Assembly (NCBI GenBank): GCA_964576615.1
Contig: CAZNUU010000001.1
Location: forward strand, 31,309 to 95,308
Source of the DNA: an uncultured Candidatus Saccharibacteria bacterium
Lineage (GTDB): Bacteria > Patescibacteriota > Minisyncoccia > Phycocordibacterales > DATDWN01
Length of the DNA stretch: 64,000 bases
Direction: 5' to 3'
In this document: piece after piece, positions 1-64,000 of the stretch
Position numbering within the stretch: the first letter of the stretch is position 1
How the letters are laid out: each line of letters opens with the position of its first letter
Translations under genes and position numbers: made by a program
Notes under the pieces: model-generated
What the model saw: the letters and a program-made list of their open reading frames with translations, nothing else
Told to the model about the DNA's origin: nothing
Databases searched by the model: none

Positions 1-710
1 TGGCACGAGAACTACGTAGTATCGGTCTTGGTTTCAATTCAGAACAGATCGCATCGATCTGGGTTGAAAATTTGGTGAAACTGCGAGACCGTTGGTTCGC
101 CGATCCCCGAATTATTCTCGACGGCGTAAAAACCTACGAAGAAGCTTGCGCCAGAATTAAAAACACTGGCAAGAACGGCTTCAAAGGTTTTCGGGAGAAG
201 ATGGTTTCGATGATCATCTACTTCTACATGCACGCGGGCATAATCGGCAAGTGGAAATTCCCGGTTCCCGTCGACTTCCATGTTCTCCGGACACTTTTCT
301 CTCACCAGATTATTGTCCCGGAGAATGGAGACGGCAACGGGTCGGGTTTCTACACCACTACGACTCTGGCCATGGCTCGCTCGGTGGTCCACAATTTCTG
401 CGTTGAATACAAAGTTGACCCAATCGATCTCTGTGATTCGATCTGGATCAACTCAAGACTCGCTTGTAGCCGGCATCCCGGCAACCAATCGCTAGTCTTG
501 CAAAAGGACGCGCGGCGGTCAAAGATTATTCCGGTCTGGAAGTGGAGTGAAGCTCAGACCAGAACAGTGGAGAGCACCTGCGTAGTTTGCTCTGTCGCGC
601 CGACTTGCAGTTGGTGCGTCCCAGCGGCCGAGTACTACGTGAACGGCAAGATTGTTCTTCGAGAGAGAAGGGAGTTGCCCCCACAAGGCAGACTCTTCCT
701 CAAAACCTGA
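1..710 (+). CDS. Hypothetical protein, 5'-partial (frame open from window edge). GC-rich.
   Basis: Frame 3 is open from nt 3 to the stop at 710, so the gene starts upstream of the window. GC is higher than the backbone. No recognisable motif. Confidence 0.45.
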   Translation, partial: ARELRSIGLGFNSEQIASIWVENLVKLRDRWFADPRIILDGVKTYEEACARIKNTGKNGFKGFREKMVSMIIYFYMHAGIIGKWKFPVPVDFHVLRTLFSHQIIVPENGDGNGSGFYTTTTLAMARSVVHNFCVEYKVDPIDLCDSIWINSRLACSRHPGNQSLVLQKDARRSKIIPVWKWSEAQTRTVESTCVVCSVAPTCSWCVPAAEYYVNGKIVLRERRELPPQGRLFLKT

Positions 711-740
711 TACGCCATTTGGAGAAATCCAGGTGGCGTA

Positions 741-1055
741 TTAAATTTGTGCTTTTTGTATTCCTAGTATTGAGAGTAGGACAAGGAGTGTAATTATTCC
801 AAATAGTCCGAGAGTTCGTAGAAAATATGATATTGCTTCGTCCCTTTTATTTTCCAAAAGCAATATTACTGGCCTGTAAAAAAATAGAAAACCCATGACT
901 GCAACTGAAAATACTAAGACAGAGAGAACTCCTATTGGATCAATAATGCTATCCGGAACACCTTGACCAAGATACGCTATGTATCTAAAAAGTGCAGCTA
1001 TTCCAAATATGTATGCAGCTGCCAGGGCCGCATTAATTAGTGGGTTCCATTTCAT
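741..1055 (-). CDS. Small hydrophobic membrane protein (AT-rich, backbone-like)
   Basis: Track ORF 741..1172. The internal Met at 1055 is preferred because the longer version would run through the terminator hairpin at 1131..1153. At least 3 predicted TM helices. Confidence 0.4.
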   Translation of the reverse strand: MKWNPLINAALAAAYIFGIAALFRYIAYLGQGVPDSIIDPIGVLSVLVFSVAVMGFLFFYRPVILLLENKRDEAISYFLRTLGLFGIITLLVLLSILGIQKAQI

Positions 1056-1122
1056 GTGTTTATTATAACGTACGTGCGACAAAAAATGTGGCTTTAGGAT
1101 AGTTACTATAATAATGCAAAAC

Positions 1123-1153
1123 AGAAAAAAGCCTCGGACACTGTGTCCGAGGC
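1123..1153 (-). terminator. Rho-independent terminator downstream of the TonB-like gene
   Basis: Perfect hairpin gcctcggacac/gtgtccgaggc, followed on the minus strand by a T-tract (plus-strand aaaaaa at 1125-1130). Confidence 0.6.
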
Positions 1154-1188
1154 TCTCACATTTCACCATCACAACCCATGCAGTCCCA

Positions 1189-1914
1189 CTACTGCAGCGT
1201 GAAGTTCACCGTCACCGTCATCACGACGGGCACCGGAACACCGTTGAGAAGTGTCGGCGTGAATTCCCACTGACGCACGGCTTCGAGTGCCGCTGCATCG
1301 AGTAGGGGAATTGATCGCAAGATCTTCGCGCCGGTGACATGGCCATCCGCGCTGAGTGTGGCTTCGATGATGACCATCCCTTGCACACGTGCCGATTGGG
1401 CTACCGTAGGGTATACCGGTTTGACGTCGTGCGTCTTTGTCGGTTGCTGGATCTTGCCTCCAGGGCGCAGGGGTTCCTGCGGGGGCGGAGGGGTGGGTGC
1501 AGGTCGCGCAGGTGGTGTGGGTTTGGGATCGCCCAATACCGGGCCATCGTTAGGTCCGACATCAATGCAGCCGGTGCATGTTGAGACGGGGGGTTCCGCT
1601 GTCGGCGGCTCCGGATTGATACGGGTCGGCGGCTCGAGTGGTGGGCCAGGGTCTCCGGTCGTTGGTTTTGGAGTCTTGGTCTTGGGTTCCGCTGGACCCG
1701 GTGGCGGTGGAGGTGGTGGCAGACTGATGTCTACCGGTATCCACGATATTGCTTCAGCGGGTGTCGGCAGTGCCCCAACGGCCATGAGCGGGATAATGAT
1801 CGCTGCCATGATACCGATGAGGTGGAGCAGGATGGACACCGGCAGGAGGTATTTCTTCTTGCCATTGCCCACGTGCACGGACGACTGGACGATGTCACCG
1901 AAGATCTCTCTCAC
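1189..1914 (-). CDS. Proline-rich protein with TonB C-terminal domain (energy transducer TonB-like). GC-rich cassette.
   Basis: N-terminal TM segment. Long Pro-rich spacer (PPPPPPPGPAEPKTKTPKP...). C-terminal TonB-C-like block VKPVYP..A.S.R.QG.V.....DG.V....L.S.....LD..A..AV..W.F.P. GTG start with GGAGG 6 nt upstream. Confidence 0.6.
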   Translation of the reverse strand: MREIFGDIVQSSVHVGNGKKKYLLPVSILLHLIGIMAAIIIPLMAVGALPTPAEAISWIPVDISLPPPPPPPGPAEPKTKTPKPTTGDPGPPLEPPTRINPEPPTAEPPVSTCTGCIDVGPNDGPVLGDPKPTPPARPAPTPPPPQEPLRPGGKIQQPTKTHDVKPVYPTVAQSARVQGMVIIEATLSADGHVTGAKILRSIPLLDAAALEAVRQWEFTPTLLNGVPVPVVMTVTVNFTLQ

Positions 1915-2083
1915 GGCGAGCCTCCTCTCGTTTCTGCACTCCTTGGTTGGTGAATATATGTGAAATTACTTTCCAATATAATTTTAATACTAGTGGTTCT
2001 GTAAGACAACAGTCAAAAGACCGATTAATCTAAAGTTATAGACAAAATCCGGAAAAAAGTTATGATAAAAAAAGGAGGCTTTG

Positions 2084-2392
2084 ATGCATATAGCGCTAAG
2101 TACCCACATGAGAGAAGACGCTTTGGGTTTTGCCACCCGACGAGGCTGTGTTCAGCTGACGATATGGCGTCGCAGGCCAGGGGACTTGATTCTCATCGGC
2201 CCCATCCAAGAGTTCGATTCGTTCGAAGAGGGTCGATCTGGGATTGAGTTGCTCCGCGATAAGCTGGTCGGTGAAATTCCCGGCCCTCTGACGATTTATG
2301 TGAAGCCGAGCACCGAGAACGAGTTCACGAGTCTGGCAGATTACGTGGTTAGGCTCGAGCGTGCCCTCAAAGCAAGCTTGGACTCACACTGA
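2084..2392 (+). CDS. Hypothetical small protein (GC-rich cassette)
   Basis: ATG at 2084 with AGGAGG at 2072-2077. GC-rich. Hairpin plus T-tract terminator about 2415-2440. Confidence 0.4.
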   Translation: MHIALSTHMREDALGFATRRGCVQLTIWRRRPGDLILIGPIQEFDSFEEGRSGIELLRDKLVGEIPGPLTIYVKPSTENEFTSLADYVVRLERALKASLDSH

Positions 2393-2455
2393 CACAGTGA
2401 AGCCGGTAGTTGTCAATCATATGACACTACCGGTTTTAAGTTTAAGTAAATTTTG

Positions 2456-2527
2456 TGACCCTACGGGGAGTCGAACCCCGATTGCAGCCTTGAGAAGGCC
2501 GCGTCCTAACCATTAGACGATAGGGCC
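2456..2527 (-). tRNA. tRNA-Glu (anticodon CUC); CCA not encoded
   Basis: Hand-folded cloverleaf. Acceptor GGCCCUA/UAGGGUC. D-stem GUCU/GGAC. Anticodon stem CGGCC/GGCUG (one G-U). Loop UUCUCAA has U33 and anticodon CUC. T-arm CGGGG-UUCGACU-CCCCG. Discriminator A. Confidence 0.75.
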
Positions 2528-2652
2528 CTAGACCAAGTTGCACTTGGTCGGGCGACCTGTAAACAGGTTTAGCCAAATGCAAAAAAACTATAGCATTTAA
2601 AAATATTTTTTGAAATAAAAAATTTAGGGCCGAGCTGCGTCGGCAGCTGGCC

Positions 2653-2886
2653 CTAGTGGCGAGCAAACGAGAATCGCTTCTGGTTGCTCGGTTTCTTCAT
2701 CCGAGCCCGGGTTACTTTCGAGACTTGACCGATCGTGTACTCGATCTCGTCTCTGGGGCAGAGAGCTGCCTCGACTTCTTTTTTGGCAATCTCTGTCCAA
2801 TTTACCCGACCATCTCGGCTGAGTCGCTTTGCCTCACGGTATCTTACGGATACCCGGTCGGCAATCTGCTCAATGGTCCTGATCAT
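2653..2886 (-). CDS. Hypothetical small protein (GC-rich cassette)
   Basis: Track ORF 2653..2904. The internal ATG at 2886 has GGAGG 6 nt upstream and is preferred. Hairpin terminator at 2626-2652 followed by a T-tract on the minus strand. Confidence 0.35.
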   Translation of the reverse strand: MIRTIEQIADRVSVRYREAKRLSRDGRVNWTEIAKKEVEAALCPRDEIEYTIGQVSKVTRARMKKPSNQKRFSFARH

Positions 2887-3014
2887 TGGGACCTCCACTC
2901 TCATTATCTCAAACTAGCAGACATTTGTCAAGTCAATGTTTATTACTTATTCACAATAGAAAAAGGGCTGGGTTCGCGTATATCGCGTCCAGCCCTTCTA
3001 ACGCCGACTATGTA

Positions 3015-3215
3015 TCATGAGGCCCTCCGCAATCGCATAGGTCGCAGATGGACACCGACTTCCTTCTTTGTTTTGTCCATCTCTTCAGCGGTATACCCCG
3101 CTGCTTTGATGGCTCTCGTCAGAAAGTCGGCAAGTTCCGGCCCGATCGGGGTGTCGCCGTAGGCATCGTCGATGATCTCGGCGATTTCCCCCGGCGTCTT
3201 TCTCTCCTTGACCAC
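3015..3215 (-). CDS. Hypothetical small acidic protein (GC-rich cassette)
   Basis: GTG start with GGAGGAGG upstream. 66 aa. No recognisable motif. Confidence 0.3.
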   Translation of the reverse strand: MVKERKTPGEIAEIIDDAYGDTPIGPELADFLTRAIKAAGYTAEEMDKTKKEVGVHLRPMRLRRAS

Positions 3216-3332
3216 GACTACATCACCTCCTCCGCTAATAATTATACATGAATTAACATAAATTTCAAGTAGTCAGAGTCAAGTTTGTGTTGTGAAAGAA
3301 ATAATTAATTGTGGTTGTAGTATAATCAGATT

Positions 3333-5948
3333 ATGAAGAAAATCAGAAACACCATCTTGTTTTCTCTGATTTTTACTCCATCTTTAATTTTTGCTTACTC
3401 AAATATCGATGTTGACATCTCCGCACAAGGAGTGATTTCTCCTTTTTCTGTCTCCTGTACTGGCACTAACGCAACAGCGCTCTTGATTAGCAAAGACTAT
3501 CCCTTTTCACATTCTGTGGAGGCATATATGAGACGGCCGTGTATAAATGGTGTCGTGACCTTTGATAGTTTTGATTTAAATAGTTATGTCTTGTATCTGA
3601 CGACTGGAGAGACTTTGCCTCTGACTTATTTCTTTTGGATGCCCCAAAAATTAGTGGTCAAGGATACAACTAATGTTCGAGCTTTTGATGCGCCTCTCTA
3701 CAGAATAGTAATAAATTTATACAGTGATTTTAATAACTTTGACACTATTGTAGAGAGCCCTGATGACATTACGTTTCCGACCCTAGCGGTTAGTCAGGGA
3801 TTTGATTTCGATGGTGTTAGTTGGAAAAAGCATGGGGCACTAGTGGGCAACTCGAGTGTTTTGTTTCTGCCTGGGATTGAATCAAGTAGATTGTACAGAC
3901 AAAAGAGGCCGGATGAGGGAAGCGGTGAATTACGACTATGGGAACCGGGGAATATAATTCCGGGAGGTTTGAGGGATTTATCTTCGCTCATGCTAGATGA
4001 AAATGGTAAAGCAATTCCACCTCTTCTTCCAGAGTACAATGTTTACGCTCGAGATGTAATTGATGAGGCATATGGCACATTTAATATTTACAAATCTTTT
4101 TTGGATAGTTTGGAGAAGTTAAAATCAGTTGATCATTCTATTGCTGATTACTCTGCAGTTCCGTATGACTGGAGGTTTTCTCTTGATGACACCTTAGGGA
4201 ATGGAACTAAAAGCGGCTTAAATATTTCATATCTTTCTCCATCTGTTGATCCTTATATAATTTCGGAGTTGCGTCGTCTTGCATCAGGTTCACAAAATGG
4301 AAAAGTAACAATCATTGCTCATTCAATGGGTGGACTAGTAGCAAAGGCACTTGTGAAAAGACTTCAAGATTCTGGTGACCCACTTCTTTCAAAGATAGAT
4401 AAAATTATTTTTGTGGCAGTCCCTCAGCTCGGTACTCCATCTACTATACCCGCGTTGCTTCATGGCTATGATCAAAGTATTCCGGCCCAATTTGCTTCTT
4501 TTGATCTGAATCCACAAGAAGCAAGGAATTTAGGTCACAATATGCCTTCAGCTTATAACCTTTTGCCTTCGGCAAAGTATTTTGAGTCAATCCAAACTCC
4601 GGTTGTTACATTTGCGTCCGATTTAACTGATTGGGCAAGTAGGTACGGTGCAACTACAACATCTGAAGTTAGCTTGAGAAATTTTCTGGCAGATACGTAT
4701 GGCAGAGTTGCGAGCGATGCCAGTGACACAAACACACCGGATTCATTAAGAAGTAATTTATTAACTCAATCAGAGGGTGCTCATAACTATTTAGACAATT
4801 GGACACCACCAACTGGTTTGAAAGTTATAGAAATTGCAGGGTGGGGGATACCTACGACTATTAGCGGGGTTAGGTATATCAAAGATGGTGGTGGTATTAA
4901 ACCAGAGGCAATAACTACTATTGACGGTGACGGCACAGTAGTTGCGCCGAGCGCACTATATTCAAATGGGGTTGGCGTTGATAGATATTGGATAGATGAG
5001 GGGCTTTGGAACAAAAAACATTCGAGACCGGGTCCTCTTGGCCTTAAGCATAAGGATATACTTGAGATTACGGATTTGATAGGTTTAATTAAGAATACGA
5101 TTAATAATCAATCTCCAAGCAATTCTCAGTATCTATCCACTTCTACTCCTAATAATCCTGGTACTCACCTTGTTTACTCTCTCCACTCCCCACTAACGCT
5201 TGATGCTTATGACAACATAGGTAATCACACAGGTATCTCCACCTCGACTGGTCTGATCGAAGAAAACATCCCGGGTAGTTACTATCTAAAATTTGGAGAT
5301 ATTAAATATATATTTACTGATACAGACTTGCCGATTCATATATTTATGAATGGTTATGCTAATGGTACTTTTACTTTCAATATTGAAGAACTACAAGGAG
5401 ATAGCTATTTATCAAATGTAACATTCAAAGATATTCCAACGACTTCCTCAACTAAAGTTTCAATTGATACTCAAACAGATATAAACTCAGTGTCCCCGAT
5501 GAGAGTTGACCTAAATGGAGACAGTACTATTGATTTCTCGATTGGCCCAAAGATAAACGATACGGTATACGCGCCATACAGATTCGATGGATTTCTCCAA
5601 CCTATAAATGACACAGCTCATCAGACTGGGCAACAATTAAGTGTATTTAAAGCTGGGAGTACAGTACCAGTGAAGTTTCAGATAAAAAAGTGGGATGGAA
5701 CAATAATACAATCCATAAACTCTCCAATATCGCTTACTCCACAAAAAGGAGCTGCAATGTCAGCTTCAATTGATGAGTCAGTCTATGCGGATCAAGGTAC
5801 CACTGGTACTACTTTCAAGTGGGATTCTACAAATCAACAATATATTTATAACTGGAGTACCAAAGGATTAGTCCCTGGATATTGGTATAAAATTTCTGTA
5901 AAATTAGATGATGGGAGTATTTATTCGGTAACTATTGGATTGAAATAA
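3333..5948 (+). CDS. Secreted alpha/beta-hydrolase (lipase/esterase-like, GxSxG) with large C-terminal beta-rich region
   Basis: N-terminal signal peptide (MKKIRNTILFSLIFTPSLIFA). Nucleophile-elbow motif IIAHSMGGLVAKAL. 871 aa. AT-rich backbone composition and no SD. Confidence 0.6.
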   Translation: MKKIRNTILFSLIFTPSLIFAYSNIDVDISAQGVISPFSVSCTGTNATALLISKDYPFSHSVEAYMRRPCINGVVTFDSFDLNSYVLYLTTGETLPLTYFFWMPQKLVVKDTTNVRAFDAPLYRIVINLYSDFNNFDTIVESPDDITFPTLAVSQGFDFDGVSWKKHGALVGNSSVLFLPGIESSRLYRQKRPDEGSGELRLWEPGNIIPGGLRDLSSLMLDENGKAIPPLLPEYNVYARDVIDEAYGTFNIYKSFLDSLEKLKSVDHSIADYSAVPYDWRFSLDDTLGNGTKSGLNISYLSPSVDPYIISELRRLASGSQNGKVTIIAHSMGGLVAKALVKRLQDSGDPLLSKIDKIIFVAVPQLGTPSTIPALLHGYDQSIPAQFASFDLNPQEARNLGHNMPSAYNLLPSAKYFESIQTPVVTFASDLTDWASRYGATTTSEVSLRNFLADTYGRVASDASDTNTPDSLRSNLLTQSEGAHNYLDNWTPPTGLKVIEIAGWGIPTTISGVRYIKDGGGIKPEAITTIDGDGTVVAPSALYSNGVGVDRYWIDEGLWNKKHSRPGPLGLKHKDILEITDLIGLIKNTINNQSPSNSQYLSTSTPNNPGTHLVYSLHSPLTLDAYDNIGNHTGISTSTGLIEENIPGSYYLKFGDIKYIFTDTDLPIHIFMNGYANGTFTFNIEELQGDSYLSNVTFKDIPTTSSTKVSIDTQTDINSVSPMRVDLNGDSTIDFSIGPKINDTVYAPYRFDGFLQPINDTAHQTGQQLSVFKAGSTVPVKFQIKKWDGTIIQSINSPISLTPQKGAAMSASIDESVYADQGTTGTTFKWDSTNQQYIYNWSTKGLVPGYWYKISVKLDDGSIYSVTIGLK

Positions 5949-5952
5949 TAAA

Positions 5953-6384
5953 ATGAGAAAGAAAGGACTGTTAAAGTTGTCTATAATTGGAACACTAGTC
6001 ATTTTTCTTACTGTACTGCTTGATCAAATAAATTCATGTTATTACAATCTCCACTGCGTCTTTTTTTCCGATTTCCTTGATAACTATTTTTTTGTATTTT
6101 TAATATTCCCTCTAATTGTGTTATTTTTTCTGGTTACGTATAAAATGCATGAGGAGATTTTCAATGCATGGCACAAGTTTTCCATGTGGTATCTAATTAT
6201 TTATGTGATTTTATCGGTGTATCTTAGTGTAGAGGCGTCTAAAATGGGAGGGGGACTAAGTGGGGTAGTTGGAGGGGGGTTTATTGTGATAATTATAGGG
6301 TTTTCATTGATAGTCTTTTTTTTCGTATCTTTAATTATCATTACAAATAAATATTTTTCCTTAAAAAAGTCTAATAAAGCCTAA
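5953..6384 (+). CDS. Hydrophobic membrane protein
   Basis: 143 aa with 4 predicted TM helices. Follows the lipase-like gene by 5 nt. Confidence 0.45.
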   Translation: MRKKGLLKLSIIGTLVIFLTVLLDQINSCYYNLHCVFFSDFLDNYFFVFLIFPLIVLFFLVTYKMHEEIFNAWHKFSMWYLIIYVILSVYLSVEASKMGGGLSGVVGGGFIVIIIGFSLIVFFFVSLIIITNKYFSLKKSNKA

Positions 6385-6394
6385 TTACGATTCA

Positions 6395-7480
6395 ATGAAC
6401 ATTAAAATATCTGGAAGCGGTAGCTGCATTCCTCCGTTTGTCGTAACAAATAGTGACCTTGAGAAGTTTTACCCACTTGGGCCATATCCTCAATATGGTA
6501 GTCCGTTTGATTGGAGTGCTAAATGGATAGACGAAAAACTTGGGGTTAAGGAACGTCACTTTGTTTTTGATTTAAAAACTCAAAAAATGAACGAGGGTTA
6601 TTATGATCTAGACATGGCTGAGAAGTCTGCCCGAGCTGCATTAGAAAACGCCAAAATAAAGATTGAAGATATTGGAACTATCATTTACGTTTCTTCAACT
6701 CCCGAATTTTTTATGCCTGATCCAGCATGTCTACTCCACTTTCGTCTTGGCGCTAGCCAGGATACATCGGCTTTTAGTTTAACAAGCGCTGGTTGTGGTG
6801 GTTTTATATATGGAATGATAAATGCAATAGGGATTTTAGAATCTGGGATTTCACAACACATACTTCTTGTGGCCTCAAATTCTACAAGTGCCTACATGAC
6901 ACAATACAGCGATCCGCATTTAAGTGAGGCTGAGCTTCTTGCACTAAAGGCCAGAGATCGTCTGAACGCATCTATGTTTGGCGATGGAGCAGGTGCAATG
7001 ATATTAAGCAAATCATCTAAAAAAAATCTTCTGTCTTATTACTGGGGGGCAGATGGTTCTACAAAGGCCGTTGTTTTTGAAGCAGGTGGCTCACGGAATC
7101 CTGCTACAGTCGAGACTGTCAAAGGTGGAAAACATTTTTTTAACATGGATGGAAGACTGGTTAAAGATATTGCTCCGCCAATGTTTGAAATGGCAATTAA
7201 TAGAGGTCTTGAGAAGGCCAAGATGAAGTTTGAAGACATAGATTTCTTTGTTTTTCACCAAGTCAATTACAGACTACTCAAAGGGCTGATCGAAAAGATG
7301 GGTATTCCAGAGGACAAGATTGCTATTCATGTAGATCACTATGGGAATCTGGACACCGCTACACTTGGTGTGGCGTACGATGAATCCAGGAAGGCAAAAA
7401 AAATTAAGGATGGAGACACTGTGATGTTTGCAGCGGTAGGTGCTGGTTGGCAATATGGTTCAGTGATTATAAAAATATGA
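6395..7480 (+). CDS. 3-oxoacyl-ACP synthase III-like condensing enzyme (FabH/KAS III family)
   Basis: Cys in SAGCGGF. His in FHQVNYRL (HQxN). Asn-containing GAGWQYGS tail. 361 aa, the right length for KAS III. Confidence 0.65.
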   Translation: MNIKISGSGSCIPPFVVTNSDLEKFYPLGPYPQYGSPFDWSAKWIDEKLGVKERHFVFDLKTQKMNEGYYDLDMAEKSARAALENAKIKIEDIGTIIYVSSTPEFFMPDPACLLHFRLGASQDTSAFSLTSAGCGGFIYGMINAIGILESGISQHILLVASNSTSAYMTQYSDPHLSEAELLALKARDRLNASMFGDGAGAMILSKSSKKNLLSYYWGADGSTKAVVFEAGGSRNPATVETVKGGKHFFNMDGRLVKDIAPPMFEMAINRGLEKAKMKFEDIDFFVFHQVNYRLLKGLIEKMGIPEDKIAIHVDHYGNLDTATLGVAYDESRKAKKIKDGDTVMFAAVGAGWQYGSVIIKI

Positions 7481-9057
7481 CATACGATATTGAAACAATA
7501 CTGATGTTGGTTACTTTCACCTTCAATGCATTTTTAGGTTCGGTTATTTTTATCCATAGTGAAAGGAAAAAAAGTGACATTGGTTATGTGTTTTTAATAC
7601 TCGCGTTATTATTTTGGACATTTTCTGTTCTCGGAATAAGAGTTAATCATGATTTAAATACTGTATTTTTTTATCTTGCTCTAAGTCATGTCGCAGGCCT
7701 GAGTATCGCGATAAGCTTCTGGTATTTTGTTGAGACTTTCACAGGTCGTGTTGTCTCAGCAGTAAAACTAGTTCTTGCGATAGTTCCTGCTATATTAATA
7801 AGTTATCTAGCTTTCACCTCAAAAAAATTTATTGTAAATATATTGCAGTTGGATAGTTTAAATAAAGATTTGGTAATGGGCCCCTACCATTTCCTTTTTC
7901 TTGCATACTTTAGTGCTGTAATGATATATGCATTTTATTTGCTGTATCTTATATATGGCAAAAAAGAAAATCACACACTGAATTCAGCCGTTCTATATGT
8001 ATTTTGGGGAACATTCATCTCGACTTTAGTTGGAGCCGCGTTTAATATTTTTTACCTGACCCTTAGAGTATCCGACTATATTGCATGGGGTCCAATAGCG
8101 ACCATAATCATGGTGATTTTTATTTCATACGCAATTATGAGGCTCAACCTGATGAGTATCAAATTGATAGCATCCGAGATTTTTGTTATCGCGCTCTTGA
8201 TTACACTATCAATAAAACTTTTTTTCTCAACCACAACTTCTGAATGGGTTGTAAATGGAATAAGTCTAGGCATTAGTTTTGTTGTTAGTTTCTTCCTAAT
8301 TAGAAGTGTAATGAAAGAGATTTTTCAAAGGCAGAGAGCTGAAGGCTTGGCCAGAGATCTAAAGAATGCAAATGAAGGTCAAGCCAATCTCATTCATGTC
8401 ATGAATCACCAAGTTAAGGGTAGGCTTGGAAATGCAAAAAATATTTTTGCGGAACTTTTGACTGATGATTATGGATCGGTACCGGAATCTATGAAGCCAT
8501 ACTTGGAAAAAGGATTGGAAGAAACCAGCAAGGGAGTTGATTATGTCCAAGGAATTCTACGTGGCGCAAGTGCAGAAAGTGGTCAGATGCAGTTTGATAT
8601 GCTGTCCATGAATCTAAAAGACGTAGTTCAGGACTCATTTACCAGGATGAAAGATTATGCCGAAAAGAAAGGTCTCGCGATAACGCTAGATATAAAACCT
8701 GGTGACTATAACATGAAAGGGGATGCAGTCGAACTGGGCGAATCAGTCCGAAACCTGATCGATAACTCTATAAATTACACCGAGACTGGGAGTATAAATC
8801 TAACCCTGTACTCTAAAGACACTGTAAATCTAATAGAGGTTACGGACACTGGTGTGGGTATTAGTTCAGAGGATATGCCAAAGTTATTTAAATCTGGTGG
8901 CAGAGGTACGGATTCCTTGAAAATAAATGTGAACTCAACTGGTTATGGTTTGGCTTTTGTCAAAGGGGTAGTGGAAGCTCACAAGGGTAGGGTTTGGGTT
9001 GAATCAGGAGGTAAAGGAAAAGGTTCGAGTTTCTTTGTAGAAATACCAAAAACCTAG
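7447..9057 (+). CDS. Membrane sensor histidine kinase
   Basis: About 8 N-terminal TM helices. H-box region (LIHVMNHQVKGRL). HATPase_c N/G boxes (DTGVGIS...GYGLAFVKGVVEAHKGRVWVESGGKGKGSSF). Its start overlaps the end of the KAS III gene. Confidence 0.75.
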   Translation: MAIWFSDYKNMTYDIETILMLVTFTFNAFLGSVIFIHSERKKSDIGYVFLILALLFWTFSVLGIRVNHDLNTVFFYLALSHVAGLSIAISFWYFVETFTGRVVSAVKLVLAIVPAILISYLAFTSKKFIVNILQLDSLNKDLVMGPYHFLFLAYFSAVMIYAFYLLYLIYGKKENHTLNSAVLYVFWGTFISTLVGAAFNIFYLTLRVSDYIAWGPIATIIMVIFISYAIMRLNLMSIKLIASEIFVIALLITLSIKLFFSTTTSEWVVNGISLGISFVVSFFLIRSVMKEIFQRQRAEGLARDLKNANEGQANLIHVMNHQVKGRLGNAKNIFAELLTDDYGSVPESMKPYLEKGLEETSKGVDYVQGILRGASAESGQMQFDMLSMNLKDVVQDSFTRMKDYAEKKGLAITLDIKPGDYNMKGDAVELGESVRNLIDNSINYTETGSINLTLYSKDTVNLIEVTDTGVGISSEDMPKLFKSGGRGTDSLKINVNSTGYGLAFVKGVVEAHKGRVWVESGGKGKGSSFFVEIPKT

Positions 9058-9317
9058 AGTAAATTAATTATCTCAACGAATTTCTTTCCGTACGGCGATA
9101 AGGTGTGTTTGTTTTGAGTCCTACTCAAGAGGCCTGAGAGCGCAAGTAGTGTTAAGTGCTCAGAGATACTGTGTAGATCGGTTCCGGTCTTCTCTGAGAT
9201 TTCTTCAAGGGTAATGTTATTTTCCCGATAAACTAGTCTTAAGATTTCTATCCGCCTGTGATGTGCGGCTCCTTTGAAATATCTCTCGAGTTGTTTTGGG
9301 TCTTTAACTAGAACGAA
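9054..9317 (-). pseudogene. ArsR/SmtB-like winged-HTH regulator ORF with no in-frame ATG/GTG/TTG start
   Basis: An 87-codon open frame (FVLVKDPKQLERYFKGAAHHRRIEILRLVYRENNITLEEISEKTGTDLHSISEHLTLLALSGLLSRTQ...) matches the ArsR HTH signature. It is bounded upstream by TAA and contains no canonical start. Its stop overlaps the histidine-kinase stop. Confidence 0.35.
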
Positions 9318-9339
9318 TTAATTTTATCAGGATGTACGA

Positions 9340-9903
9340 TTAAAGTACATATATGAAGAGTCTATTTCCTATCGGATCTTTGGTGCTGAGGCCTAGGTCA
9401 ATTATTTTTTGGGCTGTCATAGATTTTATTTCAAAGTCGCATGAGGCTATTATAGTTTCAGGTCTAAATTTCTCTCTTGATTTTGATAAAAGTCTGTTTA
9501 CTACCTCAGGATATAGAAATAGAAAGATATGAGTTGCATCCCTGAAATCGGTCTTAAAGAAATTTTCTCTGCGAATCTCAATGTTAGGATGTTTCCTAGT
9601 TTTAAATTTCGCTAACCAATAGGGAACTAAAGCAATCTCAATCCCAACCATCTTAACTTCTGGAAATTGTTTGGATGCGGCTAGTAAAACACGACCATCT
9701 CCGCAACCCAGATCGTAAAGCACGCTAGATTTTTTTAGATCCATGTTCTCGACGATTCGTTCCAGAGCGAAATCTGGCACAGGCACAAATGGCGCATCAG
9801 CTGAAAATGCAGCTATGAATTGAGAAATAACAAACAAAACAAAAACTATAGAAAAGAGTACGAATATTAATATGCTGACCAAAAAAAAGAATAAAACCAT
9901 TGG
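9340..9903 (-). CDS. Class I SAM-dependent methyltransferase
   Basis: Motif I VLYDLGCGDGRVLL. N-terminal TM helix. Start taken at the internal Met at 9903 to avoid overlap with the divergent gene. Confidence 0.55.
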   Translation of the reverse strand, partial: PMVLFFFLVSILIFVLFSIVFVLFVISQFIAAFSADAPFVPVPDFALERIVENMDLKKSSVLYDLGCGDGRVLLAASKQFPEVKMVGIEIALVPYWLAKFKTRKHPNIEIRRENFFKTDFRDATHIFLFLYPEVVNRLLSKSREKFRPETIIASCDFEIKSMTAQKIIDLGLSTKDPIGNRLFIYVL

Positions 9904-9925
9904 TAATTTATGATAACATGCAATC

Positions 9926-10606
9926 ATGTCACAGGAGATGGAGTGGGATAGGGAATATAAAAAATCACAGCTTCTAACTAAGGAGAATAAACCGCAAAAT
10001 GATGTGGTTAGGTTTACGGATTTTCTGGAGGAAAATGGGCTAAAGATGGATGGACTCAAGATCTTGGATATTGGTTCTGGTACGGGCCGAAACAGCCTCT
10101 ATTTTGCTCAAAGAGGAGCCAAAGTTTTTGGCATAGAGTTATCTAGAAATGCTTTGGAAATAGCAGAGAAAAATACAAAGGATGCAGGTCTTGAAATCGA
10201 ATATATGAAAGGTAATATCGGGTGGGCTTTTCCATTTGAAGATAACTCGTTTGATATTTTACTGGATGTTACATCATCTAATTCTCTTTCCGAATCCGAA
10301 AGAAATATTTATCTCATCGAGTCTAAACGAGTTTTGAAAGAAGGTGGGTATTTTTTTGTAAAAGCATTGTGTAAAGATGGTGATAAAAATGCGAAGACTT
10401 TACTTAAAGATTCCCCAGGCAAAGAAAAAGATACTTATGTATTACCTGGTCTTAATGTAACGGAAAGAGTTTGGTCCAAAAATGACTTTGTCACAACTTA
10501 CGAAAAATATTTTACAATTTTACATCTAGAAAAGAAAACAAGTTATCCAAGAATGAATGGTCGCTCGTACAAACGAAACTGGTGGATTTGCTATATGAAA
10601 AAGTAA
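9926..10606 (+). CDS. Class I SAM-dependent methyltransferase
   Basis: Motif I ILDIGSGTGRNSLYFA and motif II VFGIELS. 226 aa. Confidence 0.6.
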   Translation: MSQEMEWDREYKKSQLLTKENKPQNDVVRFTDFLEENGLKMDGLKILDIGSGTGRNSLYFAQRGAKVFGIELSRNALEIAEKNTKDAGLEIEYMKGNIGWAFPFEDNSFDILLDVTSSNSLSESERNIYLIESKRVLKEGGYFFVKALCKDGDKNAKTLLKDSPGKEKDTYVLPGLNVTERVWSKNDFVTTYEKYFTILHLEKKTSYPRMNGRSYKRNWWICYMKK

Positions 10607-10653
10607 GACATAAAACTAAGCCCCCGGACCACTATGGATCCGGGGGTTGGTAC

Positions 10654-11922
10654 TCACTTTCCCAAGGTGATTACTGTGCGCGCTCTTTGAGGGGTCATTT
10701 GATCGACGAGATTTGTCAGTTCCTCGTGGGGTATCGTGTCCACGTAGTTCAGATACATCTCGGCGGCAATTGTTTCCCCCGCAAGAACTATTTCAGAGAT
10801 GGCTACGGCCACGCTTCTGGTTGGGCTGGGGATCTGCATGTCGAGGTTGTTGCGCATGCCTGCTCTTACAGTGGCCCACCATTCCCTGGACCTGATTTGG
10901 GGGTCACTTCTTAGCATTTCCAGCAGGGCATTCTCGACCGCAGGGATTTTCTCAGAACTGGTATTGACCTCAAACCCAATGAAACCACCGTCGAGGGAGT
11001 GGAACCTTTCTTGGCTAGCGGTATATGCCAACTGCTTGTTCTCACGTACAGCGCGGTATAGAGGTGAGCCAAGCCCCCCAAACGTGAAGATCTGACCCAG
11101 CAAACCGTACCTCACTAAGTCGGTCCAACTTTTGAGAGCTGGGATCGGGAATACGACTGAGACCTGAGACGGCTCGAAGGAAGATTGAGCAACGAACCTC
11201 TTCTCCTTTGGCCAAGTCAGTTCACCATAAGATGGAGAACTCCTTCTTGGGGTTAGGCTGTTGGAAGGAAGTGACGCCAGAGGCTCGCTTAGAACCTGCA
11301 TGACTTCGTCTCTCTCCAAAGAGGTTGAGACCACGAAGATCATCCTGGATCTGTCATAACCTTTCATCCAGGCATTTCTAAGCACGTCCGGTGTCATCGA
11401 ATCAAGTGAGCTTGTTGTGCCAAGGGTACGATTCCCCAGCACATGCTCAGGAAACAATGATTCCCAGAGGTTGTACGAGTGACACCTCTCCAGACTTCCA
11501 AGAGCTCGCTTGATTTCCTGACCGATGATGTCTCTTTCGGCGACGATACCCTCGTCTGTGAGGAGCGGGCGAGCAACCAAATCAGTTACCAACCTTACTG
11601 CGGTTGGCAAAAATTTGTCGGGGATAGTAGCCCAGAAATTGGTACGAAGGGCGCTTGTGTTCGCGCCTGATTCGCCGCCAAATCTGGCTATTGTACCCTT
11701 TGTGTCAGTGTACCCATTCGGGAAGTTCACTGTTCCCCGGAATGGTGCGTGCTCGAACCAGTGGTAGAGACCTGGCTCTCCGCATGATGTGTCGTCGGCT
11801 GCTCCGACGAGGACTGTGAGTGAAATCCCAGTGCACTTTATGACCGACGGTAGCCGCTCATAAAATATGGGAATGCCATGTGGGCCAACTACTCTTTCAA
11901 ATTCAGTCATCCAAACCTCCAA
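10654..11922 (-). CDS. M16-family zinc metallopeptidase (pitrilysin/insulinase-like). GC-rich cassette.
   Basis: Inverted zinc-binding motif HxxEH (YHWFEHAPFRGT) near the N-terminus. 422 aa. GGAGG 6 nt upstream of the ATG. Hairpin at 10624-10650 followed by a T-tract on the minus strand. Confidence 0.7.
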   Translation of the reverse strand: MEVWMTEFERVVGPHGIPIFYERLPSVIKCTGISLTVLVGAADDTSCGEPGLYHWFEHAPFRGTVNFPNGYTDTKGTIARFGGESGANTSALRTNFWATIPDKFLPTAVRLVTDLVARPLLTDEGIVAERDIIGQEIKRALGSLERCHSYNLWESLFPEHVLGNRTLGTTSSLDSMTPDVLRNAWMKGYDRSRMIFVVSTSLERDEVMQVLSEPLASLPSNSLTPRRSSPSYGELTWPKEKRFVAQSSFEPSQVSVVFPIPALKSWTDLVRYGLLGQIFTFGGLGSPLYRAVRENKQLAYTASQERFHSLDGGFIGFEVNTSSEKIPAVENALLEMLRSDPQIRSREWWATVRAGMRNNLDMQIPSPTRSVAVAISEIVLAGETIAAEMYLNYVDTIPHEELTNLVDQMTPQRARTVITLGK

Positions 11923-12025
11923 AGTTTTGGTGGTGCTGTCTTTTCATACTATAATACGCAATTTTAAGTTAGTCAAATTTGACATATATTGACTTTATTA
12001 TCTTTTTCTGTATTATAAATTAATC

Positions 12026-12157
12026 ATGAAAAACATGATTAATTATCTAAATACTCATGGAAACGGCCGAAAGTGGCTTTGCACTTTTGCTGTCTCACTA
12101 AATCAGACTGCTTCTCCATTTGCAGGAGAAAGATCGCGCAGTGTTTTAATTGTTTGA
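12026..12157 (+). CDS. Candidate 43-aa small ORF (MKNMINYLNTHGNGRKWLCTFAVSLNQTASPFAGERSRSVLIV) in AT-rich spacer. Speculative.
   Basis: A sigma70-like promoter (TTGACT, 16 nt, TATTAT) lies just upstream, so the transcript would be near-leaderless. A palindrome AATCATGaaaaaCATGATT overlaps the start. A strong terminator follows at 12181-12210. No homology recognised. Confidence 0.2.
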   Translation: MKNMINYLNTHGNGRKWLCTFAVSLNQTASPFAGERSRSVLIV

Positions 12158-12180
12158 ATAAGTGACATATTTGAACGCTT

Positions 12181-12210
12181 AAAATGCCGCGTGAATCGCG
12201 GCATTTTTAG
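12181..12210 (+). terminator. Rho-independent terminator between the small ORF and the ABC gene
   Basis: aaaatgccgcg-tgaat-cgcggcatttttag: an 11-bp GC-rich stem followed by a T-tract. Confidence 0.65.
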
Positions 12211-12257
12211 TTCTTTTGTGTTCTTTCACATTCACAAATTCAGAATAGGAGGCGCTC

Positions 12258-14030
12258 TTGGAGAGAGAAAAGAAAAATCCACTCTCTTACCTTTTCGGTA
12301 AGACGTGGAAGTACTCACGGGGCAATCGCAGGAATGTAATTCTGTACATACTCATGCTCATCGCGAGCGAGTGTGTAAACACGTTCTGGTCGCCAGTAGT
12401 TATGGCCAATATCATGAACGTTGTGACGCGTGAGGGTGTAAGGAGGGAGAATTTATCAAAACTTCTTTTCCTGCTCTCACTTCTCATCGTAAGAACAGTC
12501 CTGTCCTGGGGGTTTCATGGCCCAGCTCGAGTAATCGAGCAGCTGAACGCCTTCAGGTCTAGAAGAAACTATTGGCAGTATCTTCTGGAAGGGGTGATGA
12601 ACTTGCCACTTGAGTGGCACACTGAGCATCACTCTGGGGACACCATCGACAAGATGAACAAAGGTACTGGTGCACTCTTTGATTTCTCAGGCGATTCGTT
12701 TGAGATAATCAAGCCTCTTGTTCTCCTTGTCGGCTCGCTTAGCATGATTGTCTACTTTAGCCCGATCTCGGTTGTCATTGTCGCAGTGATGATGGCACTT
12801 GGGGCTTGGGTTACGGTGGCTTTTGATGCAACGCTTGGTCCACAATACAGGCAGCTCAATCGTTTCGACAACAAGATTTCTGAACGCATTTTTGACACGG
12901 TCAGTAATATTTCGACTGTGATAATCTTGCGCGTAGAAAAACTTGTTTTTGAAACAATCATGAGAAAGGTTGATGAACCGTTCGATCTGTTCAAGCGAAA
13001 TGCAATCTTGAACGAATGGAAGTGGTTCTGGACCAGTGTCTGCGCAAATCTCATGGTGGTCTTCGTTCTCGGGTTTTATCTCTACCAGCATCTCGGTACT
13101 TCTGCCGGTGTTCTGGTCGGGAACGTCTATCTTCTCTTGAATTATCTCAACAAAGTTGGGGAACTGTTCTATCAGTTCACCTCACTTTATGGTGGGACGA
13201 TCAGAAGAAAGTATCGTGTCATGAATGCTGAAGAACTCTCGAAAGAGTTTCAGCCTTCTACGTTCGCAAACCACGTATTGCCAAAAGTGTGGAGTGAACT
13301 CTCGATCCGAAACCTCAACTTCTCCTACGGAGGAGGTGAGGGTGATCCACATCTGGATGATGTTTCAACACGGATCCAGCATGGGGAACACATTGCCATC
13401 GTCGGTGGCAGCGGTAGTAGCAAGACGACATTTCTCATGCTAATGAGAGATCTCTATCATCCGCAGAGTCTTACACTCTCTGTTGATAGCGTGGAAATTC
13501 CACATGGGTTCGAAGGTATAAGCAGAGCAATTTCGCTTGTGCCACAGGATCCTGAGATTCTGGCTACGACTATACGAGAGAACATCACGCTCGGCGCCGA
13601 GTACGACGAGAGGTTGGTTCGACACTACACAGACATGGCTTGCTTTACGGATGTGGTCGATAGTTTACCAAAAGGGTTCGACTCATCTGTAAAAGAAAAG
13701 GGGGTCAATCTCTCAGGTGGTCAGGTTCAACGTCTGGCTCTCTCGAGAGGACTCCTGGCTTGTCACGGCAAGGACATTGTCCTTCTCGATGAGCCGACCT
13801 CAAGTCTCGATGTGGTAACTGAGATTACAGTTTACCGGAACATTCTCGTAGCGTTCCGAAACAAAACCGTAATCTCAACGGTGCACAGACTTCAACTTCT
13901 CCCGCTTTTCGATCGTGTTTGCATGTTCGAGAAGGGGAGGATCGTTGGGTCTGGAACTGTTCAGGAACTCTTACTGAGTTGCCCGCAGTTCGAGGCTCTC
14001 TGGAATAGGCAGTTTGTTGATCCAGTGTGA
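12258..14030 (+). CDS. ABC exporter, fused TMD-NBD half-transporter with non-canonical Walker A. GC-rich cassette.
   Basis: Six-TM N-terminal domain. Walker A reads VGGSGSSKTT, with Ser where the conserved Gly of GxxxxGK[ST] sits. Signature LSGGQVQRLALSRGLL. Walker B VLLDEPTSSLD. H-loop TVHRL. AGGAGG sits 6 nt upstream of the TTG start at 12258. Terminator hairpin at 14033-14060. Confidence 0.8.
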   Translation: MEREKKNPLSYLFGKTWKYSRGNRRNVILYILMLIASECVNTFWSPVVMANIMNVVTREGVRRENLSKLLFLLSLLIVRTVLSWGFHGPARVIEQLNAFRSRRNYWQYLLEGVMNLPLEWHTEHHSGDTIDKMNKGTGALFDFSGDSFEIIKPLVLLVGSLSMIVYFSPISVVIVAVMMALGAWVTVAFDATLGPQYRQLNRFDNKISERIFDTVSNISTVIILRVEKLVFETIMRKVDEPFDLFKRNAILNEWKWFWTSVCANLMVVFVLGFYLYQHLGTSAGVLVGNVYLLLNYLNKVGELFYQFTSLYGGTIRRKYRVMNAEELSKEFQPSTFANHVLPKVWSELSIRNLNFSYGGGEGDPHLDDVSTRIQHGEHIAIVGGSGSSKTTFLMLMRDLYHPQSLTLSVDSVEIPHGFEGISRAISLVPQDPEILATTIRENITLGAEYDERLVRHYTDMACFTDVVDSLPKGFDSSVKEKGVNLSGGQVQRLALSRGLLACHGKDIVLLDEPTSSLDVVTEITVYRNILVAFRNKTVISTVHRLQLLPLFDRVCMFEKGRIVGSGTVQELLLSCPQFEALWNRQFVDPV

Positions 14031-14078
14031 ATGTCCGCCCCGCGCCAAAATGGCGCGGGGCAAACTTTAGGAGGAGTT

Positions 14079-14654
14079 ATGGCTGAAAAAGTTGTGTTTC
14101 TCTCGGGCAGGAAAACAAACCTACGTCCCGTGAGTCGTGCAGATATCCCTACACTACTCCGCTGGGTCAATGACCCAGAAGTGCGGGACTTTGTTCTCGG
14201 GACCTTTCCGTGGACGGAGAAGATGGAAGAAGACTGGTTCGACAAACTGGGCAAGGATGAGAGCAAGGTGACTCTGGTGATCGAGACCAAGGAGGGCAAA
14301 GCCATTGGAACGATGGGGATTCACAACATAAACTGGGTCAGCCGCACAGGCACGACTGGGGCGATGATCGGGGAAAAGGATTGTTGGGGGCAGGGTTATG
14401 GCACCGACGCCAAGCTCGTTCTCCTGCAATACGCCTTTGATACCTTGAATCTCTTCCGGATTCGCTCGGACGTGATTGGGTTCAACGATCGTAGCGTGAG
14501 GTACAGTCTGCGCTGCGGTTACAAGGTGGAGGGCACTCGGCCAAAGGATATCTTCAAGAGAGGACAATATTGGGATCGAATCGAACTCGGAGTTTTCCGG
14601 GAAGACTGGTTCCCAATTTGGGAAAAGTATCAGCAAACCGGCAAGGTCCGGTGA
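14079..14654 (+). CDS. GNAT N-acetyltransferase (RimJ/RimL-like). GC-rich cassette.
   Basis: RimL-like layout: WVNDPEVRDF..., acetyl-CoA motif region GQGYGTDA, and YAFDTLNLFRIRSDVIGFNDRSVRYSLRCGYKVEG. AGGAGG 6 nt upstream of the ATG at 14079. Terminator gggctcgc-gaaa-gcgagccc plus TTTCTTT at 14661-14690. Confidence 0.7.
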   Translation: MAEKVVFLSGRKTNLRPVSRADIPTLLRWVNDPEVRDFVLGTFPWTEKMEEDWFDKLGKDESKVTLVIETKEGKAIGTMGIHNINWVSRTGTTGAMIGEKDCWGQGYGTDAKLVLLQYAFDTLNLFRIRSDVIGFNDRSVRYSLRCGYKVEGTRPKDIFKRGQYWDRIELGVFREDWFPIWEKYQQTGKVR

Positions 14655-14716
14655 TTATGAGGGCTCGCGAAAGCGAGCCCTTTCTTTATGAGGATTTATG
14701 TTAAAATTTAAATCTT

Positions 14717-16498
14717 ATGGAAACTATTAGGGAGAAACATACAAATGTTTCAGTTGGACAAATAATTGAAAAATTTTGGCAGAGCACTGGAAGGTATAAG
14801 CCTTGGTTTCTCGTTGCTTTTATCTTCTTTCTACTTGCTCAAGTTGCCACTGTTATAGTACCTATATTTTATAAAAGTTTTTTTGATATTCTCGGAAGTC
14901 ATCCAGACAAAACAGAAGCAGTGAAGAGTTTGATGAGAATAATAGAAATTGTTCTCATTCTGCGACTTACCAACTGGCTTTCCTGGAGAATTGCAATAAA
15001 TATTTATCAAAATATGCAAGCTAGGGTTATGGCTCTTATCAAACAAACTTCTTTTGATTATCTAACGAGCCACTCTTATAGTTTTTTTGCAAATACATTT
15101 GGCGGTAGTCTAGTCCAAAGATTGAATCGTTTCAGTAGAGCGTTTGAAGCGATAACCGACAACATAACTTTTAGTTTACTTCCATTGTTTGTAACAATCA
15201 TTGGTTCAATGATTGCAGTCTATAGGTTTGCACCACTACTCTCTGGGGTATTGGCAATCTGGATAGTAGCATTTGGAGTTTTTAGCGTGTCGTTTTCTCG
15301 TTGGAAGATGAAATATGATTTAATTTCCTCTGAGGCTGATTCGGTAACTACTGGTTATCTTGCAGATGTCATTACTAATAATTCGTCAGTCTCTTTCTTC
15401 ACTGGGCATGAATATGAATCGATCGGATTCAGAGAAGTAACAGATGATCAGACCAAGAAGACATTATATTCATGGAAACTTGGTGATATAACTGATGCAG
15501 TTCAAATGTTCTTACTCATCCTAGTAGAGTTTTTTATCTTTTATTACGCAATTAAATTTTGGTCACAAGGTCTCATAACAGTTGGTACCTTTGTCTTGGT
15601 CCAGACGTATATTATTTCATTGTCGGGTCAGCTCTGGGGTTTGGGTAAAATTGTTAGAAATTTATACCAAAACATAGCCGAATCTAAGGAAATGGTTGAA
15701 ATCCTAGATACGCCGCATGAAATTAGGGATTTACCAGGAGCCAAACCTATTAAAATAGAAAGTGGCCAAATAGAATTCGATAATGTCACTTTTGGTTTTT
15801 CTAAAGACAGCAAGATAATAAATGATTTTAATCTTAAAATTAAGGGTGGAGAAAAAGTGGCGATTGTCGGTCCAAGTGGTTCAGGCAAGACTACTCTCGT
15901 CAGGCTAATTATGCGAGTTTATGATGTAGGCAAAGGTGCGGTAAAGATTGATGGCCAAAATATTAAAGATATTACTCAAAGTAGTTTGCGTGAAAGTATT
16001 AGTTTTGTGCCACAGGATCCGGTGTTATTTCACAGGACGTTAATGGATAATATCCGATACGGTAGGCGACACGCCACCGACCAAGATGTTATTGCAGCTG
16101 CAAAATTAGCCCATTGTGATGAATTTATCGATAAACTCCCCTTAGGTTACCAGACATATGTGGGGGAAAGAGGAATAAAGTTATCAGGAGGTGAGCGTCA
16201 AAGAGTGGCAATTGCAAGAGCAATATTAAAACACGCACCCATACTAATATTTGATGAAGCTACATCTAGTTTGGATTCGTATTCTGAGCATTTGATTCAG
16301 GATGCATTGGAGAATCTTATGAAAAATTGTACTACCATAGTTATAGCGCACAGATTATCAACTATAAAAAAGATGGACAGAATTATTTCAATGAGGGAAG
16401 GTCAGATCGTCGAGGAAGGTACACACGATGAGCTTACAAGTAAGGAATCTGGTCTCTATAAGAAACTTTGGGATCTACAAAGTGGTGGGTTTTTGTAA
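14717..16498 (+). CDS. ABC exporter, fused TMD-NBD half-transporter with canonical motifs (AT-rich, backbone-like)
   Basis: Walker A GPSGSGKTT. Signature LSGGERQRVAIARA. Walker B ILIFDEATSSLD. H-loop IAHRLSTI. No SD. Confidence 0.85.
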   Translation: METIREKHTNVSVGQIIEKFWQSTGRYKPWFLVAFIFFLLAQVATVIVPIFYKSFFDILGSHPDKTEAVKSLMRIIEIVLILRLTNWLSWRIAINIYQNMQARVMALIKQTSFDYLTSHSYSFFANTFGGSLVQRLNRFSRAFEAITDNITFSLLPLFVTIIGSMIAVYRFAPLLSGVLAIWIVAFGVFSVSFSRWKMKYDLISSEADSVTTGYLADVITNNSSVSFFTGHEYESIGFREVTDDQTKKTLYSWKLGDITDAVQMFLLILVEFFIFYYAIKFWSQGLITVGTFVLVQTYIISLSGQLWGLGKIVRNLYQNIAESKEMVEILDTPHEIRDLPGAKPIKIESGQIEFDNVTFGFSKDSKIINDFNLKIKGGEKVAIVGPSGSGKTTLVRLIMRVYDVGKGAVKIDGQNIKDITQSSLRESISFVPQDPVLFHRTLMDNIRYGRRHATDQDVIAAAKLAHCDEFIDKLPLGYQTYVGERGIKLSGGERQRVAIARAILKHAPILIFDEATSSLDSYSEHLIQDALENLMKNCTTIVIAHRLSTIKKMDRIISMREGQIVEEGTHDELTSKESGLYKKLWDLQSGGFL

Positions 16499-16525
16499 AA
16501 ATAGCTAATTTGATAGTATAGATCT

Positions 16526-17476
16526 ATGAAGAAATCACTACTTTCGGGAGTTCAGCCTTCGGGACGACTACATATTGGAAACTATTTTGGAGCACTAAAG
16601 CAGTTCGTTGACATGCAGAACGATTACAATGCTATCTATATGATTGTGGATTACCATGCCCTCAATTCCGTTCAAGATAAAAAAACAATGTCGGATAATA
16701 TTTTGGGTGTGGCGATGGATTATCTAGCGATCGGTCTTGATCCCCAGAAATCAATAATTTTTAAACAATCTGATGTTTCCGAGCACACCGAACTTTGTTG
16801 GATCTTTGACACTATCACCAGTATGTCCTTTTTGGAAAGAGCTCATGCTTACAAGGACGCCGTGGCCAACAATCGGGAGGCAACCGTCGGACTTTTTAAT
16901 TACCCAATGTTAATGGCGGCAGATATTTTACTTTACGATATTGATGTAGTACCAGTTGGGCAGGACCAAAAACAACATATTGAGTACACGAGGGACACTG
17001 CTCAGAAGTTCAATAACGTTTTCAAAAAGGAAGTTTTCAAATTACCCGATGCAAAGATAATGCCAGAAGTAGCAGTTGTGCCAGGAACAGATGGCAGAAA
17101 AATGTCCAAGAGCTATGGCAACACCATTCCGCTTTTTGCGACAGATGATGAAATAGAAAAAGCTGTGATGTCTATTGTCACGGACTCGAGTGGTGATAGA
17201 CCCGAGAATGTTTACGCAATACATAGACTTTTGAAATCAGAAGAGGAACTCTCATCCTTGTACGAAGAAAATAATGGCAAGTATAAAGTTCTAAAAGAAT
17301 CACTTATTGAAGATTTGAAAAAATTTATCGGACCAATGAGGGAAAAAAGAGAACAATTGGCTGCAGATCCAGATTTTGTACTAGATGTCTTACGTGAGGG
17401 TGGCAAGCGAGCGAAAGTTAAAGCTGAAAAGAAAATGGAGGATGTGAGAGATGCAGTTGGGGTTAAGTTGTACTAA
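16526..17476 (+). CDS. trpS: Tryptophanyl-tRNA synthetase
   Basis: Class I HIGH-type motif (PSGRLHIGNYFGA) and KMSKS (GRKMSKSYGNTIPL). 316 aa, the right length for TrpRS. Confidence 0.75.
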   Translation: MKKSLLSGVQPSGRLHIGNYFGALKQFVDMQNDYNAIYMIVDYHALNSVQDKKTMSDNILGVAMDYLAIGLDPQKSIIFKQSDVSEHTELCWIFDTITSMSFLERAHAYKDAVANNREATVGLFNYPMLMAADILLYDIDVVPVGQDQKQHIEYTRDTAQKFNNVFKKEVFKLPDAKIMPEVAVVPGTDGRKMSKSYGNTIPLFATDDEIEKAVMSIVTDSSGDRPENVYAIHRLLKSEEELSSLYEENNGKYKVLKESLIEDLKKFIGPMREKREQLAADPDFVLDVLREGGKRAKVKAEKKMEDVRDAVGVKLY

Positions 17477-17479
17477 GTG

Positions 17480-17727
17480 TTGGGTTCCTGTATTATAGAG
17501 ATACCTAAGATCCGGATGACACCGGTGAGGTAAGGGAAGAAAGCCCTAAAGCCTGATGGCTCGGGTAAATAGAACCCTCGGACTGCGACGTCGCAGATAA
17601 AAGAGACCCTAAAACATGATAATGTTCGGGTAAACAGGGTGGCACCGCGCTTAGTCGTTGCGAAGCAATTAGACACAAAGTCGCCCCTGCGAATTTATTA
17701 AATTAATGAATTCGGAGGGGCGTTTTT
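17480..17727 (+). promoter_or_regulatory. T-box riboswitch-like leader with intrinsic terminator
   Basis: AGAGA (GA/K-turn-like) motif near the 5' end of a Stem-I-like helix (gggttcc...gaaccc). T-box consensus AAACAGGGTGGCACCGCG at 17632-17649. Terminator CGCCCCTGCGAATT/AATTCGGAGGGGCG plus TTTTTGTTT at 17682-17730, directly upstream of the aaRS gene. Confidence 0.55.
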
Positions 17728-17755
17728 GTTTAAAAAACTCTTCGAAAAAATAAAT

Positions 17756-19051
17756 ATGATCAAGCGAATTTATAATAAAGAAATTGGCAGTCACGTTGGA
17801 GAAGAGATCTCTGTGGTTGGTTTTGTGCAAACACTTCGGGTCCAAAGTAAGATAATATTTATCGTATCACGAGATGTATCGGGTGTGATTCAAAATGTAA
17901 TTGAGGCATCAAGTCCGGCTTTTGAAGTTGCAAGAAATTTGTCGCTTGAATCAGTTGTTAGAATTACCGGAACAGTCAAGGAATCGAAGCAGGCTCCCGG
18001 TGGTGCGGAAGTGAATGTTTCCAGTATCGAGGTTTTATCAGTTGCAGCACCAGAATTACCGATTCCGGTTGTGATAAAGGGCGGAGATGAAGAAACCGAA
18101 GCGCCCACCAGATTCGATTTTCGTTGGATTGACCTACGTAAACCAGAAAAGACGAAAATATTTGAAGTTTGGACAGAGCTGGAAAAAGGCTTCAGGAAAT
18201 ACTGGAATGAAAATAATTTTATTCAGCTTTATTCACCTAATTTTTTACAGACTCAGTCAGAGTCTGGCGCTGAAGTTTTTACAGTGAATTACTTTGATCG
18301 CAAGGCTTATCTTCCCCAATCACCCCAATTCTACAAACAAATGGGTATGGCATCAGGTTTCGAGAGAGTTTTTATGGTTGGGCCGGTCTTCAGAGCTGAG
18401 CCATCATTTACGACTCGTCATTTAACGGAGTTTACCGGCTGGGACTTTGAAATCTCGTACATTGAAAGTCATAATGATGTTATGGATGAGGAAGAGGGAA
18501 TGATAGTCGAGGGGTTTAAGGCGGTTCTAGAGAAATTTCCAGATATAGGCATAACTGTGCCAGAGAGACCCTTCCCGAGAATTACGATGGTTGAGACAAA
18601 AAAAATTCTTGCTGAAAAAGGTATACCTAGTGGGGAAAATTATGATCTTTCACCAGAGGAAGAAAGAGCAATTAGTGAATATGTGAAAGAAAAGTATAAT
18701 CACGAGTTTGTTTTTATTACCGAGTATCACAAATCCAAAAGTGCGTTTTATCACATGAGGCTTAAGGAGGGAAGTGACCACTCACGACGTGCTGATCTAC
18801 TGTATCGTGGGCTTGAAGTCACCACCTTGGCCCAGCGCGAACATAGGCCGGATATTTTAGTTAAGCAATTAGAAGAGAAGGGAATGTCCCGTGAAGCCCA
18901 CAAGGATTTTATCAATTTCTTCAGTTATGGATGTCCTCCACACGGTGGTGCAGGTATCGGACCAGGAAGGTTTATTATGAAAATCTTGGATTTACCAAAC
19001 GTGAGAGAAGCTACATACCTACCTCGTGATGTTAAGAGATTGAATCCGTAA
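17756..19051 (+). CDS. Class IIb aspartyl/asparaginyl-tRNA synthetase (AspRS/AsnRS family; archaeal-type short form)
   Basis: N-terminal OB anticodon-binding fold. Motif 2 FRAEPSFTTRHLTEFTGWDFE. Motif 3 GCPPHGGAGIGPGRFIM. C-terminal LPRDVKRLNP. The track ORF starts at 17726 inside the terminator T-tract, so the ATG at 17756 is preferred. Confidence 0.75.
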   Translation: MIKRIYNKEIGSHVGEEISVVGFVQTLRVQSKIIFIVSRDVSGVIQNVIEASSPAFEVARNLSLESVVRITGTVKESKQAPGGAEVNVSSIEVLSVAAPELPIPVVIKGGDEETEAPTRFDFRWIDLRKPEKTKIFEVWTELEKGFRKYWNENNFIQLYSPNFLQTQSESGAEVFTVNYFDRKAYLPQSPQFYKQMGMASGFERVFMVGPVFRAEPSFTTRHLTEFTGWDFEISYIESHNDVMDEEEGMIVEGFKAVLEKFPDIGITVPERPFPRITMVETKKILAEKGIPSGENYDLSPEEERAISEYVKEKYNHEFVFITEYHKSKSAFYHMRLKEGSDHSRRADLLYRGLEVTTLAQREHRPDILVKQLEEKGMSREAHKDFINFFSYGCPPHGGAGIGPGRFIMKILDLPNVREATYLPRDVKRLNP

Positions 19052-19288
19052 AATATTTCGCAATGTATTTTTAAAAGCAATCTATCTAGGCCTGCTGGCC
19101 TAGCGAACTTCTCGTCGCTCAAGAAAATAATGCGCAAATGAGACTTAGCTTCTCGGCAAACTCGCTCCTGCCTGCGCAGGCAGGTCGCTCAAACAGTGCC
19201 TTCAGCTTTCTCATTTGCTGTTATTTTCTAAGCTCCTGCGAAAGGCTTTTAAAAATACATTACTCATTGCGATTGGCGCAAAACGAAA

Positions 19289-19318
19289 GACCGCATGTGG
19301 AGGCTATCACATGCGGTC
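19289..19318 (-). terminator. Bidirectional hairpin terminator downstream of the 19323..19700 gene
   Basis: Perfect 11-bp inverted repeat gaccgcatgtg/cacatgcggtc with T-rich flanks on both strands. Confidence 0.55.
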
Positions 19319-19322
19319 TCAA

Positions 19323-19700
19323 TTATTTCTTGTACCAGTCTGGCCAAGCATTCTCCGGTGGAACCCCTTTTCTGAAGTTTACCTTTGCCTGGTCAAACGC
19401 CAGCTTGGTCTTGTGGTCCAGCCGTGTTCCCAATGGGATGCCCAGGATCTCCCGTAAGGCCACGTCAATGTGGTGCCAACCCTTTTTCCAAATGTTTTTG
19501 CTCTCCAGAAAAAGGGGGTTTTGGACCTGGACCAAGTCACCCAGGAAAGGGTAAGCCTCGTACTTGTCGCTCGGCAAATGCTTCTGAGGGGCCTTCTTGT
19601 CGTTCTTGAGTCGTCTCACCCAAAGAAGGCTTCTGCCGTAGAAGAAAACGTTCTTGGTACTCAGAAGCATTGCTCTCATCTGGTATTCGGTCAGCCTCAT
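19323..19700 (-). CDS. Hypothetical protein, 125 aa (GC-rich cassette)
   Basis: GC-rich. GGAGG 6 nt upstream of the ATG (rc: aaaGGAGGtaccaATG). Followed by its own terminator. No recognisable motif. Confidence 0.4.
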   Translation of the reverse strand: MRLTEYQMRAMLLSTKNVFFYGRSLLWVRRLKNDKKAPQKHLPSDKYEAYPFLGDLVQVQNPLFLESKNIWKKGWHHIDVALREILGIPLGTRLDHKTKLAFDQAKVNFRKGVPPENAWPDWYKK

Positions 19701-19794
19701 TGGTACCTCCTTTCGTTATTTAATCATAAAAATTTGTTCAAGTCAATTATCAAGAATTCTTTCAAATTAAGGCTTTTTTGATAAAATTAAGGAA

Positions 19795-20526
19795 ATGGAA
19801 AGCTCTTATAATGTAAAAACACACGTCTTTGAGGGACCGTTAGAGACCCTCCTATCCCTCATCGAGAAAAGAAAACTTTTTATAAATGACATTTCTCTTG
19901 CCCAGGTAGCCGATGACTACATTGCTTATGTGAAGTCACTCTCAGATTTTCCTATTGCCGACTCTGCTCATTTTGTACTTATTGCTTCTACACTTGTACT
20001 AATAAAGTCCAAATCTCTTTTACCATCGCTAACTCTTACTGAGGAGGAACAACATAGTATCGAGGATTTAGAGGCAAGGCTTAAAGAATATCAGAAATAT
20101 AAGGAGTTAAGTAAACATTTACGCGAAAGATTTGGTATTCAGGTTGAGTATTTGCGACAGCCTAGCAAAGACCAAATTGTCGTCTTTACCCCAGATAAAA
20201 ATATTTCAGTTGCAAGAATAGAAGAAACAATTAGGTCAGTTTTACTAAATATTCCTAAAAAAGAACTATTACCAAAAACAGTTGTCCAAAAAGTTATTTC
20301 GCTTGAGGAGATGATTGATGACCTCACCACGCGTATTACCTCTAGTATGAAAATGAGCTTCAAGGACTTTTCTGGTATGGGCAAGAGTGAAAAAGTGAAC
20401 GTGATTGTGAGTTTCCTCGCTATGCTCGAGCTAGTAAAACAGGGTATTATACAAGTTAAGCAAGATGAACATTTTCACGATATAGAAATGGAGACGCAGA
20501 GTGTCGGTGTACCAACTTATAATTAG
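19795..20526 (+). CDS. scpA: Segregation and condensation protein A
   Basis: N-terminal FEGPLETLLSLIEKRKLFINDISLAQVADDYIAY is the typical ScpA signature. 243 aa. Confidence 0.8.
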   Translation: MESSYNVKTHVFEGPLETLLSLIEKRKLFINDISLAQVADDYIAYVKSLSDFPIADSAHFVLIASTLVLIKSKSLLPSLTLTEEEQHSIEDLEARLKEYQKYKELSKHLRERFGIQVEYLRQPSKDQIVVFTPDKNISVARIEETIRSVLLNIPKKELLPKTVVQKVISLEEMIDDLTTRITSSMKMSFKDFSGMGKSEKVNVIVSFLAMLELVKQGIIQVKQDEHFHDIEMETQSVGVPTYN

Positions 20527-20656
20527 AATGAAATTTTATTTTTCATCATATTTCTCTGAGAGCACGGATAAATTTTTGCTAAAATTTTCCTCGTGCTCGC
20601 GCCGTCGCGCTCCCAAGGCTCTCTTCGAAATACGATTCAACAAAAATTTCAATTAG

Positions 20657-21241
20657 ATGACACAAGATCTTTCTCGAAAAATTGAGGCGGCACTTTTTTA
20701 TCTTGGAGAGCCAGTTTCTATTAATTTTTTATCAAAGACTTTGGAAGTTTCGAAGAAAGAGCTTGAAAAAGCTTTAGATGAATTAAAGACTAACTTAGCG
20801 GAGAGGGGATTAAGGTTGGTAACACATGAGGATGAGGTCAGCTTGGTTACAGCCCCAGAACTTTCGAGTTTGGTTGAAAAAATTATAAAAGATGAGAGGG
20901 AAAGGGATTTGGGACGAGCAGGAATTGAGACTCTATCCATAATTGCCTACAAAGGGCCAGTTAGTAAGAAAGAGATTGAATATATAAGAGGAGTGAATTC
21001 ACAATATGCCTTGCGAAATCTACTTTTGCGAGGGCTTGTGGAAAGAAAGACAAGTAAAGATGACGAGCGTGTGGTAGTCTATAATATTACTGGTGATACA
21101 TTAAGATTTCTGGGGTTGAGTAAGGTTTCTGATTTACCAGAGTATGGTGATATGAAGAAACAACTAATAGCCCCGACGCCCGAAGAGGTCGGGGGGCCGA
21201 CTGAAAACGTCGGCCAAGAAACAGAAAATCATGGAGAGTGA
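20657..21241 (+). CDS. scpB: Segregation and condensation protein B
   Basis: IEAALFYLGEPVSINFLSKTL...ELKTNLAERGLRLV and a second winged helix (LSIIAYKGPVSKKEIEYIRGV). 194 aa. Confidence 0.8.
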   Translation: MTQDLSRKIEAALFYLGEPVSINFLSKTLEVSKKELEKALDELKTNLAERGLRLVTHEDEVSLVTAPELSSLVEKIIKDERERDLGRAGIETLSIIAYKGPVSKKEIEYIRGVNSQYALRNLLLRGLVERKTSKDDERVVVYNITGDTLRFLGLSKVSDLPEYGDMKKQLIAPTPEEVGGPTENVGQETENHGE

Positions 21242-22184
21242 AGAAAACATGCCTGCGCATGCAGGAATCGGCACTGGTTTACTGGCCTTTAATGCTTTTT
21301 TGGTTTTGGGAGTAGTGGGGATGGCCTTTCTTATTTATGGTGTCCTACATGAACCGAAAAGAAACGAGGTAGCGCAAACGCGCGAAACAGTTTCGCATGT
21401 ATTTGATGATGTAAATGTTATAGCCAAGGCGGCATATGTATTTGACCTAAGTACCAACGAGGTACTTTATAAAAAAAATGAACAAGCTCAATTGCCCCTA
21501 GCTTCCATCACCAAACTAATGATGGCCTTAACTGCAATGGACTTGGCTAAAAAAGATTCTAGAATCACGATAAAAAAAGAATTTATGCAAGAGGATGGGG
21601 ATAATGGACTTTTGGTTGATGAGTCATGGAAATTAAAAGACCTTCTAGACTTTTCCTTGGTCGTCTCGTCCAATGATGGGGCCAGATCTGTAGCTTCCGT
21701 TATTGGAGCCTTGGATCTCAAGTCCAATGATTACAATTTAGGTAGAAAGGAGTTTGTGACTAGAATGAATATTTTGGCAAAAAAAATTGGTTTAAAGCAA
21801 ACATATTTTGTAAACGAGGACGGGTTAGATGAGGGTAGTGTTAGTGGCGGGTATGGTTCTGCTCAAGATGTGGCGAAACTCCTTGGTTATATTTTGAAGA
21901 ATAATCCTGATTTAGTGGAAGCAACAAAATATCCGACTCTCACAATCAATTCTGGTAATAAATCTCACACTGTTAAAAATACCAACTCAGATGTAGTGGA
22001 GATCCCTGGTTTACTTGCCTCAAAGACAGGATACACCTCGATGGCTGGAGGAAATCTAGCTGTAGCTTTTGACTCGTCCATCGGCCGGCCGATAGTTGTG
22101 GTTGTTTTGGGCTCGACTCAGGAAGGCAGGTTCAGTGATGTGAGTGCGCTTGTAAATGCAAGTCTGAATTATATTAGGGAATAA
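21231..22184 (+). CDS. D-alanyl-D-alanine carboxypeptidase (serine-type, PBP5/6-like)
   Basis: SxxK (ASITKLMMAL), SxN (VVSSNDGAR) and KTG (ASKTGYTSMAGGN) motifs. N-terminal TM anchor. Confidence 0.7.
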   Translation: MESEENMPAHAGIGTGLLAFNAFLVLGVVGMAFLIYGVLHEPKRNEVAQTRETVSHVFDDVNVIAKAAYVFDLSTNEVLYKKNEQAQLPLASITKLMMALTAMDLAKKDSRITIKKEFMQEDGDNGLLVDESWKLKDLLDFSLVVSSNDGARSVASVIGALDLKSNDYNLGRKEFVTRMNILAKKIGLKQTYFVNEDGLDEGSVSGGYGSAQDVAKLLGYILKNNPDLVEATKYPTLTINSGNKSHTVKNTNSDVVEIPGLLASKTGYTSMAGGNLAVAFDSSIGRPIVVVVLGSTQEGRFSDVSALVNASLNYIRE

Positions 22185-22185
22185 G

Positions 22186-23298
22186 ATGAAATCGAAAGAC
22201 ATCATAAAGAAAATCTTAGATCGTGCGGATATTAGGATAAATGGTGATAGAGATTACGATATACAGGTATTTGATGAAAGACTTTGGGATCGAGTACTAA
22301 CAAAAGGGAGTTTGGGCCTGGGAGAAGCATATATGGATAAGTGGTGGGAGTGTGAAAGATTGGACGAATTTATTTATAGAATACTAAGGTTTAGCGACAA
22401 AGATGCTGTAGATAAAAACTTGTCGACGTTATTTCATTTACTAAAAGGCAGGATTTTTAATTTACAAAACAAAAGAAGATCAAGAGAGGTTATAGACGAG
22501 CACTACGACCTAGGTAATGATTTGTATATGTCTTTCCTTGACCCATATAATCAGTATACCTGTGGATATTTTAAAAATACGGACGATCTGAACAAGGCCC
22601 AAGAACAAAAGCTCGACTTGATCTGCCGGAAACTGAAACTAAAGAAGACAGATAGGGTTCTGGATATTGGTTGTGGCTGGGGAGGATTTGCAAAATATGC
22701 CTCTCAACATTATGGTTGTCATGTCACAGGAATAAGTATTTCTGACGAACAAATAAAATATGCAAAAGAATTTACAAAAGGATTACCAGTAGAGATTATC
22801 AAAATGGACTATCGAGATATTTCAGGTCACTATGACAAAATTCTTATTTGTGGCATGATCGAACACGTTGGATACAAAAATTATAATAAAATATTTCAAA
22901 TTGTTAGAAAAAATATTAAAGAAGATGGATTATTCCTGCTGCACACAATTGGAAATTACATCTCAGTAAAGATCGGCGAGCCTTGGCTAGATAAGTATAT
23001 ATTTCCAAATGGAATGGTTCCGGGTCCGAGGCAGATTGCGATTGGCACAGAGGGTAAATTTGTTATGGAGGATTGGCATAACTTTGGTCAGTATTATGAT
23101 CAAACTACAATGGCCTGGTGGAAAAATTTCGATAAAGCCTGGCCCAAACTAAAAGATAAATACGGTGATAGATTTTATAGGATGTTCAGGTATTACTTAC
23201 TATCATGTGCTGGGGCATGGAGAGCTAGAGATGTTCAACTATGGCAAATTGTTTTTTCTCCAAGAGGGGTTATTGGAGGATACGAATCCGAAAGGTAG
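22186..23298 (+). CDS. Cyclopropane-fatty-acyl-phospholipid synthase family SAM methyltransferase
   Basis: VLDIGCGWGGFAKYA SAM motif and CFA-synthase-like length and layout (ILICGMIEHVG). 370 aa. Confidence 0.7.
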   Translation: MKSKDIIKKILDRADIRINGDRDYDIQVFDERLWDRVLTKGSLGLGEAYMDKWWECERLDEFIYRILRFSDKDAVDKNLSTLFHLLKGRIFNLQNKRRSREVIDEHYDLGNDLYMSFLDPYNQYTCGYFKNTDDLNKAQEQKLDLICRKLKLKKTDRVLDIGCGWGGFAKYASQHYGCHVTGISISDEQIKYAKEFTKGLPVEIIKMDYRDISGHYDKILICGMIEHVGYKNYNKIFQIVRKNIKEDGLFLLHTIGNYISVKIGEPWLDKYIFPNGMVPGPRQIAIGTEGKFVMEDWHNFGQYYDQTTMAWWKNFDKAWPKLKDKYGDRFYRMFRYYLLSCAGAWRARDVQLWQIVFSPRGVIGGYESER

Positions 23299-23325
23299 TT
23301 TGCTTGAAAACAGTTTTTAACTCGA

Positions 23326-24231
23326 ATGAATAAGGTAGTTATATATTTTGCAGGTGGCACAATGAGAGGAGTGTTCGGGGCCGGTGTAGCTGCTGCTTTT
23401 GAAAAAAATAACATCTATGAAAGAGTCGAAGCTATTTACTGCGCATCTGCCGGCGTGATGACAGCGGCATATTTTATTGCGAGGCAGACTGAATTTGGTG
23501 CCTCTATTTATTGGGAAAACTTAAATAATAGCTTTATTTCGAAAAAGGATTTTGCTATCGGGGTGTGGCAGCGTTTTCAAAGTAAATTTATTAGACATGT
23601 TCCTGACCATAGGCTGCATGATGCAGTGAATATCGACTATCTTATAGATGTCGTAAGGAATAAAAAAATACTTAAAGTTGAAAAAATTCTTTCTCAGAAT
23701 ATACCAATCAATGTAAAACTTTTTAACCTTGATTCACACAGTATTGAATATATTGATGCGCGCCGTCCAGATATCTTTGAGGTTCTAAGGGCGGGATTAA
23801 ATGTTTTTCCTTATGTTCATGAAGTTTCAGTCATTGATAACAAAAAACTTATTGATGCAGCGATAATCGACATTATCGGAGCAGAATTTTTGAGAAAAAA
23901 GCATCCGAATCAAAAAATAATTGTTGTAATGAACGGACAAGTAGACAGAAAGTTACGATACAGAATAAAAAATATCATTGAAGGAAAATTTATGAAATGG
24001 ATGTTTGATGACAATAAATTGTATGAATTGTATGCTCATGCTGAAGATAAACTACAACAGGACCTTCAAATAATTAAATCAGACCCAAATTTTGTGCTAG
24101 TAAAACCAGGTGAGGAAATACCAGTCTTATCACGGACGACAGACAAAGAACGGCTATTATACACATACAATCTTGGTCTCAAGGCTAGTCAGGAGGCTCT
24201 TAAGAAGATTTGGTTCGATACCACGATCTAA
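23326..24231 (+). CDS. Patatin-like phospholipase domain protein
   Basis: Gly-rich oxyanion motif FAGGTMRGVFGAG and GxSxG-like nucleophile YCASAGV. Confidence 0.5.
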   Translation: MNKVVIYFAGGTMRGVFGAGVAAAFEKNNIYERVEAIYCASAGVMTAAYFIARQTEFGASIYWENLNNSFISKKDFAIGVWQRFQSKFIRHVPDHRLHDAVNIDYLIDVVRNKKILKVEKILSQNIPINVKLFNLDSHSIEYIDARRPDIFEVLRAGLNVFPYVHEVSVIDNKKLIDAAIIDIIGAEFLRKKHPNQKIIVVMNGQVDRKLRYRIKNIIEGKFMKWMFDDNKLYELYAHAEDKLQQDLQIIKSDPNFVLVKPGEEIPVLSRTTDKERLLYTYNLGLKASQEALKKIWFDTTI

Positions 24232-24287
24232 GTGATAAATTAGCCATATTTTTGGACATATTTTGGCTATTTAGCTATACTCAAGCA

Positions 24288-26126
24288 ATGTGTGGTATAG
24301 CGGGCATAATTGACCCAAAACTGGCCAAAAAGGACAAGATTATAGGCAATATGGTCAAGGTAATAACTTACCGGGGGCCAGATGATGATGGCTATTTTGT
24401 CGACAAACACGTGGGTCTAGGCATGAGGAGACTCGCGATTATTGACCTCAAAACTGGTAGGCAGCCTATAACTTCTCACGACGAAAAACTCCTCATTTTT
24501 TTTAATGGCGAAATCTATAATTATCAAGATTTACGACTTGAGCTGGTAAAAAAGGGCTACGAGTTTAAGACTAACTCTGACACAGAAACTATTTTGCATT
24601 TATATGAGGAGTATGGAGAAAAAATGTTGCCAAAACTACGCGGTATGTTTACTTTTTGTATCTACGATACAGAGAAAAAAGAGATTTTTCTAGCTAGAGA
24701 TTTTTTCGGCATAAAACCACTTTATTACCTTACAGAGGGGGAGAGAATAACGGCTTTTTCATCCGAAATAAAAAGTTTTCTAACTATTCCAGGGTTTAAG
24801 TCAGAGATAAATGATTCAGCGATTTATAATTATCTCTCATTTCAATACAATCCACTCACCGAGACTTTCTGGAAAGGTGTTTATAAATTACCACCCGCAC
24901 ATTTTATAAAAATTGATCTGGTTACCAATAAAACAGAAATAAAAAAATATTGGGAGTTCAAATTTGATCCAGAAAATAATTTAGATAGAGAAAAAACAAC
25001 AGAAGAAATATACAGCAGAGTAGAAGACTCCGTGGCACATCACATGATCGCGGACGTTCCGGTCGGGGCTTTCCTTTCGGGCGGAGTCGATTCCAGTGTT
25101 ATCACGACATTAATGCAGAAGGTTCGCGGCGATAAGAAGGTGAAGACATTTACTGTCGGTTTCGATTCCTTAACTGAAGGCAGAGAGTCAAAAGAGACAT
25201 CTGATTTTCTAGAGACAGATCACAAAGAAATAACAGTTACTAAAGACGAGTATTTTGCAGCTCTGGAAGATGCCGTCTACCACTTCGACGAACCAGTTGC
25301 AGATCCCTCAGCAATCGGAATTTATTTTCTAGCGCGTGAGGCCAAAAAGCACGTAAAAGTTGTCCTTTCGGGCGAAGGTTCTGATGAGTTATTTGGTGGA
25401 TACAATATTTATCTTGCCCCATATTCGAGCGGCAAGCTTGCTTGGCTACCAAAGTTCTTAACCAAACTTGTTTTATCCTTGCCTTTTGAATTTACTGGGA
25501 AAAACTACCTAAAAAGAGTTCACCTGAAATTGGAAGACTGGTATTTTGGCCAGAAATATTTTAATCAATCTATATTTGATAGATCAGAAATTGAAAAAAT
25601 GTGGAAGGGGCAAGGACAGAAATTTATGTCGTTAAAATCATTGTATAAGCCAACAGAAGAATTATCTGATTCCACAAAGATGCAATATGCAGATATAAAT
25701 ACCTGGTTGGTCGGCGATATTTTGGCCAAAGCAGATAAGATGACCATGGCTCATTCTCTAGAACTTCGAGTGCCTTTTTTAGACAAAGAAGTGGCTAAAA
25801 TAGCAGCAATTTTGCCGGATAAGTTCAAATGGGAGAGGGAAGTGACAAAATACATATTTCGAGAGGCATTTAGGAATATTATTCCCGAATCAACCAGGAA
25901 TCGAAAAAAACTTGGATTTCCGACACCAATAAGATCATGGCTTAATCAAGATAGTACACAGGTGTATAACACGATCTTAGAGAATACATACATAAAAGAA
26001 AATTTAAATGTTAACTATATTCAGAAATTAATCGACAACCATGTCTCAAAAAAAGAGGATAATTCCAGGAAAATATATACGCTCCTCATGCTTGCTTTGT
26101 GGTACAATGTTTTTATAGAAAAATGA
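24288..26126 (+). CDS. asnB: Asparagine synthetase (glutamine-hydrolysing)
   Basis: N-terminal nucleophile MCGIAGI (start taken at this Met). PP-loop FLSGGVDSS. About 613 aa. Confidence 0.8.
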   Translation: MCGIAGIIDPKLAKKDKIIGNMVKVITYRGPDDDGYFVDKHVGLGMRRLAIIDLKTGRQPITSHDEKLLIFFNGEIYNYQDLRLELVKKGYEFKTNSDTETILHLYEEYGEKMLPKLRGMFTFCIYDTEKKEIFLARDFFGIKPLYYLTEGERITAFSSEIKSFLTIPGFKSEINDSAIYNYLSFQYNPLTETFWKGVYKLPPAHFIKIDLVTNKTEIKKYWEFKFDPENNLDREKTTEEIYSRVEDSVAHHMIADVPVGAFLSGGVDSSVITTLMQKVRGDKKVKTFTVGFDSLTEGRESKETSDFLETDHKEITVTKDEYFAALEDAVYHFDEPVADPSAIGIYFLAREAKKHVKVVLSGEGSDELFGGYNIYLAPYSSGKLAWLPKFLTKLVLSLPFEFTGKNYLKRVHLKLEDWYFGQKYFNQSIFDRSEIEKMWKGQGQKFMSLKSLYKPTEELSDSTKMQYADINTWLVGDILAKADKMTMAHSLELRVPFLDKEVAKIAAILPDKFKWEREVTKYIFREAFRNIIPESTRNRKKLGFPTPIRSWLNQDSTQVYNTILENTYIKENLNVNYIQKLIDNHVSKKEDNSRKIYTLLMLALWYNVFIEK

Positions 26127-26303
26127 GATGAAATTTCTTTCTCACCGAGTCATATTTAGAGACGTTTGCCTTTCCAGCGAAAGGCTCACTCTAGTCCTCG
26201 GTCGCAATATGTCAATGAGCCAAAGCATTGCCTTGGACTTTGACAAAACCATGCTAGAGGCCTGCGGATGCTCTAAAAATGACTCGGTTCAACGAAATTA
26301 CTT

Positions 26304-27362
26304 ATGAACTTCGATGTGATAAAAGTGATTGTTCCGTCTGTTTTGACATTTCTATTTGGTATTGCAATTACTCCTTTTTTCTCTGATCTTTTTTATAAAT
26401 ATAAAATGTGGAAGAAGACTCCGCGCACTGAAGCCGGGGACATAACCAATACCCACTTTGAAAATATTCACAACACCGCTTCAGAGATTTCTACCCCTCG
26501 CATCGGCGGCGTAATAATTTGGGTCTCAGTTTTAATCACTGTTTTTGTCATTTACATACTTTCCCTTATTCTTCCTAATGAGCTTACTCTCAAACTCAAT
26601 TTTTTTAGCCGAAGCCAGACGTTTGTACCCTTAGGGACATTGATTTTAGCCAGCGTAATAGGCCTTTTAGATGACTTCATTCAGATCTTTGGGAAGGGTG
26701 GCTATGCTAGGGATCCTCTAGTATACAGAAAAATAAAAGTGCTCTGTGTCCTCATCATCGGCCTTGCTATTGGTTACTGGTTTTACGATAAACTCCAAGC
26801 TACATCAATTCATATTCCGTTCGACGGTGAACTTGATCTTGGCTTCTGGTTCATACCTTTTTTTATCTTGGTGATGTTAGGAGTTTTTTCTTCAAGTGTG
26901 ATTGATGGAATGGATGGACTATCTGGCGGTGTTTTGGGTGTGATCTTTAGTGCGTATGCGGTTATTGCTTTTGTCCACAATCAATTTGATATTGCCGCTC
27001 TTTGTGCCGTTATCGTTGGAGGGATATTGGCATTTTTATGGTTCAATATCCCTCCCGCGAGATTTTATATGGGTGAAACAGGAATCATGGGATTAACCAT
27101 CACACTATCTGTAATAGCTTTTTTAACCAATTCTGTTTTAGTTTTGCCGATAATTGCTATACCACTCGTGGCTACTTCACTGTCCGTTATCCTTCAGACA
27201 ACTAGTTACAAATATTTCGGTGGGCGCAGAGTCTTTAGAGTTGCGCCACTGCATCATCATTTTGAAGCTTTAGGCTGGCCGAGAGAAAAAGTTGTGATGC
27301 GGTATTGGATAATTAGCGTGATGTTTGCTGTAACAGGGGTAATTTTTGCATTAGTCAGTTAA
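26304..27362 (+). CDS. mraY: Phospho-N-acetylmuramoyl-pentapeptide transferase
   Basis: Ten-TM layout. VIDGMDGLSGG and APLHHHFE motifs. Confidence 0.8.
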   Translation: MNFDVIKVIVPSVLTFLFGIAITPFFSDLFYKYKMWKKTPRTEAGDITNTHFENIHNTASEISTPRIGGVIIWVSVLITVFVIYILSLILPNELTLKLNFFSRSQTFVPLGTLILASVIGLLDDFIQIFGKGGYARDPLVYRKIKVLCVLIIGLAIGYWFYDKLQATSIHIPFDGELDLGFWFIPFFILVMLGVFSSSVIDGMDGLSGGVLGVIFSAYAVIAFVHNQFDIAALCAVIVGGILAFLWFNIPPARFYMGETGIMGLTITLSVIAFLTNSVLVLPIIAIPLVATSLSVILQTTSYKYFGGRRVFRVAPLHHHFEALGWPREKVVMRYWIISVMFAVTGVIFALVS

Positions 27363-27366
27363 TCTA

Positions 27367-28467
27367 ATGAAGAAAACCAGAATTGATTTACCATTTTTAA
27401 TTTCGGTTTGCATTCTGACTGTCGCAGGTTATCTTATCTTTGCCTCTGCTTCCTTGGGGCTTTTATCCAAGCAAGCTGTTAAGTATTCCAATGTAGCATT
27501 TAACCAGACTTTTTTTGGACTTTTTTTGGGATCTATTTTTTGCATATTTACATCTCATTTGGATTATAAAATATATAGAAAGTATGCATTTCTTATTTTG
27601 GGCGGTTCAATATTTGTGACACTGTTGGTCTTTGCACCGAAAATCGGAGTTGCTCATGGTGGCGCGCATCGTTGGATCAATATACTAGGGATATCTTTTC
27701 AGCCCTCGGAACTACTTAAGGTTTCATATGTGATTTTTTTCTCAGCCTGGATTGCAAAAATGAAAGATAGAGCTGGGACATTTCGTTATGGGTTTTTACC
27801 CTTTCTTATATTAACCGCAGTAGTTGGCGCAATACTCTTGAAGCAACCTGATACAGATACTTTTTTGATCACTGTTTTTTCTGGTCTAGCTATTTTTATA
27901 ACAGGGGGAGGGAAGTGGCGGTACATTTTTATTTCAGTGATTGTGGCAGTTTTAGGAATTTGGATACTTGCCATGGCAAGGCCGTATATTATGAGTAGAA
28001 TTGACACCTTCGTTCATCCAGACCAAAACGCTCTCGGTAGTGGATATCAAATCCAGCAATCCCTAATTGCTATCGGTAGTGGAGGAATGTTTGGACGGGG
28101 ATTTGGTCAAAGTATTCAGAAATTTAATGTTTTGCCGGAGCCGATAGGGGATTCCATTTTTGCGGTTGAAGGTGAGGAATTTGGATTTGTAGGTACAGTT
28201 GCACTTATTCTTCTCTTTATTTTTTTTAGCTTTCGCGGGCTTAAAATTGCCGATAAGGTACCAGATAATTTTGGTAGACTCCTGACTTTAGGAATTGTTA
28301 TAATGATTGTGTCGCAGGCTTTTGTAAATATTGGAGCCATGGTGGGGGTTTTGCCATTATCCGGCATAACCTTGCCATTTGTAAGCCAGGGCGGCACGGC
28401 TTTGTTTATGACCCTAGGTGAGGTGGGTATAGTCATGAATATTTCCAAAAGCAGGAAAAATAAATAA
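27367..28467 (+). CDS. ftsW: SEDS-family peptidoglycan glycosyltransferase (FtsW/RodA)
   Basis: Polytopic membrane protein. GSGGMFGRGFGQSIQK and PLSGITLPFVSQGGT motifs. Sits between mraY and murG. Confidence 0.8.
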   Translation: MKKTRIDLPFLISVCILTVAGYLIFASASLGLLSKQAVKYSNVAFNQTFFGLFLGSIFCIFTSHLDYKIYRKYAFLILGGSIFVTLLVFAPKIGVAHGGAHRWINILGISFQPSELLKVSYVIFFSAWIAKMKDRAGTFRYGFLPFLILTAVVGAILLKQPDTDTFLITVFSGLAIFITGGGKWRYIFISVIVAVLGIWILAMARPYIMSRIDTFVHPDQNALGSGYQIQQSLIAIGSGGMFGRGFGQSIQKFNVLPEPIGDSIFAVEGEEFGFVGTVALILLFIFFSFRGLKIADKVPDNFGRLLTLGIVIMIVSQAFVNIGAMVGVLPLSGITLPFVSQGGTALFMTLGEVGIVMNISKSRKNK

Positions 28468-29609
28468 TGAGAATACTATTTACTGGTGGCGGAACAGGAG
28501 GACACTTTTATCCTATCATCGCTATTGCAGAAGAGATAAACGAAATAAGCAAGAACAACCGTCTGCTGCAGCCGGAGCTTTTTTATATGTCTACCAGCAT
28601 GTACGATGAGAATTTGTTATTCGAAAATAATATTTCCTTCGAGAAAATAAGCGCTGGCAAAATTAGACTCCAAAGAAGCGCATCAAATATTGTTTTAAAC
28701 TTAATGGGCGTACTCTCGACTTTTTTAGGAGTGATGACTGCCATCTGGAGACTTTTTGTCATTTACCCTGATGTGGTTTTTGGTAAAGGAGCTTACGTTA
28801 GCTTCCCAGCTCTTTTTGCTGCACGGCTACTTAGAATCCCAGTTGTAATTCACGAGTCAGATACCATACCCGGAAAAGTAAACAAGTGGGCCGGAAAGTT
28901 TGCTAAAAGAATTGCTATTTCCTATCCGGAAAGCATTGAATACTTTGATAAGCATAAAACCGCTTACACCGGTTGTCCAATTAGAAAGGAAGTTCAAGAG
29001 GCACTGAGCACAGGTTCACACGAGTATTTTGAATTCAGACCAGAGATAAAGACAATCTTTGTAATAGGCGGCTCGCAAGGTTCTAGGTTTATTAATGAAG
29101 TTATACTAAACACTTTGCCAGAATTAATAAAGAAATACCAAGTCGTACATCAGGTTGGGGAGAGCAATATCGATGTGGTTGAAAAAACTAGAAATGTTGT
29201 TATCCCCGACACCGACCCAAATAAAAATCGTTACAAACCCTACCCTTACTTAAATATCGTGAATTTAAGACGGGCCGCGGGAGTTTCTGACCTCATAATA
29301 TCCAGGGGCGGGTCAACAATTTTTGAGATCGCACTTTGGGGCAGACCTTCAATAATTGTGCCGATTCCAGAAGAGACATCACATGATCAGAGAAGCAATG
29401 CCTATGAATACGCCAGAACAGGTGCAGCGATTGTAATTGAAGAGAGAAATCTCGCTCCGGGTGTTCTTCTTTCTGAAATAGACAGGATTCTTTCGAATGA
29501 AAGTGAGAAAGAAAGAATGAAACAGGCAGCACTCGCTTTTGGTAAGAAAGATGCTGCGAAGTTAATTGCAGAGGAAATTATTGCTATTGCTCTGGAGCAT
29601 GAAAAATAA
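28467..29609 (+). CDS. murG: UDP-GlcNAc:lipid I N-acetylglucosaminyltransferase
   Basis: MRILFTGGGTGGHFYPIIAIAEEI G-loop. C-terminal GT28 domain (ISRGGSTIFEIALWGRPSIIVP). Confidence 0.8.
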   Translation: MRILFTGGGTGGHFYPIIAIAEEINEISKNNRLLQPELFYMSTSMYDENLLFENNISFEKISAGKIRLQRSASNIVLNLMGVLSTFLGVMTAIWRLFVIYPDVVFGKGAYVSFPALFAARLLRIPVVIHESDTIPGKVNKWAGKFAKRIAISYPESIEYFDKHKTAYTGCPIRKEVQEALSTGSHEYFEFRPEIKTIFVIGGSQGSRFINEVILNTLPELIKKYQVVHQVGESNIDVVEKTRNVVIPDTDPNKNRYKPYPYLNIVNLRRAAGVSDLIISRGGSTIFEIALWGRPSIIVPIPEETSHDQRSNAYEYARTGAAIVIEERNLAPGVLLSEIDRILSNESEKERMKQAALAFGKKDAAKLIAEEIIAIALEHEK

Positions 29610-29614
29610 ATTGG

Positions 29615-30958
29615 ATGAATAAAATAGTCACAAGATTTGCACCATCGCCCACAGGCCAGTTTCATTTAGGAGGAGTTAGAACAGCCCTTTATAATTATCT
29701 CTTTGCCAGGCAAAATGCAGGAACTTACATACTGCGAAGTGAGGATACGGATAAAGCTAGATCAAAGAAAGAGTATGAAGATTCGTTTCTGGAGCTCTTT
29801 AAGTGGCTCTCATTAGAGCATGATGCTTTTTATCGACAATCAGAGCGTGGTGAAATGTACAAAAAATATATTGAAAAATTAATTGCGGATGGTTTTGCCT
29901 ACATTTCACACGAAGAACCAGCAGAAGAGGGGCAGAGATCTGAAGTGATTCGTTTTAAGAACCCAAATAAAACTATTACTTTTAGTGACATCATCTTGGG
30001 CGACATAGCGGTTGACACAACTGACCTCAAGGATTTTGTTATTGCGCGATCTATTGAGGAGCCACTCTACCATCTTACTGTCGTGGTGGATGATCATGAA
30101 ATGGGCGTAACTCACATTATTCGCGGCCAGGAACATATTTCAAATACTCCAAGACAGATTCTTATTCAAGAGGCTATAGGAGCAAAACGACCTTTATATG
30201 CTCATTTACCGCTTATTTTGGGCAAGGATAAAAGCAAGCTCTCAAAACGAGATCCTCAGGTCATTCCGGCTATAGAATATAGAGATTTGGGTTATTTACC
30301 TGAATCTATACTAAATTTCATGGCTTTAATAGGTTGGAATCCGGGCGGCGAAGATGAGATTTTTTCACTTCCAGATCTAGTTTCTAGGTTCGATCTCACA
30401 AAAGTCCAAAAGGGTGGGGGAGTATTCAATCCGGAAAAACTGAATTGGCTAAATAAAGAGCACATGAAGCTTTTGCCTAAAAGTAAGGTAAGGGAAGAGA
30501 TTTCGGAGCGTCTAAGTAAAAGCAAATTCTCTGATAGTCCAAGACTGCAGGATGAAAATTTTATGCAAAAAATCTCTGAAATTATTTTTGATCGAATTTC
30601 AAGTTGGGGCGAGATTGACGAAATAATCGGGGCAGGGGAGTTTGATTATCTTTTTGAGGAACCTAATTATGAACCAGGACTTCTCTTCCCAAAAGATGAA
30701 AAAGACAAAACTGAATTAAATAAGCATCTAAGTTGGATTTTGGATAAATTAGCCCACTCAGAGTTTAATTCTGCAGACGATATTAAAAATATCGTGTTCG
30801 ACTATGCCACTGCAAATGGTAGAGGTAAGGTTTTGTGGCCCCTTCGAGTTGCCCTTTCTGGCAGAGAAAAAAGTATTGACCCTTTTACTCTTATTTATCT
30901 TTTGGGCAAAGATGATAGTCTGAAGAGAATAAATAATGCAATTGCAAAATTATCATAA
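29615..30958 (+). CDS. gltX: Glutamyl-tRNA synthetase
   Basis: RFAPSPTGQFHLGGVRTALYNYLFAR (HIGH-type) and KLSKR (KMSKS-type) motifs. 447 aa. Confidence 0.85.
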   Translation: MNKIVTRFAPSPTGQFHLGGVRTALYNYLFARQNAGTYILRSEDTDKARSKKEYEDSFLELFKWLSLEHDAFYRQSERGEMYKKYIEKLIADGFAYISHEEPAEEGQRSEVIRFKNPNKTITFSDIILGDIAVDTTDLKDFVIARSIEEPLYHLTVVVDDHEMGVTHIIRGQEHISNTPRQILIQEAIGAKRPLYAHLPLILGKDKSKLSKRDPQVIPAIEYRDLGYLPESILNFMALIGWNPGGEDEIFSLPDLVSRFDLTKVQKGGGVFNPEKLNWLNKEHMKLLPKSKVREEISERLSKSKFSDSPRLQDENFMQKISEIIFDRISSWGEIDEIIGAGEFDYLFEEPNYEPGLLFPKDEKDKTELNKHLSWILDKLAHSEFNSADDIKNIVFDYATANGRGKVLWPLRVALSGREKSIDPFTLIYLLGKDDSLKRINNAIAKLS

Positions 30959-32189
30959 TGGAATTAAAAGATTTAGTTTTGTAGTATTGTCAGTCCTAAT
31001 AGTTGGCAATACTGCTTTTGCGCAAGAAGCCACCACTAGCGATACTTTAAAGGCCAAAATCGAGGAGAGAAACAACCAGATAAAACAGCTAGAGCAAGAA
31101 ATAAATCAATATAACGGCGAAATCCTCAATACTCAAGGGCAGGCAAGGACCCTCCAAAACACAATTAAAACTCTTGATTTAACTCGAAAGAAGATTAGTA
31201 CTGACATAAATTTAACTCAGGCCAAAATAACCAAGGCGTCTTTGAGTATCGATGATATTGATGAGAGGATTAGTGACAATAAAGCTGCGATAACTGCAGC
31301 GATCAGAAATACCAGCTTTCAAGAAGACCAGGGGCTGGTGATGACCATTCTCTCTAAAAAAAATATTGGTGAGGTTTGGGGTGATATTGATAATATAAAG
31401 CAAGTCCGTGATCTCATTCGAGTTAGAACAGGGGAACTTTCTATCCTAGAAGATAATCTTAAAATTCAGAAAAAAGAATTACAGGGGCTAAAGCAGGACC
31501 TCACAGGTAAAAAGCTGGTGGTTGAAGTCAATAAAAAAGAAAAATCTGACCTTTTAACTGAAACAAAGAATAAAGAGCAGACTTTTAAGGATCTAGTTAA
31601 GACGAAAGAACAGCTGAAGGCACAATTTGAGGCAGAAGTTTATGATTATGAGTCACAGTTAAATTATCTTATCGACCCAAAGAGTTTTCCGGGCCCTCAA
31701 CATGGTATATTATCCTGGCCGCTGGACACAGTTTTTGTTACCCAGAAATTTGGTAAAACAGTCGGTGCCGAGAGACTTTATACTTCAGGAACACATAATG
31801 GAGTGGATTTTCGAGCTACAGTTGGTACTCCAGTCAAAAACGTATTAGACGGTACTGTCTCTGGGACAGGCAATACTGATGCTTATCCGGGTTGCTACTC
31901 TTTTGGTAAATGGGTTTTGGTTCGTCATGATAATGGTTTATCTACTATATATGGTCACTTATCTGTTATAAGTGTGAGCCAAGGCCAAAGATTAAGCACT
32001 GGAGAGATAGTTGGCTACAGTGGTAACACCGGATATTCGACTGGCCCTCATCTTCACATCACAGTTTATGCCACACAAGGTGTTCGAGTAGAGAAATATG
32101 TAAATAGTCGCGGCTGTAAAGAGGCAATAATTCCACTTGCAGACCTAAGGGCTTATCTTGATCCTCTGGCATATTTTCCAAGTTTGTAA
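30936..32189 (+). CDS. M23-family peptidase (LytM domain) with N-terminal coiled coil (EnvC-like)
   Basis: Signal/TM segment and long coiled coil. M23 motifs HNGVDFRATVGTPV and GNTGYSTGPHLHITVY. Confidence 0.75.
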   Translation: MQLQNYHNGIKRFSFVVLSVLIVGNTAFAQEATTSDTLKAKIEERNNQIKQLEQEINQYNGEILNTQGQARTLQNTIKTLDLTRKKISTDINLTQAKITKASLSIDDIDERISDNKAAITAAIRNTSFQEDQGLVMTILSKKNIGEVWGDIDNIKQVRDLIRVRTGELSILEDNLKIQKKELQGLKQDLTGKKLVVEVNKKEKSDLLTETKNKEQTFKDLVKTKEQLKAQFEAEVYDYESQLNYLIDPKSFPGPQHGILSWPLDTVFVTQKFGKTVGAERLYTSGTHNGVDFRATVGTPVKNVLDGTVSGTGNTDAYPGCYSFGKWVLVRHDNGLSTIYGHLSVISVSQGQRLSTGEIVGYSGNTGYSTGPHLHITVYATQGVRVEKYVNSRGCKEAIIPLADLRAYLDPLAYFPSL

Positions 32190-32201
32190 GATAATTTAAA
32201 T

Positions 32202-32399
32202 ATGAAAAGAAATGAAGGCTTTATCCTAAAGATAGTCCTGATTATTGTTGCCCTAGTTTTGCTTAAATATTTCCTCCACTTTGATGTCATTGAATACCTA
32301 AAGACTCCTCAAGCTCAAAAAGTCATCGGTCCTATCTGGACAGCAATAAAAGCTTTTTATAATTGGTTAGATACTTTGGTTCGAGGCTGGGTCACCTAA
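32202..32399 (+). CDS. Small membrane protein (65 aa)
   Basis: Single TM helix. AT-rich. Confidence 0.35.
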   Translation: MKRNEGFILKIVLIIVALVLLKYFLHFDVIEYLKTPQAQKVIGPIWTAIKAFYNWLDTLVRGWVT

Positions 32400-32865
32400 T
32401 TTACCTATCAAGGTTTATGGGGCAGGGGGACTTCCCTATTGGGGAATAGTTTTTTTGAGATAGATTTGACCTTGAGTTGGGAGTAGATTGTGCGATATTT
32501 TTATGTTGCACAATCTACGATATCTTTTGCTACGTAGCACCCACGCATTAGTTATGGGCGAGTAGTTGTTTTACAAATTTCATATAAATGAGTTAATAAG
32601 CTTCCTTATCCTAGGTGCTATGGGCAAAAGATATATTGTGCGACACAGCCCTAAGCTATCCCCTAAGCATCTAGAGTATATAGGTCAGGCTTTATTTAAA
32701 AATAAATATGCATTAAAATTATATGACCCGAAGTAAGGAGACTGGCCAACCATACTTCCTCCCTAACAAGAGTTTACGGGATGGCCAACCGCAGGTTTCA
32801 GATAATTGGTGTGCGCACCCAATGATTCTGATGCAATCCCTGCGGTTTTGATTATTTAGTTCCAT

Positions 32866-33663
32866 TTATACAAGACTCCAAATCTCTTCACTAAGTCTTT
32901 TTGCTTCGATTTTTGGGTCAGCAGCAAATATTATTCCTCTTGATGAGTTAATAATTAGCCCAAGACCGTCTCTATCTTTACCTGAACTCATCACGTCTTT
33001 TACTGAACCACCTTGAGCCCCGACTCCAGGCACTAAAAAAGTCAGATTTGGACAAATTTCTCTGATTTTTTTCATTTCGTTAGGATAGGTAGCCCCGACT
33101 ACAAGCATACAATTTCCATTTTTATTCCACTTGTCATTGACTTCTGTTGCTACTTTTTGCCACAGAGGCACGCCGTCAGAAATTAAATCCTGAAAATCTT
33201 TAGATCCTGGGTTTGATGTTCGGCATAGAACGACTGAAACCTTGTCACTTCTGTCTAAGAAGGGCTGAATTGCTTCTTGACCTAGGTAAGGGTGTAAAGT
33301 AACTGCATCAAAGCCCAGCCAATCAAAAATAGACTTAACATACCCATTATTCGTGTTACCAATATCGCCTCTTTTGGCGTCCAGAATTGTAAAGATCTCT
33401 GGGTGGTTGCTAGAGAGATATTCCATTGTCATCTTTAACTCGGAAATACCGCCATCACCTCTTGCTTCGTAAAAAGCAGAATTTGGCTTATAAGCAGCGG
33501 CATAGTCGTTTGTTTCTTCAATTATCCATTTGTTGAACTCGAATTGAGGGTGTTTTAGCTTTTTGAACTTCTCAGGGATCTTGTCGTAGTCAGAGTCAAG
33601 CCCCACACATAATAGTGAGTTAATTTTCAACGCCCGTTTATTGTACTTATCGTTTGTATTCAT
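32866..33663 (-). CDS. pyrF: Orotidine 5'-phosphate decarboxylase
   Basis: LCVGLDSD and ILDAKRGDIGNT motifs. Start taken at the internal Met at 33663, giving 1-nt spacing to pyrE. Confidence 0.75.
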   Translation of the reverse strand: MNTNDKYNKRALKINSLLCVGLDSDYDKIPEKFKKLKHPQFEFNKWIIEETNDYAAAYKPNSAFYEARGDGGISELKMTMEYLSSNHPEIFTILDAKRGDIGNTNNGYVKSIFDWLGFDAVTLHPYLGQEAIQPFLDRSDKVSVVLCRTSNPGSKDFQDLISDGVPLWQKVATEVNDKWNKNGNCMLVVGATYPNEMKKIREICPNLTFLVPGVGAQGGSVKDVMSSGKDRDGLGLIINSSRGIIFAADPKIEAKRLSEEIWSLV

Positions 33664-34301
33664 TTTTCCTTCCTTTTGGTCCATAGCCACGGATTTGTAT
33701 ACCACTCCCTGACACTTGCTGCTTCTATTTCCGTGCATTTCCCCATTTTTATTGCTGTTTTTAAAAGTACTGAAAATGGAGTTAGTGCATGTAGTTTTAT
33801 TCGCTGCTTTTTGAAAGCCCTAATGGATTCTGGGAAACCATAGCTTACAATTACCAGGCAATCAATGACTTTTGCACCTGATTCTCGCAATGCCCTAACC
33901 CCAGAAAGACTACTGCCACCCATTGTTACCAGATCTTCAATCAATAAGACTTTTTTCGTCCTAACATCTCCACCTTCTACTAGTTTCTTTGTTCCATGAT
34001 CCTTCTGTTGTTTTCTAACAAAAACAGACGGCTTGTTTAATAAATAACCTAAAGCCGCACTATGAGGTATTCCCGCAGATTCAATTCCAGCAATAAAATC
34101 AAATTCAATTTCCTTTGATTTTATTGTATCTTTCATTGCATTTAAAATTACTTTCCATTTATCTGGATATGAAGGTAGCTTTCTATTATCAACATAAACT
34201 GGTGAGAGAATACCAGACTTGAACCTAATTGGCTCGCCTTTGACGAATCCTACAGCATTTATCTCAAGTAGTGCCTTGGCTACTTTTTCTTCGGTTTTCA
34301 T
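33660..34301 (-). CDS. pyrE: Orotate phosphoribosyltransferase
   Basis: PRPP-binding motif VLLIEDLVTMGGS. Start taken at the internal Met at 34301. Confidence 0.75.
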   Translation of the reverse strand: MKTEEKVAKALLEINAVGFVKGEPIRFKSGILSPVYVDNRKLPSYPDKWKVILNAMKDTIKSKEIEFDFIAGIESAGIPHSAALGYLLNKPSVFVRKQQKDHGTKKLVEGGDVRTKKVLLIEDLVTMGGSSLSGVRALRESGAKVIDCLVIVSYGFPESIRAFKKQRIKLHALTPFSVLLKTAIKMGKCTEIEAASVREWYTNPWLWTKRKEK

Positions 34302-35368
34302 ATTCCCTCTTTTATTTCTTGCGCTAATAAAGGATTCCACATTGCACCTGTGGCAGACATAACTGAATCAGCACCAGCCTCTTTATAAGCTAGATAGTCC
34401 TGCAGGTCTAAAACACCACCAACCCCCTCAATCGAAAATGAGTATTTATTTTTATCCTTGATCTCTTTTAGTCTTTTAACAAAATCTAAACCAGCCCACT
34501 TTATGCCCGTACCACAGACACCCGAGCGTAGACGCGCCGGTGAACCAGGTAGGGCCTGATTACCCTTCTTATCTCTTATTTCCCCCTGCAAGGTGTTTAT
34601 GCCGGAAATATTTACGTTATACTTATGTGCAATCTCAGCGAGATTTTCCATGTCCGCGTCGTTCTGGTAGTATCCAACTTTTAAAACCAGGGGTGTATTA
34701 CCAATTACACCCTTTATCCCCTTAACCACTTTTTCAGTTACATCTAAGTTATAACAAACTAGACCTTCATTCCCTATATTTGGACAGGAAAGATTAGTTT
34801 CCAAAACTTTCGCTCCAGTCTCATAAGCTAGTTTAGCGGCTAAAACATAATCAGCAATAAATTCATCCTGAGTCTGGTTTGGCCTCACTGTCCCCATAAA
34901 ACTTAAGACCAAGACTTGTCCTTCTCCAGCATAAGAAATCGCTTTTCTCGCATCTTCCTGCCAGGTTGCAGCTTCCTTGGACGGGACACCAAAAGAATTG
35001 GTGATTGATAGTGGATCAGAATAATTTTTATCAGCAATGAGAGGACTTCTTAACTTTTCTAGTGTTAGATCACCATCAGGGTGAATAGCTAGAACGTTAG
35101 GAAAGGGGTGGCATGGAAATGTCCCACCCCGAACAGTTTTATAGACACAAATATCAAATCCCTTTTCAAAAGCTGCTTTGCAAAACTTACTATTGAGTAG
35201 TGGTCCCGCTGGAATTCCAAACGGTAAATACACTTTTTGTCCTAGAAATTCATTTGTCGGGTCTTCCTTCGGGGTGTATCTGTTATTGTCTGCAAATGCT
35301 CCGTATGGGCCGGCATCATAGTTTTCTTCGTATGTTTTTTCGGGATCGTAAAATGGAGTTTTTATCAT
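34298..35368 (-). CDS. pyrD: Dihydroorotate dehydrogenase family protein
   Basis: NLSCPN motif. FMN-binding C-terminal GVGGV...GADSVMSATG. Flanked by pyrC and pyrE. Confidence 0.7.
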   Translation of the reverse strand: MIKTPFYDPEKTYEENYDAGPYGAFADNNRYTPKEDPTNEFLGQKVYLPFGIPAGPLLNSKFCKAAFEKGFDICVYKTVRGGTFPCHPFPNVLAIHPDGDLTLEKLRSPLIADKNYSDPLSITNSFGVPSKEAATWQEDARKAISYAGEGQVLVLSFMGTVRPNQTQDEFIADYVLAAKLAYETGAKVLETNLSCPNIGNEGLVCYNLDVTEKVVKGIKGVIGNTPLVLKVGYYQNDADMENLAEIAHKYNVNISGINTLQGEIRDKKGNQALPGSPARLRSGVCGTGIKWAGLDFVKRLKEIKDKNKYSFSIEGVGGVLDLQDYLAYKEAGADSVMSATGAMWNPLLAQEIKEGI

Positions 35369-36411
35369 AATGAGGCTACTATCTTACCGTTATCTACAAC
35401 TCTCTTACCTCTTATTACTACAGTCATAATTTTAGCAGGAAGTTTTATTCCGTGGAAAGGCGACCATCCGCACTTACTCTGGTAACCATCATCCCCCACC
35501 ACCCATTCCTTTTCTGTATCAAGTTCAATGTATGTATCTTTCTGTTCTGGAATACTAAAAATTTCTTTCGGTTTTTCGTATAAAAATTTCAAAATATCTT
35601 CAGCACTTATTTTTTTATCAGCTACTGCCTTGTACATAAGGCCCAGAGCAGTCTCCAGGCCGGGCACACCAAATGCAGGTGGATCCTTCTCCTTTTCTTC
35701 CTTTGTGTGAGGCGCGTGATCTGTCTCTACAATATCAATTGTTCTGTCTCGCAGACCCTGCCAAAGAGCATCCTGATCTTCCTGTGTCCCTAAAGGAGGT
35801 TTCATACAGGCATATCCTTTCATCGTTTCCCTATCCTTACCTGTCATATACAAATGATGAGGGCAAACACCCGCAGTAATCATTTGGCCTTTTGCCTTGG
35901 CGGCTCTTACCATTTCTACCTCGCTTTTTTGAGAAATGTGGCAAACATGTAATCTCCTTTTGTACTTTTCAGCCATGGAGATCGCCATTTTTAGCTGTTC
36001 TCCTTCAGCATGCACCAGGATTGGTTTGTGATGATTCCAAGCTAAAAAAACTTTATTTAAAAGTATTGGATCTTCAATAAGCATTTCTCCTGTAGTATGA
36101 TTGCAATAAAGTTTCAACCCAAAAACCAAAGGGTTATCCCAAACTTCCGAGAAAGTCTCAGTATTCTCTCCGTTTGTGCCGTAGTGAAATCCTATATCAC
36201 AAATAGCCTTTTCCTTTGCAAGTAAGATTTTCTCCTGCAATCTCTCAGGTGAAATAGTAGGCTTTGGATTATTTGGCATATCAATGATGAAGGTGAATCC
36301 TCCTATAACCGCAGCACGGGATCCAGTATAAAAGTCCTCTTTGTGAGTTGCCCCCGGGTCTCTCAAATGGACATGAGCATCAATTAATCCAGGTAGTTTG
36401 ATTTTTGCCAT
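35365..36411 (-). CDS. pyrC: Dihydroorotase (amidohydrolase superfamily)
   Basis: N-terminal metal-binding motif LIDAHVHLRDPG and downstream His/Asp ligands (VCHIS, ETDHAPH). Confidence 0.75.
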   Translation of the reverse strand: MAKIKLPGLIDAHVHLRDPGATHKEDFYTGSRAAVIGGFTFIIDMPNNPKPTISPERLQEKILLAKEKAICDIGFHYGTNGENTETFSEVWDNPLVFGLKLYCNHTTGEMLIEDPILLNKVFLAWNHHKPILVHAEGEQLKMAISMAEKYKRRLHVCHISQKSEVEMVRAAKAKGQMITAGVCPHHLYMTGKDRETMKGYACMKPPLGTQEDQDALWQGLRDRTIDIVETDHAPHTKEEKEKDPPAFGVPGLETALGLMYKAVADKKISAEDILKFLYEKPKEIFSIPEQKDTYIELDTEKEWVVGDDGYQSKCGWSPFHGIKLPAKIMTVVIRGKRVVDNGKIVASL

Positions 36412-36472
36412 TAATTCATAATAGCAAATTGACTTAAGTTTAAAAAAGGGTTAGTTTAATTTTGGAGGCTTT

Positions 36473-36646
36473 ATGGATCCTGATGCCCCAATTGTTCGGG
36501 AAATGAAAGTCGTGATTCCGAAAGAGTTAGCCGATAGGCTTCGGCCTCTCGCGCAACACCGCAATCAAAGTGTCGAGGACTACGTTCTCTCTATTGCGAC
36601 CGAAAAGGCCGACGAGGATGACCGTCGCAGGCGAAATGACACCTAA
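36473..36646 (+). CDS. Ribbon-helix-helix (CopG/Arc-like) DNA-binding protein, 57 aa. GC-rich cassette, orphan.
   Basis: Not in the track because it is under 60 aa. GGAGG 4-5 nt upstream of the ATG. Sequence MDPDAPIVREMKVVIPKELADRLRPLAQHRNQSVEDYVLSIATEKADEDDRRRRNDT has the RHH beta-strand/helix pattern. Terminator hairpins at 36650-36700. Confidence 0.5.
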   Translation: MDPDAPIVREMKVVIPKELADRLRPLAQHRNQSVEDYVLSIATEKADEDDRRRRNDT

Positions 36647-36716
36647 CCAAGTGGCCCGGATATCGGGCCACTTCTATTTAAACAACAAAACCCCTTTCGG
36701 GGTCTTGTTGCAAGTC

Positions 36717-37184
36717 TTATTTGTTTATAGCTAGATCCTTGTTCTCACCTGTGGCAACATATTTGCCCCAGCAAGCTCTTGAAGAATTCCAGGGATCAGT
36801 TCCCTGTCTCTCGTACAAATCCCTTGCGTAGGCTGTGTTTCCTTCCAAAGTGTAGATGTTAAGGTTCTCTCTCTTCGCAGTATTAAGGTGGTAAAGTTCG
36901 TTAATTTGCATTACTCCCACATCGGCATTGTTGACTACACCTCGATGGATTTCTCCATCCGAGTCCAACTGTCTGAAATGAGATTCACATTTAGCGATCT
37001 CAATCATAATTGGAACATCTTTGAAGTATTGTCGAACAAACTGTTCGGTCGACATAATGTTGTCGATCTCATCTGCGGTAATTTTCTTAACGACAGATGA
37101 TTCAGTAATACTTGCCTCTGTGCTTGGAAGAGTAGCTGGAACTTTTGGACCTGTAATCCCCGTCATGGTCGATACAACCATCAA
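36717..37184 (-). CDS. Lysozyme-like / lytic transglycosylase (SLT-like) domain protein
   Basis: AKCESHFRQ...DVGVMQINELYH resembles the GH23/SLT catalytic Glu-Ser and GxMQ(I/V) motifs. Secreted or TM N-terminus. Confidence 0.45.
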   Translation of the reverse strand: MMVVSTMTGITGPKVPATLPSTEASITESSVVKKITADEIDNIMSTEQFVRQYFKDVPIMIEIAKCESHFRQLDSDGEIHRGVVNNADVGVMQINELYHLNTAKRENLNIYTLEGNTAYARDLYERQGTDPWNSSRACWGKYVATGENKDLAINK

Positions 37185-37419
37185 CAGACTAATTGCAGTG
37201 AAATAAATACAAGATTTTTAATTTATAATTCTGAAGGCTTACCAGAAACGGAAAAACTCAGATCTACTGAGTCCCCTATATCATATCATCTTAAGCCAGT
37301 ATTGTCAATGGTTAAACCATAAAAATCACTTTTGTAAAGACCTAAAAAATGGCCCAGTAAAGCCAAAATAAGTAATTTATTAATAAACCAGATTAACCCA
37401 ATTTTGACAAGATTTTAAC

Positions 37420-37905
37420 CTAAAGGAAGCCTAGAATTATGAGTGGGGCTAGTGACCAGTAGAAAATCCGGTCGGTCCCCGCAAAAAGAGCATCAATTTG
37501 GGGACCAAAATTATGGAGTGTATCGTAGCTTGCTACAGCATATGAAAATAGAACGATTAAGATAAGAAATGCTAATGAAAATCCGGCGACTCGCAGGATT
37601 CCAACACTGCTCGAATATTCGGAGTCGGCCACATAACGATCAATGATGATACAAATTGGTACAAATAAAATTAAGAAAATTATAAGCTTGTTCAGGATCT
37701 CAAATTGGGGATCACTGAAGATCACTAGCTTTTGAGTAAATGGAAAAAAATTATACAGAATTGTAGCAGGATAGAAGGACAGAATTACAGAAACAGCAGT
37801 CTTTTTACCAAAAAACATGATAAAACCGACAAAAAATATTAACGCAACGAGAAAAAATATTATGTCACTAGATAAATAACCAATGATCGCTGTTGTGCTT
37901 GCCAT
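37420..37905 (-). CDS. Hydrophobic membrane protein
   Basis: 161 aa with 5 predicted TM helices. Confidence 0.45.
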   Translation of the reverse strand: MASTTAIIGYLSSDIIFFLVALIFFVGFIMFFGKKTAVSVILSFYPATILYNFFPFTQKLVIFSDPQFEILNKLIIFLILFVPICIIIDRYVADSEYSSSVGILRVAGFSLAFLILIVLFSYAVASYDTLHNFGPQIDALFAGTDRIFYWSLAPLIILGFL

Positions 37906-37953
37906 TTATCGATTATTATAAGACAAACTGAAGATCAAGTGAAGATCTAGAGA

Positions 37954-39033
37954 CTAAATCCCCTCACTTTTTAAACTGTCGATAATCTTTTTGGCTTCTT
38001 TTGATAGTTTCTTGGGAATAAGTATGTTTAGCCTAATTAGCAAATCACCCCGATGACTTTTCTCTAGGGGGACTCCCTTGCCTTTAACCCTTAGTGTCTC
38101 CCCAATTGACACTCCTTCCGGAATTTTCACACTAATTTTCCCATCTAAAGTCTCGATAGTTCTCTCTGCTCCCAGGAGGGCCTCTGTAAGCTTTACTCCA
38201 AGTTCCATTACCAGATTACTGCCTTCCTTTCGCATAAATGGGTGCTTCTTTACATAAACTCTTACATATAGATCACCTGGCTGACCACCTGGAACTGCTT
38301 CACCCACTCCTGAAAGTCTCATCATCTCGCCATTTTCTATGCCTGGCGGTATTTTAATTTTTATGGCGGATTCTTTTTTTAATACTCCCCTGCCGTGACA
38401 AGTATGGCACTTAACTTTCGGAATTTTGCCTGAGCCCATACAAGTCTCACAGGTAGTTGTAGTTTCAAATTGCCCAAAAAAAGTCTTCTTAACTTCTCGC
38501 AATGTTCCCTTGCCATTACAAGTAGTACAGGTAACAGTCTCAGTTCCTGGCTCAGCTCCAGAGCCAGCACATGTGTCACATTTGGAGACTTTATTAAGAA
38601 GCACCTCTCTTTCTGTGCCAAAAATCGACTCCTCAAACGAAAGTTCTATGTCAATTGAAATATCTCGCCCACGCTTTGCCTCTTTTCTCCTGCCTCCACT
38701 AAAAACATCCGAAAAAATATCACCAAAATCAAATTCAAAACCTTGGCCATTACCTTGGGTAAATTGAGAAAAATCAAATCCTCCAAAACCATTCCCGAAG
38801 CCGGAGTTACCAGCCCCACCGCCAAAGGTTCGACCATAGGAGTCGTATTCTGCACGTTTTTTATCATCAGAGAGTACTGAATATGCCTCGTTTATTTCCT
38901 TAAATTTCTCTGCATCACCTGATTTTTTGTCTGGATGATATTTATGAGCCAAATTTCTGAAAGCTTTTTTTATTTCATCCTTGGGAGCCTTTTTGTCTAC
39001 GCCCAGTATTTGATAGTAGTCCTTGCCTGACAT
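37954..39033 (-). CDS. dnaJ: Chaperone DnaJ
   Basis: J-domain with HPD (KDYYQILGVDKKAPKDEIKKAFRNLAHKYHPDK). G/F region. Four CxxCxGxG zinc-finger repeats. Confidence 0.9.
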   Translation of the reverse strand: MSGKDYYQILGVDKKAPKDEIKKAFRNLAHKYHPDKKSGDAEKFKEINEAYSVLSDDKKRAEYDSYGRTFGGGAGNSGFGNGFGGFDFSQFTQGNGQGFEFDFGDIFSDVFSGGRRKEAKRGRDISIDIELSFEESIFGTEREVLLNKVSKCDTCAGSGAEPGTETVTCTTCNGKGTLREVKKTFFGQFETTTTCETCMGSGKIPKVKCHTCHGRGVLKKESAIKIKIPPGIENGEMMRLSGVGEAVPGGQPGDLYVRVYVKKHPFMRKEGSNLVMELGVKLTEALLGAERTIETLDGKISVKIPEGVSIGETLRVKGKGVPLEKSHRGDLLIRLNILIPKKLSKEAKKIIDSLKSEGI

Positions 39034-39114
39034 AAATTTATTATAAGACTTTTTGAGTCAGTGTGTACTTGACTAAAATACTTTTTATGTTAGACTTTGG
39101 ATAGGAGGATTTTC

Positions 39115-39339
39115 ATGGGTGAGAGCATCTCAGAGTGGGGCGACCGAATGCAGGCAGTCTGGGCAGGCTTACCGGGTTTCGAGAGACGAGCAATTCTCTT
39201 TCGGGCGGCAGTGAGAAACCATCACTGGTTACCCGAAGAAATCTCAGAAATGGCCATGCCATGGTCACTCGTCGATCTCACGGTGAAGCTGGGTGAGCGA
39301 TTCAGCGGCGTCGTATACGAAGCGCTTGCTGGGAAGTAA
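39115..39339 (+). CDS. Hypothetical small protein P1 (GC-rich 4-gene cassette)
   Basis: AGGAGG 6 nt upstream of the ATG at 39115. GC-rich. No recognisable motif. Confidence 0.35.
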   Translation: MGESISEWGDRMQAVWAGLPGFERRAILFRAAVRNHHWLPEEISEMAMPWSLVDLTVKLGERFSGVVYEALAGK

Positions 39340-39411
39340 CCGAGAGCAGCCGGGTGGGCAACCACTCGGCTGAATTGTTTTTGTATGATAAAGTTCACCT
39401 GGAGGGACGAG

Positions 39412-39687
39412 ATGTCCAAGCAAAATGACTGGGAAGCTGCGACTCGGAGTGCAAGAACTCTTACGAAGTCGCTCTCGGAATGCGCTAATGAGGCAGTGGT
39501 AGCTCTTATCTTGGGAACTCTTGTTGTCAGAATTCGCAAAATCTGCGGGAGAAAACTCGTCGACAAGATGATCAGAGAAAAACAAAGGACGGCAGAGGCA
39601 GTAGCTACAGGCCTCTGCTTCATCTGTGAGAAGAATCGAGTTGCCCGCAAGGGTGACATTTGTAAGAGCTGCAATAAGAAGTTCTAA
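39412..39687 (+). CDS. Hypothetical small protein P2 with C-terminal CxxC...CxxC zinc-ribbon
   Basis: GGAGG upstream of the ATG at 39412. Hydrophobic segment AVVALILGTLVV. C-terminal CFICEK...CKSC. Confidence 0.35.
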   Translation: MSKQNDWEAATRSARTLTKSLSECANEAVVALILGTLVVRIRKICGRKLVDKMIREKQRTAEAVATGLCFICEKNRVARKGDICKSCNKKF

Positions 39688-39748
39688 CTACCGGCAGGAG
39701 ACCCTCGCCGGTTTCCTGTTTCTGAGGTATTGTTTGGATGGAGGCTTT

Positions 39749-39979
39749 ATGAAATTTGAACGCTGCTTGGAGTGTGGAGGTATTTCCACGACGACGATCC
39801 TTGTTTCGAAGGGGCCGCTTCTGCGGTCGCAGGGAGCATCGTGCAGTGAGCATGTAGATGCGGTAGCACAGCGTCTGGAGCGTAGTCTCAATTCGCCTGC
39901 TCCCGTGCCGAAACGGCCAAGTTTCTTGTCACGTCTCTTCGGAGCATTCGGACTGGAGGCGCTGGATGGGTCATTCTGA
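39749..39979 (+). CDS. Hypothetical small protein P3 with N-terminal CxxC motif
   Basis: GGAGG upstream of the ATG at 39749. N-terminal MKFERCLECGG...CSEH. Confidence 0.3.
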   Translation: MKFERCLECGGISTTTILVSKGPLLRSQGASCSEHVDAVAQRLERSLNSPAPVPKRPSFLSRLFGAFGLEALDGSF

Positions 39980-40256
39980 CTCAAGACTAGAGCTACGTTG
40001 GCCAGTGCAAGTGCTGGGTCATGATGACACAGTTGTTCGGGAAGTTGGACGATTTCGCAACCCGCGCGAGGCATTCGATTTCCTACAGAGAGTACCTGGC
40101 CTTGTCCAGATTGTGGGAGTGAGAGGTAACGACTCCCCAATCAGTGCAAGATTTAGGTATACCCCTACCGGAGTCGAAGCACGCATTGGGCGACAATGTC
40201 ATATCCGAACATTACGTGCTACCACTGCTGCACTGCAAAGAGCCCTCGAAAAATGA
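39966..40256 (+). CDS. Hypothetical small protein P4
   Basis: Start overlaps the P3 stop (translational coupling). A hairpin gccctcga...tcgagggc spans its stop codon and is followed by a T-tract. Confidence 0.3.
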   Translation: MGHSDSRLELRWPVQVLGHDDTVVREVGRFRNPREAFDFLQRVPGLVQIVGVRGNDSPISARFRYTPTGVEARIGRQCHIRTLRATTAALQRALEK

Positions 40257-40276
40257 ACATCGAGGGCTCTAAACTT

Positions 40277-42178
40277 TTATTTGTTATCCTCTGGTTTTTT
40301 TTCTTCAAAGTCGGCATCCCGCACATTTCCATCTTGTTTACTTTCTTCCTTTGGTGGAGTTTGGTTTTGTTGAGCAGTCCTATTTATAATTTCTCCTATC
40401 TTTTGTAATTCAGCTGAAAGCGCCTGGGTCGCAGATTTAATGGAATCCATACCATCTCCATCCTTCGCCTTTTTGAGGTCAACAATTTTACTTTCGATTG
40501 ATGCTTTTAGATCAGCCGGAACCTTATCCCCTGCCTCCGTGAGTGATTTTTCTGAAGTGTAGATTAGTTGTTCTGCAATGTTTTTAGCTTCAACCAAATC
40601 TTTTTTCTTAGCATCATCCTGCGCATGGGCCTCTGCATCTTTTTGCATTTTCTCAATGTCTTCTTTGGAAAGAGATGAGCGAGCCTCGATTCTTATAGAT
40701 TGCTCTTTATTCGTCGCCTTGTCTTTTGCTTTTACAGCCAGAATCCCGTTAGCATCCACATCAAATGTTACTTCTACCTGAGGCATGCCTCGTGGAGATG
40801 GTGGGATACCATCCAAGATGAACCTGCCCAGAGATTTGTTATCACCGGCCATCGCTCTTTCCCCTTGAACAATATGAATCTCAACCGATGTTTGGTTATC
40901 TGCTGCGGTTGAGAAAACCTGAGATCGTGAAGCTGGGATCGTAGTGTTTTTATCAATTAATTTTGTGGCAACCCCGCCCATAGTTTCAATTCCAAGAGAA
41001 AGTGGAATTACATCCAAAAGCAAGACGTCTTTGACGTCACCGGAGAGGATTCCACCTTGAATTGCGGCGCCTAAGGCCACCACTTCATCCGGGTTAATTG
41101 ATTTGTTTGGTTCTTTGCCAAAATACTCCTTAACTTTTTCTTGGATTTTTGGCATCCGGGTCTGTCCACCAACCAAGATCACCTCATTAATTTGAGAAGT
41201 AGAGAAGCCGGATGATTCCAGTGCTCTTTTGGTTATAGACATCGCTCGATCAATCAAATCCCCCGCTAATTCCTCAAGTTTAGCGCGGCTTATCTTTATA
41301 AGAAGGTGACGTGGGCCAGAACTATCTGACGTAATAAACGGAATGTTTACCTCAGTTTCCATAGCCGTAGAAAGTTCAATTTTGGCCTTTTCAGCCGCTT
41401 CATCCAGTCTCTGGAGAGCCAATGTATCACTACGAAGATCTATTCCAGATTCCTTTTTAAATTCATCAGCCAAGTAATTTATGATTTTCTGGTCGATATC
41501 CTTTCCTCCCAAGTGGCTATCTCCATCAGTCGATTTAACTTCAATAACGGAATCTCCAACCTCTAGAATTGAGATGTCGAATGTCCCACCACCAAAGTCG
41601 AAGACAGCTATCTTCTCTTCTTTCTTGCCTTTATCAAAACCATAAGCCAAAGCAGCGGCTGTTGGTTCATTTATGATTCGAAGAACATTCAATCCCGCAA
41701 TTTGACCTGCGTCCTTTGTCGCCTGTCTTTGGGAGTCGTTAAAATATGCGGGAACTGTGATAATTGCATCTGTTACTTTGCCCCCCAGCTTTGCCTCTGC
41801 GTCAGTTTTTAGTTTAGAGAGAATCATTGCAGATACCTCCTCCGGAGAATAATCTTTGTCTGCAATTTTAATTGAGACACCGCCCTTTGCTGATTTACTT
41901 ACCTCAAAAGGGACAATAGCCTTGTCTTTCTGCACAGGCTCGTCATCAAAGTTATGACCAATGAATCTTTTAATCCCGAAGACAGTATTTTTTGCATTTG
42001 TTACTGCTTGTCTTTTGGCGAGAAGACCGACAAGTCTTTCGCCTGTTTTAGAGACAGCAACAATTGAGGGTGTAGTTCTCGCACCCTCTGAATTTTCTAA
42101 TATCTTCGGCTGTCCGGCTTCCATAACCGCGACTGCCGAGAATGTTGTACCTAAGTCTATTCCTATTGTTTTTGACAT
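40277..42178 (-). CDS. dnaK: Chaperone DnaK (Hsp70)
   Basis: [22 protein letters not shown] and other Hsp70 signatures. 633 aa. Confidence 0.95.
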
Positions 42179-42232
42179 GATTTTATAATTGACAATTAGA
42201 TTTTAAATGGTAGCTTAACAGAAGGAGGTCTT

Positions 42233-42448
42233 ATGCAGGTGACGTGGGATGGTGACGCTCTTGTATTCGTTGCAACCGAGGAGGAGGATCAGGCTACTCT
42301 GAGAACTCTTGCGGCCCAATCTGAATTGAGGTTCATGGTCTCAAGGGTTGAAAAGGATCGATATGTACGTGACACCCTTGAGTGGACTGTTGAAGAGATC
42401 CAGATGAGTCCGCTCCAGCCTCCATCACCAAGAAGTAGACGAAAGTAA
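42233..42448 (+). CDS. Hypothetical small acidic protein (GC-rich cassette)
   Basis: AGGAGG upstream of the ATG. Terminator cgccgagaac/gttctcggcg plus TTT 6 nt after the stop. Confidence 0.3.
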   Translation: MQVTWDGDALVFVATEEEDQATLRTLAAQSELRFMVSRVEKDRYVRDTLEWTVEEIQMSPLQPPSPRSRRK

Positions 42449-42486
42449 GCACGCCGAGAACGCCACCAGTTCTCGGCGTTTCTCGT

Positions 42487-42783
42487 TTACAGAGTAGGTG
42501 CTCTGGGTTTAGAACCAGTAAAATCGTAAACTTTTATTTTTGCAAAAGCTGGTTGAGGATTAATTTTTAATAGGATCAAAACATTCTCGGAAACTTTTTT
42601 ATATAAACTAAATAGGAATTGTGTCACCTTACCTACAATTTGTTCCAGGATTGTAAGATCAACAAGTCTTGCTTTGAGTCTCCCCTCTCTCTCATATACA
42701 AAAAACTTAGCTCGGACTAATTTTCCTTTTTTATATGTGAATACTTTTTCAATTGTTTCGCCTCTTTGTTGTGATAGTTGCAT
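42487..42783 (-). CDS. Hypothetical protein (98 aa), translationally coupled to grpE
   Basis: AT-rich backbone composition. Start overlaps the grpE stop (ATGA). Confidence 0.4.
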   Translation of the reverse strand: MQLSQQRGETIEKVFTYKKGKLVRAKFFVYEREGRLKARLVDLTILEQIVGKVTQFLFSLYKKVSENVLILLKINPQPAFAKIKVYDFTGSKPRAPTL

Positions 42784-43379
42784 TATTTTTCGTAGTGTCC
42801 GACCCTAACTTTTGGGGGACGTATTTCCTTGCCATTTAATTCATAACCGAGTGATATGACATCCAGTATTTTACCCTCATCTCTGTCACTGTCAACTTTT
42901 TCCGTGCCAACAGCTTCGTCTCTTTTTGGATCGTATATTTCACCGATCGGGTTAATGACTTTGAGACCATGCTGAGACAGGATGCTATTTAGATGTGAGT
43001 GAATGTATTCTACTCCCCTGCGCCAATTCTGATCTACTTTTTCCCAAGCTTCCTTATTTTTAAACGCTGACTCAAAAGCATCCAGAACAGGTAGAAGTTC
43101 AGAAATAATATCTGCCTTTGCAAATTTTAGAAACTCCTGTCTTGCTTCGTCATCTTTTTTACGAGCATTGATAAAATCAGCTTTATCCCTCTGCCAAGAA
43201 TCCAATAGCTTCCCATTCTTCTCTTCCAGTTCTTTTATTTTTGCTTTTAACTTTGCAATCTTTTGATTGTGGTCTGCACCGGTAACTTCAGTGTTTTCTT
43301 CAAAAACAACATCATCACCTGGATCAGTATCCAATTCTTCTTCATTTTTTAAATCTTTATTGTCTTTATCTTTATTCAT
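42783..43379 (-). CDS. grpE: Nucleotide exchange factor GrpE
   Basis: Acidic N-terminus and coiled coil. C-terminal GrpE beta domain (ILDVISLGYELNGKEIRPPKVRV). Confidence 0.8.
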   Translation of the reverse strand: MNKDKDNKDLKNEEELDTDPGDDVVFEENTEVTGADHNQKIAKLKAKIKELEEKNGKLLDSWQRDKADFINARKKDDEARQEFLKFAKADIISELLPVLDAFESAFKNKEAWEKVDQNWRRGVEYIHSHLNSILSQHGLKVINPIGEIYDPKRDEAVGTEKVDSDRDEGKILDVISLGYELNGKEIRPPKVRVGHYEK

Positions 43380-43463
43380 TTTGACACATTATAACAAAAG
43401 TGGTTTGGGCCAGTTATTGACAGATCGTATATATTATTATATTTTATCCCGGGAGGTTGTGTG

Positions 43464-43697
43464 ATGATCGCTAACGAAGTAGTACGCGAAGTGACGCAAA
43501 GAGTCTTTTTCTCGTTGCTGGGCGTCGGCTGTGCGGGGTTGGTAGTCGCCACGGCCATCATCCTGTCCAAGATTGAAAGGGCTCGCGACAGTGTCCTGAA
43601 GGCCATATTCGAGTCTGACCCCACTCACTCCAGGCTCACAGATGCGGATCGCTGGATGAAATGGCGGAAGTTCCGGGAGGAAGTCCTTAAGACCTGA
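43464..43697 (+). CDS. Hypothetical small membrane protein (GC-rich cassette)
   Basis: GGGAGG 7 nt upstream of the ATG at 43464. One TM helix (FFSLLGVGCAGLVVATAIIL). Hairpin terminator at 43701-43727. Confidence 0.35.
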   Translation: MIANEVVREVTQRVFFSLLGVGCAGLVVATAIILSKIERARDSVLKAIFESDPTHSRLTDADRWMKWRKFREEVLKT

Positions 43698-43871
43698 CCG
43701 GAGGCAGAAGATGCCTCCGGTCTTCTGCGTTATTGATTATCGTTTACTCCAATTAGGTGCGCGAGAGTCCATCCAGGCTCTCGCTTCTGGGAAACCCACG
43801 GTTTTCCCAATCCTTCCTCCACAGGAAAACACCCAGTTTTCCTGACACCTTTCTGCTCCGAAGTGGAGCAA

Positions 43872-44261
43872 TTACCTCTTGCTCCACTTCGGAGCCTTCC
43901 TAGCTTTCTTCAGACCGAATTTGCGTCTTTCTTTGGCTCGTGGATCTCGTTTTAAATGTCCTGCCTTCTTTAGAGTTTTTCGAAGAGTTGCATTGTGTTC
44001 TACCAGAGATCTAGCAATACCGTGTCTAAGCGCCTCAGATTGAGAGTGAATACCACCACCGGAAACTTTTACGGAAACACTAAACTTGCCCTCTACTTCT
44101 GAAAAGGGTTGCTTTACGATATTTTGCATTTCTGCACCCTGAAAATAAGTTTCCAAATCCTTACCATTTATTACAAATGTAGTCTTTGAAGCAGGAGTCA
44201 TTCTTACTCGTGCAACCGATGTTTTTCTTCGTCCTATTCCTTCTATGTATTTTTCTGTCAT
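43872..44261 (-). CDS. rpsI: 30S ribosomal protein S9
   Basis: C-terminal ...RKKFGLKKARKAPKWSKR. 129 aa. Confidence 0.9.
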   Translation of the reverse strand: MTEKYIEGIGRRKTSVARVRMTPASKTTFVINGKDLETYFQGAEMQNIVKQPFSEVEGKFSVSVKVSGGGIHSQSEALRHGIARSLVEHNATLRKTLKKAGHLKRDPRAKERRKFGLKKARKAPKWSKR

Positions 44262-44264
44262 ATA

Positions 44265-44624
44265 TTATTCTGAAATTATTAGGTTCTTGATCATTTGGTG
44301 ACGGAGCTTGTTTTTTGGGAGCATACCCCAAACAGCCTCTTTGAAAGCTTCTTTTGTACCTTTTTTCTCAATTACCTGAGCGAGCGTAGGTTTCCGTAGA
44401 CCCCCAGGATATCCAGAGTATATCGCATAAGTTTTTTGCGCCTTCTTTTTTTCAGAAATTGATGCTTTGGCAGCGTTTTTTATCTCAACTGTTATTTGTG
44501 GAGTCTTGTTTCTAGCAAACTCTTTTAAGTTTTTACCCATAAGCAAAACCGCAGCTTCAGTAGCTACTCGTCCAACTTTTTTATTTTGTGCATCAATTGT
44601 GTATTTCATATTAAACGAGTTCAA
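44265..44624 (-). CDS. rplM: 50S ribosomal protein L13
   Basis: GRVATEAAVLLMGK and GMLPKN motifs. Sits upstream of rpsI as in the conserved rplM-rpsI pair. Confidence 0.75.
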   Translation of the reverse strand: MNSFNMKYTIDAQNKKVGRVATEAAVLLMGKNLKEFARNKTPQITVEIKNAAKASISEKKKAQKTYAIYSGYPGGLRKPTLAQVIEKKGTKEAFKEAVWGMLPKNKLRHQMIKNLIISE

Positions 44625-44958
44625 TTACAGCCATTGGGCTTCCGTCAGAAATTCTTTCTTGAAACTTGGTAATTCGTGTATACCCTCCTGCTCTCTTTAC
44701 ATAATTTGGAGAAATATCTTTGATGATTTTATCTGCGGCAATACTGCCCACTTTAGAGATTAAGTCCCTTCTAGCTGAAACTGATTCTGATTTACCGAGA
44801 GTGATAAGCTTCTCCACAAAAGGTCTTAGTTCTTTAGCTTTCGCTTCAGTTGTCATAATTTTACCCTTTGTAACAAATGCCAACGCTAAAGACTTCATAA
44901 GTCCAGATCTTACTTTTCTAATTCTGCCAAACTTTCTGTGAGCTTTAGCGTGTCGCAT
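44611..44958 (-). CDS. rplQ: 50S ribosomal protein L17
   Basis: MRHAKAHRKFGR...TTEAKAKELRPFVEKLITLGK. Confidence 0.85.
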   Translation of the reverse strand: MRHAKAHRKFGRIRKVRSGLMKSLALAFVTKGKIMTTEAKAKELRPFVEKLITLGKSESVSARRDLISKVGSIAADKIIKDISPNYVKRAGGYTRITKFQERISDGSPMAVIELV

Positions 44959-44960
44959 GA

Positions 44961-45914
44961 TTATTTAAGTGTGATACCGAAGGTAGAGAGGACTTCTTTT
45001 ATCTCTGAAAGTCCTTTAGCTCCCAAACCTTCAATCTCTAGAATATCTTTCTCTTTCTTTCGAGCGAGGCCGCCGACAGTTCTAATATTTGCATTAGAGA
45101 GAGCATTCAGAGTCCTAGCGGAAAGATTAAGGGTCTCAATTCTGGTCTTAAGGGAGTCATCGTCCACCTCTGCTTTAGCCGCCATTCCCTCTTCCTTACC
45201 AGCAGGCATTAAGATTTCCTCTTCTTTAAAGCCAACGATAGCTTTTAGCTGATTTATCATTGTCTCTATTGATTTCTCCAAAGCTTCCTTGGGTGTAATT
45301 GTGCCGTCTGTTTCGATGAACATTTTTAGGCGGTTGAAATCAGTCCTATCGCCGACTCGCATGTTTTCAACCTCATAACTTACTCTTCGGATGGGAGTGA
45401 AAATTGCATCCAAAGTAATTTGTCCAATATCAACTCGGTTTTTTTCTATGACTTCTTTGGATACGAAGCCGAGACCTTTTTCGACTGTGATCTCCATATC
45501 AAGCTCAGCATTTTTGTCAGTAAGTGTTGCAATGTCTTGATCTGGATTAAGAATTTTTACGCCAGCGGATGTTTTAATATCGCTAGCCTTAACATCCTTT
45601 ACGCCTTTTACCTTTAAAGTCAGAGTTTGAGGTTCATCACCTACAACCGAGAGTCTGATTTTCTTTAGGTTAAGTAGAATTGTAATAGCGTCTTCTTTAA
45701 CTCCAGAAATTACAGAAAACTCATGTTGAATCCCAGAAATTTTAACACCAGTTACAGCCGCTCCAGGTAAAGAGGACAAGATTATGCGCCTTAGGGAATT
45801 ACCTAAGGTGTGGCCGTAACCAGGATATAGACCGTCAATCTCGTAAGAGCCTGAAAAGTCCATTTCTGATACAATTTTTGGTTTTGATGGCAATACAATT
45901 GTATAGTCAGACAT
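44961..45914 (-). CDS. rpoA: DNA-directed RNA polymerase subunit alpha
   Basis: GYGHTLGNSLRRIILSSLPGAAVT N-terminal domain and C-terminal alpha-CTD. Confidence 0.9.
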   Translation of the reverse strand: MSDYTIVLPSKPKIVSEMDFSGSYEIDGLYPGYGHTLGNSLRRIILSSLPGAAVTGVKISGIQHEFSVISGVKEDAITILLNLKKIRLSVVGDEPQTLTLKVKGVKDVKASDIKTSAGVKILNPDQDIATLTDKNAELDMEITVEKGLGFVSKEVIEKNRVDIGQITLDAIFTPIRRVSYEVENMRVGDRTDFNRLKMFIETDGTITPKEALEKSIETMINQLKAIVGFKEEEILMPAGKEEGMAAKAEVDDDSLKTRIETLNLSARTLNALSNANIRTVGGLARKKEKDILEIEGLGAKGLSEIKEVLSTFGITLK

Positions 45915-46047
45915 AGTAAATTGTTGTATTATTTATATAAAATAAGCTTGTAAATATTACACTAAAAAGCTAAAAGCTGCAAGGTTTTGAACCGTTTAAG
46001 CAACCAGTAGTCAGTACCAAAGAGTTTGGTACTAGCCACTGAACACT

Positions 46048-46689
46048 TTAACGACTGTAGAACTCAACTACTGTGTTAAGGTCGAACATATTTTCAGTCT
46101 TGTTATAAGTTGGAACACCTATAACTTCTGCTCCCCTCTTACTTGTGTCTAACTTGAGCCAAGACGGTAGAGAGGTAGTTGTATTTCTTTCATCCAGATC
46201 CTTAAACAGACCCTTGTTAAGAGATCTCCCTGTAATGCTTATTTTATCCCCAGTTCTTAAATGCATACTCGGGATAGTGACCCTCTTGCCATTTACTGAT
46301 ATGTGCCCGTGTGAGACTGCTTGCCTTGCGCCAGCCCGGGTAGGAGAAAAACCAAGTCGATAAACAATGTTGTCTAATCTTAATTCAAGTAAATTATAGA
46401 TTAACTCAACAGGATTGAGAGATTTTTTAGCTAGTGCAGTTTTTACGTAACCGGAAAATTGGCTCTCAGATAGGCCGTAAACGAACCTGGCTTTTTGCTT
46501 TTCATTCATCTGAATACCGAATTCAGACTTTGGCTTCATGCTTTTCTTACTCTTTTTTTCTAAATTAAGTGCATACTTTTGAGTTTGAGTTTTCTCAAAT
46601 ACTGGAGCACCTAACCTTCTTGCAATTTTAAATTTTGGTCCTATTTTCATATTTTTATACGCGTCTTGGTTTTTTTGGCTTTGGCCCAT
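46048..46689 (-). CDS. rpsD: 30S ribosomal protein S4
   Basis: S4 layout with C-terminal S4 RNA-binding domain (RLDNIVYRLGF...RQAVSHGHISVNGKRV). Confidence 0.85.
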   Translation of the reverse strand: MGQSQKNQDAYKNMKIGPKFKIARRLGAPVFEKTQTQKYALNLEKKSKKSMKPKSEFGIQMNEKQKARFVYGLSESQFSGYVKTALAKKSLNPVELIYNLLELRLDNIVYRLGFSPTRAGARQAVSHGHISVNGKRVTIPSMHLRTGDKISITGRSLNKGLFKDLDERNTTTSLPSWLKLDTSKRGAEVIGVPTYNKTENMFDLNTVVEFYSR

Positions 46690-47080
46690 TATGCGGGACT
46701 GGAGTCACATCTCTAATTGAGCTAATACTTATTCCCTTTGAAATAAAGCCTCTAATACTCGATTCCCTGCCTGAACCAACCCCCCTTACAACCACCGAAA
46801 CCTCTTTCATACCCATAGCAGTTGCCTTCGCGCCAACTATCTCGCCAACTTTCGCAGCTGCAAAAGGTGTACCTTTTTTTGCACCCTTAAAACCAATTGA
46901 GCCTGAAGATGATGTCCCTAGAACGTTTCCTCTTGTATCGGTTAGTACAACTTTAGTGTTGTTATAGGTAGACTGAACATACAATGTTCCTACGTCTACT
47001 TTCTTTTTTGAAACACTTGCAGAAACTACCTTTGTTTCTCCACCAGTGCCTCCTTCTGTAACTATACGTTTCTTTCCCAT
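46655..47080 (-). CDS. rpsK: 30S ribosomal protein S11
   Basis: TLYVQSTYNNTKVVLTD...GTPFAAAKVGE. Confidence 0.85.
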   Translation of the reverse strand: MGKKRIVTEGGTGGETKVVSASVSKKKVDVGTLYVQSTYNNTKVVLTDTRGNVLGTSSSGSIGFKGAKKGTPFAAAKVGEIVGAKATAMGMKEVSVVVRGVGSGRESSIRGFISKGISISSIRDVTPVPHNGPKPKKPRRV

Positions 47081-47098
47081 AAAATATTATTTCTATTG

Positions 47099-47476
47099 TT
47101 ATTTCTTCTCAGCTATCTTTCGGCCTGTACCCATAGTCTTTCTCGCCCCCCGTCTGGTTCTGGCGTTTGTTTTTGTCCTCTGACCCCTAGAAGGAAGTCC
47201 TCTCTGGTGCCGACTGCCACGGTAAGCCTTAATATCCTTTAACCTTTTTATATTGCCGGCTACTTCTCGCTTCAAATCTCCCTCAATTTTGTAAGTCTCA
47301 ACTACTTTTCTAATCGCATTTTCTTGCTCGACTGAGATTTCCTTTGGCCTTAGTCCATATGGAATTTTGGCTTTATCTAATATATCCTGAGCACGAGGTC
47401 TACCAATACCATAAAGAGTGGTTAAACCAATTTCAATTCTTTTCTCCTCAGGTAATGTGATTCCAAGTATTCTCAT
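47099..47476 (-). CDS. rpsM: 30S ribosomal protein S13
   Basis: [33 protein letters not shown]. Confidence 0.9.
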
Positions 47477-47487
47477 TTCATTTATTA

Positions 47488-47604
47488 TTATCCCTGTCTT
47501 TGTTTGTGTCTCGCGTTAGCACGACAGACAACATAAACATAGCCCTTTCGACGGACTATCTGACACTCCGAACATATTTTTTTTACTGATGATTTTACTT
47601 TCAT
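47488..47604 (-). CDS. rpmJ: 50S ribosomal protein L36 (38 aa; absent from ORF track)
   Basis: Hand translation of the minus strand gives [38 protein letters not shown], with the CxxC...C...H zinc-ribbon pattern. It sits between infA and rpsM as in the conserved cluster. Confidence 0.85.
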
Positions 47605-47633
47605 AAACAAAAAAAGCCCAAAACTACAAAAAA

Positions 47634-47852
47634 TTAAACCCTCTTGACTATGCGTCCCTTACCGCCGTACGGATCGATTTCAACAATTACTTTGTCGCCT
47701 ACTAGGACTCGAATCCTATGAAGCCTCATTTTCCCAGAAAGATACGTGAGCATTTCTTCTCCAGTATCATTCCGTTTTACTCGAAAGAAAGTGTTTGGCA
47801 ATGCTTCAGTCACTTGGGCTTCTACGACTTCAGCTTTGTTTTGGCTTGGCAT
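47634..47852 (-). CDS. infA: Translation initiation factor IF-1
   Basis: 72 aa S1-like OB fold ([46 protein letters not shown]). Confidence 0.9.
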
Positions 47853-47918
47853 TAATTTTATCCAAATTCAATCTTTTGAAATAATTTCCGTGACGTCGTG
47901 ATTCTAGCAGAAATAGCC

Positions 47919-49289
47919 TTATTTCGTCAAGGTATTTACGAGGGTAACTTTACTTGAATCCTTTGGTATTGTCTGGTTCCAAAATGGTCGGGTTTCGATC
48001 CACGCTTCCTTGATACTACCGTAGGTTCCAATGATAGATCTGGCATCTTTTTTCGATAGACCCAGAAGGTCAGATTTTAGCTTGTTTTCATCAAAAACCC
48101 AGACAAAATCAGCGTTACCTTTTAGAGTGAAATTGAGAGTAGAGTCTGTGCTTGGATTAAACGGTAACTCAACAAATTCTAGAGAACTGAGATTTGTTAT
48201 TTTCACAATATTATCCAAGACATCTGGCATTATCTTCCCAGAAATAACTCTAGTTAAGGCGCCCTTATCAATAATTATTCCGGTAGCAGTTCCCCTTTTT
48301 CGGATAGTTGCCTTGGAAGAGCTCGCCTCAGTTGTAACTTGAGTAGCTGGTTCAAATTTGTAAGTTAGTGATTGGCTGTATAAAACAAAATTATCAGGGA
48401 TCTGTGAAGAAATATCCTTAGCCAGTGAAGCCTTTAGCGTATTTTCAAGGGTAGCCTCGGCGCCTACCATTGCCTCTTTACCTACTACCTTTTGCATGCC
48501 TACAAAACCACCTGTCATCTCTGTCTTTGACCTGGCATAGATATCTTTAAAACGAGGGTCCCCTTTAAACCCCGGAACTGTGAAATCTTTAAGGCCGATA
48601 TTATACGCAGTGCCAGCTTTATCTGCCTGGACGACTGCTTCTATACTACCGGCAACAGTTTTTCCATTCTGAGTAATTTTCCCCGGAATGGTTACTCCAG
48701 TTATGATTCTGAAAACTAAGCCTTCCGGTGTCTCAAATCTAGTGGTAGCTACTAATTTCTGTGGAGCAGTGCTGTAATTATTGTAGATTATTATTTTACC
48801 CTGGGCTTTGTTCGAGACCTGTTGTTCACTTTGAGCATCCACAGTCGAGTCTAGATCTTTTGAAGTAGAGACTAGTTGAAATCCCAAGATGTTGCCGGTT
48901 GCATCTTTTTTGGCAGTGAAACTTTCATTTACCACAACCATTTCCTCTTTAGGCGTAACTTTTATTTGAGCACTTTTGAAAAAAGCAGAAAGACCAAAAA
49001 GTACCACAACGACAAGTATTGCGATCGATCCATAGACCCAATAATTTCTAGGTTTCTTTGAACCCTCGTATTGGTAATCATAATTTTGGGCTGGTGGCTT
49101 ATATACGGGTGGCGGTGGAGCCTGGACTGGAACAACTGGTGCAGGTTTTTTGAGAAGTGGTTCGCGCGGTACAGTGTAGTCGAGGACTTCTGGGGTTTCT
49201 TTTTCAGGAAGCCGACTTCTTTCGGGAGCTTTTATACTCCGGATTGATTTTCTAGGAGGTATTACATCTTGAACTACATTTTTTTTCAT
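47919..49289 (-). CDS. Hypothetical membrane-anchored protein with Pro-rich N-terminus
   Basis: Pro-rich region, single TM helix, long extracytoplasmic beta-rich domain. No recognisable motif. Confidence 0.4.
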   Translation of the reverse strand: MKKNVVQDVIPPRKSIRSIKAPERSRLPEKETPEVLDYTVPREPLLKKPAPVVPVQAPPPPVYKPPAQNYDYQYEGSKKPRNYWVYGSIAILVVVVLFGLSAFFKSAQIKVTPKEEMVVVNESFTAKKDATGNILGFQLVSTSKDLDSTVDAQSEQQVSNKAQGKIIIYNNYSTAPQKLVATTRFETPEGLVFRIITGVTIPGKITQNGKTVAGSIEAVVQADKAGTAYNIGLKDFTVPGFKGDPRFKDIYARSKTEMTGGFVGMQKVVGKEAMVGAEATLENTLKASLAKDISSQIPDNFVLYSQSLTYKFEPATQVTTEASSSKATIRKRGTATGIIIDKGALTRVISGKIMPDVLDNIVKITNLSSLEFVELPFNPSTDSTLNFTLKGNADFVWVFDENKLKSDLLGLSKKDARSIIGTYGSIKEAWIETRPFWNQTIPKDSSKVTLVNTLTK

Positions 49290-49352
49290 CTTTGAGCTTC
49301 AATATAAATATGTATTATTGTATTACATATTTTTTTTATTGCAAAATCACAC

Positions 49353-50537
49353 TCATTCATTAAATATTTTTTTATAGAAGATTGACTCAATCTCCAGAAA
49401 TTCATCTTCCTCTACAAATGCACTGACATCACACAGCCCTTGGAGTTCTTCGTGGCCAATTTTTGTTACATTTACCTGCTTTCTAAAAGCTCCTGTCGAG
49501 TCTGTCTTTGAGAGCTTAATAAAATCAGAATAAATATCTGAGACATCACTATCTGAGGTAATATAGATAAGTCCTGGCAAAGTCATGGCGGGCGACAACT
49601 CTCCCAGAGCGCTTTCAAAATAAATTGACCACTCCTTTTCTACATTAGATAGAACTTTGAGAGTAGCATCATTTGATACGTCATCCATATCCTTGTTGTT
49701 AAATTGGTGAAGCATTGAAAGAGCAATATCATAAGTTGCCCCAGTAGATTTGGCCAACTGTCTTATAATAAAGTTTTTTCCAGAAGGAAATGAAACGCTT
49801 TTTTCGATAACATTATTATTCACCAAAGTCAGATCGGTCACATCCGCGCTTATATCCATTAAAATAAAACTGGAGTTGCCAGGATACATATCACGCAGTA
49901 TTGAAAATGAGATTAGGGGAAAAGTATGTAGTAGTATGTCATGCCTCGAGACATTGACATGTTTCAGAATTGAATCCAGAACGGAATCTGCTACGTTTTT
50001 TTCTATCGCAGATAAACACAAAAAAGCATCGAAACTTTTTGTCTTCTGACCTATATTATTCTCAATGATATAACCATTTATTTTAGTGTGCACAATGCTT
50101 TTCTCGATGACCTTAAATTCCCCTCCTGATGTCGATCCTTTTTTCAAATCGTCAGTAAATACCCTCTCCTCTTTTCCCACAATATCGTCTAAGAATTCTT
50201 GAGATATCAAAAAGGGTCTATCTTGTGTTAGTTGTAGATGTTTAGTCTTTAAGACAAACCAAGGAGAGGAGAAACTGACTAGGACACCAGAGATTTTTTT
50301 CTCTCCTGCTTTCTTTATTCCTTCTCTAAGCACATCTGTAAGTACCTCACCAACTAACAAAGGCAGATCTTCCACCAGTCTTCCCGGATCCGGCGTCTCT
50401 AAAATACTGAGTGGCAAACGAACAGTGTAAGCAATATTTGGCTTTGTGTTTTTACTTAAAGCAAGAAGTGCGCCGCCTACTGTTCCATTTCCAATATCAA
50501 TTATTAATAGAGTCTCTTCGTTACTAAAAATAGCCAT
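49353..50537 (-). CDS. Hypothetical protein, possible actin-like ATPase fold (PilM/FtsA-like)
   Basis: N-terminal LLIIDIGNGTVGGALL resembles the phosphate-1 motif of ASKHA ATPases. Weak evidence. Confidence 0.3.
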   Translation of the reverse strand: MAIFSNEETLLIIDIGNGTVGGALLALSKNTKPNIAYTVRLPLSILETPDPGRLVEDLPLLVGEVLTDVLREGIKKAGEKKISGVLVSFSSPWFVLKTKHLQLTQDRPFLISQEFLDDIVGKEERVFTDDLKKGSTSGGEFKVIEKSIVHTKINGYIIENNIGQKTKSFDAFLCLSAIEKNVADSVLDSILKHVNVSRHDILLHTFPLISFSILRDMYPGNSSFILMDISADVTDLTLVNNNVIEKSVSFPSGKNFIIRQLAKSTGATYDIALSMLHQFNNKDMDDVSNDATLKVLSNVEKEWSIYFESALGELSPAMTLPGLIYITSDSDVSDIYSDFIKLSKTDSTGAFRKQVNVTKIGHEELQGLCDVSAFVEEDEFLEIESIFYKKIFNE

Positions 50538-50546
50538 AGATAAGGC

Positions 50547-52160
50547 TTATTCTAACACAGCTTTTATACGCCTTACACCAGAGGAAACCGCTTCTTCCTT
50601 CTGGATTTTAAAATGTCCCAATACAAATGTATTTTTAACATGGGGTCCCCCACAAAATTCTTTGGAATAGGCCCCCTCTAATGAATCGCCTATATAATAA
50701 ATACTAACCTCATCACCGTATTTTTCTTGGAAAAAGTGTAAAGCCCCAGTTTTTTCTGCCTCCGCCCTGCTTAGGACAACATTGTTCACAGCTAATCCCT
50801 CTTTTATCTTTGAGTTCACAATATCTTCAACTTTCTTTTTTTCATCATCTGTCATTTTTCGAGGATAGGAGAAATCAAATCGTAGTCTATCCGGAGTAAT
50901 ATTGCTACCTTTCTGCTCAACCTCCTTACCTAAAACATCTCTCAGCGCCTGGTGAAGTAAGTGTGTGGCAGTGTGGTATTTTGTTTCCATCTCTCCTGTG
51001 CTGGCTAGGCCGCCTTTGAATTTTTGCTCCGCACCGGCACGTGAAAGTTCTTGGTGGTTTTTAAATTCATCCCAGAACTTCTGTTCATCAATAGTTCGCC
51101 CTTTTTCCTTGGCTAACTCTTTTGTTAACTCGAGCGGAAACCCATAACTAGTAAAAAGCACAAACGGGTCAGTACCCTTTTCAAATTCCTTAAGTCCATC
51201 GTTTAATGTTTTTTTAAATCTTTCTTCTTCTCTTTGTATCTCGTTAATATTTTCAAGTGCATATACTCCACTATAAATTTTTTGAATTTTTTCGATTTCA
51301 GTTGCCAAGGTATCTTTTGCTAACCTGACAGCTCTTCTAATCAGTCTCCTTAGGATGTATCCGCTGCCAACATTTGAAGGGACTACACCATCATTTATCA
51401 TAAAAAGAGCTGCTTTAACATGATCAGCGATCACTCTCTCCTCCTTTGTCCTCTCTCCATTAAATAAATCTGTCTCAAATACATTCTTTTTATTCTGAAC
51501 CTGAACCAAAAGCCTCTCGAGGCCCATACCTGTATCTATACCTTTAGTTTTAAGTGGTTCATATATCCCACCTTTGGTTTTATAATATTCGTTAAAAACA
51601 ATATTCCAGATCTCCACACTATTTATATATATCTCCGTAGTTGGCCCACAAGGCCCTTCCTCCCCTGTTGGCCCCCAGAAGTTGTCTTCTTTTTTATGTT
51701 CTCGAATATCCAAATTCGGATCTATGGACTGCCAAATCCCTCTTGACTCCTCATCGGCTGGAATACCACTCTCATCATCTCTAAATATAGATACATAATC
51801 TATTTTTAATCCAAGTTCTTTGGTTATAAATTCGTGTGCGTACTCTATTGCCTCTTTTTTCCAATACCCACCGAAGGAAAAGTTACCTAACATTTCAAAA
51901 AAAGTCAGATGTGTATCGTCCCCCACCTCATCAATATCTGAGGTACGAACACATTTTTGAACCGATACTGTGTTTTTTGATCCAAAGTCGACGACGGGAT
52001 CTTTCTCCCCGGTATAATATTTCTTGAACTGTTGCATCCCGGCAGTAGTAAAAAGTACCGATGAGTCATTCTGCGGCACAAGCGAAGATGACGGCACTAT
52101 TGTATGATCTTTCTGCTCAAAAAAATTTAAAAACTTTTCTCTAATCTCGCGTGAAGTCAT
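50547..52160 (-). CDS. alaS: Alanyl-tRNA synthetase, short form (537 aa)
   Basis: N-terminal class II AlaRS catalytic core (FTTAGMQQFK). Editing-type motifs HTATHLLHQAL and CGGPHV. Lacks most of the C-terminal extension of canonical AlaRS. Confidence 0.7.
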   Translation of the reverse strand: MTSREIREKFLNFFEQKDHTIVPSSSLVPQNDSSVLFTTAGMQQFKKYYTGEKDPVVDFGSKNTVSVQKCVRTSDIDEVGDDTHLTFFEMLGNFSFGGYWKKEAIEYAHEFITKELGLKIDYVSIFRDDESGIPADEESRGIWQSIDPNLDIREHKKEDNFWGPTGEEGPCGPTTEIYINSVEIWNIVFNEYYKTKGGIYEPLKTKGIDTGMGLERLLVQVQNKKNVFETDLFNGERTKEERVIADHVKAALFMINDGVVPSNVGSGYILRRLIRRAVRLAKDTLATEIEKIQKIYSGVYALENINEIQREEERFKKTLNDGLKEFEKGTDPFVLFTSYGFPLELTKELAKEKGRTIDEQKFWDEFKNHQELSRAGAEQKFKGGLASTGEMETKYHTATHLLHQALRDVLGKEVEQKGSNITPDRLRFDFSYPRKMTDDEKKKVEDIVNSKIKEGLAVNNVVLSRAEAEKTGALHFFQEKYGDEVSIYYIGDSLEGAYSKEFCGGPHVKNTFVLGHFKIQKEEAVSSGVRRIKAVLE

Positions 52161-52765
52161 ATATATTTTTTCAAAACTTGAAAATCAGCCAGAATAGTTT
52201 CCTTGTTGCCTCCGGTATAAAGCGCTACAGCTGGGTGATAAAGGGGCACTATTGTAATGGAGCCATACTCAGCTTTCGCCACAAATTCTTTACCATGTAG
52301 TTCACTAATCTGTCCAACTTGAGATGAGAGGCCAAAGTGATTCATGATGTATGACATCGAAAATCTTCCAAGGGTTGCAATAACTCTCGGCTGGATTATG
52401 GCAATTTGCTCGTCAAGAAAGGGGGCGTAGAGTTTTATTTCCTCTGGTGAAGGATCACGATTTTCTGGTGGCCTATCCTTAACCACATTAGTTATATAGA
52501 CGTCACTTCTGTTTAGTTTTATTGAATCTAGCATCTCATCTAATACTTTTCCGGATTTTCCACAAAATGGCCTTGCAGTCTCTGCTTCATTTTTCCCTGG
52601 AGCCTCACCTATAAACATTATATGAGCCATGTGACTGCCCTCGCCCACCACAGGGAAAAATTTATTTTTCATTCGGTATTCGTAAAGAGGTGAATCCTTG
52701 AAATGCCAAAGCCTATCCCGAATATCTTTCATTTTTTCAAATTTTTCCTCTAGGGTAAGTGACAT
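52157..52765 (-). CDS. Uracil-DNA glycosylase, family 4
   Basis: FIGEAPGKNEAETARPFCGKSGKVL family-4 motif A. C-terminal motif B region (HPAVALY). Confidence 0.75.
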   Translation of the reverse strand: MSLTLEEKFEKMKDIRDRLWHFKDSPLYEYRMKNKFFPVVGEGSHMAHIMFIGEAPGKNEAETARPFCGKSGKVLDEMLDSIKLNRSDVYITNVVKDRPPENRDPSPEEIKLYAPFLDEQIAIIQPRVIATLGRFSMSYIMNHFGLSSQVGQISELHGKEFVAKAEYGSITIVPLYHPAVALYTGGNKETILADFQVLKKYI

Positions 52766-52773
52766 ATTATAAG

Positions 52774-53607
52774 TTAAAGTCCCTCAATCTCATCTAGAAC
52801 TTTTTTCTGATCATCTTTGGAGACACCAACTGCTTCCAGTAAATCTGGATTATCGACTAAAGTCTGGCACAAGACAATCCCTTGCTCAAGAAGTGCTCTT
52901 TTTTCGTGTCCACTTAAATGAACCAAACAAGTTAGGGGATGAAGTCTTTGCTCCAGTATTATGTCATGGAGATTACCCTTGGGTGGGTAATTCCAACCAA
53001 CCATAACCAAACCGCCCTGACACATACCATATTCAATAGCTGTAGTTGTAAATTTAGTATTAGTGACTAGCCAGGCCTCATTCAAGCTCCTCTCCTTGCC
53101 ATAATTAAAAGTCACTTTTGCGAGATCATCGAAACGAGCTTTCACGTACAAGACCACTTTTAAGTCGGACTTCACCCCCAGCTCATTATGAAACTTTGCT
53201 TCAACCATGATTAATTTTTCATCATTCCAAGCAACAACATCAATTTCGTGCTCCACGCAAAAACCTTTGACGATTTGACCCGATTTCGCCTCAAAACCTC
53301 TTTTTCGAAAGATCTCCGCGACATAATCCTCAAAGGGAAACCCGGAAGGTCCAAGATCAAGAATAGCTCTCTTCAAGGAATACTTTAGGGCGGCAGGGTG
53401 CTCGTATTTATGTAGAAGCTCAAAGGCGTGCTTGTAGATGTCGTGGGTTGTAATGTCTTGTTTTAGGTGAGCACTGATATGCTTTAAAATTTCACCAATT
53501 GCAACGCTATTTGCACCAGCGTGCTTCAAAGAATACTCGAGTTTATTTACATCAAATGGCTCACGATTACCGTTAGCCTTGGTAACAAAAATAGTCTTCG
53601 GATCCAT
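52774..53607 (-). CDS. ATP-cone domain fused to restriction-endonuclease-like (PD-(D/E)xK, Mrr-cat-like) domain
   Basis: N-terminal IFVTKANGNREPFDVNKLEYSL is ATP-cone-like. C-terminal EIDVVAW...VEAKFH is a PD-ExK-like core. Start taken at the internal Met at 53607. Confidence 0.45.
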   Translation of the reverse strand: MDPKTIFVTKANGNREPFDVNKLEYSLKHAGANSVAIGEILKHISAHLKQDITTHDIYKHAFELLHKYEHPAALKYSLKRAILDLGPSGFPFEDYVAEIFRKRGFEAKSGQIVKGFCVEHEIDVVAWNDEKLIMVEAKFHNELGVKSDLKVVLYVKARFDDLAKVTFNYGKERSLNEAWLVTNTKFTTTAIEYGMCQGGLVMVGWNYPPKGNLHDIILEQRLHPLTCLVHLSGHEKRALLEQGIVLCQTLVDNPDLLEAVGVSKDDQKKVLDEIEGL

Positions 53608-53615
53608 AAAATTTA

Positions 53616-54695
53616 TTATCTCACAGCTTCTATTATTCCTCCACCAAGGCAAATATCTGCGTCATATAATACAGCTGACTGACCTACCGAAATTGCACTC
53701 TGCCTAGCCATAAAAATAATAGCCCAGCCTTCATGCGTTTTTTTAATTGAGCATTCTTGCTTATCCTGTCTATATCTTATCCTAACGGAAATAATTTCAG
53801 GCAAAGTATGTACCCCAGAGATTATGTTTAGTTCTTTTATCAAAATGGACTTTGCCGAAAACACACTTTCCACCTCTTTTTCCTTATTTGCCACAGTAAT
53901 TGTATTCTCGTTCAAATTCTTAGCAATTACGAAGTACCTAGGATCTTCCGGTGTTTTTTTAGATATAGTAAAACCATGCCTTTCCCCTATAGCAAAAAGG
54001 AGTGCACCAGCGTGCTTGCCAACGACTTCACCTTTCACATTTAGAACATTGCCCTCTTTTGTCTTAATATAATGTTTTAAGAAATCTTTCATATCGACTT
54101 TCCCTATAAAGCAAAGGCCTTGGCTGTCCTTCTTCTCCGCAGTAGGTAAACGGAATTTCCTAGCAAGATCTCTCACCTCACTTTTTTTCATCCCCCCTAC
54201 AGGGAAAAAGGTGTGACTCAATTCTGCCTGAGTCAACGTGTACAGAAAATAACTTTGATCCTTTTCTTGGTCGACGGATTCCTGAAGCTCGAATACACCA
54301 CCCACTTTTCTTATTTGAGCATAATGTCCCGTAGCAATAAAATCCGCTCCCATCTCTTTTGCTCTTTTGAGAAATGCTCCAAATTTTATATATTTATTAC
54401 AAAATACATCTGGATTCGGAACTCGTCCCAAACTGTATTCTCTAACCATATAATCCACCACTTCTTCTTTGTATTCTTTTTCTAAATCAATGGTCAAAAA
54501 TGGCACACCTAAGGTTGCACAAACTCGCATAGCACTTCTCCTTTCTTCTTTCCAATTACAAGGAAGCCAAGCTGGATTCCAGACCTTTAGAAAAACACCT
54601 GTAACGTCGTAACCTGCTTTTTGAAGTAGGGCTAAAGAAACAGAGCTATCAACTCCTCCCGAGACACCCACAAAGACCTTTTTCACCTGCGACAT
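53616..54695 (-). CDS. mnmA: tRNA-specific 2-thiouridylase
   Basis: PP-loop VGVSGGVDSSV. MnmA layout with catalytic Cys residues (CNKYIKFGAFL, GLCFIGK). Confidence 0.85.
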   Translation of the reverse strand: MSQVKKVFVGVSGGVDSSVSLALLQKAGYDVTGVFLKVWNPAWLPCNWKEERRSAMRVCATLGVPFLTIDLEKEYKEEVVDYMVREYSLGRVPNPDVFCNKYIKFGAFLKRAKEMGADFIATGHYAQIRKVGGVFELQESVDQEKDQSYFLYTLTQAELSHTFFPVGGMKKSEVRDLARKFRLPTAEKKDSQGLCFIGKVDMKDFLKHYIKTKEGNVLNVKGEVVGKHAGALLFAIGERHGFTISKKTPEDPRYFVIAKNLNENTITVANKEKEVESVFSAKSILIKELNIISGVHTLPEIISVRIRYRQDKQECSIKKTHEGWAIIFMARQSAISVGQSAVLYDADICLGGGIIEAVR

Positions 54696-54761
54696 GGCGC
54701 CAGTTTATCATACTTGTTGACAAATAAGCATTTTTGATTAATTTTATTTTAGGAGGTGACT

Positions 54762-54998
54762 GTGAGATTTAGCGAGATAAAGCAGTGGCAAATAATAGTC
54801 ACTGCCTCGATCGGGCCATTTCCCGGCTACACCAAATGGAAGAAGACTTCCGTAAATCATGCAGAGTGGGCAGGGTTTGACAGCCTGCCACCTGGGGTGA
54901 GTAAGGAAGAAATGCTCTCTAGTCGCGGCAAAGTTCTCGAGCTTGGCTTCGAAGAAGAAGTCAGTCTCGCCGGAATGGCACGTTATAACTTCAGATAA
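54762..54998 (+). CDS. Hypothetical small protein (GC-moderate cassette with SD)
   Basis: AGGAGG at 54751-56. GTG at 54762 is preferred over the track start at 54756. The hairpin ggcacgttat...ataacgtgcc spans the stop codon. Confidence 0.3.
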   Translation: MRFSEIKQWQIIVTASIGPFPGYTKWKKTSVNHAEWAGFDSLPPGVSKEEMLSSRGKVLELGFEEEVSLAGMARYNFR

Positions 54999-55008
54999 CG
55001 TGCCATTT

Positions 55009-55983
55009 TCATTTTAGATAAAGTTCTCGATTTTTCTTGTGCTGCTCGAACGTGGTGGCATAATGAATTACCCCATCTTTGCCAGAAAGATAGTATAAAT
55101 ACTTGTTCTTCAGTGGATTAATTGCTGCAAATATCGCATCCGTACCAGGATTTCCAATCGGCGTTGGAGGTAAGCCACGATAGAGATAAGTATTATATGG
55201 TGAGTTAATTTTTAAGTCTTCAGCAGTTAAGTCATAGGTGTTTTTTCCATTTATATACAAAAAAGTAGAATCGACTTGAAGAGCTAGCCCGAGCGATATT
55301 CTCCTCCACAAAATGTCCGAAATCATTTGTCTATCTTTCGTTGTGGGAGCCTCATCTTCGAGAATTGAGGCCATGGTAATTATGTCACTTAATTTGCGTG
55401 TCGTTGTTCCAATCCCTGGCACTTTTACAATTTTTTCCTGAAATGTTTTTTTCATTCTAGAAATAATGTCCTCAGATCTAACAGCTGATGAAACAAAATA
55501 AGTATCTGGGAATAAATAGCCTTCTTCTGGTTTAGCCAATTTTATAAAGTATGTTTTGTCAAAACTAATTAAAGTCTTTTTGAGATGATCCGCAATCTGA
55601 AATGTATTCCAGCCTTCAGGAATGGTAATTTTGACCGTAGGCAAATTAAACTGCCCGTGAACTAGCCTGTACGCAATATCTGCAGTACCCTCTTTTTTAT
55701 CCAGCAAATAATCTCCAGCAATGACCCTTCTTTCTCCACCTTGTAGAATGACGTGTATCCTAAAAACAAAAGGTGATTTTATGACAGATTTGTAATGTAA
55801 ATATGTCGCGATCTCTTGAAGTGATTCACCTGGAATTATTGTTATAACTTCACCTTGAGGAAAATTTATAGGAGCCGCGTGAAAATAAATCCATACTCCA
55901 AGCAAAATAAATAAACTGAAGCCAAGTACTGTGTACTTTTTTTTCTCATCCCAACGTGGCTGTTTCAACACTTCCTCATTCAT
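55009..55983 (-). CDS. mltG: Endolytic murein transglycosylase MltG/YceG family
   Basis: N-terminal TM helix and the YceG-like domain pattern (GEVITIIPGESLQEIATYL ... LPTVKITIPEGWN). 324 aa. Confidence 0.65.
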   Translation of the reverse strand: MNEEVLKQPRWDEKKKYTVLGFSLFILLGVWIYFHAAPINFPQGEVITIIPGESLQEIATYLHYKSVIKSPFVFRIHVILQGGERRVIAGDYLLDKKEGTADIAYRLVHGQFNLPTVKITIPEGWNTFQIADHLKKTLISFDKTYFIKLAKPEEGYLFPDTYFVSSAVRSEDIISRMKKTFQEKIVKVPGIGTTTRKLSDIITMASILEDEAPTTKDRQMISDILWRRISLGLALQVDSTFLYINGKNTYDLTAEDLKINSPYNTYLYRGLPPTPIGNPGTDAIFAAINPLKNKYLYYLSGKDGVIHYATTFEQHKKNRELYLK

Positions 55984-55986
55984 AAT

Positions 55987-57306
55987 TTAAACAGGAAGAT
56001 TAGGGGGAGCTTCGACTTTCCTTGATTCAATACGTGAGAAAGTAGGAGTAGTTGATACCTGTCCAGGAAAATGAAAAATAGTTGCTAATTCTTCGCTATT
56101 TAAAATAAAAGGCGGACTCTTATGAGGTTTATAAAAATACATTCTTCTCTTATAGGCATCTAACATCCATCTTCTTTCAGCATCACGTTTTTTTTCACTC
56201 CTTTTTTTCCAAGCCAATAGAAAATGCGAGAATCTTTCGTCTGAACCCCTAGCAGGCTTAAAGCCATTTGAGGAAGAATTAAAATGGGTAATTCCTCCAA
56301 TTATTCCACCAAGATTGGTAATCTGGAAAATATCTTTTGGTGCAGTGTAAATCATCCTTATACCCACATCAAAACCTGGTTTAGAGGTACTACGATCAAG
56401 GGCCGCCATAGTCTCCTTTTCCAGCTCAGTTAACTGTCTACCTGTGCCAGGGACAAATTTTCCATCGGGACCAACTTCACCTTTGGCGCCCTTGATAATG
56501 CCTTTTATCTCTTCCTCGGCAGCTTTTTTCCATTTTAGGTCAACCAACTTCCCAGAACCTTCCGGATCTTTATCTTCAGCCTTATGAGCACGCAAAATAA
56601 TCTGAATCCATACCTGATTGCCCCGCGATAAGCTCCCCAGAAATTCAATAAGCGGAGTCATTGGGTCGATTTTATATTCTTCCTTAGGATCTCTGTCCAA
56701 CCCATAATCAATATAGGTTTTAATCGGATAGGCATCTTTGTTGTTTAAGTCAAACTCTGTGGCATAAAGTGTATTTATCTCTGGGTTATAGTCATAAGTT
56801 GTTACGTAATCAGGTACTTCAAATATTTCTATGCCAGGGTACTGGGAATAGAGATTAGCTTCAATTTGAGCCCGATGGCCAGTTTTTGTCCAAATAAAGA
56901 AATGCACGACTCCATCAATGGAGACTATCTCGAGCGAAAACCAGGACCTGACTTGCCCTTTCCACCATTTTTCATACCAGTTCTTCTCGCCAACCGTCTG
57001 GTATAAACCATTCATAAAAAACTCTGCCGCCTGGGGGGATTTGTAAACTTCCCGCGGTACTTTTATTTCTAGTAAAACAAATGTTTGCTTCCCAAAATAT
57101 AGAGCTCTAACCCACTGAAGCCACAGTTCCCAGATAAGAACAGCGAGCGCAAGCGGAACTAAAACATAGGAAGCGTAGTATAGATACTTGAGAGTAAGAA
57201 TTAACTTCGGATTTGCAAAAAAGCCGAAAAATAATTGAAACATATGAAAATTATAACAAGAATCCCACTCCCAAGTCGAGCTAAGATATTTCCAGAACAC
57301 CCGCAC
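55987..57306 (-). CDS. Hypothetical membrane protein (439 aa)
   Basis: Two N-terminal TM helices and a large soluble domain. No recognisable motif. Confidence 0.4.
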   Translation of the reverse strand: MRVFWKYLSSTWEWDSCYNFHMFQLFFGFFANPKLILTLKYLYYASYVLVPLALAVLIWELWLQWVRALYFGKQTFVLLEIKVPREVYKSPQAAEFFMNGLYQTVGEKNWYEKWWKGQVRSWFSLEIVSIDGVVHFFIWTKTGHRAQIEANLYSQYPGIEIFEVPDYVTTYDYNPEINTLYATEFDLNNKDAYPIKTYIDYGLDRDPKEEYKIDPMTPLIEFLGSLSRGNQVWIQIILRAHKAEDKDPEGSGKLVDLKWKKAAEEEIKGIIKGAKGEVGPDGKFVPGTGRQLTELEKETMAALDRSTSKPGFDVGIRMIYTAPKDIFQITNLGGIIGGITHFNSSSNGFKPARGSDERFSHFLLAWKKRSEKKRDAERRWMLDAYKRRMYFYKPHKSPPFILNSEELATIFHFPGQVSTTPTFSRIESRKVEAPPNLPV

Positions 57307-57360
57307 GAACTTTTCGCTGGAAAAGCAAACGGCTCTAGTAAGTGCTCTGGCGAGTAAGCT

Positions 57361-58398
57361 TTACGCAACTGCGTATTTGCCGTCTTTTAGTTTCTTGAAA
57401 TACTTTGGATTTTGGAGATTGACCATTATCGTATTTTCCTTAACATATCTTTCCTTCAAGACTTTTTTAACAATTTCATCTTTGGTCATTGGCCCATTCT
57501 TTTCCAAAATAGATTTGATAACATCTTTTACAACCCCACTCATATAGCCCCACTCCGAAAGAGCGTACAGACCCCTTCCTACTAAGACAAACCTTGGATC
57601 TTTTATGAGTTCATTATGGGTAGTTGCAACATGTGCCTTTTTGTTAAATAACTCCGTAATAAGTTTTGCTACTTCTCTAAAATGAATCGGTGAACCGTGT
57701 CTACGAATAACTAGGTAAGCATAATCCCTCATGCCCTTGGCATTTATGTTAGAAGAATTTGTCTTCCCCCATTCCCCAAGTGGGTTTTTGTCTATGAGCT
57801 TTGAGAGAGAAAGCCACCTTTTTGCAATCTCCTCGTTCTTGTACTTATCAGAAATATCCTTCAAGTGACCCAAAAACTTCTCGATCATATCTGATTCCAG
57901 TAAAATCTCATCATCCGAGAGTGACGAATAAAGACTCCTGATTGCTCCATGGATTTTCTTCGACAATTCTTTATCGACTGTCCATCGGTGTTTAAATTCT
58001 AGATCTTCTTTCTCCTTTGAAAAGTCCTCGCCTACAACTAAAAGAAAATGGACTTGATTCTGGGTAGCCTTGTCTTTTGAAATATGTCGAAGCAAAACAT
58101 CTTCAGAAACAGTGTGACCTAATTCAGATACAACAGCTTTTAACTCTTCAAATACCGCCTTTTCTTTTTGGTATTCTTTTGATTTTCTAATATTTATAAC
58201 GGAATAGTTTTCGATCTGTCTTACTCTCTCTCGAGTAATCTTATACTTCTTACCAATGGCCTCTAGAGTCATTCTCTTGGTATCACTTCCAAGACCAAAT
58301 CGAGAGGTTATAACGTCTTGAGACCTGTCATTTAAGACAGAGAGTAGACGCTTTATTACCTGCTTTGGTTTAAACGTAATTGTGGTTTTTTCGGCCAT
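57361..58398 (-). CDS. Protein with N-terminal sigma-70 region-4-like HTH
   Basis: LEAIGKKYKITRERVRQIENYSV matches the sigma70 region 4.2 HTH signature (xTRERxRQIE). The rest is unassigned. Confidence 0.4.
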   Translation of the reverse strand: MAEKTTITFKPKQVIKRLLSVLNDRSQDVITSRFGLGSDTKRMTLEAIGKKYKITRERVRQIENYSVINIRKSKEYQKEKAVFEELKAVVSELGHTVSEDVLLRHISKDKATQNQVHFLLVVGEDFSKEKEDLEFKHRWTVDKELSKKIHGAIRSLYSSLSDDEILLESDMIEKFLGHLKDISDKYKNEEIAKRWLSLSKLIDKNPLGEWGKTNSSNINAKGMRDYAYLVIRRHGSPIHFREVAKLITELFNKKAHVATTHNELIKDPRFVLVGRGLYALSEWGYMSGVVKDVIKSILEKNGPMTKDEIVKKVLKERYVKENTIMVNLQNPKYFKKLKDGKYAVA

Positions 58399-58607
58399 AT
58401 TTTGGTGTTTTCTAATAAATTAGATAAGACTTTTATTCAAATGTCATCTATTTCTATCACCCAGGTTAAATTAAGTCAACCCCCCACCCAGATTATAAGT
58501 CAAGCCTTGAGTTTATTGCAGATTTTAGTGAAATTTAATTATCCAGTGGTAAATATCCTGGGCTGGGTGGGGGGTCAAGCACCTTGACACACAGAACTAA
58601 TTAGTTA

Positions 58608-61487
58608 TTATAAAACAAAATTAACAAGGCGATTCTTAACAAATATAGTCTTTTTTATTTCCTTATTTTGCAGCCATTTTTCAATATCCGGTAGTGCCTT
58701 AGCGAGTGAAGCCACTACCTCCTCGGTCTCATCTATTTTTACTTTAAGCTCAGCTCTGACTCTGCTGTTAACCTGAACCGCAATAGTAACCTCTTGGGAT
58801 TTTAATTTTGATTTGTCGGCTTGCGGCCAAGATTCATTGACCAATAGTGACTTATTACCAACTCTTTGCCATAGCTCCGAGGTAGAGTGCGGCGCAAATG
58901 GGCAGAGTAGTTTTAAGAACATTTCAAAATCCTTAACACTTACTTTTTCAGTTTTTTCCATTTCATTTAGAAGTATCATCATAGATGAGACGGCTGTATT
59001 AAAAGACATTGTTTCTATATCGGAAGTTACTTTCTCTATGGTCCGATGAAGTAGTGAGTCAAATTTCTCTGAGGATTTTTTGCTATTGGCCTGTAAAATT
59101 CTATCTGAAATTCTCCAAACTCTTTCTAAAAATCTCCTGACTCCTAAGATATTTTCATCCCCCCACATTGCCGCTTGGCCAAATGGACCAATGAACATTT
59201 CATAGAGCCTAAGCGAATCCGCTCCATAAGTTTTTACAATGTCATCCGGATTTATCACGTTCCCAAATCTCTTTGACATTTTTCTGCCATCCGAAGCGTG
59301 TATTAGTCCAACATTTTGAAGTCTCTGGAACGGCTCTTTGGTAGAAACGACACCAATATCATAGAGAAACTTATGCCAAAATCTCGCATAAATTAGGTGC
59401 CTGGTTGCATGCTCTGCCCCACCCACATAAAGATCGACCGTGTTCCAGTATTTTTCCTTTTTCTTATCAACTAGAGCCTTGTTGTTGTTCGGATCCATAT
59501 ATCTTAAGTAATACCAAGAAGAACCGGCCCACTGCGGCATGGTATTAGATTCCCGTCTCAACATTTTTTTGCCGACCTTATAGTTTATCCAACCTGGAAT
59601 ACTAGCTAGGGGCGATTCCGCTGTACCGGTTGGTTCGTATGATTTAACCTGAGGTAATTTGACTGGCAAATCTCTCTCCGGCACAGGAATGACTTTGTGT
59701 TTTAGAACTTCTATCTTGGCATTTTTAACCCCCAGTTCGTCGTCGAATAAGACAGGTATAGGTTCCCCCCAATATCTTTGCCTAGAAAACACCCAGTCAC
59801 GAAGCTTGTATTTCGTTACCCACTTGCCCTTTACAGACTTTGTAATATCTCTTTTGACTTTATCCGAGTCGAGACTTGAAAATTTTCCAGAATTAATGAG
59901 CACACCGTTACCAGTAAATGTTTTTCCTTCTTTTAGTAATAAATCGAGCGCATATTGATGAGTTTGGGCACTCAAACTTTTTCGAAGCTCGCTTGTTGTT
60001 TGCCAAGTTATTTCGTGAGTATCATTTTCTTCGTTTGATATCTCCTCTTTCTTTGGATCTTTCAATTTGAAAACGAGAATGTGCGCATCTACAAGTTTAT
60101 TTGTCTTCTTTGGGACATGATAAAAAAGCCCATGAACCTTACCCAGTTCATTCACATATTCCAAATTTAAATAACCGGTCTCTTCTTTTATCTCTCTAAT
60201 TGCCGTCTCTTTGGGATTTTCTTTCTCTATTGTTCCAGTTAAAAGCGTAGTCCATGCAACCTTTTTCCACTTAAGTGCAACGTATTTGTCATCCTTCCAG
60301 TGCTTTACAAAAGTTATTACTCCCGGCCTCCTTAGTATCGGCTCCTCTTTTCTGTAGGCCCCAGGCTCATAGTCTTGGATAAAAAGTGGTTCAATTACTT
60401 GCTTGACTTGTAAATTATACTTCTCTGCAAATTCTCCATCTCGTTCATCATGCGCAGGGACAGCCATAATTGCACCTGTACCATAGGTAGCTAGAACATA
60501 ATCCGCGATCCAAATTGGAATTTTTTCTTTATTTGCCGGATTGATTGCAAATATTCCTTTTGCTTCCACTCCGGTTTTTTCCTTACCCTCTGCAGTTCTT
60601 TCAATTTCTGGTTTATTTTTTACACTTTCCAAATAATTTTGAATTTCTTTTTTATTTTCAATTTGATCCCATAATTCCTTTATGATCTTATGCTCTGGTG
60701 CAAGAACAACATAAGTTGCACCAAAGATCGTATCGGGCCTAGTGGTGAAAATTTTTATACTTTGGGGATTTTTAGAAACCTCAAAATCTATCTCCGCTCC
60801 CTCCGAGCGCCCGATCCAATTTCTCTGGCTTTCCTTTATAGATTCCGGCCAGTCCAATAAACTAAGGTCTTCCAGCATTCGATCTGCATACTTAGTAATA
60901 GCTAAAACCCATTGGCGAATAGGTCTTTTCTCAACCGTTGCGCCACATCTTTCACACTTGCCATTTTCGACGTCTTCGTTAGCTAAAATAGTTTTATCCA
61001 CCGGACACCAGTTCACAGGTTCGTTCGATTCATATGCTAGGCCGTGCTCCAGGAGTTTCAAAAATATCCACTGCGTCCATTTGTAAAACTTTGGGTCAGT
61101 TGTATTTACTTCGCGCGACCAGTCATAATCCAGACCAATAATCTCAAGTTGTTTTTTATATCGTGCGACATTTTTTGCCACGGCAACTGCCGGGTTGGTC
61201 TTTGTTTGGATCGCATAGTTCTCCGCTGGCAGTCCAAACGCATCAAAGCCCATCGGGTGAAGCACATTAAACCCCTGCATCCTTTTCATACGCGAAATTA
61301 TGTCGGTAGCAATATAACCCTTGGGGTGACCAACATGAAGTCCCTCACCCGAGGGGTAAGGAAACATATCAAGAATGTAGTATTTTTTCTTTTTTGAACC
61401 GGGCTCTTCAGTTTTAAAAGCCTTACTTTTGGCCCAAATAGATTGCCATTTTTTCTCAATAGCTGAGTGATTATACTCGCTTTTCAT
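58608..61487 (-). CDS. leuS: Leucyl-tRNA synthetase with inserted Nudix-hydrolase domain and reduced CP1 region
   Basis: HVGH (HIGH) and KMSKR motifs. LeuRS blocks TTRPDT, GTGAIMAVPAHDERDGEFA and RDWVFSRQRYWGEPIP. A Nudix box ETAIREIKEETGY and about 150 aa of Nudix fold lie between them (aa about 375-520). Confidence 0.85.
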   Translation of the reverse strand: MKSEYNHSAIEKKWQSIWAKSKAFKTEEPGSKKKKYYILDMFPYPSGEGLHVGHPKGYIATDIISRMKRMQGFNVLHPMGFDAFGLPAENYAIQTKTNPAVAVAKNVARYKKQLEIIGLDYDWSREVNTTDPKFYKWTQWIFLKLLEHGLAYESNEPVNWCPVDKTILANEDVENGKCERCGATVEKRPIRQWVLAITKYADRMLEDLSLLDWPESIKESQRNWIGRSEGAEIDFEVSKNPQSIKIFTTRPDTIFGATYVVLAPEHKIIKELWDQIENKKEIQNYLESVKNKPEIERTAEGKEKTGVEAKGIFAINPANKEKIPIWIADYVLATYGTGAIMAVPAHDERDGEFAEKYNLQVKQVIEPLFIQDYEPGAYRKEEPILRRPGVITFVKHWKDDKYVALKWKKVAWTTLLTGTIEKENPKETAIREIKEETGYLNLEYVNELGKVHGLFYHVPKKTNKLVDAHILVFKLKDPKKEEISNEENDTHEITWQTTSELRKSLSAQTHQYALDLLLKEGKTFTGNGVLINSGKFSSLDSDKVKRDITKSVKGKWVTKYKLRDWVFSRQRYWGEPIPVLFDDELGVKNAKIEVLKHKVIPVPERDLPVKLPQVKSYEPTGTAESPLASIPGWINYKVGKKMLRRESNTMPQWAGSSWYYLRYMDPNNNKALVDKKKEKYWNTVDLYVGGAEHATRHLIYARFWHKFLYDIGVVSTKEPFQRLQNVGLIHASDGRKMSKRFGNVINPDDIVKTYGADSLRLYEMFIGPFGQAAMWGDENILGVRRFLERVWRISDRILQANSKKSSEKFDSLLHRTIEKVTSDIETMSFNTAVSSMMILLNEMEKTEKVSVKDFEMFLKLLCPFAPHSTSELWQRVGNKSLLVNESWPQADKSKLKSQEVTIAVQVNSRVRAELKVKIDETEEVVASLAKALPDIEKWLQNKEIKKTIFVKNRLVNFVL

Positions 61488-61523
61488 GAGTAAATACTAC
61501 TTAAAATATGAGTTTTTGCAAAA

Positions 61524-62441
61524 TTATAACGGAAGAGGTTTTAAAATTCCATTCTGGTTTACAACTTCATCGAAGCAATAGTGGCCAGCTGGATGAGTCC
61601 AAGACGTATAACCAACTGGTCTCATATAAATATTGGGTGAATTATTTTGTTTTGAATCTTCATTAAACTCGGCACATATTTTATACGAAGTATTCCCAGT
61701 TTTTTGGTACTCATATGGCTTTCCGCTCTGTGGATCATTTTGAATATAGTAATAGTTAAGTGCAGACAAATCCTGAATTGAATTCGGCAGAGTATTTTTT
61801 TGCGAATAATAACTTTGCACACTACTGTTTAGATTCATTAGATCATTTATTTTTTGCTCATCGTACTTATATAGTCTCTGTGTCCTGGGAGAACCTAGAA
61901 CATAAAATCCCCATACAATGGAAGCTAGGATAACTACAGCTGCAACAATTACCCAGATTTTTCTGGAACTAGAGTTTAATTTAGATCTTATTTCAGAGAT
62001 GTAGTAGAAAAAGATTAACCCAGTCACAACCAAAACAACAAGAACCTTGAGAAGAAACGCCGCTGTTAGATCTTGACCATCAATAAAATAGTAAAGAACT
62101 GTAACTAGATCCACAGCCATAGCAACCCCGGCGACAAAGAGAGTGATATACGTAAGCCATCGTTTTACTCCCAGATTTCTTTTCTCTGGCTCTCCCACAT
62201 AACCCTTCTCAAGTAACCACATAAGTAAAACAAAAACTGGAAAGAAAATTATGAGGGTTGCAACTGGCCAAGAGATGGTACTGCTTGAGACATAGTAATA
62301 CCCATTATTTGTAGTTTGCGGATATGCGCGATTTATAACAGTGAAGAGAAGATTGATTAAACTTATCGCCACTGTATAGAGAGCTACGATAGCACCCAGA
62401 TTTAAAAAGAAATCCTTTGCTGTTGTTTTGGTTGGATTCAT
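61524..62441 (-). CDS. Polytopic membrane protein (305 aa)
   Basis: About 6 TM helices. C-terminal soluble domain with Cys pair. Confidence 0.4.
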   Translation of the reverse strand: MNPTKTTAKDFFLNLGAIVALYTVAISLINLLFTVINRAYPQTTNNGYYYVSSSTISWPVATLIIFFPVFVLLMWLLEKGYVGEPEKRNLGVKRWLTYITLFVAGVAMAVDLVTVLYYFIDGQDLTAAFLLKVLVVLVVTGLIFFYYISEIRSKLNSSSRKIWVIVAAVVILASIVWGFYVLGSPRTQRLYKYDEQKINDLMNLNSSVQSYYSQKNTLPNSIQDLSALNYYYIQNDPQSGKPYEYQKTGNTSYKICAEFNEDSKQNNSPNIYMRPVGYTSWTHPAGHYCFDEVVNQNGILKPLPL

Positions 62442-62552
62442 TATTTAAGTATAAATATTAATGCTTAATTATAACACAAATAGATTCTGCCTTAATTTGA
62501 CAACCATAATTTAAATGATATTGTTTGCCCTGGAGAAAAAGGAGCTCCTCGC

Positions 62553-62873
62553 ATGCTGGAAAAAAGACCAAGACGACCGCTTCACGAAGTGCTGCCCGAT
62601 CTGATTCGGTTGGCCTCGAGTGATGACCTGCTGTGCTATGGAGGTCTCATCGTACTTACGGAAATCCCGAAAAACCATGACCAGATCGCTGCCGCCTGGA
62701 AGAAGCGCTGCGCTGACATGGGCTGGGGCGAGAACGCAGCACAGCACGTCATGGACGATCTTGCCGCTCAGAAGCGCGCCGCCGAAGACAAGGCCGCCGC
62801 CAAGGTTGTGAGCATGGTCCACACACCCGCGGCTGGGGCTCCCGCCGAGGGCGAGCCTTCGCTCAGCAGCTGA
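62553..62873 (+). CDS. Hypothetical small Ala-rich protein (GC-rich cassette)
   Basis: AGGAG upstream of the ATG. GC-rich. Terminator caggcgtacga-ttaacc-tcgtacgcctg at 62879-62906 followed by an A/T tract. Confidence 0.35.
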   Translation: MLEKRPRRPLHEVLPDLIRLASSDDLLCYGGLIVLTEIPKNHDQIAAAWKKRCADMGWGENAAQHVMDDLAAQKRAAEDKAAAKVVSMVHTPAAGAPAEGEPSLSS

Positions 62874-62920
62874 AACACCAGGCGTACGATTAACCTCGTA
62901 CGCCTGAAATTATTTATAAA

Positions 62921-63943
62921 CTATATTTTGAATTCAATTACGTCACCGTCTTTGACTATATATTCCTTCCCTTCAGTCCTAACCAATCCCTTTTCTCTAG
63001 CAGCTACAAATGAACCTGCCACAATCAAATCATCGTAAGCAACTACTTCCGCACGGATAAATTTATCTTTAAAATCTGTATGGATCGCAGTGCCAGCCAT
63101 TGGCGCATTCCAACCCTTGGTTATTGTCCAAGCACGAGTCTCATCTTCACCGGTTGTGAAATAAGTAATTAAATTGAGTGTCTCGTAAGCTTTTTTTATC
63201 AAATCATCTAGACCCTTTTCAAAAACAGGATCAATCACTACATAGTTCCCGGGGACTTTCGATTTTATATCTAAATTATTCTGAGCAGCTTCAGAAACAT
63301 TTAGTGCATACATTATTGGTTTTGCGGTAAGCAAGTTTAGTTGTTTAACTACCACTTTCTCTTTTTCATCCAGTTCCAGTGTATTTGCCAACTTGCCTTC
63401 TTTTAGGACAGCGAGAACTCTGCCGAGAATTTCATTTTCAAGTATCGCCTCTTTTCTGCGAGCGTCCGAAGGATTAGCTTTGTTTGCCTTAACCTCTTTT
63501 TGCAAATTGGAGATTCTTTTGGAAACAGTTTCTTCGTCCGCAAAAACAAGTTCTAGATTTATAACTTCAATATCTGAAAGCGGTTCCACTTTGCCATGCA
63601 CATGAATGATGTCTTTATCTTCAAAGACTCTGACAACTTCTAGAATTGCATCAACTTCTCGAATATTAGTTAGAAATTTATTGCCAAGGCCCTCGCCTTG
63701 GGATGCTCCTTTAACAAGGCCAGCGATATCTACGAATTCAACCACAGCTGGAATTGTTTTTTGAGACTTTGAAAGCTGTGTCAACTTTTCAAGTCTAGGG
63801 TCAGGCACAGGCACAATACCGACAGATGGGTCAATCGTACAAAATGGATAATTTTCTGCCGGAACAGATTTCTTTGTAAGCGTATTAAAAAGCGTGGACT
63901 TCCCCACGTTTGGCAATCCAACAATTCCAATCGAAAGTGACAT
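62921..63943 (-). CDS. ychF: Ribosome-binding ATPase YchF (Obg-family GTPase)
   Basis: G1 motif [16 protein letters not shown]. YchF-like TGS C-terminal domain. 340 aa. Confidence 0.85.
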
Positions 63944-64000
63944 GGCTAAATAATGGCTTATTTCAATGATTAAATCAACTAAATTTGACAGTTGCCCTTA

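Follow-up and report, generated by a model that had tools for sequence, protein, structure and literature searches.

How two translation-initiation grammars come to coexist in one replicon is the question raised by this stretch of 64,000 nucleotides (the window), in which GC-rich genes led by a Shine–Dalgarno (SD) sequence interrupt an AT-rich backbone. A preliminary description had counted at least 12 such self-terminated cassettes, and read them as recent imports from a high-GC donor, for example the host of an episymbiont, or else as the result of an unusual gene-capture mechanism or a chimeric assembly. To judge from its sequence, the window belongs to the chromosome of a Zambryskibacteria-like member of the Patescibacteria (CPR). 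The neighbourhood of DnaK is syntenic with that of Zambryskibacteria and Parcubacteria metagenome-assembled genomes (MAGs; DnaK identity of 73–93%), and the window apparently lies around the replication terminus.

The backbone genes have a GC content of 0.36–0.42 and a pooled third-position GC (GC3) of 0.34, with no rise in the highly expressed, native ribosomal protein genes and dnaK. All but one of 50 are co-oriented with the local backbone, the remaining gene being antisense. None of the 50 is preceded by an SD sequence, and none of 43 starts with a codon other than ATG. About a quarter of the core genes look leaderless, with a TATAAT box merely 3–12 nt from an obligatory ATG (13 of the 50); the others have SD-less upstream regions that are rich in A (42% A at positions −20 to −1 across the backbone). 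The native, T-box-regulated aspS has a long leader and yet no SD, which means that a leader does not in itself call for an SD. A GC-rich patch at 17446–17700 was rejected as a cassette, being a T-box leader, and the GGAGG at 17714 was rejected as an SD, being the 3′ arm of that leader's terminator.

Within this backbone, at least 13 units contain 17 complete GC-rich ORFs (GC of approximately 0.53), which upholds the earlier observation on strong statistics. Together with the partial ORF at 1–710, the cassette ORFs occupy 8,370 bp, or 13.1% of the window. Both GC and GC3 are bimodal across the window genes rather than uniform (island ORFs: GC 0.48–0.61, GC3 0.38–0.71), with sharp steps at the cassette borders, and the two initiation grammars coincide with the two compositional classes. 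GGAGG precedes the start of 16 of the 17 complete ORFs and of none of the 50 backbone genes (Fisher p = 1.5e-14), at a spacing of 4–6 nt, or 10 nt for the ORF starting at 3215. The canonical motif, which had been ascribed to every GC-rich ORF examined, is thus replaced in one, by GGAGC at 62553. The uniformity of the GGAGG across units is striking. GGAGG occurs 94 times in the window and in 22% of these cases leads an ORF of 50 aa or more, compared with 2–13% for control pentamers of the same composition.

Table 1 Cassette units of the window, and the tRNA-Glu gene among them, with their extents and signals; units are named by product or ORF start. The starts of M16, GNAT, the four ORFs of the dnaJ/dnaK gap, c43461 and c54762 are corrected ones.
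Unit	Extent	Strand	Promoter	SD	Start and ORF	Hairpin	Other
c0, partial GC-rich ORF	1..745	+			runs off window start; stop at 710	downstream	GC 0.52; GC3 0.61–0.64
TonB	1127..1975	−	promoter-like region	GGAGG 1921–1925	GTG 1914; 1189–1914	1127–1157 (dG −22.5, T-tract)	TonB_C domain, E = 1e-20; GC 0.61; SD spacer 6 nt
c2084	2040..2438	+	TATGAT −10 box	GGAGG 2074–2078	2084–2392 (102 aa)	2398–2438	GC 0.54
tRNA-Glu	2455..2527
c2653	2625..2945	−	TTGACA/GATAAT	GGAGG 2892–2896	2653–2886 (77 aa)	2625–2655
c3015	2962..3290	−	TATAAT −10 box	GGAGGAGG 3226–3233	GTG 3215; 3015–3215 (66 aa)	2962–2998
M16 peptidase	10621..11985	−	TTGACT-N17-TATTAT	GGAGG 11916–11920	ATG 11910; 10654–11910 (418 aa)	10621–10646, bidirectional
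ABC exporter + GNAT, ABC part	12180..14689	+		GGAGG 12248–12252	TTG 12258; 12258–14030	14037–14061
ABC exporter + GNAT, GNAT part	12180..14689	+		GGAGG 14070–14074	14079–14654	terminator 14651–14689
c19323	19287..19776	−	TTGACT-N17-TATGAT	GGAGG 19706–19710	19323–19700 (125 aa)	19287–19320
c36473	36400..36673	+	TTGACT box	GGAGG 36464–36468	36473–36646 (57 aa)	36649–36673
Four-ORF unit, dnaJ/dnaK gap	39040..40276	+		GGAGG 39104, 39401, 39740, 39955	39115–39339; 39412–39687; 39749–39979; 39966–40256	39347–39372; 39689–39729	antisense to dnaJ and dnaK
c42233, dnaK/orf98 gap	42160..42479	+		GGAGG 42224–42228	42233–42448 (71 aa)	42451–42479, bidirectional
c43461, grpE/rpsI gap	43385..43722	+	TTGACA box	GGAGG 43452–43456	GTG 43461; 43461–43697 (78 aa)	43696–43722
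c54762	54690..54998	+	TTGACA box	GGAGG 54752–54756	GTG 54762; 54762–54998 (78 aa)
c62553	62480..62906	+	TTGACA box	GGAGC, 7 nt before ATG	62553–62873 (106 aa)	62879–62906, bidirectional	GC 0.61

Thirteen of the 17 cassette ORFs are followed by a hairpin (dG ≤ −14 kcal/mol) and a T-rich tail, versus 5 of the 50 backbone genes (Mann–Whitney p = 4e-6), most of these five sharing theirs with a convergent cassette. Self-termination therefore describes most cassette ORFs rather than all, four having no convincing terminator, including c54762. The hairpins come with the inserts and were not already present in the slots. Every unit has a putative promoter resembling TTGAC(A/T)-N17-TATAAT in DNA of 0.28 GC, with 17–43 nt between the −10 box and the start in the units where that box was scored. 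Eleven of the 13 units lie antisense to the surrounding backbone, the ABC exporter–GNAT unit being one of the two that are co-oriented, and five of the 17 ORFs have non-ATG starts. The units, mostly single-gene-sized, are distributed across at least 12 slots between genes for ribosomal proteins, chaperones and cell division, even in the grpE–dnaK–dnaJ region as first described, and only the first cluster adjoins a tRNA gene. Because in 18 of 18 ORFs the proposed reading frame is better than the two alternatives on its strand, and because the C-terminal domain of TonB is approximately 80% identical to high-GC homologues, the cassette ORFs are evidently real coding sequences. Their SD sequences are probably functional, and the promoters and terminators would be expected to work.

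Most of the small cassette ORFs have no match in Pfam, PHROG or PADLOC, nor in NCBIfam for those scanned, so that for them a foreign origin is suggested by composition alone. No match to these four databases was obtained for c0, the region of which is reproduced in Logan contig L001. The c2084 protein matched no family, and its AlphaFold model (pLDDT of 58.8) is too low in confidence for use. Viral relatives of c19323 were sought and none was found, the resemblance of c36473 to ribbon-helix-helix proteins is weak and non-significant, and c62553 is a complete orphan, being its own sole match among 5.8 billion proteins.

Sharp compositional steps would also be expected of an assembly or binning artefact, in which a CPR genome had been joined to pieces of GC-rich organisms. 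The junctions tested are, however, reproduced by seven independently assembled Logan contigs from two sequencing runs, so the window is not a chimera there. Six of them match at 100% (196–2356, 987–2099, 8427–14012, 39269–40928, 39433–41099 and 43833–45899) and one at 99.6% (43583–46044). Contig L083 spans the M16 unit, L169 and L170 span the junction of the four-ORF unit with dnaK, and the strain-variant contig L167 contains the 3′ end of c43461. Dozens of relatives, each assembled independently, show the same architecture, as does the AT-rich contig L090, and 13 tiny inserts, each precisely framed by promoter, SD and terminator, do not resemble mis-joins; an artefact is extremely improbable.

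A dedicated capture system, integron-like or other, might be suspected from inserts that are small, mostly single-gene, followed by hairpins and recurrent at the same slots in relatives. Boundary repeats, target duplications and attC-like cores were sought at the cassettes and none was found, and neither the cassette proteins nor those of the backbone that were scanned include an integrase or transposase, in agreement with the preliminary description. The borders share no sequence, every unit is provided with a promoter of its own, and the hairpins, perfect GC stems followed by T-tracts, are typical of intrinsic terminators. Such a system is very improbable, and the likeliest route of insertion would be illegitimate or homology-assisted recombination following DNA uptake.

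TonB is clearly foreign, and derives from high-GC diderm bacteria. Metagenomic loci with TonB relatives are uniformly GC-rich (0.60–0.71 in 79 of 80), and one belongs to a MAG of the Vicinamibacterales (Acidobacteriota). At the high-GC loci the gene lies in a tonB-exbB-exbD-exbD operon; GGAGG precedes 27 of 32 donor-side tonB genes, and GTG is a frequent start there, as in the window. The GGAGG and GTG start came along with the gene. The GC3 of tonB is 0.79 in the donors and 0.65 in the window copy, and full-length identity to any sampled donor is only approximately 50%. A second, independent solitary TonB island is present in L090.

These data lend some support to the idea that every cassette was recently imported from a single high-GC organism whose signature is the SD, as do the uniform GGAGG and the high-GC-type protein composition of seven cassettes; in seven, GC1 and GC2 are of the high-GC type and GC3 has decayed. 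The proposal that this organism was the host of an episymbiont is a speculation drawn from TonB alone. Other cassettes point elsewhere. The M16 protein (Peptidase_M16 and M16_C domains; exact protein on record as P0001) has homologues of at most 48% identity in CPR-type genomes, where the SD is also present, and one of these has the same convergent methyltransferase neighbour. The unit with the ABC exporter (ABC_membrane and ABC_tran domains) and GNAT (Acetyltransf_3) has as the exporter's best homologues proteins that are 52% identical and of AT-genome-type amino-acid composition. By these relationships the M16 peptidase and the ABC exporter belong to low- to mid-GC, CPR-type families, and codon-position GC implies sources ranging from approximately 45% to approximately 69% GC. 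Given also the low full-length identity of TonB and the great age of one cassette described below, a single donor is unlikely. The cassettes are partially ameliorated, with GC3 decaying ahead of GC1 and GC2 in several; in several cassettes GC3 exceeds the prediction from protein composition, so that simple amelioration from a high-GC donor is insufficient and mid-GC donors or a GC3-raising force are needed.

The two-grammar pattern extends across the clade. In 80 relatives, core genes are SD-like in only 16 of 755 cases (2%), and in 3 of 73 in relatives of at least 0.44 GC. GGAGG leads stand-alone ORFs more often than control pentamers do, above all in the GC-rich class (13.4 versus 0–5 per 1,000 motif occurrences), and SD spacers peak at 5–6 nt. 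Between relatives the same intergenic slots range from less than 100 bp to 2.6 kb, and many close relatives have empty slots. Of 168 clusters of SD-led GC-rich ORFs, 151 are singletons. The overlapping pair c39749/c39966 is conserved in the relative L003 (42% and 29% amino-acid identity), where it again lies between dnaK and dnaJ in antisense orientation and is GGAGG-led and GC-rich; L012 also has c39966. Because fourfold-site identity between the window and L003 is saturated in dnaK and dnaJ (0.32–0.47), this cassette is an old resident that predates the split. The GGAGG of c39749, which lies in a non-coding leader, is kept at the right spacing across this divergence. The claim of a recent high-GC origin thus holds in its source for TonB, and recency does not hold in general.

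Such persistence may instead suggest that the cassettes are native and vertically inherited, their elevated GC being maintained by selection that acts on codon choice or on the structure or stability of mRNA, or else by GC-biased gene conversion in slots that recombine often. Shared cassette families remain GC-rich in three deeply diverged genomes, M16 is at approximately 0.50–0.52 GC in three genomes whose backbones differ, the GC of SD-led ORFs follows backbone GC (slope of 0.77), and the excess of GC3 over the protein prediction is of the same tenor. Against it stand the foreign TonB, the empty slots and the singletons. Moreover, the highly expressed ribosomal proteins and dnaK show no rise in GC3, and these data point to no process that would restrict such a bias to SD-led genes. 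We regard this reading, too, as unlikely.

Several known systems share parts of this architecture. Horizontally acquired genomic islands and islets, whose amelioration was reportedly described by Lawrence and Ochman in 1997, are similar in their atypical GC and codon usage, patchiness, clear distant donor in one case and early decay of GC3; unlike them, the units here are single-gene-sized and dispersed, have no mobility genes, and in some cases stay GC-rich after very long residence. Actinobacteria and Deinococcus have mixed leaderless and SD genomes (GeneMarkS-2 'group C'), in which the SD serves native operon-internal genes. The window resembles these in having a −10 box a few nucleotides before the ATG of first operon genes alongside SD-led genes, whereas its operon-internal core genes are also SD-less and the SD is largely limited to atypical accessory units. 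Phage 'morons' are autonomous transcription units lodged between the conserved genes of phages (PMC3594210). Like them, the cassettes comprise one to a few genes that bring a promoter and a factor-independent terminator of their own, lie amid conserved syntenic genes, differ in composition from their neighbours, are patchy among relatives and spread horizontally. Unlike them, the cassettes reside in a bacterial chromosome and also differ in their initiation signals, and the ORFs tested have no PHROG or viral-contig relatives.

The genomes of the Bacteroidia are SD-less, with A-rich upstream regions; their ribosomes are SD-blind, and very few of their genes, rpsU among them, are SD-led (PMC7797042, PMC9976891, PMC13000453). 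The core here is likewise SD-less genome- and clade-wide, with A-rich upstream regions and a small strong-SD minority, but this minority consists of many accessory, GC-rich, partly foreign genes rather than one autoregulated ribosomal-protein gene, and many core genes look leaderless, unlike those of the Bacteroidia, in which the anti-SD is sequestered by bS21, bS18 and bS6. In the same broad lineage as the window, a subgroup of the Parcubacteria has lost the anti-SD, which was detected in only 48% of Parcubacteria, and bS21 is often absent (PMC9297842); that study, consistent with an SD-less core, covered rRNA and ribosomal proteins rather than mRNA signals and described no SD-led cassettes. 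Ribosomes of this lineage might therefore lack or mask the anti-SD, leaving GGAGG as a relic or as a signal read by a specialized subpopulation, with the cassettes silent or conditionally translated. The SD-less core, including that of GC-richer members, the SD-less leader of aspS and the precedent of the SD-blind Bacteroidia would fit. The conserved leader GGAGG of c39749, the SD of M16 in three lineages, the clade-wide spacer peak, the intact ORFs and the conservation of the TonB domain while GC3 decays argue against it, and we consider it improbable.

We favour as probable the explanation that the cassettes are accessory, horizontally acquired flexible genes of mixed age and origin, drawn from GC-richer sources and SD-led amid an SD-less core. 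Counting against this explanation are the negative searches for mobility genes and border repeats described above, the small ORFs without database matches, the GC3 values above the protein prediction, the detection of the anti-SD in only 48% of Parcubacteria, the SD-less leader of aspS, and the terminators, which come with the inserts even though tonB mostly runs directly into exbB in the donors examined. Under the favoured explanation, an AT-rich core, co-oriented with replication, would be translated without SD. A cassette comprises a putative promoter of sigma-70 type set in very AT-rich DNA, a short GGAGG leader, between one and four GC-rich ORFs and, in most cases, a GC-rich hairpin terminator, and the majority of units are placed antisense in gaps between core transcription units. 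The units would have entered at different times and from different sources richer in GC. TonB would have come from a high-GC diderm resembling Acidobacteria and have brought its SD and GTG start along; mid-GC organisms, probably other Patescibacteria, would have supplied M16, the ABC exporter and GNAT; and many small lineage-specific proteins have no traceable origin, some having already been resident before the split from the nearest sampled relatives. GC-rich, leadered and hence structured mRNAs may be unable to use the default SD-independent or leaderless route, so that only imports carrying or keeping a strong SD would be expressed and retained.

The window has an overall GC content of 40.7%, and its composition is bimodal. 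The backbone consists of long housekeeping open reading frames (ORFs) with a GC content of 0.36–0.42 and a pooled third-codon-position GC (GC3) of 0.34, whereas the cassette ORFs, designated here by c and their start position, are mostly short, with a GC content of 0.48–0.61 and a GC3 of 0.38–0.71 (0.58 when the small cassettes are pooled). As in genomic islets, composition and codon usage depart from those of the host genome. In a codon-usage coding model, the proposed frame scored above both other same-strand frames for 18 of 18 cassette ORFs; this model is blind to sense versus in-register antisense frames, even for the TonB and GNAT genes, and the same-strand result alone was used. The GC-rich islands were also considered as structured RNAs. 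Searches with Rfam and ARAGORN returned only tRNA-Glu, to which a permissive threshold added one candidate T-box leader, so the islands are not known RNAs. The two-class observation of the preliminary description is thus confirmed by computed GC and GC3.

Coordinates of features in the window and, where named, in related contigs
Feature	Coordinates	Context	Basis
TonB gene	1189–1914		TonB_C domain
tRNA-Glu	2455–2527	flanked by the 1–3.3 kb cassette cluster	Rfam and ARAGORN
M16 gene	10654–11910		
ABC exporter gene	12258–14030		
GNAT gene	14079–14654		
Two ABC half-transporter genes	12258–16498	GNAT gene in between	
Candidate T-box leader	17498–17691, leader extent to 17731	upstream of aspS (17756–19051)	Rfam alignment
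Inverted repeat	~32486–32521	~470-bp non-coding zone	
c39749/c39966 operon	39749–40256	antisense between dnaK and dnaJ	
c39749/c39966 operon, L003	2620–3103	antisense between dnaK and dnaJ	
c39966, L012	~13900–14163	antisense between dnaK and dnaJ	
Solitary TonB gene, L090	559–1260	between a DNA polymerase III delta′-like gene and frr	

The Shine–Dalgarno (SD) motif GGAGG occurs 94 times on the two strands, and 21 occurrences (22%) sit 3–10 nt 5′ of the start of an ORF encoding 50 or more amino acids; for control pentamers matched in composition the figure is 2–13%. Of the 21, 16 precede GC-rich ORFs, with spacers of 4–6 nt and one of 10 nt; the others fall inside backbone genes, except for a spurious one before the aminoacyl-tRNA synthetase (aaRS) gene at 17726. 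When all ORFs are scored, 16 of the 17 complete cassette ORFs are GGAGG-led and none of the 50 backbone genes is (Fisher P = 1.5e-14). The claim that every GC-rich ORF carries GGAGG therefore holds with one exception, the ORF at 62553, which has GGAGC in its place. A hairpin with dG ≤ −14 kcal/mol and a T-rich tail lies 3′ of 13/17 cassette ORFs and 5/50 backbone genes, most of the latter being hairpins common with a convergent cassette; a hairpin and T-tract of its own, earlier ascribed to every cassette ORF, is thus present for 13, and the remaining four fall below that standard.

Each of the 13 units has its own promoter-like boxes: all are preceded by DNA of 0.28 GC with TTGAC(A/T) and TATAAT-like boxes at the consensus level. 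Where scored, the cassette −10 box is 17–43 nt from the start, so that cassette mRNAs would be leadered. A TATAAT-like box (TAnnnT) is found 3–12 nt from the ATG of 13/50 backbone genes and 0/17 cassette ORFs, which suggests that the mRNAs of those 13 genes may be leaderless; the rest of the backbone has A-rich upstream regions (42% A at positions −20 to −1). ATG is the start codon in 43/43 clear backbone cases, and GTG or TTG starts 5/17 cassette ORFs. Of the dispersed units, 11/13 run against the direction of the local backbone, in which 49/50 genes are co-oriented.

Gene orientation flips from all-plus to all-minus, in a convergent arrangement, where the cumulative GC skew peaks (~32400–32870), which suggests a putative replication terminus. 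The non-coding zone at this position contains an inverted repeat, GTAGATTGTGC...GCACAATCTAC.

The aspS gene, which encodes a class II aaRS of the Asp/Asn/Lys type (D/K/N), was a candidate for a native SD-led gene. The Rfam alignment of its candidate T-box leader is full length (30.6 bits, against a gathering score of 93). The leader has a very short stem I, whose loop AUGACA presents GAC (Asp), and the T-box motif AAACAGGGUGGCACCGCG, followed by a hairpin (dG −27) plus TTTTTGTTT. The GGAGG at 17714 is the 3′ arm of this terminator and the true start, ATG 17756, has no SD; the candidate was rejected. Because aspS has a leader and no SD, the native grammar is SD-less even on a leadered mRNA. The backbone resembles Bacteroidia in the genome-wide absence of SD (0/50 here, 16/755 in relatives) and in its A-rich upstream regions; the ribosomes of Bacteroidia are SD-blind (PMC7797042, PMC9976891, PMC13000453).

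A chimeric assembly, one of the explanations first put forward for the mosaic, is contradicted by seven contigs, independently assembled by Logan (runs SRR12313479 and SRR12313480), that cross cassette/backbone borders at 99.6–100% identity. Matches are at 100% over 196–2356, 987–2099, 8427–14012, 39269–40928, 39433–41099 and 43833–45899. The segment 43583–46044 is matched at 99.6% (9 of 2,462 positions differ) by L167, a contig from run SRR12313480, which at this identity is a strain variant; the contig from the other run is identical to the window. There are at least two coexisting, closely related strains, and the 3′ end of cassette c43461 is present in both. Close strains, cassette-bearing or cassette-free, were also sought by exact-protein look-ups, which recovered nothing beyond the same population in the two runs.

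A DnaK search retrieved 80 loci, with 73–93% identity, in metagenome-assembled genomes (MAGs) labelled Zambryskibacteria, Parcubacteria, Paceibacterota or Minisyncoccia. The order rpsI-grpE-orf98-dnaK-dnaJ is kept among these relatives, and the gaps between the genes are highly variable: the dnaK–dnaJ, orf98–dnaK and rpsI–grpE slots can be shorter than 100 bp or as long as 2.6 kb. The dnaK–dnaJ gap measures 100 bp in the related locus L004, 597 bp (GC 0.52) in L003 and 2,638 bp (GC 0.51) in L012, and is <150 bp in most distant relatives. At these syntenic sites the cassettes are patchy among relatives, as islets are; SD-led GC-rich ORFs form 168 clusters, 151 of which have a single member. Of the closest relatives, many (L003, L006, L008 and others) carry the database label 'uncultured Candidatus Saccharibacteria bacterium'; given their synteny and 80–93% DnaK identity with Zambryskibacteria/Parcubacteria MAGs, these taxonomic labels look unreliable.

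An SD-like motif precedes 16/755 core genes of the 80 relatives and 3/73 in genomes with a GC content of at least 0.44, so SD-less core initiation is a trait of the clade regardless of GC. GGAGG-led stand-alone ORFs are also found across the clade, at 4.3% of GGAGG occurrences compared with 0.4–2.6% for G-rich control pentamers, and with spacers that peak at 5–6 nt. The excess is greatest for ORFs whose GC exceeds that of the backbone by 0.08 or more (13.4 versus 0–5 per 1,000 motif occurrences). SD-led ORFs number 2.0 per 10 kb in the window, which is above the clade median (0.46) and below the clade maximum (3.3). The same mix of SD-led GC-rich genes with TATAAT-adjacent AT-rich genes is present in L084 and L085, two contigs retrieved as M16 relatives. 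In L085, a 672-kb related CPR contig, the mosaic is inverse to that of the window: blocks of 0.30–0.36 GC (13100–15850 and 18000–19100) interrupt a backbone of ~0.50 GC to which its ribosomal-protein genes belong. In this group, compositional islands can thus be richer or poorer in GC than the backbone around them.

The overlapping two-gene operon c39749/c39966, encoding small proteins, recurs in L003 between dnaK and dnaJ, again on the strand opposite dnaK, and c39966 is present in L012 as well. It interrupts dnaK-dnaJ, a contiguous pair in more distant relatives. The copies have amino-acid identities of 29–42% and conserved CxxC and LEALDG motifs, the first protein of the pair having an N-terminal MKFExCLEC and a C-terminal LEALDG. 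All copies are GC-rich and GGAGG-led, with a GC3 of 0.54–0.59 in the relatives, compared with 0.35 and 0.45 for dnaK in L003 and L012, respectively. Identity at fourfold sites between the window and L003 is 0.32–0.47; the synonymous sites are saturated, and the cassette is therefore old. Being common to L003 across such divergence, it does not bear out 'recent' as a general description of the cassettes.

The clearest foreign gene is tonB. Its product matches the TonB_C domain (E = 1e-20) and TIGR01352, and a hydrophobic N-terminus and proline-rich tract complete an anchor/spacer/TonB_C architecture. A metagenome scan returned 80 loci, whose proteins are 45–54% identical along their whole length and as much as 80% identical in the C-terminal domain; 79 of the loci are uniformly of 0.60–0.71 GC. 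In one of these relatives, L115, tonB heads a tonB-exbB-exbD-exbD operon adjoining genes for RelA and a pyrophosphatase, the latter identical to a protein deposited at NCBI for a Vicinamibacterales (Acidobacteriota) MAG. GGAGG lies 5′ of 27/32 donor-side tonB genes, often with a GTG start, so the SD and start codon of the window gene, whose start region reads ...GGAGGctcgccGTG, arrived with it. A GC3 of 0.65, against 0.79 in the donors, indicates that the window tonB is partly ameliorated.

The single AT-rich locus among the 80, L090, derives from a groundwater filtrate (0.1 µm) and carries a solitary TonB island of 0.59–0.63 GC. The C-terminal domains of the window and L090 proteins are 70% identical to each other and each ~80% identical to high-GC homologues, which suggests that the two genes may stem from separate acquisitions. 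As it is still ~80% identical to Acidobacteria-type TonB, the C-terminal domain is under constraint. Among the genes adjacent to tonB, neither exbB nor exbD was found in the window or in L090. CPR-type organisms are thought to be without an outer membrane, and a solitary TonB gene lacking adjacent ExbB/ExbD genes occurs in two such AT-rich genomes.

The other long cassettes point elsewhere. M16 homologues, at ≤48% identity, lie in CPR-type contigs, one of them bearing the name Taylorbacteria; one homologue converges on a methyltransferase gene, as the window copy does, and those of L084 and L085 are SD-led. The best homologues of the ABC exporter in an exhaustive HMMER search are 52% identical, and they have a GARP/FYMINK ratio of ~0.66, compared with 0.71 for the window backbone and 2.2 for the TonB donors. 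The closest homologues are in a distant taxon for TonB and not for M16 or ABC, and the proposed origin from a high-GC source stands for TonB. A single donor is not borne out, since M16 and ABC belong to CPR-type or AT-type families and TonB is Acidobacteria-like; a constant absolute GC of SD-led ORFs, which would point to a single donor pool, was not found, the slope against backbone GC being 0.77. Codon-position GC sorts the cassettes into two groups. In the first (TonB, c36473, c39115, c39749, c39966, c42233 and c62553), the first and second positions are of high-GC type and GC3 is partly decayed. In the second (the partial ORF c0, c2653, M16, ABC, GNAT, c19323, c43461 and c54762), GC3 exceeds the prediction from the first two positions, and these cassettes look as if they were imported from sources of ~48–57% GC (~50–62% from GC3 alone).

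The two ABC half-transporter genes share their architecture and are 23% identical. The first has a GC content of 0.48, GGAGG and a TTG start; the second has a GC content of 0.37 and no SD. Their products may pair as a heterodimer whose two halves differ in origin.

A phage or defence origin was tried and rejected: scans of ten ORFs gave no match in PHROGs or PADLOC, NCBIfam and permissive Pfam searches gave nothing for the small ORFs scanned, and two viral-contig scans returned no relatives. No homologue of c62553 was found among 5.8 billion proteins. Searches of small-ORF sequences against solved structures gave non-significant hints only; for c36473 (57 amino acids), the sequence pattern and weak, non-significant matches to ORF56/CopG-like proteins and Arc repressor (E = 0.17–0.9) suggest a possible ribbon-helix-helix DNA-binding fold. 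The predicted structures of c39966 (pLDDT 52) and c2084 (pLDDT 59) were below the level of use for fold searches.

The cassette borders have no direct repeats, target duplications or common boundary sequences, and no integrase or transposase domain was detected among the proteins scanned, in agreement with the preliminary description. Mobility genes, flanking repeats and tRNA-linked integration, the further marks of islets, are thus not seen; only the 1–3.3 kb cluster adjoins a tRNA gene. The same observations do not bear out an unusual gene-capture mechanism. The earlier interpretation is accordingly supported in part, and not as to recency, a single donor, chimerism or special capture. Borrowing of resident bidirectional terminators by antisense inserts was also rejected: a hairpin follows dnaK in 18/27 relatives with an insert and in 4/31 without.

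We propose that foreign segments comprising an SD and ORF, sometimes with a terminator, would have entered core intergenic gaps repeatedly by illegitimate or homology-assisted insertion, those units insulated from core operons being the ones kept. Promoters would readily arise in DNA of 0.28 GC. The SD would persist if GC-rich leadered mRNAs were unable to use the SD-independent route of the AT-rich core mRNAs, a step supported by the retention of the motif, in different lineages, in the c39749 leader and upstream of M16. Integron cassettes are promoterless, served by a common Pc, whereas each of these dispersed units has its own TTGACA/TATAAT-like boxes; they also lack an attC-type core, common boundary and integrase domain, and their hairpins are perfect GC stems with T-tracts. 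In phage morons, one or a few genes are enclosed by a promoter and an intrinsic terminator of their own (PMC3594210), and the units resemble morons as autonomous promoter/terminator units by consensus sequence. Unlike morons, they lie in a bacterial chromosome, flanked by dnaK, dnaJ, grpE, ribosomal-protein, aaRS and cell-wall genes, and have no PHROG matches. In our reading, the units behave like phage morons inside a bacterial chromosome and would be the accessory genome of an organism with a Bacteroidia-like or leaderless core grammar.

A further reading holds that two translation regimes coexist, with the core translated without SD–anti-SD pairing and a sizeable set of GGAGG-led, GC-rich and partly foreign cassettes quarantined or read only by a specialised ribosome state. 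The anti-SD would be lost or masked, as described for about half of Parcubacteria and for Bacteroidia, in whose type of translation the 16S rRNA has an anti-SD that bS21/bS18/bS6 sequester. We consider this improbable. Tsurumaki et al. detected an anti-SD in only 48% of Parcubacteria, and those without it overlap the uL1-lacking group, with bS21 often absent (PMC9297842). Conserved 16S and 23S motifs are absent from the window and all retrieved loci.

A literature search returned no paper on the mRNA initiation signals of CPR/Patescibacteria. These bacteria account for much of bacterial diversity, yet little is known of how their translation starts or how they acquire genes. The present analysis shows a clean clade-wide split between an SD-less, apparently partly leaderless core and autonomous GGAGG-led, GC-rich, mostly antisense accessory units. 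For annotation, this means that the flexible genome of such MAGs can be flagged by a simple sequence rule, and that gene callers trained on one initiation model should be used with care. The Acidobacteria-type TonB in two CPR-type genomes is a concrete case of inter-phylum transfer and a lead towards partner organisms. The split also sharpens the puzzle of the Parcubacteria that lack an anti-SD: are these SD-led genes translated, and by what? Should the two regimes be real, SD dependence would act as an inbuilt filter, or switch, on genes acquired horizontally, and the Acidobacteriota donor may hint at a host or partner of these bacteria.

Follow-up and report, generated by a model that had tools for sequence, protein, structure and literature searches.

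The window, a stretch of 64,000 nucleotides from an uncultured Candidatus Saccharibacteria bacterium, contains a group of genes that begins with an M16B zinc peptidase of 418 aa on the reverse strand (10654–11910), with matches to Pfam M16 and M16_C. A spacer (11911–12257) separates it from ABC1 on the forward strand, an ABCB/MsbA-type half-transporter of 590 aa (12258–14030; ABC_membrane and ABC_tran), which is followed by a GNAT acetyltransferase of 191 aa (14079–14654; Acetyltransf_3, 90 bits) and a second half-transporter with canonical motifs, ABC2, of 593 aa (14717–16498). A sequence-only reading of this region had described these genes, together with a 43-codon ORF and a terminator, and all were found at or near where it had placed them, with the Pfam matches given above returned by profile searches. 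Its contrast between GC-rich M16, ABC1, and GNAT genes (0.519, 0.475, and 0.530, respectively) and an AT-rich ABC2 (0.369) likewise held when GC content was measured, with flanks at 0.35–0.41; in most other genomes, too, ABC1 orthologues exceed their flanks in GC content. The spacer is indeed AT-rich (GC 0.346) and holds the ORF, the terminator, and a promoter-like element for them (TTGACT-16-TATTAT, 11989–12016, forward strand), back to back with a promoter-like site for M16 (TTGACT-17-TATAGT, 11948–11976, reverse strand), the latter a consensus match only.

Synteny was compared across six related loci that have the region from histidine kinase to trpS in common. A unit composed of promoter, small ORF, terminator, and ABC1 recurred in five of the six; GNAT was present in three, M16 in two (at differing positions and orientations), and ABC2 in one. 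Promoter, small ORF, and hairpin precede ABC1 in L005, L006, L007, L011, L012, L014, L016, and L091, and gene calling on the P0022 contig places a 43-aa gene ahead of ABC1. The approximately 11 leader instances belong to a single clade with ABC1 identity of at least 54%, and ABC1 relatives at 45% identity were without the leader. ABC2, which is 23% identical to ABC1, is missing between ABC1 or GNAT and trpS in L012, the P0022 contig, and L092. Judging from this synteny, ABC1 with its leader is the resident backbone and ABC2 a window-specific extra, the inverse of the island and backbone roles previously assigned to the two genes. By the same comparison, M16 and ABC2 each represent an independent, lineage-specific insertion, placed in the variable stretch that runs from a 7TM histidine kinase to trpS.

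The M16 ORF spans 10654–11922, with the ATG at 11910 as its real start. The HxxEH site reported earlier is intact, with HWFEH at residues 50–54 and Glu132 at the usual distance. Among solved structures, MPP-beta and 3HDI come closest; a homologue search yielded only 17 proteins (best non-self match, 48%), and the PqqF model scored 35.6 bits against a cut-off of 320 bits. The sequence-only reading had joined M16, ABC exporters, and GNAT into a module for peptide processing, modification, and export, with the 43-aa ORF as precursor and the terminator setting the ratio of precursor to machinery. Every component exists and sits together, M16 and the GNAT orthologue neighbour each other again in L092, M16 adjoins a 593-aa ABC gene on the P0005 contig, and the presence of M16, ABC genes, and a small ORF within 6 kb recalls subtilosin-type RiPP loci, with their AlbE/AlbF M16 pair and AlbC/AlbD ABC proteins. 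However, M16 is absent from all other leader-ABC1 loci (the eight listed above, L094, and the P0022 contig) and is never co-oriented with the leader-ABC1 unit, being divergent from the leader in the window and convergent with GNAT in L092. Between these two loci, M16 is 41% identical and its neighbours 65–67%, which argues for separate histories. The M16 homologue loci L001, L002, and L093 have no neighbour in common with the window, save a distant histidine kinase in L093, so that the co-occurrence of homologues does not tie M16 to the leader and ABC1. Unlike in subtilosin-type systems, no radical-SAM or other core-modifying enzyme lies nearby, an absence already noted from the sequence; the single M16 is neither co-transcribed nor co-conserved, in contrast to AlbE/AlbF, and the ABC genes are full half-transporters, in contrast to AlbC/AlbD. 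ABC1 has no C39 peptidase domain according to Pfam, and the leader peptides have no double-glycine motif or Cys/Ser/Thr-rich core. Such a RiPP-like module is very improbable, and on its distribution and composition M16 is a lineage-specific GC-rich insertion beside the regulated unit but outside it.

The leader ORF (12026–12157, 43 codons) encodes MKNMINYLNTHGNGRKWLCTFAVSLNQTASPFAGERSRSVLIV, followed by the stop codon. In the window, 9 nt separate the end of the −10 box of its promoter-like site from the ATG, and in eight of nine loci the best −35/−10 pair ends 8–10 nt before the start codon. Because the start follows the −10 box so closely, the ORF is probably leaderless or near-leaderless, and since no Shine-Dalgarno sequence is visible before it in the window, its translation would depend on such a leaderless start. 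In the nine aligned loci the homologous frame has no internal stop and stays open across many indels, compared with 28 and 21 stops in frames 2 and 3, and P(open) was 0.04–0.19 per sequence. Additional instances occur in L094 and L092. Within the peptide, 10 of 11 sequences retain N9, and the C-terminal LR-x-V-L-x-I is conserved. From this alignment, we regard the small ORF as real and conserved.

The 3′ end of this ORF is part of one of two mutually exclusive RNA structures with similar folding energies. The antiterminator hairpin (12135–12193) has a 5′ strand (12135–12158) formed by the final eight codons together with the stop TGA (12155–12157), and a 3′ strand (12170–12193) that takes in the 5′ arm of the intrinsic terminator (AAAATGCCGCG-tgaat-CGCGGCATTTT followed by a U-rich tail, 12181–12216). 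Of its 21 pairs, 10 have compensatory changes, and 93.7% of alignment cells are paired, a result matched by 0 of 500 shuffles and compared with 27–52% in slid controls. RNAalifold also finds the antiterminator, which folds in each single sequence (−15 to −24.5 kcal/mol) and always holds the leader stop codon within its apical helix. The terminator, recognized as a hairpin with a T-run at 12181–12207, is 89.8% paired across loci, with two compensatory pairs and −17 to −20 kcal/mol. Further upstream, hairpin P1 (12060–12096, within the ORF) derives from single-sequence folds, with a core, GGCC-N6-GGCU, that is conserved in the leader alignment. P2 (CUUCUCC/GGAGAAG, 12112–12130), just upstream of the antiterminator and possibly a pause hairpin, is predicted in most loci with differing sequences (UCUGCCG/CGGCAGA in L014, CUUCUGC/GCAGAG in L012, CUGUCC/GGACAG in L094). 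Directly after the terminator stem, all loci have two copies of GTTCTTT (12210–12226), a candidate pause element that matches TTNTTT, the NusG-dependent pause motif of B. subtilis (PMC9963633, PMC8060035). A covariance model found no match beyond the leaders in 693 kb of loci or in the rest of the window, and L094, which was left out of model building, scored 77 bits (E 5e-17) at the expected position. Rfam returned no match to the leader, a Phe_leader match being on the wrong strand and at 22.7 bits versus a threshold of 55, and our literature search found no paper describing this switch. The earlier suggestion that the terminator acts as an attenuator gains from a covarying 21-bp antiterminator that excludes it, and the alignment supports the terminator as part of a genuine attenuator.

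Could the choice between the two structures be made without translation? A riboswitch-like RNA binding a ligand or protein, with an incidental or secondary ORF, would be consistent with the strong structure (z-score −4.4, comprising P1, P2, and the antiterminator), with the missing Shine-Dalgarno sequence, and with the conserved GTTCTTT repeats, which could bind a factor. We consider it quite unlikely, given the frame kept open through indels where other frames are full of stops, the fixed distance from −10 box to start codon, and the constant position of the stop codon. Moreover, P1 and P2 are poorly conserved in sequence and P2 is absent in L091, and there is therefore no conserved ligand pocket. 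Peptide conservation does largely coincide with RNA pairing, and a purely RNA-based switch may be conceivable.

The same ORF could instead encode an exported peptide, a leaderless bacteriocin or a signal, with ABC1 as its exporter or immunity pump and a terminator that only lowers exporter transcription. The smallest conserved set is the ORF plus ABC1, which stay paired even where ABC1 otherwise stands alone; the peptides are cationic, 31–45 aa long, frequently with Trp, and lack a signal peptide; and N-terminal residues are kept via synonymous codons, as for Arg5 (CGC, CGT, or AGA). However, a terminator that sets stoichiometry needs no antiterminator, and here a covarying one includes the stop codon. 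The best-conserved stretch of the ORF is the part that pairs with the terminator arm, and in this it resembles a regulatory leader rather than a precursor. The leader peptides of the window and L005 share 48% identity, against 71–76% for ABC1, GNAT, and MT226. In L092, a diverged switch (32-codon ORF, antiterminator, terminator, CGTTCTTT) directly precedes the GNAT orthologue, a cytoplasmic acetyltransferase, with no exporter, and Pfam has no family matching the leader peptide. We give an exported peptide little credence. Where a bacteriocin precursor ahead of an attenuator had been proposed, the conserved ORF and the attenuator are supported, but the precursor role is not, as conservation is highest where the RNA pairs.

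We favour, with a probability of about 0.62, a ribosome-mediated transcription attenuator in the spacer that controls ABC1 and GNAT and is induced when translation falters. Transcription would begin a few bases before the leader ATG. A ribosome close behind RNA polymerase, translating the distal ORF, would melt the antiterminator, so that the terminator forms and transcription stops before ABC1; if there is no ribosome, or if it lags behind or stalls within the first third of the ORF, the antiterminator would form first and polymerase would read through into ABC1 and GNAT. Folding of the window leader with a ribosome footprint gave the antiterminator without a ribosome or with the P-site at codons 1–10, and the terminator from codon 27 to the stop; at codons 11–26, equilibrium folding was ambiguous between the two. 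No anti-antiterminator (1:2) pairing was detected in the leader, and the predicted untranslated state is therefore ON rather than super-attenuated. Our guess at the inducing signal is that the likeliest triggers would be antibiotics that target the ribosome or too little charged tRNA, with ABC1 and GNAT exporting and/or acetylating the offending compound.

The attenuator might alternatively sense one specific charged tRNA and not antibiotics generally, the candidate being Asn-tRNA(Asn), made via a non-discriminating AspRS whose gene lies 3.7 kb downstream. Asn accounts for 20.7% of leader residues 2–12 versus 4.3% in window proteins and includes the conserved N9, stalls at codons 1–10 favour the antiterminator, aspS is of the Asp-tRNA(Asn) type, and in the closest genomes the unit sits just upstream of trpS-aspS. 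On the other hand, the Asn codons are spaced (3, 6, 9) rather than tandem, and an A-rich 5′ end with Asn and Lys codons would also be expected if a leaderless start is simply kept free of structure. In L012, ABC1 ends at a terminator of its own and trpS has a separate promoter, the distant loci have no aminoacyl-tRNA synthetase gene nearby, and an exporter and an acetyltransferase would be odd outputs for amino-acid starvation. This narrower signal appears unlikely.

ABC1 starts with TTG, 5 nt past AGGAGG, and has thousands of homologues at 55–63% identity, several named Candidatus Paceibacterota; in distant genomes it is solitary. Its Walker A motif deviates (GGSGSSKTT), with a Gly-to-Ser change unique to the window copy that may impair this protein. 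The GNAT start at 14079, 48 nt past ABC1 as earlier stated, was confirmed, and the protein has the same length as the L005 orthologue, which also follows ABC1. A terminator-like element after GNAT (14659–14690, with its hairpin at 14659–14682) is conserved after the L005 GNAT with loop and stem changes; the transcription unit would thus be leader-ABC1-GNAT, and this arrangement supports ABC1 and GNAT as a single unit downstream of the attenuator. GNAT fell below the NCBIfam cut-offs for PseH and SpeG and below every equivalog cut-off, and its closest solved structure is SpeG (52 bits; AAC(6′), 37 bits). The pairing of an exporter gene with a SpeG-like GNAT behind it in a shared transcription unit resembles blt-bltD of B. 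subtilis, in which an efflux pump and a spermidine acetyltransferase form one operon. Blt, however, is an MFS pump regulated by the MerR-type BltR and not by an attenuator, whereas here an ABC exporter stands under a putative attenuator and GNAT reached 54 bits against the SpeG model, with its cut-off of 218 bits.

Attenuation of the kind proposed here operates at bmrB-bmrCD of B. subtilis, with lincomycin, erythromycin, and chloramphenicol as inducers (PMC4191407), and similarly at vmlR (PMC9226507). Like our leader, bmrB is a small ORF before ABC exporter genes, with RNA that can form either an intrinsic terminator or an antiterminator; the exporter so controlled is of type IV (ABCB-like), and efficient translation leads to termination and slowed translation to read-through, as we propose (PMC4191407). 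The likeness shown is one of layout, and ABC1 has no specific similarity to BmrC or BmrD. BmrB has 53 aa, a 5′ UTR of ~70 nt, and a terminator inside the ORF (PMC4191407), whereas the leader studied here is near-leaderless, ends inside the antiterminator apex, and has its terminator downstream of the ORF. Further, BmrCD is a heterodimer and ABC1 a single gene, solitary in most genomes; GNAT would be co-regulated here, and the host belongs to a candidate-phyla-radiation lineage, not Bacillus. With the trpL, hisL, pheL, and pyrBI leaders, our model shares coupled transcription and translation, in which ribosome position on a short ORF picks antiterminator or terminator, but our leader has no tandem regulatory codons and no detected 1:2 pairing. 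The vmlR (PMC9226507), erm, and cat leaders also combine a short ORF upstream of the gene with a terminator or sequestering hairpin and are induced when a ribosome stalls, as proposed here; a TTNTTT-type pause motif near the switch is a further common feature. These leaders are drug-dependent, unrelated in sequence, and control ABCF ribosome-protection proteins, methylases, or CAT; here a membrane exporter and GNAT follow, and drug dependence is hypothetical. The leader would represent a conserved switch whose on or off state is set by the ribosome and which candidate-phyla-radiation bacteria place over an exporter and, in this genome, over an acetyltransferase as well.

The gene content of the sequence-only reading, which had proposed a RiPP-like module for peptide processing, modification and export, was reproduced: an M16 zinc peptidase, two ABC half-transporters (ABC1 and ABC2), an acetyltransferase (GNAT) and a spacer with a small ORF and a hairpin are all present, and Pfam searches matched M16/M16_C, ABC_membrane and Acetyltransf_3. 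The M16 gene (ORF 10654-11922, minus strand; Peptidase_M16 plus M16_C) starts at ATG 11910 behind GGAGG and encodes 418 aa, as in its database twin P0001. With an HxxEH active site (H50-W-F-E53-H54), a distal glutamate (Glu132) at the canonical distance, M16 and M16_C domains and a length of ~420 aa, its product is an M16B metallopeptidase; among solved structures it is closest to MPP-beta and to 3HDI, a processing protease from Bacillus halodurans, and the family is rare (17 matches in the protein search). ABC1 (12258-14030, plus strand; TTG start with AGGAGG 5 nt before it) and ABC2 (14717-16498, plus strand) are both half-transporters with ABC_membrane and ABC_tran domains. GNAT (14079-14654, plus strand) is of the RimJ/RimL type (Acetyltransf_3, 90.1 bits against a gathering threshold of 25.4); with its start at 14079, the 48-nt gap to ABC1 noted before was recovered and its length of 191 aa equals that of its orthologue. 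GC content is 0.519 for M16, 0.475 for ABC1, 0.530 for GNAT and 0.369 for ABC2, with flanks at 0.35-0.41. The spacer between M16 and ABC1 (GC 0.346) holds a promoter-like site (TTGACT-16-TATTAT, 11989-12016), a 43-codon ORF (12026-12157) and a hairpin followed by T's (12181-12207); we refer to it as the leader.

Six related contigs, the window included, were compared over the common region from a 7TM histidine kinase (HK) to trpS-aspS-scpA. With KAS, MT186 and MT226 as further neighbour genes, the window reads KAS-HK-MT186(-)-MT226-M16(-)-leader-ABC1-GNAT-ABC2-trpS-aspS-scpA. The order is HK-MT186(-)-MT226-leader-ABC1-GNAT in locus L005 (ABC1 71% identical), KAS-HK-203aa-leader-ABC1 in L091 (63%), 43-aa gene-ABC1-trpS-aspS-scpA-SET-scpB on the contig of database protein P0022 (64%), MT226-leader-ABC1-trpS in L012 (57%) and HK-NUDIX-MT226-142aa-leader-GNAT-M16(-)-trpS in L092. 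Leader and ABC1 thus occur in five of the six loci, GNAT in three, M16 in two and ABC2 in one. The co-conservation of protease, exporter and precursor expected of a processing module was not observed, M16 being missing from all leader-ABC1 loci other than the window. The position of M16 in L092 differs from that in the window, and the two M16 proteins share 41% identity, compared with 65-67% for their common neighbours. The nearest M16 homologue (48%, L001) and those in L002 and L093 stand in contexts unrelated to the window; compared all-against-all, the neighbours of these three had nothing in common with the window but a distant histidine kinase (L093). Searching genome contigs with M16 returned one spurious 32-residue match only, in a Blastocatellia MAG. 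The components of the proposed module are present together, as claimed; synteny does not support M16 and ABC2 as parts of it.

The statement that no core-modifying enzyme lies nearby was borne out. Pfam and NCBIfam identified methyltransferases, a histidine kinase, KAS III, aaRS and ScpA among the neighbours at window positions 3.3-20.5 kb, and none of these was a RiPP core enzyme (radical SAM, YcaO, LanM etc.) adjoining the precursor. ABC1 has no C39 domain, its Pfam matches being ABC_membrane and ABC_tran only (TIGR01193 at 159.6 bits against a cut-off of 523.85), and no double-glycine motif was found in the leader peptides. M16 and GNAT are neighbours in two loci, which speaks faintly for a RiPP module, and we regard that reading of the locus as very unlikely. 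Among close relatives, the stretch from HK to trpS (7447-16525 in the window, also seen in L005, L012, L091 and L092) is a variable slot where methyltransferases, NUDIX, M16, GNAT, ABC1 and ABC2 are gained or missing.

Homologues of ABC1 number in the thousands at 55-63% identity, and those with a source name come from 'Candidatus Paceibacterota' MAGs, a phylum that is Minisyncoccota in the current NCBI listing. Judged by the source names of ABC1 homologues at 57-61% identity and of the L016 leader peptide, the window most likely stems from a genome of the candidate phyla radiation (CPR). In distant Paceibacterota, ABC1 is solitary behind the same leader (L006, L007-L010, L011, L014, L016 and L094), and the orthologues in L006, L007, L012 and L094 are single genes. 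A metagenome scan by ABC1 alignment matched generic NBD motifs, with ~10 of 80 loci being true orthologues. In most genomes examined, the GC content of the ABC1 orthologue exceeds that of its flanks, so that the GC contrast is no mark of an island for ABC1 and was rejected as evidence for one; its high GC is a family trait, and synteny argues that it is a resident gene. In several genomes (among L005, L091, L016 and L012), it lies 4-11 GC points above the flanking 3 kb. A heterodimer of ABC1 and ABC2 was likewise rejected: the orthologues of ABC1 are solitary, ABC2 is window-specific, a terminator lies between the two and their identity is 23%. In the window's ABC1, Walker A has the sequence GGSGSSKTT, a Gly388Ser replacement (13419-13421) directly before the lysine; 24 of 24 aligned orthologues have Gly there. 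The same protein is encoded on Logan contig L003, which comes from SRR12313479 (100% over 585 aligned residues). Because this Gly388Ser is unique, the activity of the window's ABC1 is uncertain; the replacement may weaken ATP binding and could be related to the presence of ABC2.

Several features elsewhere in the window were recorded. At 1189-1914 on the minus strand lies a GC-rich gene (0.555) whose product has a TonB_C domain (74 bits). Such a domain is unexpected here, the lineage being believed to have no outer membrane, and the gene is probably a further acquisition. The 871-aa protein encoded at 3333-5948 (plus strand) carries a PxKF ('rightmost') domain at its C-terminus (NCBIfam NF038114, 104 bits). 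Cumulative GC skew peaks at ~32190-32865, where gene orientation flips from plus to minus; this looks like a replication terminus or a simple strand-bias boundary. Between dnaJ (37954-39033) and a 633-aa ORF (40277-42178), presumed by position to be dnaK, are two tandem 150-aa ORFs (39222-40140, minus strand; GC ~0.50) that match no Pfam family.

The leader itself was conserved. Its layout of promoter, small ORF, hairpin, T-run and GTTCTTT was found upstream of every ABC1 orthologue of at least 54% identity with DNA available, and was missing upstream of ABC1 relatives at 45% identity or below. In nine loci, despite numerous indels, frame 1 contained no internal stop (9/9 open), compared with 28 stops in frame 2 and 21 in frame 3, and shuffles gave a probability of 0.04-0.19 per sequence of being open; L094 and L092 supplied further instances, and all eleven belong to one clade. 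The peptides of 31-45 aa share an N-terminal pattern M-x-N-[MV]-[RI]-x-x-x-N (N9 in 10 of 11; Arg5 encoded by CGC, CGT or AGA), a centre G-x-x-[WR]-L-x-x-F-x-V and an end L-R-x-V-L-x-I-stop. The window's peptide had no Pfam match, and an alignment search of proteins returned four matches, three of them the query sequences, these ORFs being almost never annotated; the L016 peptide is listed as a Paceibacterota hypothetical protein.

In eight of nine loci the best -35/-10 pair stops 8-10 nt short of the start codon, and the leader ORF has no Shine-Dalgarno sequence; for these two reasons the leader mRNA is probably leaderless or nearly so. A -10-like box also lies 3-7 nt before the trpS ATG (16499-16528), again without a Shine-Dalgarno sequence, and a terminator and such a promoter stand between ABC1 and trpS in L012 (5771-5857); leaderless transcripts may be widespread in this genome. 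A perfect palindrome, AATTAATCATG-N5-CATGATTAATT (12018-12044), spans the predicted transcription start and leader ATG and may serve as an operator or form a 5' hairpin; L005 has a 7-bp version and the other loci CATG...CATG only. A second palindrome, GTCAAATTTGAC (11972-11983), arises where the promoter-like sites of M16 and the leader diverge, their -35 boxes lying back to back.

ABC1 is separated from the leader ORF by a predicted intrinsic terminator with an 11-bp GC-rich stem and a T-run (12181-12207), 89.8% paired across loci with two compensatory pairs. RNAalifold additionally predicted a long hairpin whose 5' strand (12135-12158) comprises the last eight codons and the stop codon of the ORF, and whose 3' strand (12170-12193) includes the 5' arm of the terminator. 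This antiterminator has 21 pairs, 93.7% paired, of which ten changed on both sides in the MAFFT alignment; none of 500 column shuffles reached any of five measures, and slid controls were 27-52% paired. Single-sequence folding energies were -15 to -24.5 kcal/mol for the antiterminator in every sequence and -17 to -20 kcal/mol for the terminator. As expected of an attenuator, terminator and antiterminator are alternatives competing for one strand, and the antiterminator reaches into the ORF, whose stop codon lies inside the antiterminator helix. Hairpins P1 and P2 are also predicted within the ORF, and the complementary sequences of P2 differ between loci.

A covariance model built from nine leader sequences recovered the leader in L094, which was fetched after model building, at 77 bits (E 5e-17), and gave no further match, either in the window or across 693 kb of loci. 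Rfam 15 had no gathering-threshold match at 11800-12400 (the window's sole match at that score is one tRNA), its best leader match at E<=10 scored 22.7 bits on the wrong strand, and viral contigs scanned for the terminator plus GTTCTTT pattern gave 0 matches. In L013, an ABC1 orthologue (57%) is preceded by a sequence-unrelated 37-codon ORF (3740-4000), the 3' part of which, ATCGCGGC, resembles the 3' arm of the hairpin GCCGCGGAT...ATCCGCGGC downstream of it; this architecture is the same, yet the covariance model does not detect it. One or two copies of TTCTTT follow the terminator in every leader locus (12211-12216 and 12221-12226 in the window). TTNTTT is the NusG pause motif of B. subtilis (PMC9963633, PMC8060035), and the match of these conserved copies to a NusG-dependent pause motif is a lead only.

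We consider a leader-peptide, ribosome-mediated transcription attenuator the most likely function of the spacer. When the window's leader was folded at equilibrium, ignoring kinetics, with a 30-nt ribosome footprint at each codon, the antiterminator formed when no ribosome was present or its P-site was at codons 1-10, the terminator formed with the ribosome from codon 27 to the stop, and the two were nearly isoenergetic in between (codons 11-26). From this outcome, a ribosome pacing the polymerase to the ORF end would free the terminator arm and turn the unit OFF, while a missing, late or early-stalled ribosome would leave the antiterminator in place and the unit ON. A translation-independent riboswitch is hard to square with a maintained ORF frame, a constant promoter-to-ATG spacing and the location of the stop codon. 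A functional exported peptide resembling a leaderless bacteriocin also fits poorly: the antiterminator covaries, the peptide diverges quickly (48% identical between the window and L005, where neighbouring proteins are 71-76% identical), and the L092 locus has the switch without the exporter.

Within the attenuator reading, sensing of tRNA charging stays under consideration as a sub-hypothesis. Leader residues 2-12 in 11 loci are 20.7% Asn compared with 4.3% in the window's proteins (Asp is depleted, 1.4% vs 5.8%), and aspS, which lies nearby, encodes an enzyme of the non-discriminating Asp-tRNA(Asn) type; against this, there are no tandem Asn codons, the 5' end would be A-rich in any case, and a terminator and promoter separate trpS from ABC1 in L012, which also weakens the attenuator as a trpS/aspS regulator. 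A further proposal gives the leader peptide a role beyond that of a passive ruler for the ribosome: it could be a sequence-specific nascent-chain sensor, either an arrest peptide responding to one compound class or an Asn-codon sensor of the AspRS/GatCAB route, or else a 'monitoring substrate' or even a cargo of ABC1. We think this improbable; if true, CPR bacteria (Paceibacterota/Minisyncoccota) would have their first described lineage-specific cis-regulatory sensor, and there would be direct evidence of leaderless, transcription-coupled translation control in ultra-small cells.

GNAT belongs to the putatively attenuated unit. It follows ABC1 by 48 nt in both the window and L005, with a conserved hairpin after it, and in L092, where ABC1 is missing, a diverged copy of the whole switch lies directly before the GNAT orthologue: a promoter at 9 nt from the ATG, an ORF of 32 codons ending ...YVSLI*, a terminator and CGTTCTTT, with GCUGG.UGC/GCC.UCAGC as the outer antiterminator helix. 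Because of this arrangement, GNAT is predicted to answer the same signal as the exporter, and the joint induction of an efflux pump and an acetyltransferase when translation falters would fit a detoxification response. GNAT scored below the NCBIfam equivalog cut-offs for PseH (61.8 vs 93.1) and SpeG (54.4 vs 218), and its nearest solved structures were SpeG (52 bits) and AAC(6') (37 bits). MccE and RimL structures were absent from its PDB matches at E<=1e-3, and no specific similarity spoke for a role as an MccE/RimL-like microcin C detoxifier, which stays speculative.

Leader-peptide attenuation is a well-known class that includes an attenuated ABC exporter. Read-through into bmrCD of B. subtilis is induced by lincomycin, erythromycin and chloramphenicol, and faster translation of the bmrB leader lowers it (PMC4191407); vmlR is under related regulation with NusG-dependent pausing (PMC9226507). 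The ON/OFF logic proposed for the window's leader is that demonstrated for bmrB. In contrast to BmrB, the window's leader is near-leaderless, has its stop codon in the antiterminator apex and its terminator outside the ORF, and precedes a single-gene exporter with or without GNAT. BmrCD is a heterodimeric exporter pair, whereas ABC1 is single and ABC2 is window-specific behind a terminator.

Full-text searches for attenuators or leader peptides in Patescibacteria/CPR found nothing. Candidate-phyla-radiation bacteria have tiny genomes, and we know of few regulatory elements in them. By synteny, the locus is a cautionary case in which an apparent peptide-natural-product cluster is a variable insertion slot around a regulated exporter. 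The analysis also names a concrete candidate stress-induced efflux and acetylation unit, the substrates of which are open to assay. If the switch works as proposed, CPR bacteria would control a widely conserved ABC exporter by coupled transcription and translation, and leaderless initiation would probably be part of that control.

Follow-up and report, generated by a model that had tools for sequence, protein, structure and literature searches.

The window (the whole 64 kb stretch of DNA that was analysed) carries a trpS gene followed by an aspS gene, and the gap of 279 nt between them holds a T-box leader of the rare short-stem type, at window positions 17503-17727. The two genes flanking the leader are as follows:

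16526..17476, plus strand: trpS, the upstream neighbour (TIGR00233, 286 bits), given for context only and not under the T-box
17756..19051, plus strand: aspS, the gene predicted to be regulated, 431 aa, encoding a non-discriminating archaeal-type aspartyl-tRNA synthetase (aspartate--tRNA(Asn) ligase)

The aspS product is a class IIb, archaeal-type AspRS that matches NCBIfam NF003483 at 449.4 bits (cutoff 353), and 431-aa homologues in Paceibacterota match it in length. An AspRS/AsnRS gene of class IIb had been proposed at this position in the original prediction; the class stands, and the enzyme can be named more specifically as an aspartate--tRNA(Asn) ligase of archaeal type. The host was likewise correctly anticipated to be CPR-like, since the best protein matches of the AspRS, as well as the related loci, come from Candidatus Paceibacterota / Patescibacteria metagenome-assembled genomes (MAGs). 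The start codon of aspS is the ATG at 17756, which lies 29 nt beyond the U-tract of the leader and has no Shine-Dalgarno (SD) sequence; an in-frame TTG at 17726, offered as the start by the open reading frame list, was rejected as spurious in favour of this ATG. SD-like motifs were found at 3 of the 35 genes in the window, compared with a background of 10.6%, and the genome, judged on these 35 genes, is without SD motifs, as had been suggested. Among the five aminoacyl-tRNA synthetase genes in the window, aspS is the only one with a T-box leader; the other four, trpS, gltX, alaS, and leuS, which the original prediction had suggested checking for T-boxes across the genome, have no leader space and no T-box in the window.

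The T-box is the sole meaningful Rfam family match for the leader. A permissive scan with the Rfam T-box model (RF00230) gave a match of 30.6 bits spanning model positions 1-219, the gathering score being 93, with an E-value of 3.6e-5 locally and 0.0058 over the whole window; a search at the gathering threshold reported no T-box in the window. The Rfam alignment skips 72 model positions of Stem I and accommodates 30 extra nt in the antiterminator loop, and the shortfall in score (30.6 versus 93 bits) is due to these absent Stem I positions and to the insertion in helix A2. Sister leaders scored 29-46 bits in the same scan or were not reported at all. These sisters come from a comparison set of 160 aspS loci from genomes and metagenomes plus a few nearest relatives, in which the design seen in the window is common to 12 other Patescibacteria aspS leaders (L003, L012, L014, L017, L018, L020, L022, L031, L088, L093, L107, and L109). 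One of these, L093, was missed by a regular expression for the T-box core on account of its bulge (UGGCAAC) and was recovered with a 98-position aptamer model. Covariation was judged on module-level alignments; MAFFT lost register in the pseudoknot region, and the helix strands there were parsed by hand, a partly subjective step.

The 5' part of the leader consists of a putative promoter element and a very short Stem I:

17491..17496, plus strand: putative -10 box TATTAT, 6 nt before Stem I
17503..17531, plus strand: Stem I, very short (29 nt), from Rfam alignment, covariation, and RNAalifold
17503-05 / 17529-31, plus strand: Stem I C-stem, ACC / GGU
17506-08, plus strand: K-turn bulge UAA of Stem I, with tandem G.A pairs formed by GA 17509-10 / GA 17527-28
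17511 / 17526, plus strand: U.U of Stem I, with a 4-bp stem CCGG 17512-15 / CCGG 17522-25
17516..17521, plus strand: apical specifier loop AUGACA, with the specifier GAC (Asp) at 17518-17520 and the conserved purine A at 17521

In seven of nine leaders, the end of a -10-like hexamer lies 6-10 nt ahead of the first Stem I nucleotide, and the putative box in the window suggests a transcript start at about 17502-17503, at the base of Stem I. A generic promoter and terminator scan of the window called neither this box nor the terminator described below; the terminator was missed because its 3-nt loop in a very long stem falls outside the rules of the scan. Stem I covaries among nine leaders, with 93.7% of cells paired, compensatory changes in six of seven pairs, and none of 500 shuffles as good, while RNAalifold on five aptamer domains independently yielded Stem I together with the long-range lower helix of Stem II. 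The K-turn is kept in nine leaders as a sequence pattern (C-stem, 3-nt bulge, tandem GA/GA); L020 and L012 do not have it. The GA motif had earlier been assigned to AGAGA, but that sequence (17497-17501) is 5' of Stem I and near the probable transcript start, and the GA nucleotides of the K-turn are those paired across Stem I.

The predicted specifier is GAC, sensing tRNA-Asp. The loop sequence GACA is invariant among the nine aligned short-Stem-I leaders, in which the loop is 6 nt long in six and 7-8 nt long in three; L012 has GAC followed by G at the specifier position. The gene 3' of every such leader is an archaeal-type aspS, and all leaders but L093 carry GAC and a purine. In L093, Stem I reads CCGG-CAAACG-CCGG, which places AAC-G (Asn) in register with GAC-A, and the gene that follows is again an aspartate--tRNA(Asn) ligase (478.6 and 395.1 bits, both over cutoff), 59% identical to the window protein. 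The Asn specifier of L093 in place of Asp, a natural exchange, supports the position assigned to the specifier, and the GAC/AAC pair would fit the HMM-based call of an enzyme serving both tRNA-Asp and tRNA-Asn. A scan for tRNA genes in the window and 58 loci found no tRNA-Asp. The loop could in principle be read in another frame, with ACA (Thr) or AUG (Met) as the specifier and a different tRNA as the ligand. Within the GACA loops ACA is as invariant as GAC, and in the +1 frame of L093 ACA becomes ACG, both of them Thr codons, such that Thr is not excluded by L093. We nevertheless regard another frame as highly improbable: the gene is aspS every time, GAC or AAC has a purine after it in every leader whereas ACA is followed by either C or A, the L093 loop CAAACG keeps the Asp/Asn-type codon AAC in the GAC register, and neither UGA nor AUG is conserved, L018 and L109 having the loop CAGACA. 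The UGGC of the antiterminator bulge, furthermore, implies a discriminator base G73, which is typical of tRNA-Asp.

Between Stem I and the T-box sequence lie the following elements:

17533..17578, plus strand: Stem II, from own-strand versus cross-sequence pairing and RNAalifold
17533-36 / 17575-78, plus strand: lower helix of Stem II, AGGG / CCCU
17537-42 and 17567-74, plus strand: purine-rich S-turn strands of Stem II, AAGAAA and AAAUAGAA
17543-46 / 17563-66, plus strand: upper helix of Stem II, GCCC / GGGU, with an apical hairpin at 17547-62
17579..17596, plus strand: Stem IIA/B pseudoknot, with IIA formed by CG 17579-80 / CG 17589-90 and IIB by CUGCG 17583-87 / CGCAG 17592-96
17606..17631, plus strand: Stem III, ACCC 17606-09 / GGGU 17628-31 with an inner AACAU/AUGUU hairpin, preceded by a purine run AGAG at 17602-05

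For Stem II, pairing of each leader with its own strand was 100%, compared with 76% (lower helix) and 60% (upper helix) when strands were combined across sequences. A single-sequence minimum free energy (MFE) fold draws three small hairpins in place of the long-range Stem II, but on this point it is overridden by the RNAalifold prediction from the five aptamer domains. Helix IIB is represented by eight different helices in eight leaders, with 36 of 36 paired versus 49% in cross controls. Helix IIA is paired at 25 of 25 versus 90% in cross controls, with little variation, and in the window it is weak, comprising 2 bp only. L014 and L022 appear to be without the S-turn-bearing Stem II domain and the IIA/B elements. 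Stem III, which is present in the MFE fold as well, pairs at 100% on its own strand versus 64% across sequences (eight leaders), and it is lacking in L031.

This arrangement differs from that of the original prediction, in which a long Stem I had an internal specifier loop and a distal platform, with the specifier either AAU-A (Asn) or GAU-G (Asp) on its 3' side. A canonical Stem I of this kind would span approximately 17500-17580, and the K-turn-like start, the purine-rich internal loops, and the MFE hairpins in the region give it a superficial likeness to one. Yet 72 Stem I positions are deleted in the covariance model, the segment at 17533-17578 aligns with the Stem II and S-turn of the sister leaders and covaries as a separate helix, and the distal platform motifs are absent; Stem I has 29 nt and an apical loop. 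Of the two suggested specifiers, AAUA (17568-17571) is part of an S-turn strand of Stem II and is AGUA or ACUA in relatives, and GAUG is actually found at 17555-17558, in the variable apical hairpin of Stem II, which is missing in several relatives. A long Stem I with either specifier is therefore given next to no probability. A sub-threshold covariance score or a missing distal platform had been named in advance as speaking against the T-box. The score is indeed below threshold and the platform is missing, but this excludes only the canonical long-Stem-I type and not the T-box as such. Comparison with the sister leaders identifies the element as a T-box with a short Stem I (Class III-type).

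The 3' part of the leader holds two alternative structures that share a strand:

17632..17689, plus strand: T-box sequence and antiterminator, from Rfam alignment, covariation, and the nascent fold
17635-39 / 17685-89, plus strand: antiterminator helix A1, CAGGG / CCCUG
17640-46, plus strand: 7-nt bulge UGGCACC, in which UGGC (17640-43) is the predicted partner of the tRNA 3' end GCCA
17647-49 / 17682-84, plus strand: antiterminator helix A2, GCG / CGC, with a 32-nt inserted hairpin at 17650-81
17682..17727, plus strand: intrinsic terminator, an 18-bp hairpin at 17682-17722 with one G.G mismatch, then U5 at 17723-27

The T-box sequence, AAACAGGGTGGCACCGCG, can be read directly at 17632-17649, and its core GGTGGCACCGCG occurs once in 64 kb. 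As RNA, this stretch (AAACAGGGUGGCACCGCG) forms the 5' side of the antiterminator, whose bulge is flanked by helices A1 and A2. The antiterminator covaries as well, with 98.8% paired, compensatory changes in five of nine pairs, and none of 500 shuffles as good. The terminator is made up of the arms CGCCCCTGCGAATT (17682-17695) and AATTCGGAGGGGCG (17709-17722) and the TTTTT that follows (17723-17727), and its hairpin has a calculated energy of -26.6 kcal/mol. Its first eight nucleotides (17682-89) double as the antiterminator's 3' strand, so the two folds are mutually exclusive. For nascent RNA up to 17692 the MFE fold is exactly the bulged antiterminator (-16.4 kcal/mol), while for the full-length leader it is the terminator, at -37.2 kcal/mol compared with -25.2 kcal/mol when the antiterminator is forced; the terminator fold is thus 12 kcal/mol more stable in the thermodynamic model. 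The same succession is seen among the relatives, as the nascent MFE fold is the bulged antiterminator in 10 of 11 leaders and the full-length MFE fold is a terminator on the same strand in all 11. The T-box leader with competing antiterminator and terminator that had been predicted here is supported. Both arms and the T-tract of the proposed terminator are present as well, although they belong to the larger 18-bp hairpin and this hairpin does not abut the true ATG at 17756.

Transcription attenuation is the most likely mode of action, given the hairpin and its U5, the position of the ATG 29 nt further on without an SD, the SD-poor genome, and the SD sequences of L107, L109, and L012, which sit outside the hairpin. 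Of 12 leaders, 10 have a GC-rich hairpin with a U-tract (U4-U7); in L014 a U-tract is not clearly present. The same tRNA-Asp aptamer could instead act post-transcriptionally, on translation or mRNA stability, as in the actinobacterial Class III ileS leaders, and the hairpin and U-tract could be incidental or serve mainly to end trpS transcripts. Such a role would accord with the inserted hairpin of A2, which resembles insertions tied to translational T-boxes in a review (PMC7583486), and with the lack of a clear U-tract in L014. It is, however, difficult to reconcile with an alternative hairpin that leaves the ATG uncovered, with a genome in which there is no SD to sequester, with the conservation of hairpin and U-tract, and with the position of the SD-like motifs in the three sister leaders, and we consider it improbable.

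The distribution of these leaders is patchy, as they precede about 13 of approximately 80 Patescibacteria aspS loci. The closest AspRS relatives of the window protein (79-84% identity) are all without the leader, and in L004, L005, and L010 trpS abuts aspS directly; the leader is evidently dispensable in many lineages. When the aptamer model was applied to non-CPR aspS loci, the design was not found, and the sole match there was the Streptomyces locus L044. This patchiness, together with the fact that the 12-mer core is by itself statistically unremarkable if one mismatch is allowed, might point to a decaying relic, or to a chance T-box-like motif next to a trpS terminator, with no riboswitch function. 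Every helix is intact in the window, however, and shuffled versions of the leader fold far less well than the leader itself (z = -5.55). The window also scores 82 bits with the 98-position aptamer model, of which it is itself one seed. Compensatory changes across 9-13 leaders show selection on structure, and the probability left to a relic or a chance resemblance is extremely small.

T-boxes have been divided into four classes, of which Class III is distinguished by a short Stem I without an elbow platform, a penta- or hexanucleotide apical specifier loop, and a required Stem II (PMC10482949). Of the traits by which this class is described, the window has the short Stem I with an apical loop and the Stem II S-turn with IIA/B; the SD-sequestration platform, which is typical of the class and does not define it, is absent (PMC10482949). 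The long Stem I, internal specifier loop, and interdigitated T-loop platform of Classes I and II are absent as well. Window 17503-17727 is very probably a short-Stem-I T-box of Class III architecture for tRNA-Asp(GUC) that controls aspS by transcription attenuation.

We infer the transcript start, the binding of tRNA, the sensing of its charge, and termination by the polymerase of this CPR bacterium, and the predicted sequence of events is as follows. Transcription would begin just upstream of Stem I, whose K-turn would serve to display GAC-A in the 6-nt apical loop. Stem II, by way of its S-turn, would dock beside this loop together with the IIA/B pseudoknot to form an anticodon-binding groove which, by analogy with the solved ileS structures, may compensate for the absent elbow-binding platform. 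Uncharged tRNA-Asp would then pair through its GCCA end with the UGGC of the bulge and so stabilise an otherwise weaker antiterminator, allowing RNA polymerase to read through into aspS. With charged tRNA, or with no tRNA, the terminator would form and transcription would stop at the U-tract.

The predicted coupling of a short Stem I to a terminator is unexpected, as it runs against what has been published. The classification has it that members of Classes III and IV "mostly regulate translation initiation" (PMC10482949), and a review argues that T-boxes acting on transcription as a rule depend on the platform of a long Stem I to catch tRNA quickly (PMC7583486). The searchable literature yielded nothing on T-boxes from CPR/Patescibacteria. 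We lean, by a modest margin, towards the view that the T-boxes of Patescibacteria are a previously unreported lineage of Class III type that acts co-transcriptionally through intrinsic terminators without an elbow platform, in which the specifier in front of the same non-discriminating AspRS changes between Asp and Asn, and which threshold-based Rfam annotation has missed. The whole group of leaders falling under the Rfam threshold constitutes an annotation gap. The short-Stem-I design would then reach beyond actinobacterial ileS, to Asp, to Asn, and to a terminator platform. If true, this would provide a natural test of the kinetic argument that ties Stem I length to regulatory mode, and a natural system in which to ask whether an aptamer consisting only of an anticodon groove binds tRNA quickly enough to control transcription. 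The pairing of this aptamer type with a terminator would, in that case, be accounted for by the absence of SD-dependent initiation. It would also mean that episymbionts with reduced genomes still monitor tRNA charging, for one synthetase. T-boxes in CPR are compatible with a position of CPR among the T-box-bearing lineages of Terrabacteria.

The closest known counterparts are the Class III ileS leaders of Nocardia farcinica and Mycobacterium tuberculosis, for which structures are available (PDB 6UFM, 6UFG; cited in PMC7583486). Compared on the basis of published descriptions, the window resembles them in its short K-turn Stem I without a platform and in its hexanucleotide loop with a purine, and both have a Stem II loop-E/S-turn (..UAGA..), a IIA/B pseudoknot, a Stem III, and a UGGN bulge. 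Insertions in helix A2 are also seen in the ileS leaders. Given a transcript start at 17503, the specifier would occupy +16 to +18 in the window, as in N. farcinica (C18, A19), and the aptamer domain comprises 94 nt, as compared to nucleotides 1-98 in N. farcinica. The N. farcinica S-turn (G67-U-A69-G70-A71) is matched by UAGA in the 3' S-turn strand of the window, where the dispensable bulged G is an A (PMC7583486). The differences are that the ileS leaders carry the specifier AUC (Ile) on ileS in Actinobacteria, whereas those described here carry GAC (AAC in L093) on aspS in Patescibacteria; that an SD sequestrator there is replaced by an intrinsic terminator and U-tract in the window; and that helix IIA has just 2 bp in the window.

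With Class I T-boxes of the Bacillus subtilis tyrS type, the window leader has in common the T-box, the 7-nt bulge, the K-turn, the S-turn Stem II, IIA/B, and Stem III, as well as the competition between antiterminator and terminator and a predicted control by transcription attenuation. The long Stem I, the internal specifier loop, and the distal double T-loop platform of Class I are absent from the window.

T-box leaders on the same gene family were also found at archaeal-type aspS paralogues of Streptomyces (L035-L037, L042, L044, L048, L053, L057, and L139), whose products are 43-47% identical. Their specifier context (..GAA-GAC-C..) and their UGGC or UGGU bulge are like the GAC and UGGC of the window. 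They differ in what looks like a long Stem I (76 bits with the Rfam model for L035) and high GC content, and no obvious U-tract terminator was seen on reading their sequences.

In Clostridium acetobutylicum, the non-discriminating AspRS / GatCAB route is reportedly controlled by T-boxes (Saad et al., JBC 2012 and PNAS 2013); these elements of a member of the Firmicutes are said to be transcriptional T-boxes with a long Stem I. There, as in the window, a T-box stands over a non-discriminating AspRS pathway, and L093 exhibits an Asn specifier on such a gene. The window element, in contrast, is predicted to read tRNA-Asp and not tRNA-Asn.

Variation at the specifier was found in L093, another Patescibacteria sister leader (L093:1182-1460), in which AAC (Asn) replaces GAC at the apical-loop specifier position; the gene that follows encodes a non-discriminating AspRS. 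The L093 specifier is a natural Asp-to-Asn swap; the T-box bulge of this leader reads UGGCAAC.

Other sister leaders vary in structure. L014:2298-2477 and L022:2301-2488 are short-Stem-I aspS leaders that apparently lack both the IIA/B pseudoknot and a Stem II with an S-turn, and seem to have simple hairpins at these positions; L014 also has no clear U-tract. One leader of this pair comes from a complete 945-kb chromosome labeled Saccharibacteria. The two could be a still more minimal T-box variant. The GA/GA K-turn pattern is absent from the short Stem I of L020:966-1117 and L012:2311-2484, and L012 has a larger Stem I loop (AUUUGUGACGG), in which GAC is followed by G. The antiterminator varies as well, and in the window it carries the following insertion:

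17650-17681: 32-nt hairpin insertion, antiterminator helix A2 (apical loop)

Comparable A2 insertions are present in L088, L022, and L107, with 3-nt loops instead in L003 and L031. Such insertions are frequent in translational T-boxes (PMC7583486).

The order ABC transporter, trpS, aspS, scpA/scpB is kept within the clade (window 14717-17476; L004, L005, L010, L031, L161, and L165). Only some members of this clade have the T-box leader, and in those that do not, trpS abuts or overlaps aspS.

Upstream of start codons in the window, SD-like motifs were not enriched (3 of 35 ORFs, against a background of 10.6%), and TATAAT-like boxes lie ~5-12 nt from several starts, including 3333, 16526, and, on the (-) strand, 37954, 42783, and 35365. 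These sequence patterns suggest that leaderless mRNAs are widespread.

Three other genes in the window were noted:

2455-2527, (-) strand: tRNA-Glu(CUC), the sole tRNA gene in the window
24210-26126, (+) strand: glutamine-hydrolysing asparagine synthase, AsnB type (Asn_synthase, 325 bits)
58608-61487, (-) strand: leucyl-tRNA synthetase ORF, 958 aa

The asparagine synthase gene, found 5 kb beyond the non-discriminating aspS in the downstream direction, is relevant to the organism's source of Asn and Asn-tRNA. The leucyl-tRNA synthetase has a NUDIX hydrolase domain match (residues 410-506, E = 1.6e-11) directly C-terminal to its editing domain (residues 221-367), an unusual insertion.

T-box leaders also precede archaeal-type AspRS paralogues of Streptomyces (L035:2214-2446, L036, L037, L042, L044, L048, L053, L057, and L139). 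L035 scored 76 bits by Rfam, still under the gathering score of 93. These Streptomyces leaders have a long Stem I, with the specifier in the context ..GAA-GAC-C.. and a bulge of UGGC or UGGU.
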